Shown here one piece after another: positions 1 to 64,000 of a DNA stretch of 64,000 bases. The stretch lies in contig NC_087259.1 in assembly GCF_037042905.1 (NCBI RefSeq), forward strand, positions 18,228,001 through 18,292,000, read 5' to 3'. This DNA is from Lytechinus pictus. Lineage: Eukaryota. The translations under genes were made by a program, and so were the position numbers. The notes beneath the pieces are model-generated. The model saw nothing but the letters and a program-made list of their open reading frames with translations, was not told the origin of the DNA and did no database searches. Each line of letters begins with the position of its first letter. The first letter of the stretch is position 1.

Positions 1-2742
1 AACAATGAACAAACGAAACTCGAATTTTCAGAATTAGATTTAAAAAAAAATTACCCCCCAAAGCATAGATGTACACATCAATTGAGACCTACCACAATGC
101 ACCAATGTACAAGTGAAGAATGAGGAAGATCGAGACTCAAAACAATAAGGTTTTTAAAGGTTTGCGTTGTACTTGAATGCCGGTAAATGGATTGAACGAA
201 ACCGAGAAATCTCGATCATCAGAACTGATATATTTTATAGACAGGTTTTTATTATGAATTTATGATTATACATGTTTTGCGATTATATGATGCAGAGCTG
301 AATGATAAAATGGCGGAAGTTAACTGATAAGAATGGTAGCATTATGATAGGCCTACTAAATTACAAAGTTCAATTCAAACTTACATTTCTCAGTAGATGA
401 TTAATCAGAACATTATGTTGAATGAACACTTTGTGTCTCCTGTGATAATGCGAATGAGAATATCCAAATCATTAGACTATATTCATGAGTCACATAATTC
501 CTTGATCTGGATCCAATACGCAGGTGCTTGCAGTGTTATCGTAAGCAAGGTAATATCCAAGATCATGCCTCGATCCCCATTTTTATTCACTCAAATGCGG
601 TTCATTTTCATCCGAAAAGACCTATGAAAATGCTTTGGCGGCTGACAATGAAATGGCCAATGTATGCATCGATATTGCCGGTGAGGGAGTTTTAGTTTGT
701 TGCCAATGCAAGTACATGAGGGGTTTCACAAATTAAGTCTGTCCGTGTAACTACTACTTGGTGATCTGTTTTTCGTGTGCTTAATTTACTATTTCCACGC
801 TGTGTGATGAATTTTCTTCAACTCAGATCTGTTGCATCCGGCCGATGCTAATATAACAAAAGAATGTTATTCTATAAGTCCTTGGGATTAGAATCGTAGC
901 TGATGGACATTACAAATATTAAGTCAAATTTTGCACGAATTAAGGAACTTGTCACCGTTCGTGCGTAAATTCGTGCGTAAATTACGAACAGCTTTTTTGC
1001 AACACACCGCTCGATTTGAGCATGGTGGTGTGTTCTCGAACACGTTACTAAAAATGATTCACCCCATTAACCGGAAATTATGCCAAGTTTGGTTAAAAGC
1101 CTACAGGTTAGCAACAATTATTTTGCGCAGTGCTGGAGTACATCTGTTACCAGATGGTCATCACTACAAACAAATTAAGGCCGTTTGGTCCCCCCCCCCC
1201 AAAAAAAAAAACCAGTTGTGGTATCTCTATTATTGTGTATTGTGGTCCAGCGCCAGCTATGCTGAAACATATAAAAGAGCGAGTTGAATCAGGTCTAATT
1301 CATTGGCCTAAAACATTTCCCATAGACTCGTGTGTTAAACTGGCACTTAAAAAATCATTAAAGATAAGGATGAAATTCGGGGGTCGAATGTTTACTACCA
1401 GTGGATAGGATATAAATCTGACAATCTATATCTGACCAGAAAATGGTTCCTTGACCTGCTCATTTTTAAAAATAAATCGGCATTTATTAATCTCCTGATC
1501 GAGGGATCAAATTCATCACCTAAAACAATAAAATAGCTCTAATTCTTCCGCCAATCAAATATACATAGTTCCAAAGTTGGTGATATTTCTTCACAATTTG
1601 GGAAAAGGAAGTTCATTAATTACCCTCCATAGATTTAGTGTTCCATAGACAACCATATTCATACATTTTGTCAATCAGCTATATAAAAAAGTGAGAATGG
1701 TTTGGCTCGAATGAATAACTAATTGCCGTCCGATTACAAAAAAAAATGAATGATATGATAAAAGGAAATATCTCTGAACATTTTATGTATAAATCAGTCA
1801 TATCTTGGTTTCAATTGAATTTTTTTTAAATACGTTACACTGAGTTTTTCGATGGCAAAAACTTCCTTTCTGTCCCCTTTCTGTAGGGGCAGTGGAACCG
1901 AAAAGGGCAATTAACCTAAAATTCCAGTAGGAAAAGTGCCCTTTTTAAAATATGAACTGTGCCCTTTAGTGAGGTAGCAATTATTCTTATGCTCCGCATT
2001 TTATTTTTTGAAGTTGATTCTGTTCTATTTGCTATGTTTTTGATAAATAGAAATATTTACTTTTCTATTCATTTTTTTGTATTTTAGGCCTCTGAAAGGG
2101 CACGTATACAACAACAAAGACATATTCATTTGCGACAGTTTATCGGAGCAACAAGATAAATTCAGATTCTAACTTGGCATATCCAGTTCTTAATGATGCA
2201 TTAGTACGTACTTTTGGGGGCATAACGGGTATCTGCGAACATAAATAACCAGAATTCGAGTAATATTAATTATCTCAGATTCACGCACGAGCACGCATCA
2301 ATTATACAAAATAATATTCACATAAGGGATGAGCTCTAAATTAGCGCAAATTGTGTGATTATGCTGAAATTAGTCAAGTTTGTAAGTAGTTATAAAATTG
2401 CATATGTATTTTTCACGATTCTTTTATATTATGTTGGCATGAAACTATCACAAGGCTTCCCCTTTTGTTGTTCATAACTAATTTGAAATTTGATTGATCC
2501 AATATAAACAATGCTTCCAGAGACAAAAAATAATAAATAATGATATTTCACTTCTGCAGAAGCCAGTCGGCTCTAAATTGGTTAACATGAATAACATCGG
2601 TACGCTGCATGGATACTAACCTCAGTGGAGTGCTTTGTCAATTATTGGGATGCTTTTGTATTCCTATAGATATGATAGATTTTCAAATGTAATATGCCTG
2701 GGTTCCCATCCTTTCAATATTACCATTATTATTTGTTTGGCG

Positions 2743-2960
2743 TCACTTGTGCCTGTAAGCCGAAAAGCGAGCTGAATCACTTTGACCCGCATGATCTCCT
2801 CCAGAGATTGGAATGCAAGACTACTACGCCGGGGTTTCCCCCTACTCTTATACGAATATCATGGGTTCTTGCCTGCAAATGTGGTTACTCTCCTGTACAC
2901 GGGGCCTCCATTTAACGTCCTATCCGAGGGATAAAGTGTTTTCCACTGCAACATAGCCTG
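2743..2960 (-). mobile_element. Deu/Nin-domain SINE fragment
   Basis: Reverse complement reads TCCCTCGGATAGGACGTTAAATGGAGGCCCCGTG...AAGAACCC...TAAGAGTAGGGGGAAACCCCGG, resembling the conserved Deu/Nin SINE core (GGATGAGACGTTAAACCGAGG...AAGAGTAGGGG...CCCCGG). Confidence 0.65.
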
Positions 2961-3983
2961 ATTCTGCGTCTTTGTCTAATTTTTCTTTATAAGTTCAAAT
3001 CATATTATTTTTAGGCTGGCGTATCCCTTTAAACTTCAGGGTTACCATCCACTAAAATCTCTTAGCTCTTTGAGTGCCGTTCGGAGAGAATGTGGACGAA
3101 AATATTTTCTGCCCCCCCCCCTCCTTCAATTGGGAAAAAGCCGGATTCGCCCCTGCTTAATGACATAGGTTGAGATTATTAACAATTTGAGTTTCATTAA
3201 TTGCAACACATTGCAAGGGGGGGGGGGCTTGCCAAGACAATAAGACAGTATAGAGACTGGGCTCTAACAAGGAAAGACATATTAAATGCGTCTGTTGGGG
3301 AGATCCAGATGATGAATTCCTGTACAACCCTCATTAACGAGCCAATTCTAAAATTTATCACGTTTATTTGCTGACATTAATGCACACTAAAACAACAAAT
3401 ATTGAATAACTTGTATATTGTTTTTTCAATTCCCAAAAATGAAATATGGGAAGTCAAAAATAGTAGGCCTACAAAGACAAGAGAAAGAAAGAAAGAGAGG
3501 GGACTGACATAACAGTTGAAAGTAAGCACAGGGACCAGTACAAACCCATCAGTCCATTGTCTTCCCTGTGACAGAGTGCTCTATGTTAACAATAGGTTCG
3601 CAAAAATGGAGTCCGCAATATTTGAGATCTGGTGCATACATCATGATGTGGTTTAATGTTTACACTTTCTACGTATCCATTTGTATACAGCGAAGGCCAA
3701 CTAAAAAGCTATGTGGTGAAACGAAATGGAATTGTTTACAAAATAACCAAAATTCTCAAATGCAAGCAAATGTATGATAGCTTCAGTCTAAAACCAGTTT
3801 GTTGGAATGTGATTTACAGGAGCGATATTGAAATTATCAATGGAAGGATATCCGATTAATTGCCACTAACATTGATCTTTTGGTAAGTCACTTCGTGAAT
3901 CGGCAAACAATTACTCTTGAACATAACGGAGAGATTTGTGATTTCAGTGGATGTGCCGTAAACGCTGATTAAATCTGCTACAG

Positions 3984-4338
3984 GGCCCCGTTGCATAATA
4001 GTTACTATTATGGGCAATTCCATAAAATAATCAACGTTTTTGTACGTCCGACCCCCATTTTTCTCAAACCTTACTTCACTTCATAAACTGACCAAGTCAT
4101 GGTCAATTAGAGAACATTACAGACTGTCGAAAAAAAAATCAGAGAAACAAATTTCATGAAGGTCCCACATATAGGGGGTCGGACGTACATACTTCATGGA
4201 ATTGCCCTTATGGTAACTTTGCCATCCAGTAGTAACTACCATGGTAACGCTGATCACATCAATCACAATCAAGGATTCCAGAGAAGTTATCATTGGATGG
4301 CAAAGTTACCATAATGGTAACTTTTATGCAACGGGGCC
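3984..4338. mobile_element. PIF/Harbinger-like MITE carrying a nested MITE at 4012-4207
   Basis: TIR GGCCCCGTTGCATAA...TTATGCAACGGGGCC with CAG on both sides (3981-3983, 4339-4341). The inner element GGGCAATTCCAT...ATGGAATTGCCC interrupts the left arm. Confidence 0.8.
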
Positions 4339-4341
4339 CAG

Positions 4342-4502
4342 GGGCCCGTTTCACAAAGAGTTGCAACTGTTGTAACGCTAGTTTGCCATTATGGCAACTA
4401 CTATGGCAACCTTGATTATGATTGGCTGCTGAGCTTTGTTACCGTAGTAGTTGCCATAATGGCAAATTTACAACAGTTGCAAGTCCTTTATGAAACGGGC
4501 CC
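4342..4502. mobile_element. PIF/Harbinger-like MITE
   Basis: TIR GGGCCCGTTTCA...TGAAACGGGCCC; CAG at 4339-4341 and 4503-4505. Confidence 0.8.
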
Positions 4503-4563
4503 CAGAACTTTTGAGAGTATCGGAGTAGGAAGTTCATATGATTGAGTAAGCGTTTTTTGTGTT

Positions 4564-5852
4564 CAGGACAGGAGCCAGGGGGGCGGTGGGGGCGGTCGCC
4601 CCCCAAAAAAAAACGTCCCCAAAAAGACAAAAAAAGAAGAGAAAAAAGAGAGGAGAAAAGGAAAAGCGAAGGGAGGAAAGGGACGAAGCGTAGCTTTGTG
4701 GGTTTTTTCTTTTTATTCTTTATTTTTTTCTCAAAAGAGAAACTCATTCACTCTTGCTCTAAATTTATATATGAATTTTGCTTCCGCGCTGCGTGCGGTT
4801 AAATGACAATATTGCAGTTCTCCATTGTTTCCCCCACCCTTTCTTTAACCCTGTTTTTCCACCTCAGCTATATGTTTTTTGCCTGTTAAAGTTCAAATGT
4901 ATACATTAGGACATGGAATTAGAGTAAGGTTAGACCGAAGTATATGAAGTTACCTTTTTTTTATTGATCGCGCAACTTCTGGTCGGGTCAGCTCCGGGCG
5001 GGTAAAATCTTTATATCAATTTCTGCCGTCACCTCCATATAGGCAACTTCTTGCACATTCATCTTCTGTCCTTTTTTACGCCCTCAGTTTGAAATTTTGA
5101 ATGGCACTTAAGTTTCTTTATCATTCAAAATGAAGCGCTTCAGGATAAGTCAAAGAAATTATACATCATCCTTTTTTATATAATTTCAATAAATCACAGA
5201 AGTTTCAAGTTTTTGCACATTATTTTCCTTGTAATGAAGTTCAATTATCTTAGAAAATCAATTGAATTAGAGCCGATGGGGTATTCGAGATATCTGCAAT
5301 TGATGAAACGTCCGCCCTTTGAAATTTCAGAGTTTCATTGCTCTGCGCGGGGAGGAATATCTTCCTCCCGGCATATACACTTCTTCTCCTCTGTTTTGGG
5401 AGTTAAAGATATGCACTGTCGCTAAATTGTTTGTAATCAAATCTGATCTTTCCAAGGGAAGTATTCAATATATCTTAGAGAATACCCTTTTCTTTGCAAA
5501 AAAATTTGATAAAACGCTTTAGCTTCCGCGCTTCGCGCGGGGTTATTATTATTTTAATTTCCGCCATTGTATTTATTTTTTGTGCGTTCACAATCACTTT
5601 TGAAAACAAGGTTCAAAATCACAATATAGTCAACTGAATTGGAGCTGATATAGGTACTAGAGACAAGAGAGACGGCTCCTTTTCATTTTAATTTATGAAA
5701 CACCGAAAGCTTCGCGCTTCGCAAGGGAGGGGGAAACTCCCCCTCCCTGCACCCACCCCCTAGGGAGCGCGCTTCGCGCGCTCTGTAAGTGTTGGCACGC
5801 TTCGCGTGCATTTACCGCCCCCTCCAAAATGAAATCCTGGCTACGCGGTTGG
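4564..5852. mobile_element. Degenerate non-autonomous TIR element
   Basis: Ends ...GGAGCCAGG and CCTGGCTACGCGG are imperfectly complementary; poly-G/C tracts and repeated GCGCTTCGCGC motifs are typical of such elements. Confidence 0.4.
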
Positions 5853-6314
5853 TGTCTGCAGCGACATTCTGAACGAGTCGTCAAATCAATCAGTCTGCCC
5901 GAAGATCGGCGAGAGGGTGAAAGCGACGGTTGTAGACCGAGCTGACCAAGGTATGAATATATATTGCTCTGTCTGCCCCGGCATTGAGCACTCTTGGAAA
6001 CCTCAACCAATCCCATACCAAGTGTATATGTATATACATATGTATTTTAAATAACATTTATATAATATATTGAATATAAATATATATATTTATTTATATA
6101 CACACACACACACACACACACCCTCATCCTCACACATATATATATATATATATAAATGAAGAGGGCCCTTTGCACAACGTGTATTGCAGCGCGTCATGTT
6201 CTACGTATAGGCGTAAATAATTCAAGCATTAACGCTAGACGTAGCTTCCAAGTATCTCTTTTATTGTGAGCTTTCGGCCAATATAGGGCCTTCATCAGGC
6301 CTATAATGCATTGA

Positions 6315-6445
6315 NNNNNNNNNNNNNNNNNNNNNNNNNNNNNNNNNNNNNNNNNNNNNNNNNNNNNNNNNNNNNNNNNNNNNNNNNNNNNNNNNNNNNN
6401 NNNNNNNNNNNNNNNNNNNNNNNNNNNNNNNNNNNNNNNNNNNNN
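6315..6445. other. Assembly gap (131 N)
   Basis: Run of N. Confidence 1.
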
Positions 6446-6459
6446 GTGTTTTACAGATC

Positions 6460-7486
6460 AACCCCAAGGTGGGGGGACCATGACCCCCCTCAACGATTCG
6501 CGCTATATTTCCGAAACGCAAAAAGATAGCTCCGCAAAATTTTATGACTCTTTTTCTTTGAAGTCTCGCGCAACTTCTAAGTCCAAATTCGCGACATATA
6601 CCGTGTTTACACTTAATCGGCTTTTGCATCGGCTTTTTCATAGCGTGTAAACGCGATTAACTTGCATCGGCTCTCGGTTCAGAATCAGCAATTTTGCACC
6701 ACCAAAGTAGTAGGTTCAGAACCGCGAGCCGATGCAGAATCGGCTTGGTGCGCCTTTCATTTACTTTTACCATTGTGACGTAATTGTAAGCGCACGGATC
6801 CAGCGTTGTCTTTATTATGACGTATATTGTTGGTGTGCGTATCATTTCAGGTTTTTGACACGCGAGCCGATTCTGAACCGCGAGCTGTAACAGCGTGTAA
6901 ACGCAGATCAAGATAAACCAAAAGCCGATTCTGCATCGGCTTTTGGTTCTGAACCAAAAGCCGATTAAGTGTAAACACGGTATATACGGGTATAGCATCG
7001 CGCTGCCACATGACTTTTTACGAAACAATGTTATGCCGAAAATGGCTAATTTTTATACTTTGTGTACAAAGTCTATGGGAGATGAAATGCATAACAGGGT
7101 GATTATTTTTCGTTCTAAATGGTCTGCTTCATTAATTTAGCTGTTAGATAGTCTGTAATATTTTCCATTGAAAAAAACAATGAAAAAAAAAGGAAAAAAA
7201 AGAAATGCAAAAGGAAAGATTAGATTACAAAGATGACATCTGGAAAAAAGAAAAAAAAATGAAGTGAAATTGGGTGCTAGATAATTTTCACGAATATTTG
7301 CATATTTTATTCATAATAAATAGAAAATATTCCTTTCCAGAATTTCTTTATACTTTCTTGTAGTTTATGTGGTAAAGAATGCGCGTGCGAAATTTCGGCG
7401 CGATCGCGCGAACGGCGACCGAGATAAGAAGGGGTGCCGTATCCCCCCATCATCAGTACATCTCAAATAGCCTAGTCCTTTTAGGG
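6460..7486. mobile_element. piggyBac-like non-autonomous element (left end lost near the gap)
   Basis: Right end ...TTTTAGGG followed by TTAA (7487-7490); interrupted by the 6601-6980 MITE. Confidence 0.45.
6601..6980. mobile_element. MITE with 26-bp TIR
   Basis: CCGTGTTTACACTTAATCGGCTTTTG ... CAAAAGCCGATTAAGTGTAAACACGG, flanked by TA on both sides; internal GTGTAAAC and AGCCGA sub-repeats. Confidence 0.85.
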
Positions 7487-7617
7487 TTAACATCGTCAAA
7501 ATTTGCTTTTACTATATCATGTTTTCACTTGTATTACTCGATTCGTACATTAGTGATGGTAGAAAATCGTAAATGATATAAGAAATGATAAATGTCTTGA
7601 TGCAGGGCTCTGTCACA

Positions 7618-7856
7618 CACTGTAAAAACTGTGGTGTTAAAACTGACACCAGTTGGTGTTAATAGAGGACCACACCCTGAGGTGTTAGAATTACACCGTA
7701 GAGATTGAACATAACACCGAAAAGTGTAAATGTAACAACCAAAGGTGTTGTAATAACACATATAGGTGTTAAACTAACACTTTCATTTTAACACCGGTGT
7801 AAAATAATTGGTGTGGTCCTCTATGTAAACCGGTTAACACCACAATTTTTGCTGTG
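7618..7856. mobile_element. CMC/EnSpm-like MITE
   Basis: CACTGTAAAAA...TTTTTGCTGTG ends, 2-bp CA duplication, subterminal GGTGTT/AACACC repeats. A similar degenerate element lies at about 21940-22147. Confidence 0.7.
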
Positions 7857-9559
7857 CACTAATGTTTGAAGTTCATCCATAAAAATGACGGAGACCAACC
7901 AAGATTATTGTTTTATCCTTATATTGTTCAAAACACTGACCAGCTAGGAACCAATAAAATCTGTAATCAACGTGAATCTTTGTGTTACGGGTATCACAAC
8001 AAGTTCTGTTGATATTTCCAATATCACAAATTGAAAAATCACCTCTGGGAGCTTTAAAAAAAGAATCAATCATATTATTGTGTTTTTTTTTCTACTGATC
8101 CTTTTGTCCTTAAGCGCATAACGCTCGTGCCACTATTAATACGAAACGACGGATTATCGTTGTGGAAATAATTGTGTTCTTTCAACCACAAAAAAAGAAT
8201 GAACATGTTTGATAATTATAGACACCACGATCAAAACTCAATTTTCAACGACCATACCTATCGCAATAATCACGCTCTGATCCCAGTGGATTTCATTTTC
8301 AATTTAGCAACTAATGATTGAGGAGCCATCGCCCCGTATTTATTGATTGGAATATAATCGCGTTTTAAGTTGTCATCCGTTTTCACCAGTTTTCGGTCAC
8401 TAAAATGAGAGGATGAGATGTAGGCGAAGGCAAGCCGTCAAGCCTCCGGAGTAAACTATTATATAAATAAACAGTGAGAAATTGCTTTTTTTATGCTTTA
8501 TACAAAAACTGGTTATTTTCGAGGTCATTCACTATTTTCTTTTTTGCTTGATTGTTTTCTTTTATAGTATCAATTCAATTATAGTGAAAATAATGTCCCC
8601 TATCTACCGCCAATTACTGGAACCGCCAATGAAAGACAAAGCCAAAATGTTAAAGGTAACAGAACAAGAGGTAACATCAATGTTTTAATGCATGCAGCCT
8701 AGCTTAATTGGGTATGCGCGCCCGCTGTATAATGAAGTTTTATCGGGGATTTTGGGAAACATGTTTTTTATTGTCCCCATGTTTTGGTTAGGTTTGAAAT
8801 GGGCACAGCATCAATATGAAAAAATAATCTGCCGTAAATTGACAACCGTAGAATACATTATCAAAGATTTTAACTGCTGTTTGATATAAATCTTATATAG
8901 CATTGTTGATGATGTGAGATTTACCGCTCCCGCATTGTAATAAGGCATTTAACCCCTTTGTTTTTAAGTGGGGAGGGGGTGAATTTAGGATATGATCGAA
9001 TTTGATCAACACTCATGAAAAATTGATGAAATCTTGAAATTGAATAAATGCTTTACATTATTATCTCTATCAAAGCAACGGTGCGTGTATTTAGTTTTGG
9101 ATGAAAAATGCGGCTATTATTAACGATCATAAAAGTAACAATGAATTTGTTGCCTGGATTTTGTACATTCAAGATCAGAAATTTTAATATTTGGTGCTGT
9201 CATTCATGAATTATTGTAATATTCTCTATCTCGGGGAATGTTTTGATATCCCATAGTGAGCTGTCCATATCATGATTAGGTAAATATTATTTGTGTTATT
9301 AAGTGCCCATGCCCCCCTAGATACATTTTTGCATCAACTAGAGCTTCGCCAACTTTTAGTGCGGTACGCCCGCAAAGCCGTATTTAATTGCCTATCATGA
9401 ATATGATACCGGTAATGCTCATCATCCATGCTATATAATCATGGAATTTTACAACCCGACTATAATAATGTTTGGCTCGCTTCGCATATTTCAATCATCC
9501 GATTTGCTGCTCTGGATACCTCTATTGCATCCATCGTAACTGGCATATATTTCAGAAAG

Positions 9560-12500
9560 ATGAGGAACCGCAGTCTTATTGGTATTGAGGTATGTTTCGG
9601 TGTATGATTTTATTCCTCTATGTTTTTAACATGATTCTGGGACTAGCTAATTCATTTCAAAAAGACGAAAATGCCTATTAAGCAGAACTTTATATTTTCG
9701 CATCTTAATATTTGCGTTTAGTAATTTTTAAATATAATTATGTAAGCGCATATTCACAATTATAAAAAATAATGACTCAATGTTTATAGAAGATTTTGAT
9801 GGATATTATACGAAATATTGTGCGTCGAAGAATAGATTTGCATGTGGTTTGAGGTAATCATGAGCAAGACGAGTTTGAAATAGTGAAGACAAATGAAGTT
9901 ACGCAGAATTATGTAACGGCTTTGTGTGAGAAATACATATCTTACTAGTATTTGAGTATGAAAATGATAACGACCCAAGTCGAGGTCTTTTTAGCTTAAT
10001 TGAATTAATCATGGGATATTGATGATTTTACAAGAACCCATCTTATGTGAAATTTATATACTGAAATTCTAATCAGAAGTGGCCGAAATAACAGAAAAGG
10101 GACCTAAATCATTATTGGGCATACGCAATTCTTCTTCTTCTCTTAAATATAATCGAATGAACTATGATTGGTCATTCTTATATTCTTATCCTCATTATAC
10201 TTGAAACGATACTCCGATTCTCGGTAAAAAAAAAAATGTCCGACTGTTAATATGACAGTACAATATTTTGTCATTGTTTTTCTGCATGTAGATGGAAATT
10301 TCATGTTATGCTATACTTGTTGCATTTTGGATCACTACTAATTTGGATATTTCCCTCGGTAAGTAGAGGTCCATGGTATAATTCAAATAGCAAAGGTCCC
10401 GATAATATCCTTATTCTCAGTTTTTATATTAACTGATTACCCATGGCACATTTACAGCTCATACACTTCCAGTTATCCAATCACAGATTGATAAATATTA
10501 GGCAAATGCAAAAGTCACCACGCATATATATAAACCAAGAAGCAATATGCCTCTTTACTGCTAAGTCTTAATTTATTTCAAGCCAACTGATCGTAGGATT
10601 TTTATGATGCCTGCTACTGAATGCTATTTTGATCTTTCTCATGTATTTCCGATGTAATAATAATAATAATAAAATATGCAATTTGTTAGGCGCCATTCAT
10701 CTCTTAACAGATGCTCAAGGCGCACAAGTGAAGGGGGGGGGGGGGAAGTAACAGAAAATCATTGATAAAATGAGTTAAGATGTATGTTTTAAGCTTGATC
10801 TTAAACGTTTAGCAGGTTTAGACACTCTTGCTATCTCGGATCTCTCGTGGGAGGGAATCCCATAGTTAGGGCTCTGCATGGATGAATGCCCCCCACTTTG
10901 TTTTACACTTTGGAACTGTAAGAAGATGTATGCTTTTTATTGTATGAAAATCTGTATTTTAGCCTTCTGACCTGCCAGAGGTTTTTGTGGAAAAAAAAAG
11001 TTTTCCGTCATATTTTTATAAGCGTCCTCCTTTTTGCATGATCTTATTATTTCATCATATTTTGTTTTAATACATCAGCGCATTTTCCACGTATATGATA
11101 TTTGTCTAAGATTTGTTACTTTATCACTACAATTTTCAACATTGTAGCGTACGTAAGTGTCTGATTAATATCATTGGCAACGTGTGGTTCGTTCATTTTA
11201 ATGCTTTGATAATTTAACGGTTTTTGGCTAAATAATTACATTGAGTACATTCTGCATTTTGCGATGCTTTCACCATATTTTTTTAGTATCGAATGCTGGC
11301 GAAAAAACTGTGAATTTAATCTCAAAATGTACCATAATTTTGTAACAAGTTGCCAGAAGTTATTTGATTTCGCATAAAAAACGAACATGTTCAAAATTTA
11401 TAGTAGTTATGGGTGAGACCTCATACCAATTTGACCTTTGACCCATGACCTTTGACCGCATGACCTTTGACCGCATGACCTTTGACCCCAACTTCCGGTC
11501 ACTGTTGACCCCGTGACCCCACCTTCCGGTCAATCATGACCTTTGACCTTTGGGTACGCGGTAAACAGGAAATTGGATAATGGAGCGCGGGAAGCGATTT
11601 TAATTGGATAATGGAGCGCGGGACGCGATTTTAATTGGATAATGACTCCGCGTGGGGACGCCATCTTAATTGGATAATGAAGCGCGGGACGCGATTTTAA
11701 TTGGATAATGGAGCGCGGGACGCGATTTTAATTGGATAATGACTCCGCGTGGGGACGCCATCTTAATTGGATAATGAAACGCGGGACGCGATTTTAATTG
11801 GATAATGAGCCCGGCTCTTTCATATAATCTCAAGGAAAATATGTTCATCCACGCTAGAATGACCCATGATGACCCTAAGAATCCGTAAGAATCCGTAAAA
11901 AATCCGTAAGAATCCGTAAGAATGAGTAAGAATCCGTAAGAATGAGTAAGAATCCGTAAGAATGAGTAAGAATCCGTAAGAATCCGTAAGAATCCGTAAG
12001 AATGAGTAAGAATCCGTAAGAATGAGTAAGAATCCGTAAGAATCCGTAAACATCCGTAAGAATCCGTAAAAAATCCGTAAGAATCCGTAAACATCCGTAA
12101 GAATCCGTAAAAAATCCGTAAGAATGAGTAAGAATGAGTAAGAATGAGTAAGAATCCGTAAGAATCCGTAAGAATGAGTAAGAATCCGTAAGAATGAGTA
12201 AGAATCCGTAAGAATCCGTAAACATCCGTAAGAATCCGTAAACATCCGTAAGAATCCGTAAACATCCGTAAGAATCCGTAAAAAATCCGTAAGAATGAGT
12301 AAGAATGAGTAAGAATGAGTAAGAATCCGTAAGAATGAGTAAGAATCCGTAAGAATGAGTAAGAATCCGTAAGAATCCGTAAACATCCGTAAGAATCCGT
12401 AAAAAATCCGTAAGAATGAGTAAGAATGAGTAAGAATGAGTAAACATCCATAAGAATCCGTAAGAATGAGTAAGAATCCGTAAGAATGCGTAAAAATCCG

Positions 12501-15500
12501 TAAGAATCAAAGTACCTTCGCGCGCGTTTCATGATTACGTATAATTACAAGTTTGAACGTTAATTTTCTTCATTTCCCAACAAATAATCATCGAGTCAGC
12601 ATGAATATATTGGATATGTCCAACCGTTACGCTTGTTCACGATGCGATAAAACTTTTAGTAGGAAATATAACATGCAGAGGCATGAACAAATTGAGCATG
12701 ATACTGGAGAAGAAACGAGTGAAGATGAAGAATCCGACCCATCCTCTCAAATGCAAAGAGTTGAAGAATCCAACGGTGATTCCGAAACGAGCGTATCAGA
12801 AAGCGATGGACACGAATCGTCAATGACAGCAAACATGGAAGAAACTGAAGACAACCTCGCTTATCGAGGATGGTTAGAGCAAGCCATGACGGCCACCAAG
12901 GACTTGAGAGACGAAAAATATCAGAAATACATCTCAGAAGGAATGGAAGAAGAAGACGCTAAAGCAAAGGCTCACGTGAAACTAATGTGGGCAGTCAAAC
13001 GCATCTTTTTCGATCTGTACTCTCAGTTCTTGCAGCAGAACGTGTACCTCGAAGACGCTGACATCAATCATGAAATCGTGTCCGATCTCACGGAAAGATT
13101 AGAGAATGGCATGGAATTCCGGAAAGCCGTACAGAGAGTGTTAGCCAGGCATGGTTCACAATTCGATGGTTTATTCCAGTATCAAGGTGACGATGACGAT
13201 AATGATGATGGTGGAGAAGAAACGGAGGGTGAAGATGGAACCTACAACTAAAGGCACAAACATCAGCTTGTCGAATAATCCAAGAAAACGCCGTCAACAT
13301 AAATGCGGGCATAAATGACAGTTTGAACTTCATTGTGTTCATATTTTCTGAATGCCATCCATAGACATGTGTTACAATCCAATAAGTTAAGCGAAGGGAA
13401 AGAAAAAAAAACGAGAACTTCACTTTAATATTAACAATGAACAGTTAATTATTTTGTTGTGACAACGTAATTTGAGAACATATCTTACATTATTTTTACC
13501 TTTGTATCAAAATCTGCTGTTTATACACTAATTGAACCTATCTACATTGAAATGGAATAGAATAAATGATAGTAATAATAAAGAATCATCCTTGACTGTA
13601 TAGTGTTTCATGTTATCACCATCTGTACTGCGGATGAATGAAGTTGATTGAAAGGAGTCGTCTACGGGTTTCAATATAGTATACTTTTGCGGGTCAGAGA
13701 GCCGTGCAGGTCATGTGAGTTAAAATGAAAAGTATGGAGGTATGTACAAAACAGTATGGAAAAGTCAGAGAGTTTTGATGGGGGAAAGTCTGGAATGAGT
13801 AGAGCTTGAGATGCCACTGTTATCAGGATTATAATCACATGTTGGATTACCAATAATTGTTGTAATAAGAGACAGAGAGAGCCGGCTTTCACCTTGAATA
13901 GGATATCCCAAGTTCAATGACGCCGACCCTCATTATCCAATTAAAATCGCGTCCCGCGTTTCATTATCCAATTAAGATGGCGTCCCCACGCGGAGTCATT
14001 ATCCAATTAAAATCGCGTCCCGCGCTCCATTATCCAATTAAAATCGCGTCCCGCGCTTCATTATCCAATTAAGATGGCGTCCCCACGCGGAGTCATTATC
14101 CAATTAAAATCGCGTCCCGCGCTCCATTATCCAATTAAAATCGCTTCCCGCGCTCCATTATCCAATTTCCTGTTTACCGCGTACCCAAAGGTCAAAGGTC
14201 ATGATTGACCGGAAGGTGGGGTCACGGGGTCAACAGTGACCGGAAGTTGGGGTCAAAGGTCATGCGGTCAAAGGTCATGCGGTCAAAGGTCATGGGTCAA
14301 AGGTCAAATTGGTATGAGGTCTCACCCATAACTACTATTTATTTCCAGTCTATCTTAAAGTTGCGAGCATTTGTAAAACAGTCGCAAGCATTGTCGCTGA
14401 ATTTCATTGAATTTTAATTCGCCACTGCTATGGTGCCGACTGTACCCACATTATTCCAACTCTGTTATACCCCGAAAAGTTCTTGCAGTAGAGTCCCAAA
14501 ACACCCGCAATCTTATATTGTGTTAAATTACAGAATATTAGTACAATTATTTCAATTTTCTTGTAATAAAACCCTTCATGTTTTAATAGATCTGTTCTTT
14601 TAAATTGCAGAAAATGTTTCTGCAAACAGTGTATAATAGTGTGTGTTAAATTAACCCAAGAATATTTCAAATATGTGCATCTGAGGTTTGTGAACACGTT
14701 ATGTTATTGGCCGTTTAGTAAAGATAATTATGTATATCTATAGTATACAAGTTTTTCCGAAATCTTATATAGAAGACAGTGAGTAAAGAAATATGTCTAT
14801 AATTACCAGTTCTGAGGGGTTTCCTTTTAGGCACAACTTTAGCTATTTTCATTATTTGTAGGAACACTCCCCTGCACCAATGTAAAGTTAAACATGTAAG
14901 AGGTGCAACTATAAATGGAATTACATCTTTTATCAAATCATTACTTGTACCATCAAAACCAGGGCTCTTCTTCTTTTTCAAGCCTTTTACATAATCTATA
15001 ACCTCAAAATTGACGACAGGAACGAAAAATATACATTTCTATCATTTGCACCGTCTAAATAATTTACAAAGGTTTCTTGTATATCGGGTATTATAGTGCT
15101 AGACAGAGTAACCCCAATGTGAGAAAAGTAATCATTAAATATTTCACACATCAGTTTCTTGTCTTTAGTCCAGTCATCTTTATAGATATGATATCACCCT
15201 CGTCTACGACTCGGGCGATATAAATCTAGTTTGGACGATATATGTCGTATCGCCCCGAGGTCAGTCAATATTGCTTTATTATCTTGAGTAAATTTGCGTA
15301 TTAACTTTCTACCAAATGCATCGCAAGAATTCTTCAATACTATGTTCTGGCAAAAATGGGAAAATGATCTTAAATATCAGTTTTACAATAATACGAGCAG
15401 TGGGAATAGGATACAAGTTGGTAAAACATTATTAAGTTTTGCATGTTTTCTGCTACTCTTGTTGGTTTATTAATCAGTGGAATCAAAGATAATGTACTTA

Positions 15501-18500
15501 ACTTAGAGTATCAACAAAATTACTAAAAGAGTTATCACTGTTGTAACAAAATGAATTAATGTTAAAGTCACCCATAATTACTATATTTTTATTACTGAAT
15601 TATGTGCTTAAAATAATTTTAAACATTCCTTCGATAAATTCATAAACGTCACCATTTGATGACCGATAGACAACTCTTACTAGCAAGTTTTTTTTTCTCA
15701 CCGGTCGGTTTACTGACGGTTAGTCTGACATCACTTGGTCTAATCATCAGATGGGTTAACAACATTCGGGCTAAACCCACTAAGTCCAATTCTCTTTTGG
15801 TCTAATGACCACTTGGTCTAATAGCTAATTAATCTAATGACCACTTGGTCTAATAGCCAATTGGTCTAATGACCACTTGGTCTAATAGCCAATTGGTCTA
15901 ATGACCACTTGGTCTAATAGCCAATTGGTCTAATGACCACTTGGTATAATAGCCAATTGGTCTAATGCCCAGTTCGGCTAATCCTCACTTGGTCCATTAC
16001 TCAGTTGGTCTAGTGTGCAGTTGGTCTTATTTCCATTTCGGCTAATTTCCACTTGGTCTAGTTTCCACTTCGGCTAATTTCCACTTGGTCTAATTTCCAG
16101 ATAGTTTAACATTCATTTCGTATACATGCCACTTGGTCTAATTTGTAGAGTTTGGTGACTTGTTTTCAAATTTCTGGTGAAATTTGTTAAGTTTGAAGCC
16201 GCGCGCCGGCTTCAAATCTTCACACGCGCGCTTCTCGATATTGGAGTATACAGTTAGAGTGACGTACGGTATATTTCCATCCTCAAATTGTTGAAATTAG
16301 GGGATTTTTAAAAGCCTTTGGGGAAGAAAAACAAATATTTGGGGATTAAACAAATTTTGGGGATATTTTGTCTATAAAGGGGACTTTTGAAGGTTTTCGT
16401 AAAAAACGAAAAAATTTGCTATTTTCTGTAAAATAACGCTGATAAACGATAATAGAGGTGAAAAAGGAAAAATTTGTATTCATCCACATCTATGTAGGCC
16501 TACACGATCTCCTCTAGATAGTTAATGGCTTGCTTAACCCAGTCAGGGTTTCTAATTTTTTAAGAAAACAAAAATCCCTGATTTTTCTCTGATGAAGTTT
16601 AAAAATTCCCTGGTTGTTATTTAAACTCATTCCCAGTTTTTCATGTTTTCTAGGTTGTTGCAGTGATATATTGTATTTTCATATACACATAGGCCTATTA
16701 TTATTTTTCATTATGTACCAGTAGGCCTACTTGTATTGTAGTAAAAGAAGCTACACTATAAAAAAAACATAAAATGTCATTCAATGAATGTTGTTTTAAT
16801 ATACAACAAAATATAACATTGTCTGACTGACTATCGTGCTTCGACTTTTAGGCCGATCAAGATTTCCTGATTTTGCCCTCATTTAAGGCATTTTCCCCTG
16901 ATTTGAGGTAATTCCCAGATTTTTCACTGACTGTTATCAAACTGTATCTAACTGGTCTGTTATTTGCCTCCAAACTTATTATTGAAATAACTAAACAAAA
17001 TATTCATAACAAAATTACATGATCTTATGGCTTTGTAACTTTTTGAATCCCCTAAACTGCATAACCATGATAACTATTGCTCATTTTCCATCAAGTTCAA
17101 GTATTGCCCGTAATGGTGCATAACAATGATTTAAAAGGGGCATCGACATGTTTACCAGATACGTATTCACACAATTAACGCGTTCCTTTCTTCATAATGT
17201 TATTCTGATAAAACCCTGCCATTCGACCATTATAAGCTGAAAGGTCCCCAACTTATTGTTCTGTAAATTTGCATGCAATGATGTAATGATGAGTATGATA
17301 TATTTTTCATCATCTTCTATATTATCGATATACCTATAGGCCTAATTATAAGAATTATATTTGATTAGAATAATTCATTTGATGAGCAACTATCTCGTCA
17401 TCGATAGTCCTTCACCGTGAGGTTTTGCGCCCAGCAGCCCTACCCCAGCTCTATCCCTCCGGATCCTGGCGACATGTATTGACGGATCCATGATATTAAT
17501 TTTATCCATTACGTATTTTGTTAATTCTAGATCAAATAAATAATAATGAATTATGTCATATTAGAATAAATGGACATTAGACCAACTGTGAATTAGACCA
17601 AGTGAAAATTAGACCAAGTGCTGATTAGCCCAACTGGGCATTAGACCAATGGGCGATTAGACCAAGTGGTCATTAGACGAATTTGATATTAGACCAAGTG
17701 GGGATTAAACGAATTGGACATTAGACCAAGTGAGAATTAGCCCAAATGGAAATTGGACGAATTGGATATTAAACCAAGTGGGAATTAGACGAATTGGATA
17801 TTAGCCGAACCGGTTGTAATTGAAATGAGTTTAGACTATGTGAAGTTGGACGAACTGATAAGTAGACCAAGTGGTATTAGACCATCCGATAATTCACCGG
17901 AATTATAATCTAAGTAAAAATGGATTCTACAAAACGGCTTTTCATAATACAGTAAAAAATGATGAAACATATCTAACTTTCATTTAAAAAGGAGTGAAGA
18001 AAATGCCGAGGCAAATAATGCAGAAAACTTAAGAACTAATCAGATGAAATAAGCAACTGGATGATATATACAATGTGTCTAAAATCAGACCAATTGTATC
18101 ATGTATGAAGCATGCATCTGGAGATTGCTTCATGAAATGACTTTTCTATCCTACAAAACAAATGGAAGGAGAAAAACAAACGTCATCAGAGATCCTAGAG
18201 CCAGAAGTTGAATCTTCAGGAAATCAGGGTCGGCTACTCGGGAAGAGTAGTGGTATCAGAATTATTCAAGCTCAAAGAAAACTGTAAGTAAATACTGTAC
18301 AGATGAATCACCAGAATTCTTTCATGTAGTTAAACATCATTTACATGGATGATGCTAGTATTTTCTCATCATTACACATCATTTTCTTCTAGCTTGTGAA
18401 ACAGGTCTTTTTGAATTCAGAACGTCCTGCTATTACTTCTCCCAGGGCACATCCGACTTCTACTCTTCTAAATCATCGTGCGAGGAACTTGGCATGCGAG

Positions 18501-21500
18501 TGGTGGAGATTGAATCGCAGGAGGAACAGGATTTCTTGGTGGCGAAGATCCAAGACAGTGATGCATCTGACGAGGATTACTGGATAGGGTTAACTGCGAT
18601 AACCTGGCTCGATGGGACACGCCTGACCTACGATAATATTGGCTGGGCTAGAAGTGGTGCTTTCAACGAAGGTGCGCAATGCTTTCGGATATATGCGGCA
18701 TCATCATCATCTCTTTTCAGGTGGTACGACGACGGTTGTTCCGAAACTAACTATTATATTTGTGAAGCGGAGAAAGGTGAGTGGAAATTTCCAACTAAAG
18801 ATTATGTACATGTATGCAACAGCTTAGCAAGGTATGATGGTGGGCCCCAAGTCTGCGCACCTAACAATTTGGGTTAAGATTTAACATGAATTTCTTCTTA
18901 TTTCACAAAATCTTTTGGTTAATAGTGTTCCTTGTATTATTAAGAGTAAGTGTACCAAATTTCTCATTAAAAAATGAAAGAAAATATAAGATTTTCTTGA
19001 AAAAACCTTTGGGCAGTCATTTTCAGATTGAAAAAAAAAAGGTACCCCATGTCTGCGCACTCATTCACTTTGCACACGATTCAGGGATTTTGATGACAAA
19101 GGCTGCATTTTGAGGCGGTCACATGAAATGCCCTGAATTCATTATTTTTCCACCATTTTGAGTCGGATTTTTTTATGAATACCTGTCTATGTATTGCATG
19201 TGTAAAGTTCGTGCTCGTTGCGTATCTTCTTTTACTAGAATCGCGCAGATACGCGGGTGCGCAGACTTGGGAGACCGCGCAGACATGGGGGAACTGACCA
19301 TATAGCGTCCAAAATGTCAATAATTTCTGGCGCCTCATTGAATGGCTGTCGCGTCCGGTTAGGCAATCGTGTAACCCGACCCGACGCGATCTAAACCCGA
19401 GGTGATAGCAAAAGCCTATTATATGGATCCGTCCCATCTCCACATACACTACGACAAAAATGAAATACTGCGGAGGGAGATTATAGATGCAATTTTCATC
19501 CTTCCGTTGTTGAACATCGCGAATTTGTGAATAATAAGGGTAAGCCCAAAAAGTTGCAAAGCTACACCATTAGATATATGCTTCACCATCTGTCCTTTTG
19601 TTTTTACAGCTTGTGGTGAATTCGAATCAAGTCATGACCTACAATTCCATGAATTCGAAGGGTCCTGCTATTATATCTCTTCAAATGAGGTCAACTTCTC
19701 AACGTCAATGTCGAACTGCGAATTCATCGGCATGCACCTTGTTTTCATCGCATCTCAAAGCGAGCAAGACAGCATCGTTGGTATGATTGAACTCCTTGAT
19801 CACGAATATACTAAAGAATACTGGATAGGTCTAACAGACTTGGGATGGGACGAGGACGGCTCTGGCCTGCCATATCATAACTTCGACTCCGATTCCCCGC
19901 ACTCCTTCGATAATGGCAGAGTTTGTTATCGCATGGACTCGGATTATCAATTCAAGTGGCTTGACATTGATTGTCATGATGAATATTATTCCATTTGTGA
20001 AAAGGGTGAGTGTTCGGAATATATTTTTTTTATGATAAGACATTTTGATTATCAACCTACGTGCATACCTAGAGCGAATGTTTATTTTTTGATTTTTTTT
20101 TGTGTGTGTTGTTGTTGCTAAAGTTGCTTGACTTGGTTATCAAAAGTGATGTCACAGTGCAAGCATAAGTTGAGAGTGGAGCACGACGGGAGTTCCAAAA
20201 ATAAGTGTAGGGATTCTTCAATTTAAAGGGATCTAAATAAATAGAGTAAAATTCATAAAGCAAAATACTGAATATTTCATCAAAATCGGACAACAAATAA
20301 CGAAGTTATTGAATTTTAAAGTTTATCAATATTTTGCGAAAACAGTTATATGCACATCGTCATGAATATTCATTAGGTGGGCTGATTTTGTCACATCCGC
20401 ACTTCGCTTTTTCTTATGTTATTACATGAAATCATAAACGTTTCATTTTTTCATGTGAAAATGATGTGTCTCCATTACGATGAAATTATTATGATGAGTT
20501 GCGGTAATAAATAACTAATGCATTTAATCAGTTGTCAATCCAATTGTTTTAGTTCTTGGTAGAAAAAATTTGAATAAACTTAATTTCATAAAATAAAATA
20601 CAAAAGAACAAGAGGGGATATGACATCATCAGCCCACCTAATGAATATTCATAAAGACATGCCTAGAACTGTTTTACTGGAATAGTGCAAATCTTTAAAA
20701 TTCAATAACTTCGTTATTTGTTATCAAATTTTGATCAAATTTTCAGCATTTTGCTTTGTGAATTTTACTCTATTCATTGGGATATATATCTTTCCAGCCT
20801 GGACCATCCCTTTAAGGATAGCTTGATAGTTATTTTTTTTGCACACAGAACAAGAAGCAAGCAATGACCCCACTACACCAGCAACATCCGTTACAGCATC
20901 AGTAGGAGCTACCACACCGTCATCAACAAAAACGAGCACAACAGAGAAGGTAACCGCATCTGAAGCCTCACCTTCAAGACAACCATGTAAGTCACAGATG
21001 AGTCGAACAACGTGTCTCATCAGAAACTTATTGATAGGATTTTTAAACTTGTCATCATCAACCAAACAAACTGCCGAGTACAGGCCAATTCTTTGGCCGA
21101 CGGTCGATGAATTATTAATTCAATTTAATCAATTGAATTTTACCAAACAATGGCCACATGATGAATTATTTGTTAGGTTGTATATTTTAAAACGCTGTGC
21201 CTAGATATGTAGTACTCATTTTACAATGTTATTAATTAGCGTGCTAAGCATGGCAATAGAAGTGAAGTGTAATTCTTGTGTCAGACACAGGGAGGATACA
21301 ATAGGCGCCGTAGGGTCTTTCTCCAAATTGCTTGCCACGTACATGGCTCCGCACGTCGAACATGGACCCCTTTCGGGCACCCAGGCGTTGCCGACGTCTT
21401 TTTATTTTGGGGGGGGGGGCGAGGATGTTATATTTGGGAGTTGGATTTATAGCGAAAATGGAAGTATGTCCAAATCATCAGTGATTTAAACATTCAAATG

Positions 21501-22532
21501 CTTATGAACTTTCTAATTATTTGTCAATTTTTTCTCAAATCTGCAGAATTGTTTCTTTGATTTTTTCTATTTCCACAGGTAACCCGTTTAAAGGGATTCA
21601 TTCCCCTTTAAATAGCATGTGTAGGGTAGTTTTTAGTACGCGTTGAAAGTAAATTAAAGGAACATCACTATGCCAATGCCATGAGATAAAGTTGAATAAT
21701 AGAGTCTTTGGTTGCTTAGTTGTTTCCAAACTAGCAAAGTACATCTACCTACTGCAAAAATTTACACCCAAAAGGCGTAAAATAGGGAATGGACTGCTGG
21801 TACACTGAAACGCATTACTTTCGGGCAAAGGCGTTTTTCTACTTCAAATAAAGTGTCATAGTATTTTTAACTTGTTGACGCACAAACACACACCCGCCGT
21901 CTACGGACCTGGCCACGGAGGATTATCTATTGTTACTTTCACACAAAAAAAAGGTTACCCAATATTGGGTAAAATGGGAACATGCATGTTTGTTGGGTAA
22001 AACGAAACCAAATATTTTGTAAATTTTACGCAATGTTGCGGTGAAATTTACCCTTCATACATGCATTTTGCTCCAATTTTTTTGGGGGGAAATACACAGC
22101 AAACATGCATTTTCCCTTTCGACCCAATAATGGGTATTTTTCACTGTTTGTTATGTCAGATGTGGGGTGCTGTGACAATTCTCAGCACCCCCAGTAACAA
22201 ACTAATCCTCCGTGGTCAGGTACCTGGCATACACACTCACACACGCACTCACTCACGCACACATGTACACAAAATATTAATATCAGTACAGTCCAGCCGT
22301 AAATCGTTTATAAACATGCAGCAAATAACAGGATATCCCCGTTGGTTAATTTTCTGGTATTTTTTCTTTTACTATTCATGTTTTTACAATGTAACTGTTT
22401 AATCGAGGGTTGTCTTTAATTTCCACATTTTAGTGACTGAAAAGACTCCCCCTCATACCAATTGTAACCCATGAATGTCACTGCCGTGCAGATTAGATGG
22501 AGTGGGACCTGGAGGTACTGCCCCCCCCCCCC

Positions 22533-22566
<34 letters not shown>

Positions 22567-23046
22567 CCAAGAAAGAAAAAAAGAAGGGAAAACGAAAGAA
22601 AATGAAAATGGGTGATATGTTACATTTATCGATAGATCTTTAGAACTCTATCACAAAGTTAAATTTTAATCTCAAAATGGCTCAAAGTTTTCTCTTCACT
22701 CGTGACAATCTCGATATTCTTTTCCCCATACACATTGTCGTGCCGAATTATAAAAGCTCGTTACGCCACTCAATGATATGTAATCCTTTTCTCTTTTTTG
22801 TCAGTTCGCAAGAAATCAGCATATTTCAAACTTGTAGCTGATGACAGTGAACTCGAGGACGCTTACGTGACCAGTACGCACCATGCGATATCGACCCTCA
22901 TCGAATGTGCTTTCGAGTGCCTCAACGACACCACGTGTTCTTGTTTCACCTATATTGCTAAAGAGGAGAAATGCTTATTGGGCAAATGTATCGCCGTGTC
23001 ATATCGAGAAAACCGACAGGGAGCTAAAACATATTATTATATATAA
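9560..23046 (+). CDS. Secreted double C-type-lectin / Thr-Ser linker / PAN-apple protein (gene model, about 418 aa)
   Basis: Exons 9560-9589 (tentative), 10292-10358, 18393-18776, 19610-20005, 20849-20986, 22805-23046. All junctions are GT-AG with phases 0,1,1,1,1, giving an open frame. Confidence 0.75.
10292..10358 (+). CDS. Lectin gene signal-peptide exon
   Basis: tag|ATG...MEISCYAILVAFWITTNLDISL(A)|gtaagt; hydrophobic, and its phase 1 end joins ACETG of the first CTL exon. Confidence 0.65.
10655..10930 (-). mobile_element. LINE (CR1/L2 group) 3' end fragment
   Basis: (TTA)n tail and GCGCC...GGCGC 3' stem-loop on the minus strand. Confidence 0.5.
11402..11809 (+). repeat. Left TIR of Polinton-like element
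   Basis: TGACCTTTGACC repeats, then about 8 copies of a 30-34-bp (TTAATTGGATAATG...CGCGGGACGCGAT) unit. Confidence 0.92.
11877..12508 (+). repeat. 10-bp variant minisatellite (about 63 units)
   Basis: Units AAGAATCCGT, AAGAATGAGT, AAACATCCGT and AAAAAATCCGT are interspersed. Confidence 0.97.
12601..13251 (+). CDS. Intronless C2H2 zinc-finger / acidic / helical protein carried by the Polinton-like element (216 aa from the first ATG)
   Basis: YACSRCDKTFSRKYNMQRHEQIEH C2H2 motif, E/D/S-rich tract, helical domain and acidic tail; no stops or frameshifts; AATAAA at about 13561. Confidence 0.8.
   Translation: MNILDMSNRYACSRCDKTFSRKYNMQRHEQIEHDTGEETSEDEESDPSSQMQRVEESNGDSETSVSESDGHESSMTANMEETEDNLAYRGWLEQAMTATKDLRDEKYQKYISEGMEEEDAKAKAHVKLMWAVKRIFFDLYSQFLQQNVYLEDADINHEIVSDLTERLENGMEFRKAVQRVLARHGSQFDGLFQYQGDDDDNDDGGEETEGEDGTYN
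13929..14336 (-). repeat. Right TIR of Polinton-like element
   Basis: Reverse complement of 11402-11809. Confidence 0.92.
14430..15170 (-). mobile_element. Degenerate CR1/Crack/Daphne-type LINE ORF2 fragment
   Basis: KSPGFDG...LIK...IVAPLT...KIAKVVP...GNYRHISLL motifs from the start of the RT region, frameshifted. Confidence 0.75.
15701..17900. mobile_element. Foldback-like element with inverted arrays of ~16-bp CACTTGGTCTAAT repeats
   Basis: Left array 15730-16142 (CCACTTGGTCTAAT) and right array 17575-17885 (ATTAGACCAAGTG) in opposite orientation; CCGG-type ends; related fragments at about 27600-27970 and 37800-38470. Confidence 0.6.
18393..18776 (+). CDS. C-type lectin domain exon 1
   Basis: CETGLFEFRTSCYYF...C...LAKI-like helix...YWIGL...W.DG...C...WYDDGC...YYICE; ag|...|gtgagt. 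Confidence 0.92.
18833..19300. mobile_element. Degenerate TA-flanked MITE
   Basis: CCCAAGTCTGCGCACC at the left is inverted as GGTGCGCAGACTTGGG at the right. Confidence 0.55.
19610..20005 (+). CDS. C-type lectin domain exon 2
   Basis: CGEF...FEGSCYYI...C...HLVFI.S..EQ...YWIGL...CY...WLDIDC...ICEK; cag|...|gtgagt. Confidence 0.92.
20227..20811. mobile_element. Kolobok-like MITE
   Basis: TTAA|AGGGAT...ATCCCT|TTAA with long internal inverted arms. Confidence 0.75.
20849..20986 (+). CDS. Thr/Ser/Pro-rich linker exon of lectin gene
   Basis: EQEASNDPTTPATSVTASVGATTPSSTKTSTTEKV...; cag|...|gtaagt, phase 1-1. Confidence 0.8.
22805..23046 (+). CDS. Terminal exon, PAN/apple-like domain
   Basis: YFKL...L...STLIECAFECLNDTTCSCFTY....KCLL pattern; polypyrimidine-cag acceptor; TAA stop. 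Confidence 0.8.
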
Positions 23047-23349
23047 TATAACCGATGAAATCATAGAACACCCCCCGCCACCCAGCGCTCCATCAAGCTT
23101 TTACGAAACACTTTTAAAAGTATTTTATATATTGGTTAAATATGAGTGGCTGACCAGCTCCCCACTTACATCATGATTAACCCTACTGTTCTTGATTGGT
23201 TTAAGAACATAGGAAGTGGGAAATTCGGGAACAAGGTGGCACGGGAATTATGTAAAAGTACAGTCTTTTGTCTGTCCAGTCCTTTTTCAAAGTCGCGAAG
23301 AATATATATCTCTTTTTCTGGGGGGGGGGGGGGTGGGGTGGGGAAGGGT

Positions 23350-23770
23350 AGATATATTTTAGGACGGGTTGTTTTGTCCTATATCAAACTATATTTTTTG
23401 ATAACTTCGTATTTATATTGTGAGTATTATTTATCTCTCATTTAATTTTTTTTTTCATTTGATTACATATATCTGTATTTGTAGTCTGTTATTTTGTTAT
23501 TTGTTGTGTTATCTATTTTTTGAGGGGCCCACATTGTACAAGCATTGCTTTTTAGTGGGTCCCTCCAATTCCATCTTAATATAATTTCTATTGAAAAATA
23601 GTATACATATTTAAACCTACAATGTGTTGCCCAAATTGTCTAAGTGTTTTTTTTTTCACAACATGTATATTATTTTTTTTTTTTGGCAACGGATACAAAT
23701 ATTTATGTTTATATATGGTATACAATTTGTTTTTGTTTGATGGAAGTGAAATAAATAAATTTGAATTTGA
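23350..23770 (+). mobile_element. LINE 3' UTR remnant
   Basis: GAGGGGCCCAC...GTGGGTCCCTC hairpin, then AATAAA followed by (TTTGAA)n tail. Confidence 0.5.
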
Positions 23771-26167
23771 ATATAACCTATTAAACATTTGAAAGTAGGG
23801 AAGGTTGTAAGCGTGGTAAGTATTTACTAATTTGTACTCAGATCTGAATCTCTATAATATATTGTATGATACGTATGTTTTAAAGCATTTGAAAAGTAAA
23901 ATTCAGTGGTTCCATAAAAACGCAAGGGTGAGAGTAGTGTGTATATGACTGAGCAATCATTCACAACTTGTATCACTGTCCATTAACGCCACATCAGAGA
24001 GGTGTTTCGTAAAAGGGTAAGTTCACCCCGACAACAAGTTTGTTGTAAAAATAGTGAAATGATGTTTCTTGTGATAAACTGAAAGGAACAATAAAAACCA
24101 TTTTCAGTTTTCTGAGAGAATGACAATTTATTGATATTATTTTACCATACGATGTGTACGACAGCCTCTCGCATATCAAATAATTAGTATGCTAATAACG
24201 TTTTTATTCTTTAATGGATTTTCCTCAGCCTTCGCCAATACTTTTTTCTTCAATTTTTGCAATAAACTTTTTTGTCAGGGTTAACTTCCCCTTTAAGGGA
24301 TATGCTCAATCTTTACGATTGATTGTAATTTTTTTGTAAGCTGTTTGCCCTAGAATTAAGTTACAGGCACACCTGTGAAAGCGACTCCAGACCGACAAAG
24401 GCTATTACGTATTAATGACGACATACTGTATCATCGATCGGTTTAGAGTCCGTTTGTTGGTATGACTGCATGGGGAATTACAGGCATAGGCGAAAATGCC
24501 AGGGGGGACGTGTCCCCCTACTCAAAATAGTAGGGGGGACACAATATCAAATGTCCCCCCACTATTTGGGGTCTTTTATGATAGTAAGAAATACATCATT
24601 CAAAATCGAAATAAAACGTGCATTTTAGGACGAGATGACCTTACATTTTTTTTTGCTTGTCAAATATATTTTCGTCTAAATGACCTTAAATTTGGAGTGC
24701 TAATCTTTTATATGTTATAGGAAATGGGGCCGAATAGTTTTAAGAAATTTGCTTGGTTAAAAAACAATATCAATTTTTCTTAACTTGTATTTTTGTTATT
24801 ATTCTTAGGTATAACAATACATGTTGTTTTGTTGATTCGTTATGTTTACTACCTCTGTATATGTTATTGCATATTTCTGATGTTAATGCAGAAATCAAAT
24901 AAAATAGAATTTAAAAAGACCGTTGAAGTTGTATGAATGGACAATGCTTCTCTTAATCATTGACAGACGTAAATTTACGAAACAACTTTATTCAAATGCT
25001 TACGTCATTATTCCTGTTAAACATTCAGGTAGAAAAACGAAAGAAGAGTCAATAATTGGATTTGACGTTTGTTTATTCTTGAAATATGAAATGAAGATAT
25101 AGATTATGTACCATATAATTATAAATAAACACAGGTTTCCTGCAATGCAATTATTCTGAAATTGTTATACGTTCAACGAGTTCAATTGCATCATACGATT
25201 TGTGTTACATTAACCCAAATTGTTAAGTTTGATTGAATGAAACTGTCAAGGTAATGTGCCCAACAAATAAAACTAGATTAATGATTCCCTCTCCAAGTAA
25301 TTCAGTGAATATGCTAGTTTTCACATCTTCTAGAACAGGTATAATAATAAAACAAAAATACAATAACGAAACCATAACAAGAAATCAAGCCAAACAAATT
25401 GGTATATATCTTCTTATAACCCCAGACGAACACTTAATAAACACAATATAAATATATATATATGTATTGTATATATGAACAAGTCAGTCAATATGTCCTA
25501 ATTAAATGTGTGACTGATTAAAGCTTCGTTGATGCATAAATTTCGCTAGAAATAAGGAAGATATCATTCGATCAGAAACAAAATCAAACCAGTAGTAATT
25601 GTATTATATACACCCTTCATACCCCTTAATGAAAGGAGAAACCATTGTATCAGTATTGATTACTTTTTATACGTGTCCCCCCCCCCCCCCCGATGCAAAG
25701 AACACGGTAACAATTGAGCGATTTGAATTAATACCCGCTTTTACGGGGCAAAATCATTAATACAAACCCCTCAAATAATTATTTTTTAGCATTTTCAATA
25801 CATTTCTCCTTGACGAGACTCTTCTTTTATAGCGATTAACCATTTTATTTACCAGCTTGAAAAAAAAAATAGGAGAAATAGCATCAATTTGGGAAAGGTG
25901 AGTCTAAATTTTAAAATAAATGTTTAGGCTTTTCATTTATTTCTCTTCCTGTTCTTTTTCTCGTAAGAAAATTGTTCTGAAAAAAACAATTCATATGTAG
26001 ATATTTTTTTCACCAGTGACCCCTTTGGGTGGAAAATATAGGAACATTATATCACCCCATTCATTAATTAAAATAATCACTGTTCCATATTACGAAAGAG
26101 ACATTCCTGGACATCAACATAAATACCCGGGGGGGGGGGGGGGGTTCTGACCCTGTTAATGGCTAAT

Positions 26168-26574
26168 GGGCGATTTCATACGTGTCGTACGGGGAATTTT
26201 GACAACAATTTATAGTTTCCTAGCCGAATGCTTGAGCAATACAATATTCTTTTTTTTTTTTAATCTATGATAAAGCTATAGTGAGAAGTCATGTGAAAAA
26301 CTAATAACCAACACACACAAAAATTGATTATGGTTAAATTAAAGGTGAAAATGTTGTGTGTCGTACGGGACGCAGAAATGTCCCGTACGACACGCAACAT
26401 TTAAAGCTCTAATTCACCTATGGACAACACATTTTTGTTGCTTGTCATTTTTTTGCATGTCTACCCAGTAGTACTTTGATGTTACCACAAAGCAAATTGA
26501 AGTTCTTCGCTCGTTTGGACAGCAGGTTGAAAAATGTTGTGAAAATGGCTGATTTTTCTAGCATGGAATCGCCC
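26168..26574. mobile_element. MITE (GGGCGATT...AATCGCCC)
   Basis: TIR plus internal GTGTCGTACGGG inverted motif; truncated second copy at about 59040-59323. Confidence 0.75.
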
Positions 26575-28449
26575 TAATGCGTATGTCGCCCAAGTTTACA
26601 GTTTGCTAGATAACAAGAAAAACTAGTAGTAACAATTTAACAAACATAGAATGAAGTATGAAGTGTATATTTCCTACTGTTTCACTCTGAGGAAATCCGA
26701 ATACAAAGTATTAGGGATTGGCAATGTGCCTTTGATATCAACTAGTAAAGACCATCCATATAGAGAGAAACGTGTAAAACGACATGACCATTGACCTTAA
26801 TACATCTCTTGAATGAAGTTTAATGACCATTTGCATCAAAATGGTCTGAGATATCCGAAAGGCGTTTAAATGCTTTACATTAATTACAACGACCCAGTGA
26901 AATTCTATTATGTTAAATAAAGTCATATATCACACCGTTAATTAACATTGCACATTTGAGAAACAGTTCCTCGACAAAAGCATGACAAAACATTTTTGTG
27001 CTAATAATATACAATATGAAATGTGTGATAAATATTTTTTTTCCTAGAAAACATTAAAATGACCCCTAAATTTTGCAGAGGACCATGCGTTACTGTCGTT
27101 CATAAAAATATAATAAAAAACTAACGTCCACATAATAACTCTGGAAATGCTGCTTAGTCTACCGAGACTAAACATACAATACTTGAATTGAGAAAGCAAA
27201 GAGGGTGTTTACCTCGCCTAGTTTTTAAAAAGCATTTAAAAAGTGATATGAACCGCTTTTCGAGTGACTAAAACCAAATTGAGAAACTGTTAAAAGTCAT
27301 ATTAAAAAAAATATTGCAAAGATTTATTTAAAAAAAAGTCCTTGTGAATTAAAAATTGTGCCTTCGTGGTGCGATTTTTTTGAGCATCTGATTAGATTAA
27401 AAGAACGACCATTTAACACTTAAACGTATACGTTATGATAAAACAACACTTGCCATCACATATCAAACTAGAACAAGTTTAATCAATCATGTCGAATTTT
27501 AAATAGTATGTAAATTTCCACTAAAAGCGCAATATATGGGAGGGAGCTCATGCAATTAAAATGGGGTCTCTGTACTCGATTCTGGACGACTCCTTGATCT
27601 ATACCATAGTTGTTCTTCGTTCCATTTTGTCTAAGACAACCAAACCCTTTAACAAATCATCACTTGATCTACGATGGTCACTTTGTGATAATCATTTCAC
27701 CCAAGGGTTGAATACTCTCGCGACCAATTTATCTAAATTTTTACCTGACCATTTGATCTAATACTAGTTCTTCAAATCATGTTCTTGACGTCACGGTGGT
27801 CTTCGTCAAAATGTGCACTGCACGAGAGACATAGCCAAGTGGAATTTCTTGAAATGACCAACTTTGCTCGGTGGCAACAATTACGTTTTGGACAAAATAG
27901 ATCAGATCAAGCAAGATTAAACAAAAAATAAGACATATTTGGATTAGACCAATTATAGTAAATTCACCGATAAATGATGCACATTGCTTTGCAGAATAAG
28001 CTTACTCTTGAAATCTAAACTAAAGTTGACAGACCCGTACAGAAGACAAAACTGATGGTCGACTTGAATTATTGTTAAATGTACCCTCGTCAGAAGTAAT
28101 GGTTACCAATCCTAGGCAGGCTTGGGTAGTTATGACCATCTTCTAACATGAGCTGACGACGATACTGAAGAAGAGAGAAAATGAATATTTAACACAATAC
28201 AAAACTAATAATCTCGATGTCATCGCACCTTATTTCTTCAACCTTCACTAATAATTGGTTTAAATTTGATTAGATTGGTATAAACAGAATTATAATAGTT
28301 CACTAGACTGCGTCTAGACAGCAAGGTGAACATGATGAATTCTAAATCAGAGGTACGGACAGGCAGTTCAGATTACACTGATGTTGCTTAAAGTGACTTT
28401 GGCATGTTGTATTCAAACATTTCATCTGATTCAAAATGATGATGGAGGC

Positions 28450-29267
28450 CTACATGTTTATGGATTTATTTTGAACATAATTTTGGGCGTGTGTTTTGGA
28501 ACTTACCATTTGGTGACGCCTCCTGTCATCATATTTGTCGCGATGTTCTTTAGGAGGTAATGTGGCGAACGGGTTGGGTAGTGGGTACTCTAAAGCCATA
28601 CGATAATCCAATGGGTGTTGATGACTGGAATATTGAAGGGCTAAACGATGGCGATCGGGAAACTGCAGGGCTAGTCGATGACGATCGGGATATTGCAGGG
28701 CCAGTCGACTGCGATTGGGATATTGTGGACCTAGTCGATGACGACCAGGGAATTCCAAAGAGAAATAGTTGTCTGGATATGCGAGGTCGCTACGTTGACG
28801 ACTGGAATATCCAAATTGACCAAGCTCTATGTCGCGCATGAGGTGGAAATTCTGGTTAAGTGGTTCCTCCGATCGGAATACGGCGTTCGGAACATTCTGT
28901 ATTTGAGTTATATTGTTATGTTTAGGGCGTGTGTCCAATCCTGATCCATGTTCCCTAAACTCTACCAGACTCAATGGATGAGGCTCTTCCGCCGTAACCA
29001 CGCGGTTATCATCTTCACGCGTGTATTTTACCAGAGCTAAACTGTTCTGTGCAGGAGGTGGATTTCGGCTTTCTGGAGTGGAGTATACGACGATATCATT
29101 GTGGATATAATTTTGAATGTTCTGTTTTTCGGCCTTCTTCAATTTACTCGTAGATACTATACAGCAGATGAATAAGAGTATCATTCCAATGAAAAGTACA
29201 ACCAGGACACCAATAACGATGGATATAATGATGGTGATGGATTCGGAATTTGTTACATCAACATGAT
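28450..29267 (-). CDS. Exon 24: transmembrane helix and cytoplasmic tail
   Basis: [28 protein letters not shown] followed by STSKLKK; about 230-aa tail ending KSINM-stop. Confidence 0.88.
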
Positions 29268-32200
29268 CTGTAAGTTGAAATAAGCAGATGGTAAGTAGGC
29301 TGGTAGAAGGTAAAAATAATGGAACAAAAGTGCACGAGGTATAATGGTTTATGGTCGCTTCCCAAGAAGTTGTGAGATTCCACCATCGTCATGATCGTAC
29401 ATCTTACTCGACCCCCAAGTTGCTCCATGCCTACACCAATACGCGCATTAGCCCATATGTACACATACAAACATCAGACTCTCGCTCACCCTCGCATAAT
29501 ATTCTCATCCACACCCTAACCCATCAGTAAATTGCCAATTCGTCTATTGCCAACTCGTCTACTCATCGCATGGTCTTCCTTCGTTTAGTCTAAGGCTATT
29601 CCATCCATCAAATTATTCAAAACGAAAATTGTAAATATATATAATGATAAATCCGTACAGCAAATGGAAATGGTCATTTTCAGTGGGGTAATAGTATATT
29701 TTTAGTCCAATAGTGACACCACGAGCCCCCCCCCATATTCCCTCCAGTTACTGTTTCTTTACCTCTTTCGCACAACCTTCCAGTGCCCGCACCAGGAGGT
29801 GAGATGTCTAGGAAGCCTTGGAGACAGGTGCAGGAGAATGACCCGGGTTCGTTGATGCATGTTGCCAAGGGTGAGCAGTCATTCTGGTCGGCAGAGGTGC
29901 ATTCATTTTGATCTGAGGAGATGGAAGATTTGAGGAGCATAGAATATATCGAGAGAGTAGGGGGAGGTTGTCAAAAGAAAGGAGAATGGAAGGAGAGAGA
30001 AGAAATGGAAGAATAACGGGAATAAGATGAAGAAGAGGACGAAGAACAAGAAGGAGAGGAAGAAGAAGAACGAAAACAAGGAAGAGGATATGATGGAAGG
30101 AGATAGAAATGGGATTAGATGGAAAGAAAATGGGAGTGGAAAACCGAAAGAGATACAGCGGTACGTCAAAATTCAAGATAACATTTCTAGATCATCTCAG
30201 CACTAACTTGTTTCCCAATATGCATAGTGACATCGAACACCAATGATAAAAGGGAAAACACCTTTCTGTAGGAATATTCAAATTATGAAAACCCAGATCG
30301 ATATTAAAATGGTCCCTAATCAAGGAAAATTTAGTGACAGACATTTTATCAATAGAGCGACCGCATTGTTAGCCAGCAAAATGATGTAGGTCTACCCCCC
30401 CCCCTAAAAAAAAACCCATTGTAACTGGGCTGGAAGGCATATAAGGTTCATTTCCAACGTTTTCTTACCATCAATCATCATGCTACTAGGGTCAACACTG
30501 ATTATATCTTGACCAGCTAAAATCGTCCCGCTCCCTAGACCTCTCGTAACGGCGGTTATAACCGCAGCCTGAGTTGAACCGACCGCAGCGACAAGATCAA
30601 ACTCTGCGATGACGCTTCCGGCACGAAATGACGTCAATGATACGTCCAATATATTCAAAATTACTGACAGGAGCTAAAGGATAAAAATATGTAAAATGTT
30701 TAAAGAAAAAATTACATCGCTAGGATTTATTACCATACAATTCGACAACATTCAGCCACACTCCTAAAGACCATGAAGACGTACAAGTACAACATTCGTT
30801 CATTGCAACACCTGTTTACGTTTTCTAAATCCCTACACATTAGCAAGAATAGATTTAAATTCATTTTTTTCCTCCAAAAATACATCGTCATTTGACCTTC
30901 CTCTCACTAAGAATATGAAATAAAGGCACTTTCCTTTGCAAGATTTGGATGCTGGTATATCCCTCCACACTTTTTTTTCTTCAAAATCCCCCGAGACCAT
31001 TAGCTTTGATCTTTCCCTCACCAAGAATATAAAACAAAAAGCCCTCTTTCTTTGCAGAAATGGGATGGTACTACGGCTAATCCTAGATCTATAGGTGTTT
31101 TTTTATTTTTTAGTAAAAAGACAACATTTTACCAATTATCAACGAAATAAAGATAATGGCTTATATCTTTCCAGTCGTTCTAATGTGCGATATACGGCAA
31201 AACCCTTAATTTCCCAATGCAATCATGTGAACGTGTTAAATTTCCAACCCCGTATACTCTCCAACTTAGACGTCTAAATGTGAAAGGAGATACATAAACT
31301 TAGAAAGAGCTGGTGTAGGTACTTTTCAACAATATCGCTACTCATCCGCCATCAGAAAAGGCGTCGCGTCGTAGACGACGTTCATTAAAATGTCCGAGAG
31401 TAGTATCTCAGCACCATGTACAATCAACCCCACTCATGCCGTAGTCACACCGGTTAAATTGACTCCAGACCAACCAAGTCTATTACGTAATTATCAATGG
31501 CATACCCTTGGTCAGTATGGAGTCTTATTCGTTGGTGTGACTGAAGATGGCGCCTTTTATGTAAGGTCGATTTCCGTAGATAATGCCTTCCTTCGATGCG
31601 TTGAAGATGTATTGTTACATCATTATCCTCATCACTGCAATGTTATAAGTTTTAGGGAAAGGTTATGTGGAATCCTCACCGTGCCTCGAAGCTGTTGAGC
31701 TAATTGTTGAAACCCTTCCCTCGAGGGATCAGCCAGAGCAGAAGTGTAAAGCAAAGGCGATCCGTTGATAGATATAAAACGCAGTGAACCTTTGTACGTT
31801 TCAGTTGCTTGAATAAATAGAAATCAATGCAAGGTAAATAATATAATTTTCATATACATATAATCACGAATACTTTCATAAAATAAAAATCATATGGACT
31901 TATGATTTTTCCAATATATATCAATATTAGTATTATGATTATTATCAGAGTTAAAATAAAAAAAAGTGATTACTGACCATCGTTATTATTATCATCATTA
32001 TCATCACATTTTCTATCATCATGGTTTAATACAAACTTTTGGTAACCTCATGCAGCCATCGGAAATGAAACAAAAAAATCAATCAATATCTTCGTTATCA
32101 TCGTCACATTTCCCAAACAACTCCATCGTTCAACAAACTAAATGCAAAGACCGGTAGGAAGAAAAGGTTATAAATCTAAAAATCTAGTAAAATAAATAAG

Positions 32201-35200
32201 AGAACTACATATAGAAAGATTGTGTCGGGGACAAAGGGTAAAGAGAGGGAGAGAGAGAGGCGAAGTTGGAGGTAGTACTTGATATTCTTACCTTGGCAAA
32301 CTCCATTTCTTTTGAGGTATCCAAGTCTGCAAGTACATAACCCAGAAGTACTACATATCTCATGACCTAGTGTGAAGCACTGGTCGTCATTTTCACAGGA
32401 CGCCATCACTAAAGAACGAGAGAGAGGGAGGGGTTATATTGAGATAGAGGAATATAGGAAAGAAATAGAGGAAAGGATTAGGACAAATAAGAGGGGGAAG
32501 GGGGGAATGGACGGCAGAAAAAAAAAGAGAAAAGAGAGAGAGTATCTGGAGTACTGAATTATCAATCGATGAAAGAGCAAGAGGTTGATTCGGGGCAATA
32601 AGTTAAATTTCGTTCTTATTTCTACGTAGTCTTTATACGTAGAGAGTACAGTTATACAGTTGAGAGTCGAATTGATTCGAGTCAAATGACCCATTTTACC
32701 GTGACGAGTGAATTACCGGTTAATGCCACCCCATTCTCACTCAAATTTATTCAAAAATGTATAATGATTATATTATGACGTAAGACTTACTCGATTCACA
32801 GTACTGTCCTTCGTAGCCCGTAGCACACTCACAGGTAAACATATCTTTGAAGTTTCTACACGTACCGCTATTAAAGCATGGCTGAGAAAGACACTCGTTG
32901 ATATCTGATTTTGGAAAAGAGATAAGATATAAATTCATTCAATATTTCATTCATTAAATAGGTTTGGATATCTTCAATAATTCATTAAGGGAGAGAGATA
33001 GAGATACCATGAGAGAAAATGATCAGAGATAACATGGACAGAAATGATGCAGAAAGAAATACGTAAGGGTGGTCTGAACGAGGAAGATTTTATTATTTTT
33101 TTTTTTCTTTCATAGAAAGATTTTATTCAAAATCAAACACGAAATCAATTCAATTTACAGAAAAATCATGAAGCGAACATGTTTACAACAACTGTACATG
33201 CGTACTATTATCTATTGATAAAACAAAATTATGATGTTTTTGACTAAGAACCCTTTCAATTTCACAATAGCGTTTCAATACGTTCTTAAAAGAACTAAAA
33301 CACAACCGATCTCCCTTACAACGTGTCGAAAAAATAAAATATTTAGCGTAAAGAATATAACGGTTTACAGTAGAGTATTGAGCGTCAGGGGCAACCAAAC
33401 AAAAGTAAATTCTTATTAAAATACACGTCATTGTTAAAAAAAGAGGTTTGGAAGTTTTGAATGAATTGTTGAGTTACAGGGCAGTCCCAAAACAGATGTG
33501 AAATGCTTTCAACAGAGGAAGAACAAAATGTACATAAATTAGATTCAGACAAGCCAATATCGTAAAGATGAACGAGGAAGATGCTCAAGACAGAAAACAG
33601 GAGAAAGGGGCAAGTGATATCATGGTCATGATTATGCGAGATTCAGTAATCTAATATCAAAAGGAAAGCGCTGACTTAAAATAATTTCATTTTAAACAGT
33701 GTGAACTGCTAATTACCGTCACATATCCTTCCATCACTCTGGGTAGAGTCTGTATACCCAGATAGGCAAACGCAGTCGTATCCACCGGGTGTGTTGGTGC
33801 ATTCAGCAAACGGAGAGCAATCATTTAACGACGAATCGCTGCACTCATCGATATCTATATATAAAATAACAAAATGACAAAAACAATTTTTTTTTAATCC
33901 AGATGCTCAAAATAGTATGCTTTATCTTTCGTGTCTCAAACATTAAGAAACAAGAGCTGCACTGACTTAAACATGTTAAATCAACTCTTTTGTGCTACTG
34001 CATTTTTTCTTCTTCTAATTGGCACCGATTAATTTGATTGTAAAAAAAACCTGTGATATGGGGTCCTGATCTCCTCTGTCCGACTAGAATAGGGTCAACT
34101 ATGACGTGAACAGGTTTGGGTTCTCATATGATTCTAAAGATGCTCTACTAGTTTGACTAGAACTTTTGCCGCTACACACTGGACTCTGTAATCTACCAGT
34201 CTTATCTGTCTATTAAATCTGTATAATATTTGTGATGAAATAATTACACTTTCTTACCGATGCAGAGCGTTCCTGGTCCATCTATGGAGTCTCCTTGATC
34301 TACAAATCCTTGAAGACATGTGCACTGATAGGAACCAACCGAGTTGTTGCAGGCAGAATAGACAGAGCAAGCGGAGTATTCTGTCTCATTGCATTCATTC
34401 AAATCTAAATGAGAAAGATATGTTCAACGTCATTTCAATCTTTTTTTTTCGAGGACGAAAAAAATTACTTTCTTTCTTTTCTCTTAGCTTTCCTCCCAAT
34501 TTTCCCAGTTTCTCCTCAGTGCTCACTCTTTTCACTGCTTTGAAATGGTAAGGGGATTTGACTTTCATCCCAAGCATCCCATCCTTACAACCCAAAATAA
34601 AGTTCGCACGTATCCACCATAAAGTATTTGTATAGTCCATGCAAAAGGAATTTTGTATACGGACTTTAAGAAAAACTGGGTAAGACACTACTTTTTACAC
34701 TGCGTTCAATTAGACAAAGATTGTGTTTAAGATGACGACGCCTAGCTATAACGTCAACAAATCGTTCTACAAAATTCATCATCCACAAAAATGTGTGAAC
34801 TTTCTTTTTCATTAACTTGCCTTAGAATTTAATATAATCAATAATTTTGGTATTGACAGACTATTGATAAAATACCAATTTGATGACAAAATTAGGATAT
34901 TTTTTACAGAAGAAAAATTTATCTGTCTTTCGAGCTTTAAGCGCTCCATTTTAATTCATCATTATTGAGAGCCATGTTGTACCTTGAACAGCAATAGAAG
35001 TAACATTCACTGTGAAAGATGAGTTTCCAACCGACAGGTCATCGGCGGCAAAGTAATAATTATCCGTCATTAGTTCATAAATCATGACGTCATTTGATGT
35101 ACTGTTCGGGTCAAGAACGATGTCGGCCTCCACTACGGAATTTCCGTTCAAAAATGATTTGATGTCGACGCTTACGACAGAGTTCACGAATATTTCCCAC

Positions 35201-36090
35201 CTTGATAACCGATGGTTAATCTGAAAAAAAGACCAATCACAGTAATTCTCCCTTTTAATTGGGGTTGATTTGTTCAGTCTATTCATGATAAATGAAAAAA
35301 AAAATCAAAGCTTTATATCATATCATATCTATCTTGGGTTAAAATCTGTCCAATCTAATTGAGGTTTGGGACAAATCCTTCATCTTTAAACATTTAAGCA
35401 TGGGGCTCCATGACTTAAGTGTCTTTTCAGATTCGTCTCCAAGTACCATTGTCTTCTCAATCTCATTCTTATCCAGTGTGACGTCACATCGGCATAAAAT
35501 ATCCAATAGAGAGATATAAAAAAAGCCCAAGTGTAATTAAGTATCTTGTCAGATTTATACTAATAATACAAGTCACCTGTTCGAACCCTTTGATACATGG
35601 TTATCACGAAGACTTATTGTTTACAATCGCAACTATTCGCAAAGAACATACTGAAATAATGAACTCAGTCCTCTTCGTCAATTCATAACGATATAATTGC
35701 TGTTATGAAGGGTGTGTGTTTTCCTACCGCATATTCTAGTTCTTCCGTTATCACTCCAATGCTAGTGTTAAGGAAGTCAAGGTATTTCACAGGTGACCCG
35801 TTGATCTCTGTCAGCTCAAAACTCATATCAAACCGTCTGGGAACTAATACAAAATATAATATATTCATTGTGGTTGTGTTAATGAATTAGCAGCATACGA
35901 ACACAAGAAAACCACCATCAACTTTACCATTTCATTAATTCTTAACACTATTACCACTACTCATACAACAATGACTACCATTTATACTTTTGCTGGTTTG
36001 CTGTTACTACTTCTACTACCTCGAATACAACTACTAATACCACCACCACCACTGTTACTACAACAGCCACTACTACTACTACAACAACTT

Positions 36091-36123
<33 letters not shown>

Positions 36124-39100
36124 TCACAGCAACATTAATACTACCAATATTACTACAAATACTACCATGTATACTGCAATACCACTACCACTGCTACTGC
36201 TGCTGATGATACTATTCCACTTCTATACGAGTTTGATATCACCAGAAAACTTGGATCTCTTATTTCATTGGCATAACCTGTAGATATCCCGCTTAAGTTT
36301 CTCCTCCCGCCCCCCTCTCTCTTTCTCTCTCTCTCTCTCTCTGGAATTGTTTGATAACGCCCAAAGATATAGGGGTACGTCAGTGTTTCAAAGAAGCGCT
36401 CATGGTACTAGTGCCTCTCATCTACTTATGCACAAAGTTAAATCTAGCGACTGCTTTTGGATGACTTACTTTGACAACCTTGCTCTGTCCTGATACGACC
36501 GTCTCCACAGCTACACAGTCCATATTTGCAAACCTCATTTCTCTCACATCGATCAGATGAGGTGCAAATTGTTTTACCTGCGCCGAGAAAAGAAGATAGC
36601 TGGTTTCAAATATGTTCCTATTTAAAGTGTCATATTCCAACCCACAAGAGTAGTACTGATTTGAGTATTGAAATTACATTTATTTTATGCACTTAATGTT
36701 AGGTAACAAATACAGGCCTACAAATATTCTTCTACTTCAATTAAATGACCATTACGTGATTGCCCAGCATGTCCATGAAAATACTGGGGGAAAAAGAATC
36801 AACCTGTTAAAGGGCAGTAATCTTATTGTAAAACATCTAGGTCTACAGGTATTTGCTGTAACTCTTGATTCAGACGTATCACATAAATTGGTTAGGAGTC
36901 GTCTACCCTATGATTTTCAAGTATTTTAAAGAGGACGAAAACAGGAAATTAAACAGAAAACATTAAAGAGTGTAAGAAATAGAGGTATGGATCTGGTAAA
37001 TTTTGTAACCCCTGAAACTCCCTGGTTATTCAATTGAAAAAAAAAATTAACCCAACATAACATTAGGTCGTCTCCCCTGAAATATAATAAAATAAAATAA
37101 ATTCCATAGCGCCACCTCTGGTTTGATTATCAACCCACGAAACCACCACTAAACGGTCTCCCTTTTCTCTTTGACCTACCGTACTCGCAGTGGAGTCCTT
37201 CATATTCCGCATGACAAGCACAGAAGTAGCCTGTGATTACATCCATGCAAGTTGCTCCATTGCTGCAAGGGTTGCTGTCACATTCATTGATATCTAAATG
37301 GTAAAAGAATACATTTGACTGTCATGACTACATCAAACAGTGCTGTTTATTTCTGGCTTACACGCGCTTTTGCTGTATGAGATTCCAGAGATTTCGTTGT
37401 GACAAAGGAGATTGGGAGTTTGCATCTGGTGGCAAATTGCCACTTAGTCTAGATCTGGACGTTAGTAGTCATTTGTTTGGTAACCCCTACATCAGTCCAC
37501 TCTCTTTTCACCTTCTCCTACTAGTAGTAGAAGAAGGTGAAAAAAGTGAGGGCTGATGTAGGGGTTTCCAAACAAATAACTACTAACGTCCAGATCTAGA
37601 CTAATTACCACTTGGTCTACACCTGTTATTACATCCATGCAAGTCGCTCCATTGTTGCAAGGGTTGCTGTCACATTTATTGAAATCTAAAGGGTAAAAGA
37701 ATATATTTGACTGTCATTACTATATACAACTTTTGCCATTTGAGATTCCAGAGATTTAGTTATGACAAAAGAAATTTTGAGTTCGCATCTGGTGGCAAAT
37801 TGCCACTTGGTCTACTCCTGATTTTTCTACTTTCCGTTTGGTCTTATCCCATATGGTCTAATCCTTGTTCGTCTCCAACCAAATCATCTACTTACCGTTT
37901 GGCCTACTTGCCAGTTACCAATTTACATTTACTATTTTATAATTGCTAGAAAGGCTGTAGACATTGGCTCGTATTCTGAAGTCAGGTTTAACTTGGACCA
38001 TGGTCTAACTCTGTGCTAAAATTATGGGAAGCCAAAAGTGCATTTTTTAATTAAGTTGTATGTTTCTTATGTTTACTGTGCTCTTCCTGATTCATCCATG
38101 GTGAAGCCAAACATCTTTTATACTTCCTGGACAATTATGAATGATTTGAGAGCCAAATGAGCTGAGATATGATATCTCTACTGTCAGTGATTTATGTAAC
38201 AATTGGCTTTCCATACTTGAACCACAACTTTAAACCTGAGAACCCGATTCAGAATATGGGCCATTCTGTCTTTTATCCACTTGGTCTGACACCTTTTACT
38301 CTATGTTAGATGACATGTTGTAGACCAAATTATCATTTGACCAAGCACAAAATGATAAAAAGACGCAGTGAAAATTTGACCATTTCCGCTATCATATAAA
38401 TCTAAACGATAGATCGTTGGACCAAATGGTAATTCTACCAAAATGAAAGTAGACCAAGTAGGTATAGTCATAACTGTGTTAGAGTTGTAAGAATGTGACA
38501 ATCCTTGGTATACAAAGTGGAAATAATCCAATCTATTACCCTATCATCAATGAGATCATCAATCCCATGATCGAAATTTGAAAGTTGTTGCATTGTCCGG
38601 CATATATTCTTACTAAAACAGATGCATTGATAAAAGTAATACAATTATAGACTGCTGTACAGTTTTTACATTTCACAATTGTTGGTAGTCAGGCAGCCGT
38701 CAGAACTCTTTTAGGAGCAGGACCGGCATGAAGTGCAGTCAAGAGTGTAGCGTATAACAAACCCATTATCATGCATATAGTGCCAAGATCGTATCAAATG
38801 AAATTACTTGTTTCACTAACCTTTGTCACACGTTTGTCGTCTGTAATCATTGGTGTGTAAAACATTGAGAGGCTGTAATCAAGATATAATCAATGATTAG
38901 AAAAAATCAAAGTGAGAATTCATCTCGATCCACAACCTTAAAACTTGTGTAAAGGATAGGCAAACAACGGGATTTCTTCTGGTTCCAAAAGGCAATACGA
39001 AATGGGGGAAAGAGCTTTCTGTTCATGCTCGGCCTTCATTCTGGAATTTCCTCCCTTAACATATCTGTGATATCAACTCCGTCGAATCATTTAAACTAAA

Positions 39101-42100
39101 TCTTTGTACTACTCCTCATTCGTATTATTGGATAGTGTTTTGTTTCCTTTTTACCTATGCGCCTTGAACATTTAGATTTAAATGGATTTGGCGCCTGAGA
39201 AATCACATGTATTATTATTATTATCTTTTACATGTCCGACAGGTCGTATAACAAAATATACCTCGCAATAGTAAACTACATGCTGCGTGACAAGGACTGG
39301 GTTTATCAAAGTTAATATCCGTCATCAACATGATCAATAGCAGAATAATTGAAGATCCGTAACTAGATATACAAAGAAGAAACATCAATTACCTTGAATA
39401 CTTGAATAAACATGTACGTTATGGCGGAATGACGTGTACATTTTAGATAGTTACTGAGGTACTGGTAAAGAGAGAATTACTTCAACTTACGTATATTAGA
39501 GGACAGTGTTCTAGGTTGATGTAAGCACCGCCAATCTTTCCTAAATCCGTCTCATTCACCCCAGGGAATGAATCAAAATACTGGAAATGGGGATGAAACA
39601 ATTAGAATTAAATACATCATCTGATGGTAGTATTTTCATGGTTTGTTAAGACATATTATTAAGCGATGGATAAAGCATCACCCCCACATGACATTTTCAA
39701 TAATGAATAAATCTCCATTAATCATTTATTGATATTACATTAAAACTCAATTTAATTCATAGGTAAATAATTTTCACATTGGTTGTACATCAAAACCCAA
39801 AACTTGGAAAAAGTGTACCCTTCGCCTTCGAAGGAACATAACTCGTTGACCCGTAACTTCGATTACCTTTTTTAGAAACACCCTGTATAAGGCTTGCACT
39901 CATTCATTTTAAAATCAAGTAAATTTGGAAACTTTCATATTTGGAGTACGCTCAATCATCATCCCAATTTAACGAGTCAAGCAGAGAAGTTACTAATCAA
40001 CACTTGCAAATTAACGATGTATAACACAATCTGATCAAGTTCTATTTTCAATCAACCAAATTAAATGACATATTCCTTGTTTAATTATAAAAATATTTAA
40101 TATTGAAACTGGTGCAGGCACCTGATATTGTTCTGGCAATAATTCGTTGTGCATTGTGTTCGTACAAATCGCCGCAGTCTTGCTATCCACGCTGCACATT
40201 AGTTCAGTTGGATTCTCGCAATATGGACCTAAAGATAGTCCTCTGCGTAAGCGAAAAAAAAGAAAGGAGAGAAATGATAAACTTAAGTATATAAAATCGG
40301 GAAAAATATGAAAGATTGTGACGATGATTATGACAGACGTATATATATTGACTTTATACATAGTGTAGTAGGTTTCACGGTACACAATGTATCTTTCTTG
40401 GGCAAGTGTTGGTCCTGAAAAGGACCACCCAATCTCGACGTTTCGACAGGTGTGTTCTTGTCGTCCTCAAGAGAATGAGCAAAGTTTGTATAAGAGTTGT
40501 CGCTCCTCAGTTCATCAGTACTCAATACATTCAACAGTGTTCAAGGAAATTATCTTGCATTGTGCCCATTCACCATAGCTGTGGTAGTACCGAAGCGATG
40601 ACATCAGTTGCCATGGTGTCATGGCGGCCTGGTTCTAAACAAATGAACCCGCCGAATGAAAGCGCGTGTTTCTCATAGGAGAAAATGGCTGCTATCCGAA
40701 TTTGATCACTTGCAACCTATTTTCTTTTCAGACGAGCCAAAGTCATTTGCAAATACAAATGTGTACAGACGATCGTCAGCTGCGACTCTGTTTAGAACCA
40801 GCCCGCCATGACACCATGGCAACTGACGTCACAATTCGGTACTCTATTGACCGAGTTTGTTTCTTTGAAGTTATTATTAATCGAAATACTTTGATTTGCT
40901 TATTGTATTAGGAACACAAAATTTATCCGGTAATGAGAGTTACAAGATTTATATCACGTGGCAAAGATGGCAATAAAAACCATTTGGTCCCACTTCAGAG
41001 ATGACCAATGACGAATATGACTAAAAAGTTTGGAGGCCGACATTTAGTTCGCGTGCACTGCTCATTATCAGGTGATGGCTAGGGGCCTATCTCCAAATTA
41101 TTGTCTTCTCTTACTTCTTCTTCTCCCTTTTCTTGTTCTTCTCCTCCTCCTTCTTCTTTTTCGTGTTGTGTAGAGCCTGCCTTTGAAAATGTTGGTACTG
41201 GTTTTCGCGTGCGAAGTTCGCAGATGAGTAGTCGCAGTAAAAATATATCTCTATAGAGATATTATGTGCGCCTACAAACAGAAGAGGCTGAACAGAGCCT
41301 CCTTTATTCCGGGGGGGGGGGCACTTACATTATTGACGAGTGGATACCATGCGCGACCAAAAACACGTAAAAAGGATGTCTTTTTCAAGATAGGGCACGT
41401 TACGTACTTAACGTAATAAGGGTGTAAAAAACACTAAAATAATGAAAAAGGGTATCTATTTTCGCTAGGAACTACCCCAGATAGCAAAGTATCTGGGGCC
41501 CATATGGGAATCATGTGGGCCTACTGGGGCCCACATGTACCATGTAAAACCCATATGTGGCCCATATGGTTTGTCCCACCTAGAACCCAGATAATAAAGA
41601 CCATATGGGCCCCATGTGGTATCTATATGGGCGATGTGGTCTTTTTTCAGGGTCGACCGAGCCCAGATAGAAACAAATAAAACCCATATGGGGCCCATAT
41701 GGGTTTTCCCGCCTAGAACCCACATAATAAAACCATATGGGCCCCATGTGGTATCTATATGGGCGAAGTGGCATAATTATGGATCTACTGAGCCCAGATA
41801 GAAACATATAAAACCCATATGGGGCATATATGGGTTTCCCCACCTAGAACCCACATAATAAAACCATATGGGCCCCATGTGGTATCTATATGGGCGAAGT
41901 GGCATAATTATGGATCGACTGAGCCCATATAGGAACATATGAAACCCATATGGGGCCCATATATGGGTTTTCCCACCTAGAACCCACATAATAAAACCAT
42001 ATGGGCCCCATGTGGTATCTATATGGGCGAAGTGGCATAATTATGGATCGACTGGGCCCAGATAGAAACATATAAAACCCATATGGGGCCTATATGGGTT

Positions 42101-45100
42101 TTCCCACCTAGAACCCACATAATAAAACCATATGGGCCCCATGTGGTATCTATATGGGCGAAGTGGCATAATTATGGATCGACTGGGCCCAGATAGAAAC
42201 ATATAAAACCCATATGGGGCCTATATGGGTTTTCCCACCTAGAACCCACATAATAAAACCATATGGGCCCCATGTGGTATCTTTATGGGCGAAGTGGCAT
42301 AATTATGGATCGCCTGAGCCCATATAGGAACATATAAAACCCATATTGGGCCCATATGGGTTTTCCCACCTAGAACCCACATAATAAAACCATATGGGCC
42401 CCATGTGGTATCTATATGGGCGAAGTGGCATATTTCTGGGTCGACTGAGCCCAGATAGAAAAATATAAAACCCATTTGGGGCCCATATGGGTCCTCCCAC
42501 GAATCCATATAATAAAACCATATGGGCCCCATGTTGTTTCCATATGGGCGGTGTGGCTTATCGCCTGATCCCAGATAGAGACATATCTAACCCATATGGG
42601 GCCTACATGGGTCTTCCCACCTAGAACCTACGAAGTAAAACCATATGGGCCCCACTTTGTATGTATATGGAATCGCTTGAGCCCAGAAAGAAACGTATCA
42701 AACCCATATGGGCCCTATATATTGGTCCTACCTGAAACCAAAAAATAAGTAAACCATATGGGCCCCATGCGCCATCTATAGGGGCGATGTGGTTTATCGC
42801 CTGAGTCCAGATAGAGACATATCAAACCCATATGGGGCCCATATGGGTCCTCCCACGAACCCACATTATAAAACCATATGGCCCCATGTGGTATCTATAT
42901 GGGCGATGTGTCTCATCGCCTGAGCCCAGATAGAAACATATTTAACCCATATTGGCCCCATATGGGTTCTACCTAGAACCCATGAAATAAAACCATATAG
43001 GCTCCATGTAGTATCTATATGGGCCCATATGGGTCCTCCCACGAATCCATATAATAAAACCATATGGGCCCCATGTTGTTTCCATATGGGCGGTGTGGCT
43101 TATCGCCTAAGCCAATATTGAGACATAAACCCATACGGGGCCAAATTAATCCTCCAAACTACAACCCACATAAAATAGTAGAACTAATAATTGGCCATAT
43201 GCAGTATCTCTGTAGGCGATGTGGTCTGATATAAATCTATTAATCTACTGATAGACACATAATAAATCCATAGGTAGCACACACATTTGTGTATCGAATG
43301 GGTCTGTATGTATACATTGGCGATACAGGGGCCGAAGGGACCGCCCCCCCCCCCACCCCCATATTGGTGGTCTAAAAATCAGGGGGGGGGGAGGAAAAAG
43401 AGAGGAAAACAAAAAGGAGAGGAAATGGAAAAAAATAAGAGTGGACAGGAGAAGAGAAAAGATAAAGTGGGAGAGAGAGACCGGGCTTTGCATGTAACCG
43501 AAAGGAAATGGCGCTTTATAAATGCCCAACTATTATTATTATTACATTAAAGAAAAGGACGAGGGGGGGGGGGGCTTGGAACAATATAGGCCGTTATATC
43601 GTGGAAAAAATCTGCTCACGCTAATTCGCACTCGCATTTTTTAGATATTGTGCAGGGGAATGGTTAACTCATCACTTCACGGGGAATTATTTCATAAAAA
43701 GAAGAAAAACTATCAAAATGTGTGTATGTTTTTGTTTTGTTTTGTTTAATTTGTTTGTTTGTTGTTTGTTTGTTTGTTTGTTTGTTTTTTTTCTCTTTTT
43801 TTACGGGGGGGTAAATCACTATATTAGGAGGATTTCAAAACAAAATAACACGGTTGGTCAAAAAAAAAATGTTTTGAAGAACATTGAAATTACAAATCAA
43901 ATCAAATCAAATCAATTTATTCAAATAAAATCCACAGTTTAGGATTGTCATCAAATATTATAAATAATGAACGTGGCAAAACAGAGATATATATATATAT
44001 ATATATATAAACAAGTAAATATAAGCAATCGCCAAAATATGTGTCCATTCGAAAAGAAAATACATTATTAAACATTTTGCTAAACTCTTACTGATTTCAA
44101 GATATTACAATTAAGTCATTACAACACGTCCATGACGTCATCTATTAACACGAATGTATCATAGTCCGTCATTATAATTACTCATATTATTTAGTTACAT
44201 AAATTTTACTTATATCGTAATCATTACTTTTATTTGCATGATGTACAAGAAGTAACCTGATTAGCTCAGTTCTCTAAATGACGGCACTATTGTATAGGCC
44301 TATTATCATAATTTTTCTCGTTGCGGGTTAAGGATGGGCGCGAGTACGTTGATTGATTTCTAGTTGTTTTTGTCGCCCTTGTTCAGTCATAAATTTACTA
44401 TTGCTAATTCTTATCTTCAAATAATTCCTAACTTATAGATTATCAATGTCTAGTTATAAATATTTCTCTATGTAGGGCCTACGTTTAAGGTCTTTATATA
44501 CGTTCTCAGTTTACTACAATAATTCTCTTCCAGTATCTATCTTCCTGAAACTGTACCCACTGATTTAACTTGATGTCGTTTAGAAAATGTATATAGGTTT
44601 TCCCAAATATGAGAATAACCTATATCTTTCATAAATAATTCTAGCTTTTGACAAAATCCGTTCTTTATTTTCATGTTTGATTGATAAATGTTAATTAGTA
44701 TGTTAGCCTTTGCATTTGTTACTTGACACTAAAATCCGATCATGTATTTTAAAGCTCGACATAGATAGTAATCAAGGTATATTTCACATTGTTGGTAAAT
44801 CTCGAAGGGGTAAAAAAAGGGGGGAAAAAAGAAGAAGAAAACAAAGATTTTCTTCATTTTCACATTTTTTGATACACTTATGATGAGAACTCAACCCCAT
44901 AAAAGTTCGCTTTGGAATGCCTGCCTTTTCTAGAAATCACATGTTTAGTGTTGATTTTAGGGATTTATCGGGTACCCTATGTATACGGCTAATTCGATTG
45001 ATGATAAATAGCTTACAGATAAAAAAAAATGTTTGTGATCTTACAATTAATTCACAGGTTAGGTTCTAATCGTGTTAATGCATCTTAAAATAAAGAAAAA

Positions 45101-48100
45101 TTTTGAATTTTCAAAGGAGAACACCCCAGATAGCAAAATAACTGGGACCCATATGGGTCCAATGTGGGTTATCTAAGACCCATATGGCCCATATGGAAAC
45201 CATATGGGCTAGAAGTGGGTAGGTCCACATGGGGCCCACTTGGGGCCCATCTGGGTTATATCTGGGCCCATATGTACCAGATGAATATCATCTGGGCTGG
45301 AGATGGGCATTTCCAAGTGGGACCCAGATGGGCTAAAATATGTGGGACCCATCTGGGTTATATCTGGGCCCATATGTACCAGATAAGCCTTCTGGGACCC
45401 AGATGGGTCACATCTGAGCTCAATATCACTGGATGATTGATCTGGACTGCACTCATGAATATTCATCACAACAGTAAATGACCAAAATTTTAGCTAATAC
45501 GGCTACAACAATTAATATGTTTATGTTTATGCAAGGATTCCACCATGAAAAGTTTCAGAAAAGTATGTAACTTATTACCATAAAATTAAAAATCAAAACA
45601 TTTAATTTCAGGAGAAAATTTGCAAGGTTAAATATTGAAAATTGTTATTAACCATAGCCTGTCAAGTATAGCAAACTCGCTCTATATATAGAAGTCAATA
45701 ACAAGATTCAGTGGTTAGGTGTAGGATAGGATTAGGATAGGATTAGGATTTAGGGTTAGAATGTAGGATTATAGGATATGATAAAATGATAAGGATTAGA
45801 GTATTGGGTTGTATATAAAGTCACCTTACTGATACAAATTAATATATTTTTTTAATTGATTAAAACATCGTGGACCCACATGGCCCACATGGGACCCATA
45901 TAAAAACACAGTATTGTTTTCATATGGGGCCCATATGGGAGCAATGTGGGCCTGCCCATATTCAACCCACACTAAACCCACTTGGCCCAAATGGGCCCCA
46001 CATAGGTTGTACATATGGGTCCCAGATTGGCCAGGTGGGGCCCATATGGGCCCATACATAGCCCAAATGGGCCCCATATGGTTTACATGGGTACGATGTG
46101 GGCCTGCCCATATTTACCCCACGCGAAACCCTGGCCCATATAGGCCCCAGACGGGGTGTACGGTGCAAAAAACACAAGGGGCCCAGATGGGCCCATACAT
46201 AGCCCACATGGGCAACGCATATGGGGCCCACATTTTTAGCCCTGATAAGCCCACAAGTAACCCATATGGGCCCCATATATTTTGCACACTGGGACGTGTT
46301 TAGGGTCTAATTTGCGAGGGTGTAAAAGATTAAGACTAAAATGTTTTATAAAGGATGTACTTTTTTCCCCAAGAGTCAACACTACTTGTTTAGAGTACGA
46401 TTTGCGCGAGATGTGGGAGGTGGGCTGTACTAAACCCAATGATGTAGGTATACCGGCGACCGACGTCAGTGATATAACGCTGTACTTGTTTAGGGGGTCA
46501 AATCAGGGAATAGTTGCCAAGAGTATCGTTTTGTTTCCAATACTTGTTAAGGGTAGGGTTTCACATGCAAATACTTGTTAAGGGGTGCATTTTCAGAATA
46601 TTGAAAATACGTGTTTAGGGTGCTTTTCGAGACCCCATGGTCGCGCATGGTATCCACTCGTCAATGGAAGTGCCCCGGGCCTTTATTTGATGCACCTTAT
46701 GCTTGAAAGACTCGTGAGGAGCTATGCACGAGGTAATTCAGTTTGAAATAAAAGTAATGTTTGGCACGTTAATTTTATCATTCTAATACCGTAAACTTAA
46801 ATACAATCAAACAAAGACAAAATAATAGTTTCCTCTCGAGATGATATGTCAACAAGATACTCAATATTCACACAATAACTTATTACTTACAGGAAACCAT
46901 CTTACTTTTCCCCTTGCTTCTTCTTTTTCTTGCTTACAGAATAATCCATCACCATACCTATACTTAAAGACAGAGCATTTACAACTGCTGATTTACGTTT
47001 CGTATTGTGAAATACTTACAAAAATATCATCGGGATCAATAAAGTTTTCGCGTCTTTAGATCATAATATCATAATTTACCCTATCTTTTTATTGGAAAGT
47101 TCACTGAAACATGAAGTAAACAAAGTTATAGAAAGGCTTCTACTGTATATTTCAGTGGTTATGAATAATATTTTGAAGCACTTCGCCTGCAATATTTGGA
47201 AGAAAAGTGCTCAAATATATCTCCTTCTTTGAACATGAATTTCGACTGACAATATCGTTTAATCCTTTTTAAAATGTCTATTCTGATCTACCATATTTTA
47301 TAGAATATTCAGTGTTTAACTGATTCAATTTGAGCATTCGTTAACTCATATCTGAACCAAGGGAACCACTGTCAGCACGAGAGGCGTGAGCTTCGCCCTG
47401 GTCATTATTTTCCTACATATATATATATATAGGAAAAGAAGGACCTGGGTCCCGTAACACAAAGGTTAGCGATTGATCGTACGCTTGATTTTCACGATTG
47501 ATTGTACATTGTAGTCAATGCAATCAATCGTAGAAAATTGTTCTACGACCATTGCTAAGCTTTGTGTTACAGACCTCAGGTGTTGATACCAGGTGTATAT
47601 ACATTGCTCATTTGCAGGGAGTCTGAAGACCTGTACCCGATTAAAAAAGCCGGTAGATTTGAATGAAAACCGAACTGTGATTGGTTTACTTTTACGTAGA
47701 TATTTCTTCAGATTAATCGCAATTCGAGTTTGATTCCAATTTTTGGAGCTATTTGTAATATGGACCCCTTTAATCCCCCTTCAACACCTCTTGGGGAAAA
47801 CAAGAATCCGGAGCACTTAATTAGACCCACAACCCTACTTTCAATCCATAAATTTAAGTTGTAATATGTTCATATAGAGAGTAGGCCAACATAATGGAAT
47901 GTTTTAACAATATGCCTACATAATCGAACATATAATCATTGATTACTGTAATAAAGTTTCGAATCAATAACACCATCATCCCCATCATCATCATTCAGTA
48001 GAATAAAATGAAATTTGATTTAAAAAAAATTATTTCCCACCTTTCTCTTTGGGTGTCCATCCACCATTTACAACTCTGATTGACAAATCCACAGCCCAGA

Positions 48101-51100
48101 CCACGGCCCCAGGTATACGGGTCAGCATAGGCATAATCCACTTCGTACCATCCTGTATCTTCGAGCCATGCCAAGGTTAATCTAGAAAACTTCCGACCAA
48201 AAGTAAGTTGCGGCGCCATCGATTCCGTCTAAAGTGGACGAAGGGGTAAATGCAACGAGAGCTGCAGTGGACCTCTATTTTGCACACATATAATTCCCGC
48301 CTTGAATGCAATAAAATTCTGCAAGCTGGTTACCACGTTTCACACTGTCAAATGGTATAAACACTCTTCTGTCAAGTTAATGAACAAATATTACGAAAGT
48401 ATGTTGTAAATACTAATAATGATTGTATTATTATCCATCTGTATACATGGTATAGTCACTTTGAAAATCACCATGCCATTTCGTTTTAAGTCTATGTCAT
48501 GGAAATTATATGCACTCAAAGAAACGAAATTATCTTACTCCATGAACCAATAGGTGACAATGGAATGGCAGAATATGGGCGTTGTGGATTTGGGACCATT
48601 AGGGTCTTTCGTAAAGAATCGTATAGCTTTCGATGATGTTTAAAGGACAAGTCCACCCAAACAAAAAGTTGATTTGAATAAAAAGAGAAAAATCAAACGA
48701 GCAAAACACTGAAAGTTTCATCAAATTCGGATGTAAAATAAGAAAGTTATGACATTTTAAGGTTTCACTTAATTTCACACAACAGTTATCTGCACATCCA
48801 GGTTGGTATGCAAATAAGGAGACTGATGATATCATCCACTCATTATTTTATTTTTGTATTTCACATACATTAGATATGTAATATTCTATTTTTTTCTTCA
48901 TTGTCAAGTGAAATCATAATTAATTACTCCCTGAACATGTGGAATTAGCATTGTTTGATACTATATGGTTCAGTCACGTTGGTCCTTATGGTCAAATCTG
49001 TAAAAAAAAACCGAAATATTGTATAATTCTAACAATAAAAAACAAAAGAAATAGTGAGTGATGGACATCGTCGACTGACTCATTTGCATGTCACCGAGTT
49101 GTGCATATCACTGTTTTAAAATGCCATAACTTTCTTGTTTTACATCCGATTTCGATGAAATTTTCAGCTTTATGCTAGATTGATTTTTCTCTGTTTCTTC
49201 AAATCAACGTTTTACTGGGGTGGACTTGACCTTTAAGGTTTATTTGAATGATTTATTATTATGTCATGATCTATACAATCAATCGTAATAATCAGTCCTA
49301 GGGTCAAACATAAATTCGTTTTACGGAGTGCAGGTGTCAGAGCATGGAGAGTTCCAGCAAGATCTACTATTGCAAGGCATACTATATATTGATTTTCGCT
49401 TTCAATCGGGGGAGCGTTTCATGAAAGGACTTGTCGGACGTTTTATCTGACAAGTCCCATTTGATCCGACAGTTACTATAGTAACAGTGCCTCTCAGCCA
49501 ATCAGAATCAAGGAAAGATGTCAGATCTGACAACTTGTCAGACAAAAATGTTGATGAAACGGTCCCCTGGTGCCTTCTTTACTCTTTTGACGGCGAATGA
49601 AAAAAACACACATCCAGAGACAACCTTACCGTGAATATCCGAGACTCAAAATGGCTAAGAGCACTTCCATCACCGCCATCGTCCTCAAGTTCAACACCTT
49701 CAATTGAGTCGCAACCAAAATGTTCTCGAGCTTCCCGCTACGAAACAAAACACAAAGATTAAAAACCCATTCTTCAGTATAGTTTTCTAGGCCTACCTGG
49801 ACCGTCCTCCGTAATCCTTCAGGTCCAACTTCAACTAGGTGCGCATTTTCAAAACTCTTTATCAACCGGACATTAGTCAGCTAACAACTCATCTCAGATT
49901 ATTGCCCAACGGGTGTGCACGGTTTTCATTTTACATGTCAGATATTCGAATTTTACTATCATTTCTCTTGCATGTCAACCTTAGATGATCGAGTTTATGA
50001 ATTCGAGATACCCTGCATAAGTACAGCAGATCCCTTCTTCTTCAGATCTCATTCTCTCCAGAATTTCATGAATGCTCTACATTTCTACCGTTGTTCGATA
50101 TTGGCATGTGTCTCCGCGTCATAAATATCAAAGGACCAAGCTTGGTTCCTTGAGGAACACAAAGCAGCCTATTATATATGGAACGCCATATGGCCGAAGT
50201 CCCCGAACGCGTTTGCACTTACAACAATGTTCGGTGTAACCAAGATTGTGACGTTCCGCTGTGTTGTCCCTCCACGGATATCCCAATCTAAAGTCTTGGT
50301 TCGAGCGACACGCTCACTCCATTTGAAGTGTCCAGCACTGTTAAAGAAGGAAAAACAATATTTAGTCTTAGGAACAACCATGATCTAGAGGGGTATCGAG
50401 TAGGAAGCCCAGTAAATTTTGTTATAAACGATGAGTTACTAGAAAAAATATAAGCCCCTGGTTTGAGTGGATATCGCAAATGGAATTTGTTAACCAGCTT
50501 TCATCATTGTCAAGAGAAATTCTCCCCCAAAACATTGCTGTTTTCAAAAAGATACGTCAGTCACTTTAAAGGTCAAGTCCACCCAGAAAATTATTGATTT
50601 GAATAGATAGAGAAAAATCAAACAAGCATGACGCTGAAAATTTCATCCAAATCAGATGGAAAATAAGAAAGTTATGACATTTTTAAGTTTCGCTTATTTT
50701 TCACAAAACAGTTATAATTGTGCACAACTCAGTGATATGCAAATGAGAGAGTCGATGACGTCCTTCACTCACTATTTATTTTGTTGTTTATTGTTTGAAT
50801 TATACAATATTTCAATTTTTACAAATTTGACAATAAGGACCAAGTTGACTTAACCATAAACTGTGAAAATAATGATAATTCCACATGTTAAAGGAAGAAT
50901 AAAGTTTTGTTTTATATGACAATTAGGGTAAAATTTGATTTTTTTTTTTTCATATATTTTATTCAATAAAATACAAAAGAAATAGTGAGTGGTTGATGTC
51001 ATCAGTCTGCTCATTTGCATACCGACCAGGATGTGCATATAACTGTTTTGTGAAATTAAACGAAACTTTAAAATGTCATAACTTTCGTATTTTACATCCG

Positions 51101-51299
51101 ATTGTGATGAAGTTTTCAGAGTTATGCTTGTTGGTTTTTTCTCCTTTTATTCAAATTAACTCTTTGTTAGGATGGACTTGTCCTTTATTAAACTCCTAAC
51201 GGCAACACTTCGTTTTTCCACATTGAAACGTCATGATTACATTTTATGGACGTGTTGATTCTACGGAAATTCTACAAAAAATCTATAATTTTAAATATC

Positions 51300-51338
<39 letters not shown>

Positions 51339-54300
51339 CATATTTTTATACTGTATTTAGAAAATGAATTTGAGATGGATCTTTAAAAATTATAGAATTT
51401 TAATTGCTCTGTGTCAAACAATTACTACCGAATATACGTGCTCGATATCTTTGCCTCGGAAAATAAATCATCGTTCGTTTCGTTCTCGAACAAACAGGAA
51501 CAATACAATCTGAATAAAAAAAAAAATTAGAACTTTTGTATCTCACCTACTGTCAAATTCAGGAAAACCATTTTCCTGCAGGGGTGTTAATGGGTCCCCA
51601 TTTTCATCTCTAAAAAATGCAAACATACCTACATTGACGCCCTGTGCGAGGAAAAGGAAAGAGAAGGATTAGTTCATATTTCTTCAGCTCATGTAATATT
51701 TTACCTCTTGTGATGTAGACACTAGTGTGGCACCCGGATATTTTGATAAGGGGTGCAGCTCGACAACCTAAATGTGAAGTCACTTTTGTTTTTCACAGTT
51801 GAATTTAGGATAAATAAAGAGATAATGGCTCAGATTTCTCGTTTGTACACCGTTCTTCTTCTTTTTTTCGTCCGTTTGTCCCCTATTTTCTATTTGTTTT
51901 AACGCCTTGAACAATCATGTAATGCTCTATAAATCTATGATCTTTATGCATTTAACCTTGGAATGTTAATGTTTCAACTCTCTCAAGAAAAGAATTACCC
52001 ACCACTGTATCTTCCTTATTTAGAAGGAATTACGAGATTCACAGCTATCCTACTCGTCAAAGGCATTATTATCATCTTCCACGTATTCGTACAGCTTTTT
52101 CACATAATACAACTGTCACAGGTTCATGATTTTTAAATGATCTTCTCACCGATTTAAAAGATTCCAGTTGGCTATATATACTTTTAAACGTAAATTGGAA
52201 ACTTATATTTTAAACATATATAATTAATGGCAATTCCTCGGCTCCCGATTGTTACGCTTAACTATTGTCAGTCCACCTTCCTCTGTTTTTATTTCTTTTC
52301 TTCTTTATCTCTTTCTTTTTTGGCAATATTTTTTACTGTCTCTCTCTTTTTCCTTTTTGGGTAACAAATTGATATTAAAACAAGTTGAAAATTACTTCTA
52401 ATTTTATAAATAGGGAAAAAATTACAAGATCTGGCTTTTAAATAGTTGACCCTTCATATCGTCATCTTATTGATATATCTGTATCTAATCTGAACGTTCA
52501 ATTTTATAATCTATGTCTTATTCATAATTAAATATTGTGATGTATTATTTCATCATAAGTGATTTTACCGTCTTTTGATGGATGTAACATTGTATTTGAT
52601 ATTTTGTGAGATATAAAAAATAAACCAAACTGAAACTGAATAATAGGGGGCGGTCACACATCCCCTCATTAAGCAATAAAGCAACTGGTCACTAAGGTGG
52701 GGTTGGAAAGATTATTGATAGTCAATGTCTAGAATATACATGAGTTATGGAGGGAATCAAAGAGCTGAGTCCCCTTTAACAAAGTGATAATTATAATCAT
52801 TACTCTTGCTTAGACAGCGCTTAAGACTTACTTTTTCAGAAGTATCTAAGCGCTCTACAGTAATGCACAAAAACACATTGTGGGTAAATTTCTTGTTGAA
52901 GGAAAACGCGTCATGGCTTGAAATTGAATCCACGTCCCTCAGATTTAAAGACAAGCGTCATAACCACTAGTCGACCACGATGCCCCCACATAGTAGATTA
53001 AAGTAGATTGAATTTAAAAGCATTTATTTGAGCTTAGGAAGGCGAATAGTTATATGCGATTGAGAGAATAGTTTACGTTCAAAATTGTTTAATATCCTAT
53101 TATAATGGCAATTTATCCTAGATTTAATGACGTGATCACTAGGCTGGAAGGGAGAAAATAGAAACTGTGTTGCTTTTAGATCCACTTTCAAAATACGAAT
53201 AAAAACCTTAAGTATTTATTGTAGAATTTGTGATTAACAATATGTCAGTCGTGCGTTTCTTATTCGAAGATTCATAGATCCTGTCCCCCCCCCCTAAATT
53301 TTTGTTTATCTTATACATAACATGATTGACATTGTGCTGTGCAAATAAACAGTTTTGTCCGTTTTAAACTGGTGCCCCCGCACTCCAAAAGAATATAATG
53401 TATCTTTACTTTCATTCGATATACGCGTAAATGCTCGAGTTGCTGATGTGATCTTACAAACAAAATGTACAGTATGTAAGCATGTAAAAAATCAAATGTA
53501 CAACAGCTTTGGAAACTCTTGTCGTGCTGTGAAAAAAGGTCATTAGACAATTAATTTGATTAAATAAATCTAATCAATTAATAACAAAATTACCATAAAA
53601 ATATACTCTATTCATAAATATTTGGTGAGGGCAAAAACGCCTCTGCCAGGGATCGAACTCGAGACCCGGTGTCATAACCACTAGACGATACAGGTTAGCC
53701 TAGCTATCTGATCGCACGATTTGTCGGGTGGAGATGACATAGCAGCCATGCCTCAACGCTGGATCAAGCGAATGTTTACAGAAAAATAGTTATAGAAGTG
53801 TGAGGAATTACAAACAAGCCTGCAACGTACATCACATTTGCCAAAACTGTTGTACATTCAATTTCTCACACCATTTTTACTTACTATTGCGTGGTAGATT
53901 TCATGCTGAACAACTTGCTGAATTACTTCCGGTGCGTATTGTCTGAGAGAATCCGGGCAAATATTCATTGCCCCTGCAATTGGTCTTGGGGTTCAAAATA
54001 ATTCGAATCATTAGTCAAAATAAATATTGTGATCTTAAAAAAAGATCACGTTAGTATCTTGAAATGAAATTAAAAGACTGTTACACTGAAAACATGGATA
54101 GAATGATGGGAAAGGATTATATATTTTCATTTTTGGGCAAGAGTTTTGCCAGATATCTTTGAATGGACAGTATATATATTATGATCCTGTCATCTGCATA
54201 ATAGGGGTGAAAATTGAAGATATCGAATGCATAATTTTATGTATAGGCCAATATAAGCAATAGTCCCACCTATTGAATGTTAGATCAAGAAAGCATGGGC

Positions 54301-57300
54301 CGGCGAATGCAATAAGTCCTTCTGTACATGCATTTACAGAGGTGACATATAGCACGAAATGGACATCGTTAATTCCTCTCTCCTCTGGTCCTCCTGGTTC
54401 GGGCTCGCAGTCGTACTCGGTCCCATTTTCATCTCGTTGGCATTTCAGACATGGCTGGAAAAGAATGGATAGTCAACCCACAACAATCGTGACAAACGGC
54501 AACAAGAAAAAATGACAATTATTCAAATCTGCGCCTCGGAAAAGTTTAGTAGACAGAGGGCGCATAATAAATGTTGTGTTTTTATTAGTAGTATTATTTA
54601 TAATAGTAATGATAACTATAATAACAAAGATGATGATGGAGATGGCATGTCAGGCGCGGATCGAGTTGGAAAAAAGGGACTCATAATCATGATAGTAATG
54701 CACCTCCTTTTGAGGACCTTTTCTTTCTCCCTCTCTTTGCTTGTCAGAGAATTTCGTACGAATGAATGATAATGAATTGCTGTTTTTTTTTTTTTTACGG
54801 AATAGCAGAAATACATGTACTCAAAACGAGTATGATGATAATGAATATGCTGGGGTTTATAACTGGCAACTTAATGATTGAAGGCAGAATAGAGACTAAT
54901 AGTTGTGAAAAATAAATAGTGTTTTTCTTCTTTGGCAGAAGTTTTGCACTTTATTCATAAGTCAATAACAAATTAACATGTTCACATATAAATGAATATT
55001 GAGATAAATAATATAGTCAAAGACTGATAATCAAATTATACATAAAGCATGTGATACATTAAGTTCAATAAAATACAGGGGCTAGCTATTTTAAACACAA
55101 AGGTGCTTGAAATATTAGAAGCCATACTAGGAATGATGATTTCTTTAAAAAATATAAGATAATATTATTGTGTTCGTAATCCTCATATGCCTTTTTCTGT
55201 AGATGACACGGGGTAAGGAAATCAATTTGAACAATGACATGAATACCTACTTTTAAATGATGTTCAGGTAATGTCGCTAAACCGCAAGTGGGACTTCCAC
55301 ATGTGCAGTTAAACACTTCTCCATTGAAGATGTATGACCCGGTTTCACACGACCTGCCATTGGAAATGAGAAATCGATGTTATCATTCACAGTGATCAAC
55401 TTCAAGTTTTCATTTAGTAGTCGTTTCGTAGCCCTGTTATGGCTCATATGAACATAAAAAAACGGGTAGAAAACGACACTATTTTGTAAATTTATTATTT
55501 CTCCATCTAGACGTTAGTATGCATGAAACGGCTTAATCGACCCGTTTGGTCTATTTTTAGACAGATTTGCTGTTGGTTTGAAAAATGGTGTCTTGCGTTT
55601 GCTGAAGACGGGTACATAGCAACTGGTTAAAATATCGTCGTAAAATTATAATTCAAATAAGGTGGTCGATTTTAAAATCATTGAAATTCAGTTGAATCAT
55701 CAACTTAACATGCTCAATGTAAATATTTGGCGGCTAACGGAGTAATGATTTTACAAAAAAAAAACTGTTATGAAAACTTTAATTACATTTGATGGCGGTT
55801 AAACCATCTATATGCATGATATGAGACCGTTGACTAATAGGGCCTTCTTTCGCATATTTGTTAAACATACTTGGCTAAACATATGCCATTATTGAGATTG
55901 ATTTGTCACAAAAATGTATAGTAGGCGTATACATACACCGACAGATTAGTTATCTTGACCACTTTTTTTTAGAATGTTTAGTAGCAATTTCATTAATGAA
56001 TAAAGAACAAATGATAACAAGAAGGTTTGAAATGTTACCTGGGGAAAATGAAGCTTTTTAATCTTTCCTTCACCCTGAGTTGTCTTGATATCAATTCGAC
56101 TGTTTGCTGAGTAGTATTCTGGGATTTAATGAAGAATAGAGAGTCGATGTAGCTTGAGTTAGGATTATGAAATACCAATTTAAGAGAAAGACCACTCTCT
56201 AAAAAAACCTTAAACTAGTGAATAACTGACTCCTCGGAGTGGTTAATAAATTCAATTAGATCAAGGGTTACTTTAATTTGTTGTTGAGTGAATTTTTCCC
56301 TTTTTAAAGTGAAAGTTATGTGAAACATTGAAATGTAGGCCTGCACTTTAAATTCACTCTAACATGTCTTAACTGAGTGATCACTGACGTCACTACCAAT
56401 GTCATGAATGTGATACATGGCCGTTGGAAGTGGGGTTGCTGAGGGTGAAGCTGAAGTAAACCCAACTGCCAAGATTTGTCTAGGGGTACTTCGTATGTTA
56501 CACATCATAGGCATCAGCCCCTGGGAATCAGGTTGGTATATAGGCCTATGCTAAAACGTCTCAATTTGACCGAAATCACCTTAATTTTGGGAGCGATTTT
56601 TTCTTGTCATTTTTTCCAAACCAGCCCCCCCCCCCCTTTAGAAATCGTTCCTAGGCCCCTGAGGTGATAGGTCCTTTTCCAGTTCTGCCCAACTACGTCT
56701 GTGGAATTCTCTTCCAGTTTCTATTCGTTCTTTCCCTAATATCACATTGTTCAGATCCAAATTGAACACTAATTTATCTGATGAAAAAGCCTATTCATCA
56801 TAGCTCCAATTACAGTTACTTTGATCTTTTATTTTAGTTTATAATTAATAATTACTAAATGTATTTTGTTTGTACATTTTAAATCATCTACATTGTAAAA
56901 CGCTTTTATATTATTTTCACTTACAATGACGACATCTTTTTCTGTTGAGTTTAGGACTGACTCATCGTACCAGACTTCAAACGTCATTGGTTGGCCTGTG
57001 GTCCTCTCAGATCTCCTTTTGGTTTGTATGTTAATCCCTGGTTTCAGCTTTGTAGAAATTCAAAAATTAAGTGAAATATTGATCAGTGAATGATAATACT
57101 TTTCAGGGCTTCGACTGTAGCAATGATAATAACAATATGCATTAGCGCTTCTTAGACAATTATATACATTTTTAATTTTAATTATCTGCCTTTTTGCTTT
57201 TGTTTGTTAATTCATATTACAACATGCTTATAATTTAGTGTCATCAAAAATAAAAACAAAAATATCTGGGTGATTCCATTGAAAAAAAAAGTTCTTGTGT

Positions 57301-58663
57301 CCGTCATGAACAACACGTGCAAATCACTTTGAGAGATTTCCGTCCGCAATAAAAACTAACGCCCATGACACAAATTTCGAAAATCTAAAAGCTTTTAGGT
57401 ACTACGTAAGGATGATATCAATAATCCAAGCGCGAACCGCGAGCTGAAATTTTGTAAATACTTACCCGAAAATGGGCCATCTTCATTATTCTTGTCTGTT
57501 TTCACGGTTCTTTCCCTTTTATACCCTCTTGTAATTTTCAATCCTCATTTGTTTTGTATTTTCTCTAGGTGACTCTAGAAATGACTGGGCACACCCTGGA
57601 ATGTGTCACAAATGTCTTACTTTTCGAGCAATTTTTTTTTAGTCTTTTCAATGTGAAAATCTAATTTTGGAATAGATTAAGACAGTTTAACATATCAAAT
57701 TACCATTTTCCTTTTCTGTTTCTGAAACTTCTTTGGGGTGTACCCCCAATTCCCCCCATCTACACGCGAGTATTTGTTACAAATAAACTCCGCTGGTCTA
57801 TAAATCATCATTACCATCATCATCATCATTATCATCATTACCATCATCTCATCATCATTCTTCTTCTTCTACTCCCTCACTATCATCATGATCATACGTG
57901 TCATAAATTATGATTCAACATTATTACAATGTTCCACCCTAAATTGTGGGGGGGGGGTGAAAATACAGGCCACACCCACAACTGATATATTTGGGGATAT
58001 ATCCCCCCTCCCCAGATCGATACGAAAAAACAAAATTATACAAAAAATCAAACTTAAACAAAAAATCAAACTTAAACTGCTAGTCGATCATACCCACCCC
58101 CTCTCCTTCACTCTTCCTCTTGCTTAAGTCTTTTAGAAATTGCACAAAAATCCTACGAATATTGTATTTATTTTGGCTTCTCAAGTCGGTTCCTGGTTAT
58201 GTACATGTACACTCGTCATCCCCGACCATTTGCCATACAGCAAAAGGTAGGGGATGGGACTAGTGGTATGTGAGCCGTACTCATAGACAAAATTTGTTCT
58301 AAAAAATGTAAAAGTAAGAGAGTTTGACTTATAACCTCGTTCGTAGGATGAGTGGTTATGTAAGACTCCATTCCCTCCATGAAAATCAAAATAAAACAAT
58401 GTATCATGAATGTACAAAAAAACATTCCATTTTGCGCCGCGACGCCATTAGCGTGGTTAGCGTGTACAATGAAATGTCGGGTTTTTTTAAGTACATGATA
58501 CCGTGTAATGAAGAGTGAAAGTTAAAATCCTTACCATTTTCAGCTCAACTTTTGGAACTTTGCACTTAGCGCCATCGGGGTCCATAAACATTTCCTCTCC
58601 GCGAGTAAAGCCAAATAAAACCATCGCAGAGATCACGGTGACCAATAAACAAACCCTCATCAT
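28450..58663 (-). CDS. Leishmanolysin-like (M8) metalloprotease fused to an EGF/SEA stalk, TM helix and cytoplasmic tail (24-exon model, 1257 aa)
   Basis: Exons: 58663-58535, 57047-56925, 56118-56039, 55353-55251, 54454-54270, 53984-53885, 51641-51547, 50337-50223, 49737-49630, 48228-48041, 40242-40122, 39580-39491, 38872-38821, 37293-37180, 35843-35728, 35220-34983, 34404-34258, 33854-33717, 32904-32791, 32408-32292, 31807-31680, 30673-30469, 29912-29763, 29267-28450. All junctions are GT-AG with matching phases; total 3774 nt, open frame. Confidence 0.8.
29763..29912 (-). CDS. Exon 23: calcium-binding EGF
   Basis: [34 protein letters not shown]...GRLCE. Confidence 0.93.
30469..30673 (-). 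CDS. Exon 22: SEA domain 2, C-half
   Basis: [17 protein letters not shown], containing the GSVI motif. Confidence 0.88.
31680..31807 (-). CDS. Exon 21: SEA domain 2, N-half
   Basis: [36 protein letters not shown]. Confidence 0.88.
32292..32408 (-). CDS. Exon 20: EB/EGF-like Cys module
   Basis: [36 protein letters not shown]. Confidence 0.85.
32791..32904 (-). CDS. Exon 19: EGF (fibropellin/Notch-type)
   Basis: [37 protein letters not shown]. Confidence 0.93.
33120..33575 (-). mobile_element. L1/Tx1-type LINE 3' fragment
   Basis: CCHC-type motif CTFC...[11 protein letters not shown] at the ORF2 C-terminus, followed by AATAAA and an A-rich tail on the minus strand. Confidence 0.7.
33717..33854 (-). 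CDS. Exon 18: calcium-binding EGF
   Basis: [34 protein letters not shown]...DGRICD. Confidence 0.93.
34258..34404 (-). CDS. Exon 17: calcium-binding EGF
   Basis: [36 protein letters not shown]...PGTLCI. Confidence 0.93.
34983..35220 (-). CDS. Exon 16: SEA-like domain 1, C-half
   Basis: [22 protein letters not shown]...[11 protein letters not shown]. Confidence 0.82.
35728..35843 (-). CDS. Exon 15: SEA-like domain 1, N-half
   Basis: [19 protein letters not shown]..., which parallels exon 21 (shared INGSP). Confidence 0.82.
35945..36215. repeat. Degenerate (ACT/ACC)n microsatellite
   Basis: ACTACTACT runs. Confidence 0.85.
37180..37293 (-). CDS. Exon 14: EGF
   Basis: [37 protein letters not shown]. 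Confidence 0.92.
37445..37603. mobile_element. Academ-like palindromic MITE (159 bp)
   Basis: TAGTCTAGATCTGGACGTTAGTAGT...ACTACTAACGTCCAGATCTAGACTA; near-complete hairpin; 9-bp TSD ATTGCCACT/ATTACCACT. Confidence 0.78.
37623..37685 (-). pseudogene. Truncated tandem duplicate of EGF exon 14
   Basis: [21 protein letters not shown]; 37622-37814 duplicates about 37230-37444. Confidence 0.75.
37966..38262. mobile_element. Harbinger-like MITE
   Basis: GGCTCGTATTCTGAA...TTCAGAATATGGGCC, 3-bp ATT duplication. Confidence 0.7.
38821..38872 (-). CDS. Exon 13: junction between M8 domain and EGF stalk
   Basis: cag|[17 protein letters not shown]|gttagt; enters in phase 0 and exits in phase 1. Confidence 0.7.
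38900..39225 (+). mobile_element. LINE (L2/CR1 group) 3' end
   Basis: G.RAF....P..WN.LP-like remnant, GCGCC...GGCGC stem and (TAT)n tail. Confidence 0.6.
39491..39580 (-). CDS. Exon 12: M8 domain
   Basis: [30 protein letters not shown], matching the QYFD...GG....DYCP region of LMLN. Confidence 0.88.
40122..40242 (-). CDS. Exon 11: M8 domain
   Basis: [36 protein letters not shown]. Confidence 0.88.
40585..40856. mobile_element. MITE with ~55-bp inverted arms
   Basis: TCAGTTGCCATGGTGTCATGGCGG.CTGGTTCTAAACA is inverted at about 40789-40830. Confidence 0.75.
41309..46679. mobile_element. Outer TIR element (CCGGGGG...CCCCGGG) split by the 41476-46293 insertion
   Basis: GCACTT.CATT..GACGAGTGGATACCATGCGCGACCA is inverted at about 46638-46679; TSD CCTTTATT (41301-41308, 46680-46687). 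Confidence 0.82.
41476..46293. mobile_element. CMC/EnSpm-like non-autonomous element (CCCAG...CTGGG) with long CCCATATGGG arrays
   Basis: 2-bp AC duplication; ~118-bp tandem array at about 41560-43200; further arrays at 45140-45410 and 45870-46280; a second CCCAGATAGCAAA left end at 45125. Confidence 0.75.
47448..47576. mobile_element. Harbinger-like MITE
   Basis: GGTCCCGTAACACAAAG...CTTTGTGTTACAGACC with CWG flanks. Confidence 0.65.
48041..48228 (-). CDS. Exon 10: M8 domain with Met-turn
   Basis: TESMAPQ...[43 protein letters not shown]. Confidence 0.95.
48644..49232. mobile_element. Kolobok-like MITE
   Basis: TTAA|AGGACAAGTCCACCC...GGGTGGACTTGACCT|TTAA. Confidence 0.85.
49410..49566. mobile_element. 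Harbinger-like MITE
   Basis: GGGAGCGTTTCAT...ATGAAACGGTCCC. Confidence 0.65.
49630..49737 (-). CDS. Exon 9: M8 domain, third Zn-ligand His
   Basis: [36 protein letters not shown]. Confidence 0.95.
50223..50337 (-). CDS. Exon 8: M8 domain
   Basis: [37 protein letters not shown]. Confidence 0.92.
50570..51184. mobile_element. Kolobok-like MITE (same family as 48644-49232, opposite orientation)
   Basis: TTAA|AGGTCAAGTCCACCC...GGATGGACTTGTCCT|TTAT. Confidence 0.82.
51547..51641 (-). CDS. Exon 7: M8 domain
   Basis: [30 protein letters not shown]. Confidence 0.92.
51940..52640 (+). mobile_element. LINE 3' end (Crack/Daphne-like)
   Basis: Degenerate ORF2 C-terminus, pyrimidine-rich UTR, AATAAA plus (AAACTG)n tail. 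Confidence 0.5.
53636..53695 (-). mobile_element. tRNA-derived SINE head fragment
   Basis: Minus strand shows A-box-like TCTAGTGGTTA and B-box GAGTTCGATCCC; not a complete cloverleaf. Related remnant at about 52915-52985. Confidence 0.5.
53885..53984 (-). CDS. Exon 6: M8 catalytic HExxH exon
   Basis: [34 protein letters not shown](G). Confidence 0.95.
54270..54454 (-). CDS. Exon 5: M8 domain
   Basis: [36 protein letters not shown]. Confidence 0.92.
55251..55353 (-). CDS. Exon 4: M8 domain
   Basis: SCETG...[19 protein letters not shown]. Confidence 0.9.
56039..56118 (-). CDS. Exon 3: M8 N-terminal region
   Basis: [27 protein letters not shown]; splice phases fit. Confidence 0.8.
56925..57047 (-). 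CDS. Exon 2: propeptide end / mature start
   Basis: ...[23 protein letters not shown]; basic processing site. Confidence 0.8.
58535..58663 (-). CDS. Exon 1: signal peptide and propeptide
   Basis: [26 protein letters not shown]...AKCKVP|gtaagg. Confidence 0.78.
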
Positions 58664-59499
58664 GATAAATAAATGACTAAAACGACGAATATCAACGAAA
58701 GATATCCTGGGTTTATTTGAGGAATGTGGTTTCTGTTAAGGGATACTGTCCTTGTATACAAAAGGATAAAAACTTTAATCGCTCTATCCCTATGGTGGTG
58801 AAAACAAGGTTTGTTATAGGACGACTCCTTTTTACACGCTTAAGTGAGCTATCTATGAACAAAGCTATGAAAGTACTGACGACTGATTATATTCGGTCAA
58901 AAACCGTAAACGGGCGATTCCATGCGTGCAGCATGGGATATTCCGACAATTTATTGTCTCTCAGGTGAATGCATGAGCAATCAAATGTTCCTTTTCTTTC
59001 TTCTTTTTCGTCAATGACAAAGCTAGAGTGAGTAGTAGTGTGAAAAAAATGATAACCAGCTAAAAATGTCTGATTTTATGGATGAATAAAGGTGAAAATG
59101 CTGTGTATCGTACAGGAATCCTGGACGACACGCAACATTTTCACCTCTAATTCACCCATGGACAACACATTTTTGTTGATTGTCACTTTTTTAAATGGCT
59201 ACCCAATACAGTAGTACTTAATTATTACCACCACGAAACAAAGTGAATTTCCTTGGTTTTTTTGTTTTACAGTAGCTTAACAAATGTGAAAATGGCGGAT
59301 TTTTCTAAGCATGGAATCGCCCTGAAAATCTGAAAGAAAATGTTAAGACCCCTTGAACAATAAAAAAAACTTGCTGTATGAGGCATACGTTCATTCACCC
59401 GTATAACATCTTATGCACCTTATACAACCCTTATGGCTTCTTCTCTCAGCTCCCTGATAATCATGATGATAAAGGAAGCATAAATATCCAGCGAAGTAT

Positions 59500-59989
59500 A
59501 TTTTGAAGTTTCGCTTAATTTCACAAAACAGTTATATGCAGATCCTGGTCAGTATGCAAATGAGGAGACTGATGACGTCATCCACTCACTATTTCTTTTG
59601 TATTTTATTATATTAAATATGAAATATTCTAATGTTCTCCTCATTGTCAAGTGAAACAACGATTAATTCCTCCTGAACATGTAGAATTAGCATTGTTTAA
59701 TACTATATGGTTCAGTCAAGTTGGTCCTTATAGTCAGATCTGTAAAAAATTAAATATTGTATAATTCAAACAATAAAAAAAAAGAAATAGTGAGTGAGTG
59801 ACATCATCGACTCTCTCATTTGCATGTCACTGAGTTGTGCATATCACTGTTTTGTGAATAATACGCGAAACTTTAAAATGCCATATCTTTCTTATTTTAC
59901 ATCCGATTTTGATGAAATTTTCAGCATTATGCTAGCTTGATTTTTCTGTACTTATTCAAATCAACATTTTTCTGGGGTGGACTTGACCT
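59500..59989. mobile_element. Truncated Kolobok-like MITE
   Basis: Same family as 48644-49232; only the right end ...GGGTGGACTTGACCT|TTAA is retained. Confidence 0.78.
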
Positions 59990-59993
59990 TTAA

Positions 59994-61809
59994 GGACGTT
60001 CCACAGTTAAAATGAAGTCCATGTCATTTTCACCAAATTTACAGAGAGTTACTTTGGTATCTATGCATTATGGATATGCAAAAAATAACATAGGTTCATG
60101 TGCAAATTTTTTTTCTACGGATCTTCAAATTCGCCGTATTTGAATGATATGCAATTTTGCGCAATCAAGGGAATTGTGCCTCTCTTAGAACTCACGAATT
60201 CACCAAATGAGTTTAAATCATATACTCAGTGAATACCGCATCAAAATTCATCAAATTTTCAAGATAATAACAAAGTGTTTACCAAAGTAAGAGAAAGTCT
60301 TTTAATTTGTAAAACTATATCTATTTGGAGTCAGAAGCGCCCTCATTTGGCAAGAATTGTGCAAAAACTCGGAAAAAACTAATTTTCAAAGACGTGAATC
60401 TACAAAAAAATTTAAAAAGTATTTTGTAAGCTGCACTTTTTCTCAAAATCCATGTCATTTTCATCATATTCGGCTAAATTGTAGAGGAATGCATATCAAA
60501 GGCGTAGGGAAGTTAAAAATATGGGGTCCATGTGCTCGTTTTTTAACTATGAGTGTCCAAAGTGATGCGAGTTGGCATGAAAATCGCCCAAACTGCGCCC
60601 AAAACGTGCAAAAGTCTAATAATGCCGTCTAAAATGCGAATGGTTCCGTAGTTTTGCCCCTTAACGTTCAAAATCCATGTCATTTTCATCATACTCTCCA
60701 GATTTGTAGAAGAATATATTCTGAAGACATTAAAATATTAAAAACATGGGGTCCATGTGCTCGTTTTCAAATTATCAGTGTCCAAAGTATTGCGAGTTTG
60801 CTTGAAACAGCCCAAAATGCGCCGAAAACAAGCAAAAGTCTGCTAATACCGTCTAAAATGCCAGTGGTTCCGTAGTCCTGCTCATAAATATTGAAAATCC
60901 ATGTCGTTTTCATTATACTTTCCACATAAATACTTAAGCACATGAATATTCAAAATATGCAAAAATTTACATGCGTCCATGTGCTTAATTTTTTGCTATG
61001 GAGCTTAAAAGTTAACCCAAAATGGATGAGATGTTCTCAAAAATTGCGCATCCAAAAGAATTCGGCATTTTTAGACCTCACGAGATCACAACATTGAGTT
61101 TAAAGCCCTATTACTCAGTCAAAATCCATGAAAGTTTCATTAAATTTTGAAATATGATTAATAATTATATCCGCAAGATGGATAATCTATGCATATTGCT
61201 GTCAATTGTTTGCTCATTTAAGTCTAATAACACTCTCAGTTCTTAGAAATTGGGGGAAAGATGCTCAACCTCAAAAATTTCAAATTTCAATAACAAACTT
61301 ATTGAGAAGTAAAATAAATGCTGCATTCTGTTCAAAACCCATGTCATTTTCACCAAACTTTACAAAGTTGTAGAGGAAGGTATATCTAAGAGGTTCAAAC
61401 TTTAAAAAATATGGGTTCATGTGCTTGTTTTCAAACTATCAGCAAATTAGAGCAAATATGCTTCTTAAAACACCCGAAAACGCGCCAAAAGCAGTATCTA
61501 TGTGAGGAAAAATTCCGAACCACTTTTCCATTTATTCATACTCGGGGTCATATTCATCATACTTTGCAGCACTACAGAGAAACTATTTTGAAATTGTAAA
61601 GGAATAAAAAAATGGTCCATGGAATAATTCCAGGTTATTAACTTGTTAAAATAACACATCAGATCTTCGGTTAGTAAAGATAAGGAGAAAAAAATCAGTT
61701 CACATTACCTACAGCTGATTAAATCACAAGTTCGTCTATTGTGACGTCGCGCGCAGAGTGTAAAATATGCGCAGATCATGATGCGCATGAACATAACTGT
61801 AGAACGTCC
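59994..61809. mobile_element. 1.8-kb TTAA-targeting (Kolobok-like) non-autonomous element
   Basis: TTAA|GGACGTTCCACAGTTA...TAACTGTAGAACGTCC|TTCA; internal ~220-bp diverged repeats marked by AAAATCCATGTCATTTTCA. Confidence 0.72.
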
Positions 61810-61989
61810 TTCATATATATATATCAGCCACCGTGACCTAGGTAGTCCCTAATCTGTCATCGTAATATTTTTTTTCAGAAGGTAGATGTGCAAAAGGCCC
61901 TCAAATCCGTGCATACTGTGGGAGAAAGGATCAGATGATAAGATCTTGGAGCTCGTCATGTCTACATACTGCGGGAGAGATGATCACCA

Positions 61990-64000
61990 GACTCTACAAA
62001 ACACTTTACTGCTTTTTTTTATGACCCCAACCCAAATTCAATATATTTTTCTCCTACAGATGAGGCAGAAATTGCGGATATAATTCATGGCTTAAAAAAT
62101 AAGCAAAGCTCGGGGCATGATGGCATCAACAACATTTTGTTAAAAAAGAATTGTAATACCATTGTTAAACCCTTGGCATATATCTATAATTTATGTATGT
62201 CTACTGGGATTGTTTCTTCATCGCTGAAACTAGCTCGAGTTATACCTGTATTTAAAAAAGGTGACAGTTCTGCGTTAGGTAATTATCGACCCATATCACT
62301 GCTGACCTGTTTTTCTAAAGTACTTGAAAAATTGATATTTGTTCGTACGACGAACCCCTTGCAATTTGGTTTTCGTGAAAATCACAATACTACACATGCA
62401 TTATTAACAATAGTTGATAAGATTGCCAGCGGAATCGACAAGTTTCAACATACTGTTGGGGTATTCCTGGACTTCTCCAAGGCTTTTTATACCATTAATC
62501 ATGAAAATTTATTACACAAACTTAATTATTATGGAGTCAGGGGAATAGCCTTGGAGTGGTTCAGGAACTACCTAGACAATAGAAAACAATTTGTCTCTTT
62601 CGAAAACTTTAACTCCGAAACTTGTTACTTGTGGGGTTCCGCAAGGCTCTATTTTGGGTCCCCTACTTTTTCTTACATACATAAATGATTTTTGTAAGTC
62701 CTCCAATAATGTATCCTTTATTCTGTTTGCTGACGATTCTAATATTTTTTTCTCCCATAAGGATCCACGCCATTTGCTTGCCACCATTAATCACGAACTA
62801 GTACATGTATCTGAATGGATCAAAGCTAATAAACTATCCCTTTATCTCCAAAAAACCAAATTATATGCTCTTTAGTAATATCATAGAGGAACGTCCAGGT
62901 AATATAATTTTCGAAAATACTAATTTACAAAGAGTTGGCAGTACTAAATTTCTTGGGGTAACCATTGATAATAATCTTTCCTGGAAAGAACACGTTGATC
63001 ACATTTGTAAAATTATTTCGAGAAATATTGGTATCATAAACAAAGTAAATTTTTTGTTTCCCACTCATATACTATTCAATTTGTATTCAACTTTGATCCT
63101 GCCTCATTTAAACTACGGTATAACAGCATGGGGGAATTGTGCTGACTGCCTCCTGAACAGAATTTTACTTTTACAGAAAAAGGCTATTCGTATTATTTGT
63201 CATGCAGATTTTCGTTCACACACTGACGAACTTTTCTATAAATATAATATTTTGAAGATTGGTGACTTGTATCGATACAATCTCGGAAAACTCATGTATA
63301 GTTTAGATAAAAATGAACTTCCAAATATTTTTATTCCATGTTTACAAAAAATGTCGATATTCATCATTATCCTACTAGGTCCGCCGGGCTCTTTCATCCA
63401 CCAAGAGCTAGAACCATCCTTTTAAATAAAACATTTATTTTTACAGGTATCAAACTTTGGAACTCCCTTATAGAATCATTACGTAACAAACCAACACATT
63501 TAAGTTTCAGTCGAGGGTTAAAGAAAATTCTTATCCTTGGGTATAAACCCCAGAACTTAAACATTTATGTATAAGCAGCTACCACCTCTTGTTCTTCTAC
63601 CCTTCTTATTTTCTTCCTTCTTCTCTTTTCCCCTCCCTCTCACATTTTTTTTTCTCTCTCTCTCTTCCTATCACATTAATGTCTAGTTCTATTGCTTTTC
63701 TTATTTCCCTGTTTGTCTATGTTTTGTAGTGTGTTTTGTTTTGTTTCTTTTCCTTTTTTTTTCTGTCTTGTCCTGTTCTGTCCTGTTTTGTTTTTGTTTG
63801 TGTGCCTTTTTTGTTTTTGTCTTTGTTTTGCTTTTAGTATTTGTCCTGTCTTGTCCAAGTGATTGTCTCTTCACACACTCCTGAATTCATGTTTTTTTTT
63901 ATACAGCAGGGGTATATATGATATAATATTTTTTGTTAATTGTAACATAGTAGGCATAACAAGCTTGACCCCACTAGTATTCTTTTTCATTGTACAAACC
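61990..64000 (+). mobile_element. 5'-truncated, frameshifted CR1/Crack/Daphne-type LINE (RT ORF2 about 61990-63574 plus 3' UTR)
   Basis: [55 protein letters not shown] motifs spread across three frames. Confidence 0.92.

Follow-up and report, generated by a model that had tools for sequence, protein, structure and literature searches.

Palindromic Polinton-ended elements of Lytechinus pictus, probably satellites, and their single conserved gene with a possible role in helper DNA packaging

Non-autonomous Polintons are already known, and Kapitonov and Jurka (2006) reportedly described deletion derivatives in which the helper ends were kept and the transposition genes lost. The protein-primed replication of phi29 yields palindromic products. 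Foldback transposons (FB, and TU of sea urchins) are built of long modular inverted repeats with tandem subrepeats and duplicate 8-9 bp of their target. Long terminal inverted repeats (TIRs) with AG...CT ends and a 6-bp target-site duplication (TSD) are the rule for Polintons, also called Mavericks, and are present on full-length elements of the genome studied here. Polintons encode an integrase and a protein-primed polymerase (PMC6431247) together with a genome-packaging ATPase (PMC4028283), in AAV snap-back genomes one end is duplicated in inverted orientation about a short loop (PMC8235507), and Rpp, a protein of the phage satellites known as PICI, redirects helper packaging (PMC6739421). 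Literature titles and abstract openings yielded no description of palindromic Polinton satellites that carry a gene and swap ends. The family described below bears on the question of whether animal Polintons still replicate extrachromosomally and package DNA.

The window is the whole stretch of 64,000 nucleotides of Lytechinus pictus that was analysed. It contains a mini-element of 2,935 bp (11402-14336), the features of which are collected in Table 1. Long TIRs, AG...CT ends and a 6-bp TSD are shared with autonomous Polintons, including the full-length elements of this genome, and the two TIRs are 100% identical to one another. The Polinton-type ends that an earlier sequence-only reading had proposed were borne out, the left TIR being 89-92% identical over 407 bp to the ends of co-resident full-length elements (L041/L042, L044). 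Similarity to these elements is confined to the 407-bp ends, and the interior is unmatched. The 216-aa gene is the sole substantial ORF within the element, and ORF inspection, Pfam and comparison with the helper revealed no gene for polymerase B, DDE integrase, packaging ATPase, protease or capsid there. The copy has a right arm and one half of the loop hairpin, its left arm being reduced to the TIR. It is a young one-armed deletion derivative of a palindrome with its gene intact, and the one-armed form did not spread, since the exact sequence of the deletion junction occurs once in the genome. The deletion may have preceded or followed insertion, the sequence being compatible with either order.

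Table 1. Features of the mini-element, in window coordinates
Feature	Position	Strand
Left TSD ATTTAT (6 bp)	11396..11401	no strand
Left TIR, 408 bp, AGTAGT end, 15-bp and 31/35-bp subrepeats	11402..11809	+
Deletion junction: TIR, then 8-nt piece from ~45 nt inside the arm, then central loop	11810..11818	+
Central-loop remnant of the palindromic form, including half of the 13-bp hairpin stem (11857-11868)	11818..11868	+
Tandem array of a 10-bp unit (62.8 copies) upstream of the gene	11876..12508	+
E2F-like TTCGCGCG	12517..12524	+
Predicted core promoter with a TATA-like box (12540) and an initiator-like TCATTT (12570)	12540..12575	+
216-aa ORF: finger, acidic tract, helical domain, acidic tail	12601..13251	+
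3' arm, AATAAA at 13561 and 13577	13252..13928	+
Right TIR, 408 bp, identical to left	13929..14336	-
Right TSD ATTTAT (6 bp)	14337..14342	no strand

The label of orphan given to the gene in the sequence-only reading did not survive the genome search, in which 150 of 320 candidates were scored and at least 150 matches to the protein were found, with many further relatives elsewhere. Inverted pairs within 3.2 kb account for 106 of the 150 listed matches (51 divergent pairs and 2 convergent pairs), and 44 have no listed partner; the score of the window protein is shared identically by 11 listed places. Typical copies of the window end type, T1, that were fetched are mostly 4.6-5.8 kb long, with halves ~95-99.9% identical; tandem arrays and a short loop separate two genes that point outward, the 10-bp array bordering the symmetry centre. 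Family elements are typically whole-element palindromes of 4-6 kb, that is, inverted duplications of the whole length around a short loop, from which the window copy differs by the loss of one arm. The mini-element perceived earlier was therefore real and bounded by Polinton ends, and its normal form as a two-gene palindrome was invisible from the window alone. A 13-bp hairpin occupies the loop of L045; such a hairpin is not universal, because the other end types have stems of only 5-8 bp. A search for homologues beside Polinton TIRs had been suggested, and paired ends with a perfect 6-bp TSD surround the gene at 44 of the 69 loci examined (16/31 in one survey and 28/52 in a second that searched for 6-bp TSDs only, with 14 loci shared), the ends of the others being variant, truncated or undetected. 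A fold-back artefact of assembly was ruled out, as the left and right flanks differ and TSDs are present. An ordinary host gene was also ruled out, the copies being dispersed, intronless and inside mobile ends. In G000, about a dozen palindromic units, whose genes are near-identical and whose TIRs are truncated, stand in tandem at C17:8136542-8180127 (L097, L098).

Compared with foldback transposons, the family has similar long modular inverted repeats and tandem subrepeats. It differs from them in a 6-bp TSD at 44/44 paired-end elements (28 of them from the 6-bp-only search), in its Polinton ends, and in arms that themselves carry a coding gene. Elsewhere in the window, inverted arrays of a 16-bp unit at 15733-16158 and 17537-17824, ~1.5 kb apart, resemble a separate foldback-type element.

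The two arms are closely matched. Of 28 two-gene elements, 22 have a pair of identical ORFs and the others show no more than 4 nt of difference, in a comparison that left out the 10 of 86 full-span ORFs having stops. The match is this close even for elements that are 8-19 nt away from the nearest other one sampled. In L060, and likewise in L082, one and the same stop is found in the two arms. To judge from these alignments, identical arms fit the regeneration of both from one; alternatively, gene conversion after insertion could produce them. In contrast to the usual identity, the two gene copies of the T6 elements L128 and L141 differ from each other, and do so in the same way in both elements. 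According to the model proposed here, the integrase and protein-primed polymerase of a helper would move the element in trans via its borrowed ends. The polymerase would copy back at the centre, the displaced strand would snap into a hairpin whose open end provides a double-stranded origin, and both arms would be remade from one arm during copy-back. With AAV snap-back genomes and with the palindromes of phi29, the family shares a one-end inverted duplication, a short loop and, probably, helper dependence. In contrast to those, its palindromes are integrated, inherited and of an old lineage, with a gene absent from the matching helper.

The gene family was found within six end types, T1 to T6, all with 6-bp TSDs and long arms. 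Five of these are matched by a co-resident polymerase-bearing element, and full-length partner elements also bear 6-bp TSDs. Ends of T1, T2 and T4 are 89-98% identical to those of Polintons with polymerase, ATPase, integrase and capsid genes. Those of T5 are 80-92% identical to an end beside a polymerase gene, polymerase being all that was detected in that element. The T3 partner is a degraded 14.6-kb element (L102:1015 to L103:6739) with T3 ends, a 6-bp TSD, a fragment of polymerase and a C2H2 ORF with multiple fingers, in which integrase, capsid and ATPase were not detected, and T6 ends have no partner among 18 matches. Two full-length Polintons with T1 ends (C6:1299809-1316732 and C17:12796767-12809163) carry genes for polymerase, ATPase, integrase, protease and capsid-type proteins. 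A PC4-like ORF (PF02229) is located just inside the left end of a T1 full-length Polinton at L041:1537-2232. In comparison with Polintons of 15-25 kb, the elements of the family measure 3-6 kb, are whole-element palindromes, and lack polymerase, integrase, ATPase, protease and capsid genes.

No homologue of the 216-aa gene is present in the T1-ended full-length Polintons L041-L044. Profile A1 gave finger-level noise at best over 24 Polinton regions (best E 0.25), as did A3 and the domain profile A6 over 46 regions (best E 0.048 and 0.98, respectively); A2 contains ATPase columns, its ATPase matches were discarded, and A3 and A6 are the valid tests. The gene was not kept from the matching Polinton and marks a lineage of its own. 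The earlier suggestion that it was retained when all core genes were lost is thus not supported, given T1 helpers devoid of the gene, none in 46 Polinton regions, and six end types. The genome searches scored the best candidates only and the sampling of Polintons is incomplete, so that an unsampled Polinton outside the 46 regions scanned might carry the gene. In a tree of 51 genomic rows from 35 chosen loci and 12 outside proteins, gene clades track end types, with the exception of T2 and T3, whose genes are near-identical and do not separate. It appears that the cassette moved recently from T3 to T2 ends by recombination, because an inner T3 end (~420 bp) is kept in 4/4 T2 copies checked and L090 carries 1.7 kb of the left end of a T2 Polinton. 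Template switching onto another Polinton would supply new ends in such a process. In G000, T3-like ends occur in a 32-kb region at C14:1097426-1129542 (L104-L107), along with an inverted repeat in its interior and a copy of the gene bearing a frameshift. The family resembles non-autonomous Polinton derivatives in its helper ends and absence of transposition genes; unlike them, it is palindromic, changes ends between helper families, and has an interior that is not a piece of the helper and carries a gene under selection.

Selection had also been suggested earlier, and the comparison of dN/dS proposed for it agrees with that idea. When representatives of the end types are compared, the helical domain has a dN/dS of 0.08-0.18 for 14 of the 15 pairs, with synonymous sites near saturation in several pairs and no differences between T2 and T3, which shows purifying selection between end types. 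The T1 family, with 22 distinct ORFs over 212 codons, gives an omega of 0.58 on a coarse grid, with a log-likelihood of -1586.2 vs -1589.4 at omega 1, suggesting mild constraint. This weak constraint within a young family would also suit copy-back defective genomes of a lost or unsampled Polinton, in which the gene was an ordinary accessory and its conservation reflects the history of that helper. Polinton-linked homologues, both fused and stand-alone, and the incomplete sampling favour such an origin as well, but there are five gene clades of high synonymous divergence, all in small elements whose arms are long and whose ends differ, one cassette has demonstrably passed from one kind of end to another, and the interior is unlike the T1 helper beyond 407 bp. 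We regard that explanation as improbable, and the family is very probably one of satellites.

The protein itself is encoded in one uninterrupted frame of 216 aa, free of introns as originally reported, and the AATAAA expected downstream is present. The layout first described, a single N-terminal C2H2 finger followed by an acidic tract, a helical domain and an acidic tail, agrees with Pfam and with the structure model. The finger (zf-C2H2, aa 10-33) scores 25.2 bits, exactly the cut-off, and the acidic tract (~aa 34-82) and acidic tail are modelled with low confidence. The helical domain (aa 80-197 as modelled, 83-195 as annotated) is predicted as all-helical from a 72-row alignment, with a pLDDT of 95.4 and a pTM of 0.78. 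No Pfam entry matches this domain, and the fold searches that had been recommended, performed with the full protein and with the helical domain, returned no significant structural match: the best BFVD match to the domain has E 0.25, the best VIA-align match has Z 7.1 and rmsd 2.9 with 62 residues aligned, and the ESM Atlas search was blank. Rows of terminase small subunits in BFVD were disregarded, their E being above 1.5. This all-helical domain appears to be uncatalogued.

Among 1.84 billion representatives, a profile search found 221 matches at E <=1e-10, many of them multi-finger proteins, and the finger-acidic-helical plan is common to dozens. Twenty relatives were looked up, nearly all of them unnamed and on short contigs; none was found among viral contigs in 146 pattern matches, and a metagenome scan gave 3 short loci, on which Polinton genes or ends were absent. 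In nine outside proteins (P0090, P0097, P0114, P0180-P0185) a Polinton-type A32/IVa2 ATPase is followed by the helical domain. The fused ATPases are 30-42% identical to the local Polinton ATPase, and the domain scores are 84-134 bits with a profile that relatives of these proteins partly helped to build. A C2H2 finger is located at the start of 5/9, and two further proteins begin with an end portion of an ATPase. P0079 has fingers and the helical domain with the motor absent. Moreover, the tail of P0114 finds the 216-aa gene family in the genome at E ~1e-9, and P0183 leads in the ESM Atlas to A32-type clusters, mostly from molluscs where the source is recorded. As a result of the nine fusions, five with a finger, and of P0079, the stand-alone protein looks like a finger-ATPase-tail protein minus its motor. 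The earlier assignment to a Polinton accessory or regulator therefore stands as far as the link to Polinton-type proteins goes, with "helper-modulating" as the best-fitting term, and nothing positive emerged for a transactivator or histone chaperone.

In the proposed model, the protein would be the finger and tail of a finger-ATPase-tail packaging protein from which the motor is absent, and it would bias or disturb helper packaging in favour of the satellite. Several findings count against a packaging role. All 19 local ATPase matches cover the motor part only, so the local helpers lack such a tail and may present no surface for a partner. The contigs with the fused proteins reach 4.1 kb at most and do not show the element type, and the fusion may reflect gene neighbourhood rather than shared work. 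Furthermore, helper ATPases of different families share only 45-52% identity, and a packaging contact would therefore have to be promiscuous. An intact protein may be dispensable in cis, since L060 has clean ends and a TSD despite the stop in both arms. If the elements are satellites, a packaging role is slightly favoured. The complete reading, in which this is the single conserved gene of Polinton-ended, mostly palindromic satellites and its protein acts on helper DNA packaging, is evenly balanced in our judgement. PICI satellites serve as a works-like model only. Like them, the family would consist of small helper-dependent elements with a packaging-related gene, one of their own that is absent from the helpers examined and under purifying selection. 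Unlike PICI, the family lacks its own integrase and replication genes, contact with the helper motor is predicted from fusions, and no sequence relation is shown.

Signals upstream of the gene bear on a different role for the protein within the same satellite. In T1 and T2/T3 the gene is closely preceded by a tandem array, and in L124 (700-1030), a distant homologue from another organism, a short-period tandem array is located directly upstream. Together with the C2H2 finger and acidic tracts, this arrangement suits a transcriptional or chromatin regulator whose finger binds array or TIR subrepeats while the acidic tracts activate or displace histones, so that helper genes are switched on or the element is shielded from silencing. 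A DNA- or host-directed role would also tolerate changes of helper more easily than contact with an ATPase. However, the helical domain is the best-conserved part and its only identified context is packaging ATPases, and a lone C2H2 finger usually binds DNA weakly. The motif at 12517-12524, which we take to be E2F-like, is present as earlier observed but not conserved: of the 9 other copies checked, only 2 match, and these belong to a single distant end type. It was rejected as a conserved feature; conserved instead is a pair that we presume to be TATA-like and initiator-like (TCA(T/A)TT), spaced 31-32 nt apart in T1-T5 representatives and 25 nt in T6, the TATA match being absent in 2/9 copies. 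A regulator of this kind, with either outcome, is considered rather unlikely.

Reads from the family were found in public data. Raw-read sets X19-X21 gave 107, 43 and 58 reads, respectively, from several copies, and in two raw-read runs depth over the ORF is ~9-16 vs mostly 1-5 in the 3' arm. COX1, sought in the assembly as a read control, was not found. Reads in rRNA-depleted libraries cover the ORF and TIR with uncalibrated strand, an EF1A-like exon having no reads and nearby repeats being read on both strands. Such reads, along with the palindromic layout, high copy number and ATPase-less packaging module, would be expected if the host tolerated or used the family as a Polinton inhibitor, the palindromes giving double-stranded or small RNA and the protein acting as a dominant-negative packaging factor. 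Dispersed young insertions with their own TSDs point instead to selfish spread, as does a contig from a public run that begins at 11402 with a different flank, the same end at another site. A host inhibitor is thus considered very unlikely.

Returning to the satellite reading, a more far-reaching version is offered tentatively, by analogy, and is judged possible though somewhat doubtful: an old satellite lineage of animal polintoviruses, with a hairpin replicon, successive helper ends and a motor-less adaptor that redirects or blocks the ATPase. If true, it would be a eukaryotic counterpart of phage packaging pirates, and these Polintons would still package DNA. A satellite with snap-back geometry, end swapping and a packaging-linked gene would be an indirect record of replication and packaging. 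The mobile family also accounts for some odd chimeric gene models. In the public models P0012, P0015 and P0186, host genes (sialyltransferase-like, hydroxylysine kinase-like and RFC3-like) are fused with the ORF, be it its 5' part or a piece; these models are either annotation artefacts or real chimeric transcripts. Other repeats and genes in the window include a 131-bp tandem array at 41519-43127 with related pieces at 45150-46300, C-type lectin exons at 18494-20121, and a split reverse-transcriptase fragment at 62197-63425.

Follow-up and report, generated by a model that had tools for sequence, protein, structure and literature searches.

The minus-strand locus of Lytechinus pictus is a single genuine, expressed gene, LOC129277364, and its transcript carries both the exons of a leishmanolysin-type (M8) peptidase and those of an EGF/SEA stalk. 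The locus was analysed in a window of 64,000 nucleotides (NC_087259.1, positions 18,228,001 to 18,292,000), and all coordinates given here are those of the window. It is quite probable that the product is a type I membrane glycoprotein with the M8 zinc protease outermost, a rigid EGF/EB/SEA stalk, one transmembrane (TM) helix and a tail of ~240 aa, and that it arose and works as proposed below. An M8 catalytic core appears to have been detached from its own C-terminal subdomain and set on a mucin-type, probably self-cleaving stalk.

Gene structure and transcript evidence

The coding gene runs on the minus strand from 58663 to 28090, and contains 26 exons that encode a 1299-aa product. All 25 of the 25 introns have GT-AG boundaries. 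The final exon model was built from RNA junctions and the orthologue; every residue of its spliced product matches XP_063966172.1 (P0203), which carries the RefSeq name "uncharacterized protein LOC129277364" from Lytechinus pictus. The initial annotation had placed the gene correctly, and the ATG (58663), HEIYH (53905), SHFE (49656) and KRRSER (57020) were all found on the minus strand. Its GT-AG, in-phase splicing also stood, whereas its counts of 24 exons and 1257 aa had to be revised. The open reading frame had been ended at 28450 by reading through, so that exon 26 was missed. The tail exon is instead predicted to splice from 28507 to the last coding exon at 28164-28090, because this model equals P0203 exactly and exon 26, with the final 24 codons and the stop, has 96% identity to the C-terminus of L. 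variegatus.

Stranded RNA-seq was used as transcript evidence, with junction counts from two runs (X19 and X20, given in this order). The junctions that link the M8 and EGF/SEA halves were covered by 56 and 79 reads (40122/39580), 64 and 91 reads (39491/38872; two allelic forms summed), 59 and 92 reads (38821/37293), and 54 and 60 reads (37180/36577). These 54-92 reads per run are comparable to the counts at junctions within either half. The reads at the linking region are on a single strand throughout, the exon depth is alike on either side, and a spliced contig of 5537 nt spans the linking junctions at contig positions 1320-1806. The M8 and EGF/SEA exons are on one transcript, as had been proposed at first; the two junctions named for checking exons 12, 13 and 14 were recovered exactly.

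The locus could also be read as two adjacent genes, one for a secreted M8 peptidase and one for a Notch-like EGF/SEA membrane protein, which were misjoined by prediction or by rare read-through. Such pairs are exactly what older RefSeq releases held in L. pictus and S. purpuratus, where the family genes were broken into 'leishmanolysin-like peptidase' and 'neurogenic locus notch' pieces, and the connection hinges on an exon of only 52 nt. However, the linking junctions are read as often as those within the halves, with equal exon depth and a spliced contig across them. No transcript start or end was found by RNA-seq between 36200 and 40400, nor was a start seen in the linking introns. The EGF1 exon begins in phase 1 and is without a signal-peptide exon of its own, and the junction between M8 and stalk is kept in ten family members. 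The two-gene reading is contradicted by the RNA-seq, and its probability is negligible. The older entries are a warning for annotation, since the splitting that had been feared for this gene did occur in them.

An unused half-copy of EGF1 lies at 37626-37685 on the minus strand (tblastn, 86% to EGF1; RNA depth 0 in 4 of 4 runs). It is the product of a partial tandem duplication within intron 13. The window outside 28000-58700 was searched for family paralogues, and no match was obtained.

The M8 protease head

The Pfam search with the whole protein detected Peptidase M8 (PF01457) at aa 171-532, with 157.6 bits against a cut-off of 21. Exon 1 (58535-58663; model identical to P0203) encodes the start codon, the signal peptide (aa 1-22) and a propeptide with the conserved Cys34. 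Exon 2 (56925-57047) contains the end of the propeptide and the M8 start, and has 100% identity to P0153 by tblastn. The M8 domain continues in exon 3 (56039-56118; N-terminal part, tblastn 100% to P0153), exon 4 (55251-55353), exon 5 (54270-54454), exon 7 (51547-51641) and exon 8 (50223-50337), all of which were supported by tblastn and the model check. Exon 5 also gave a weak, sub-cut-off Pfam M8 match (E 0.053, 12.6 bits; profile 160-190). The zinc-binding H234-E-I-Y-H238 lies on exon 6 (53885-53984), which was supported by the motif, Pfam, the model check and the family alignment. Exon 9 (49630-49737; Pfam M8, E 1.3e-8) provides the third zinc ligand, the family-invariant His339 of SHFE. 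Exon 10 (48041-48228; Pfam M8, E 3.4e-11) encodes the central M8 part with the Met-turn (Met350), and an RNA loose end at 40244 reads into the exon end. Exon 11 (40122-40242) is joined by the RNA junction 40122/39580 to exon 12 (39491-39580; RNA junctions and alignment to LMLN), which encodes the final LMLN-like stretch and ends at a 'CP' motif at aa 477.

The M8 catalytic set (H234/E235/H238, H339 and M350) is thus present, and the HExxH, third His and Met-turn are invariant in all of the family members covering those positions. The propeptide Cys is also conserved across the family members. KRRSER, which had been noted in the propeptide, is present in Lytechinus and is not conserved elsewhere in the family; a furin-type activation site at this position was therefore rejected as a family feature.

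The fused protein shares the catalytic fold and motifs of LMLN/invadolysin (MEROPS M8); between aa 44 and 477 it is 38% identical to the LMLN of L. variegatus. The similarity ends at aa 477 of 1299 (480 of 700 in canonical L. variegatus LMLN), so that the stalk takes the place of the ~140 aa with which the M8 C-terminal subdomain ends. The PF01457 match reaches only profile position 468 of 529, and its end overlaps EGF1; a complete M8 C-terminal subdomain was not found. Its absence could impair folding or activity. The head might then be catalytically dead or substrate-trapping, and the protein an adhesion or signalling receptor instead of a protease; a stalk of EGF and SEA modules and a long tail, both typical features of receptors and mucins, would also fit such a role. 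Dead enzymes usually lose the catalytic residue pattern, however, and here neither of the old subclades of the family shows any variation at the zinc ligands (all three), the catalytic Glu or the Met-turn. An inactive head is thus considered unlikely, and an active zinc protease is preferred.

The stalk, SEA modules and membrane anchor

The domain order is signal peptide, Cys propeptide, M8, EGF, EB, SEA, cbEGF, cbEGF, EGF, EB, SEA, cbEGF, TM and a tail of ~240 aa. This agrees with the initial annotation, save that the first EB module (exon 15, between EGF1 and SEA1) had been overlooked. Exon 13 (38821-38872; RNA junctions 39491/38872 and 38821/37293) is the 52-nt linker, at which the intron phase changes from 0 to 1. 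It is followed by EGF1 on exon 14 (37180-37293; Pfam EGF, E 1.7e-9, and RNA junctions) and EB-like module 1 on exon 15 (36470-36577; RNA junction, and Pfam EB at E 1.6e-4 and 22.1 bits, slightly below the 24.3 cut-off). SEA1 is split between exon 16 (35728-35843), recognised by fold and by an RNA loose end at 36470 that reads into the exon start, and exon 17 (34983-35220). Two calcium-binding EGF modules (exon 18, 34258-34404, Pfam EGF_CA, E 9e-9; exon 19, 33717-33854, EGF_CA, E 8e-10), an EGF module (exon 20, 32791-32904; Pfam EGF, E 2e-8) and EB module 2 (exon 21, 32292-32408; Pfam EB, E 1e-6) come next. SEA2 (aa 862-972) is encoded by exon 22 (31680-31807) and exon 23 (30469-30673), and the juxtamembrane calcium-binding EGF (aa 973-1022) by exon 24 (29763-29912; Pfam EGF_CA, E 5e-8), the boundary of which is the best orthologue fit. 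Exon 25 (28507-29267; model and orthologue) encodes the TM helix, at about aa 1031-1056, and the larger part of the cytoplasmic tail, in which YP(D/N)R(H/S)RLALQ repeats occur; exon 26 (28090-28164) completes the tail. Phase-1 introns flank every stalk module. The M8, EGF, EB and SEA modules account for the whole ectodomain, and a Pro/Thr/Ser-rich tandem-repeat domain is absent from it.

The combination of M8, EGF/EB, SEA and TM had been proposed from the first. Pfam on the whole protein detects the M8, EGF, EGF_CA and EB modules, and the two SEA modules were recognised by other means. Neither was matched by Pfam SEA (PF01390) at E 0.1 in the whole protein, nor in the single-exon search; a Diadema relative reached 20.1 bits against PF01390, below the 26.4 cut-off. 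The SEA2 sequence profile matches the MUC1 SEA domain (E 0.0027), and its FRAG is aligned with the FRPG of MUC1, at the known cleavage site. The SEA1 profile had no match in the PDB, so that SEA1 is called from its fold. The AF2 model of SEA1 has a pLDDT of 79, and that of SEA2 is of moderate confidence (pLDDT 69). In the structure search against Swiss-Prot models, SEA proteins made up 27 of the 30 best matches of SEA1 and 30 of the 30 best matches of SEA2. These included enteropeptidase, MUC1, TMPRSS11, IMPG and agrin (TM by query 0.62-0.73, probability 1.0), the SEA domains of enteropeptidase, TMPRSS11D and agrin being the best matches of SEA1. The matches were recognised by us as SEA proteins, and in the known ones, such as enteropeptidase and MUC1, the aligned residues lie on the SEA region. 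Both modules are thus predicted to have the SEA alpha/beta sandwich fold.

These modules might otherwise be generic ferredoxin-like spacers, which are not true SEA domains and have no autoproteolysis. The missing Pfam SEA match in the LOC129277364 protein would fit such spacers. So would the Foldseek lists against solved PDB structures, in which the E-values were weak (2.4e-4 for SEA2; for SEA1, 8.6e-3 at its best SEA match) and other alpha/beta sandwiches stood among the matches. However, the best Swiss-Prot model matches are nearly all SEA proteins, the FRAG of SEA2 aligns precisely at the MUC1 cleavage site, and the G-S pair is invariant in all family members having SEA2. Spacers are improbable on this evidence, and true SEA modules are favoured. 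SEA2 carries FRAG/SVIAEF, which fits the autoproteolysis motif G/S(V/I)VV, with the putative cut point at G922/S923 on exon 23. The Lytechinus SEA1 has an Asn between Gly and Ser (G-N-S), departs from the motif, and is for this reason probably not self-cleaving.

Family distribution, origin and comparison with known systems

The fused M8-EGF/SEA family is present in Lytechinus, Strongylocentrotus and Diadema, and the architecture was found among the predicted proteins of at least five urchin species. Database searches found no M8+SEA fusion outside sea urchins, which supports a fusion specific to this lineage, as had been anticipated. In the M8 tree, which included canonical LMLN, the fused proteins form one clade with 100/100 support, with the echinoderm canonical LMLN as sister (93/94). 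The family comprises two old subclades, and several fused paralogues predate the separation of Diadema from the camarodonts and have been retained since. Sea urchins also retain a separate canonical LMLN (P0236 and P0241) of about 700 aa, with M8 and a WAP domain. Because of this separate LMLN and their own clade, the fused proteins are not one-to-one orthologues of the animal LMLN. The initial annotation knew of no described M8+SEA protein. The literature search, which covered leishmanolysin and CIROP in sea urchins, leishmanolysin together with SEA domains, and the identifiers of the locus and its products, gave no paper that deals with the fused family, although the fused proteins were already known as RefSeq predictions.

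The sea-urchin family probably originated from a duplicate of an ordinary LMLN/invadolysin gene, in which a phase-1 cassette of the mucin juxtamembrane kind replaced the ~140 C-terminal M8 aa from an exon boundary onwards. The phase-1 introns that bound each stalk module point to exon shuffling, in agreement with the first proposal. The protein would be synthesised as a zymogen with the Cys-containing propeptide, and the active protease would be held at an estimated distance of about 20-30 nm from the cell surface. The membrane-proximal SEA2 may cut itself at G922/S923; the protease chain would then be retained non-covalently and could be shed. The tail may tie the leftover stub, or the intact protein, to the cell interior. 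More tentatively, the protein could be a 'mucin-protease' hybrid, in which an active M8 on a stalk has the non-covalent SEA2 junction as its sole attachment, mechanical force or stub processing frees the protease, and the stub with the 240-aa tail signals. It would then be an independently evolved type I metallo counterpart of the SEA serine proteases, a possibility that is put forward with reserve.

Animals have few M8 peptidases (LMLN/invadolysin and CIROP), and little is known of what these cleave. The fused family is a natural experiment on the need for the M8 C-terminal subdomain and a further example of SEA-tethered proteases, and it illustrates exon shuffling cleanly. Knock-outs are within reach, since L. 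pictus is a sea urchin amenable to genetic work.

Where LMLN/invadolysin continues with the final ~140 aa of its C-terminal M8 subdomain, the fused family has the EGF/EB/SEA stalk, the TM helix and the long tail. CIROP (LMLN2) is a vertebrate type I membrane-anchored M8 peptidase and is not known to have an EGF/SEA stalk. 'Leishmanolysin-like peptidase 2' was the top cluster of the language-model search (score 0.83), which is a lead only; none of the best 120 matches of the Diadema M8 domain was named CIROP or LMLN2, all of the named ones were LMLN, and no CIROP turned up in the search of named clusters either. Mucin-13, mucin-17 and mucin-3A clusters were also listed by the language-model search. 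The membrane-proximal order of SEA, EGF, TM and tail is shared with the MUC3/12/13/17-type transmembrane mucins and MUC1, and the G/SV motif of SEA2 is aligned to the MUC1 cleavage site. The fused protein differs from the mucins in having an enzyme as its outer part in place of Pro/Thr/Ser-rich tandem repeats. The SEA-bearing type II serine proteases (enteropeptidase, matriptase and TMPRSS11/HAT) likewise present a protease on a SEA-containing cell-surface stem, and are the best structural matches for SEA1 and SEA2. However, the fused protein is type I and not type II, a zinc metalloprotease and not a serine protease, and the protease parts are non-homologous. Plant, ciliate and sponge M8 proteins with EGF repeats also combine M8 with EGF-type modules; these belong to unrelated lineages, and their repeats are of the teneurin type or EGF_2, without SEA and without a mucin-type base.

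Transcript structure across the M8 and EGF/SEA parts

Contigs from two transcriptome sets of this species, and reads from two of its stranded RNA-seq runs (X19 and X20), were mapped on 36200-40400. The exon reads in this interval all come from one strand, with similar depth over all six exons. Junction reads were found in both runs at 40122/39580 (56 in X19, 79 in X20), 38821/37293 (59 and 92), and 37180/36577 (54 and 60). The junction 39491/38872 has 25+39 reads in X19 and 47+44 in X20, where the second figure counts an allelic form differing in the last base of the exon. One 5537-nt contig spans all four junctions at contig positions 1320-1806; this placement fits ~90 nt of 5' UTR ahead of the 3.9-kb coding sequence, with ~1.5 kb of 3' UTR after it. 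Reads leaving exon 11 pick up again at 48041, where exon 10 ends, and those leaving exon 15 at 35843, where exon 16 starts. No molecule start or end sites were reported within 36200-40400 from the contigs and stranded RNA-seq. The M8 and EGF/SEA parts are one mRNA, because of the junction reads, the spanning contig, the even depth, and the lack of such sites. The initial annotation had claimed a single gene and named RNA over the linking exons as its own refutation test; this RNA joins the two halves. It had also feared a split annotation, and older RefSeq releases do split each of these proteins in two, one M8 and one "Notch-like". The reading as two separate genes is rejected by the junction reads, the spanning contig, and the lack of start or end sites between the parts.

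About half of the RNA reads depart from the assembly at exonic positions 36517, 36522, 37253, 39520, 39538, and 39491, which suggests heterozygous alleles of the sequenced animals. The 39491 variant alters the last base of exon 12 and keeps the Tyr codon. At 36524 and 40184, the assembly base is contradicted by all RNA reads.

Intron 10 is 7.8 kb because of a tandem array at 41541-43024 (period ~131 bp, with 262 and 395 bp also scored; copies 84-90% matching) and similar dispersed copies extending to ~46300; these repeats yield long "MGPIW..." pseudo-ORFs on both strands. Intron 13 contains a repeat at 37892-38314 that is read on both strands, with a very high summed depth (>10,000) in the transcriptome contigs and many "opposite strands" joints at ~37990-38240. 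It looks like an abundant foldback/inverted-repeat element whose transcripts come from many copies across the genome. At 37293-37800 lies a partial tandem duplication (~390 bp), which repeats the last part of intron 13 along with the opening half of the EGF1 exon. This duplicated half is a pseudo-exon (37685-37626) with zero RNA depth; after the upstream copy comes a short insert (~37440-37620), palindromic and MITE-like. At 36005-36123, intron 15 contains a trinucleotide microsatellite in which TAC (plus strand) recurs ~40 times.

Gene model and M8 head

The window has a G+C content of ~36% and a single assembly gap (6315-6445). Numerous short open stretches on the minus strand of 58663-28090 bear M8 motifs, including KRRSER (57020), HEIYH (53905), and SHFE (49656), with EGF, EB, and SEA-like pieces downstream. 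Exon curation was guided by the L. variegatus orthologue and drew on the RNA junctions as well. The curated model has 26 exons, with all introns GT-AG. Its 1299-aa product is identical to database protein P0203 (XP_063966172.1, "uncharacterized protein LOC129277364 [Lytechinus pictus]"), and the gene structure is virtually certain. It replaces an earlier count of 24 exons and 1257 aa, which read through to a stop at 28450; the curated model instead splices from 28507 to a last exon at 28164-28090. RefSeq already lists proteins of this kind, some named "uncharacterized protein" and others "leishmanolysin-like peptidase". In full-text searches of the literature, neither these loci nor any SEA-bearing M8 protein came up as the subject of a paper.

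In exon-by-exon Pfam scans, four pieces matched Peptidase_M8, significantly in two cases (E 1.3e-8 and 3.4e-11) and weakly in the other two (E 0.024 and 0.053). The signal peptide (aa 1-22) is followed by a propeptide to ~aa 62, in which Cys34 is conserved in all family members. The zinc site H-E-I-Y-H (aa 234-238), the third zinc ligand His (aa 339), and the Met-turn Met (aa 350) follow. The catalytic set is intact and conserved, and the M8 head is probably active. It shares 38% identity with the canonical L. variegatus LMLN. Since this similarity ends at aa 477 while canonical LMLN continues for ~140 further M8 residues and a WAP domain, the stalk takes the place of most of the C-terminal M8 subdomain, with the switch lying essentially where exon 12 meets exon 13.

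Stalk modules, SEA folds, and predicted cleavage

In the single-exon Pfam scans, eight exons of the stalk matched EGF, EGF_CA, or EB. A linker (aa 480-496) leads to EGF1 (aa 497-535), EB1 (aa 536-571), SEA1 (aa 572-689), two cbEGF modules (aa 690-738 and 739-784), an EGF (aa 785-822), EB2 (aa 823-861), SEA2 (aa 862-972), and a cbEGF (aa 973-1022). The TM helix (aa ~1031-1056) completes a mucin-type SEA-EGF-TM membrane base, and the tail to aa 1299 carries repeated YP(D/N)R(H/S)RLALQ motifs. The ectodomain contains 15 N-glycosylation sequons. The M8, EGF, and SEA parts of the initial domain list hold; the first EB module had been omitted. All borders of the stalk modules have phase-1 introns, and each SEA is interrupted once in phase 0; the M8 exon phases are 0 and 2, and exon 13 (52 nt) shifts phase 0 to phase 1. 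Such an intron-phase pattern is the textbook mark of exon shuffling.

Pfam SEA remained below threshold in scans of single exons and longer sequences. The SEA calls are borne out by fold matches for both modules, and for SEA2 also by a profile match. AlphaFold models (pLDDT 79 for SEA1, 69 for SEA2) have a beta-alpha-beta-beta-alpha-beta layout. Their matches among Swiss-Prot models are almost all SEA-domain proteins (TM by query 0.62-0.73), including enteropeptidase, MUC1, TMPRSS11D/E, matriptase, agrin, IMPG1/2, adhesion GPCRs, and the S. purpuratus 63-kDa sperm protein, the "S" of the SEA name. As modelled, both modules are SEA folds. A SEA2 profile of five family members matches the MUC1 SEA domain (E 0.0027), pairing FRAG with MUC1 FRPG, the residues immediately ahead of the MUC1 self-cleavage site. 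The G-S pair is invariant in every family member with SEA2. In Lytechinus SEA1 an Asn is inserted within this pair, so cleavage is expected of SEA2 only; for SEA2 itself, self-cleavage has roughly even chances.

The overall reading of an M8 protease on a SEA stalk is very likely. The protein would be a zymogen kept inactive by the Cys-containing propeptide, and the active zinc protease would be presented far out from the membrane. A self-cut between G922 and S923 would give two non-covalent chains, of which the protease chain might be shed. The tail may provide a connection to the cell interior.

Family distribution and origin

A single M8 exon, queried against a set of 1.8 billion representative proteins, retrieved long M8 proteins with EGF domains, which proved to be from sea urchins. 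There are at least two fused genes in L. pictus, where LOC129277370 is a paralogue of this gene, three on one chromosome in L. variegatus, and LOC755833 in S. purpuratus, which also has two ~915-aa paralogues without SEA2. The fused architecture is also present in Diadema antillarum. Among the proteins found in the searches, those from brittle star, sea cucumber, and hemichordates were canonical LMLN only. As for vertebrate CIROP/LMLN2, a language-model match named "leishmanolysin-like peptidase 2", with a score of 0.83, serves only as a lead.

In a maximum-likelihood phylogeny built on the M8 region, the fused proteins form a single clade (support 100/100) of two subclades. As both subclades hold a Diadema sequence, the first duplication is older than the Diadema/camarodont split. 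The sister group of the fused clade is the canonical LMLN of echinoderms (93/94, not starred). We read the fused family as an LMLN duplicate of the echinoderm lineage, which would have diverged fast and gained the stalk. A C-terminal WAP domain (PF00095), absent from the vertebrate LMLN proteins listed, was found in the canonical echinoderm LMLN (database proteins P0236, P0241, and P0154; L. variegatus, Diadema setosum, and Apostichopus).
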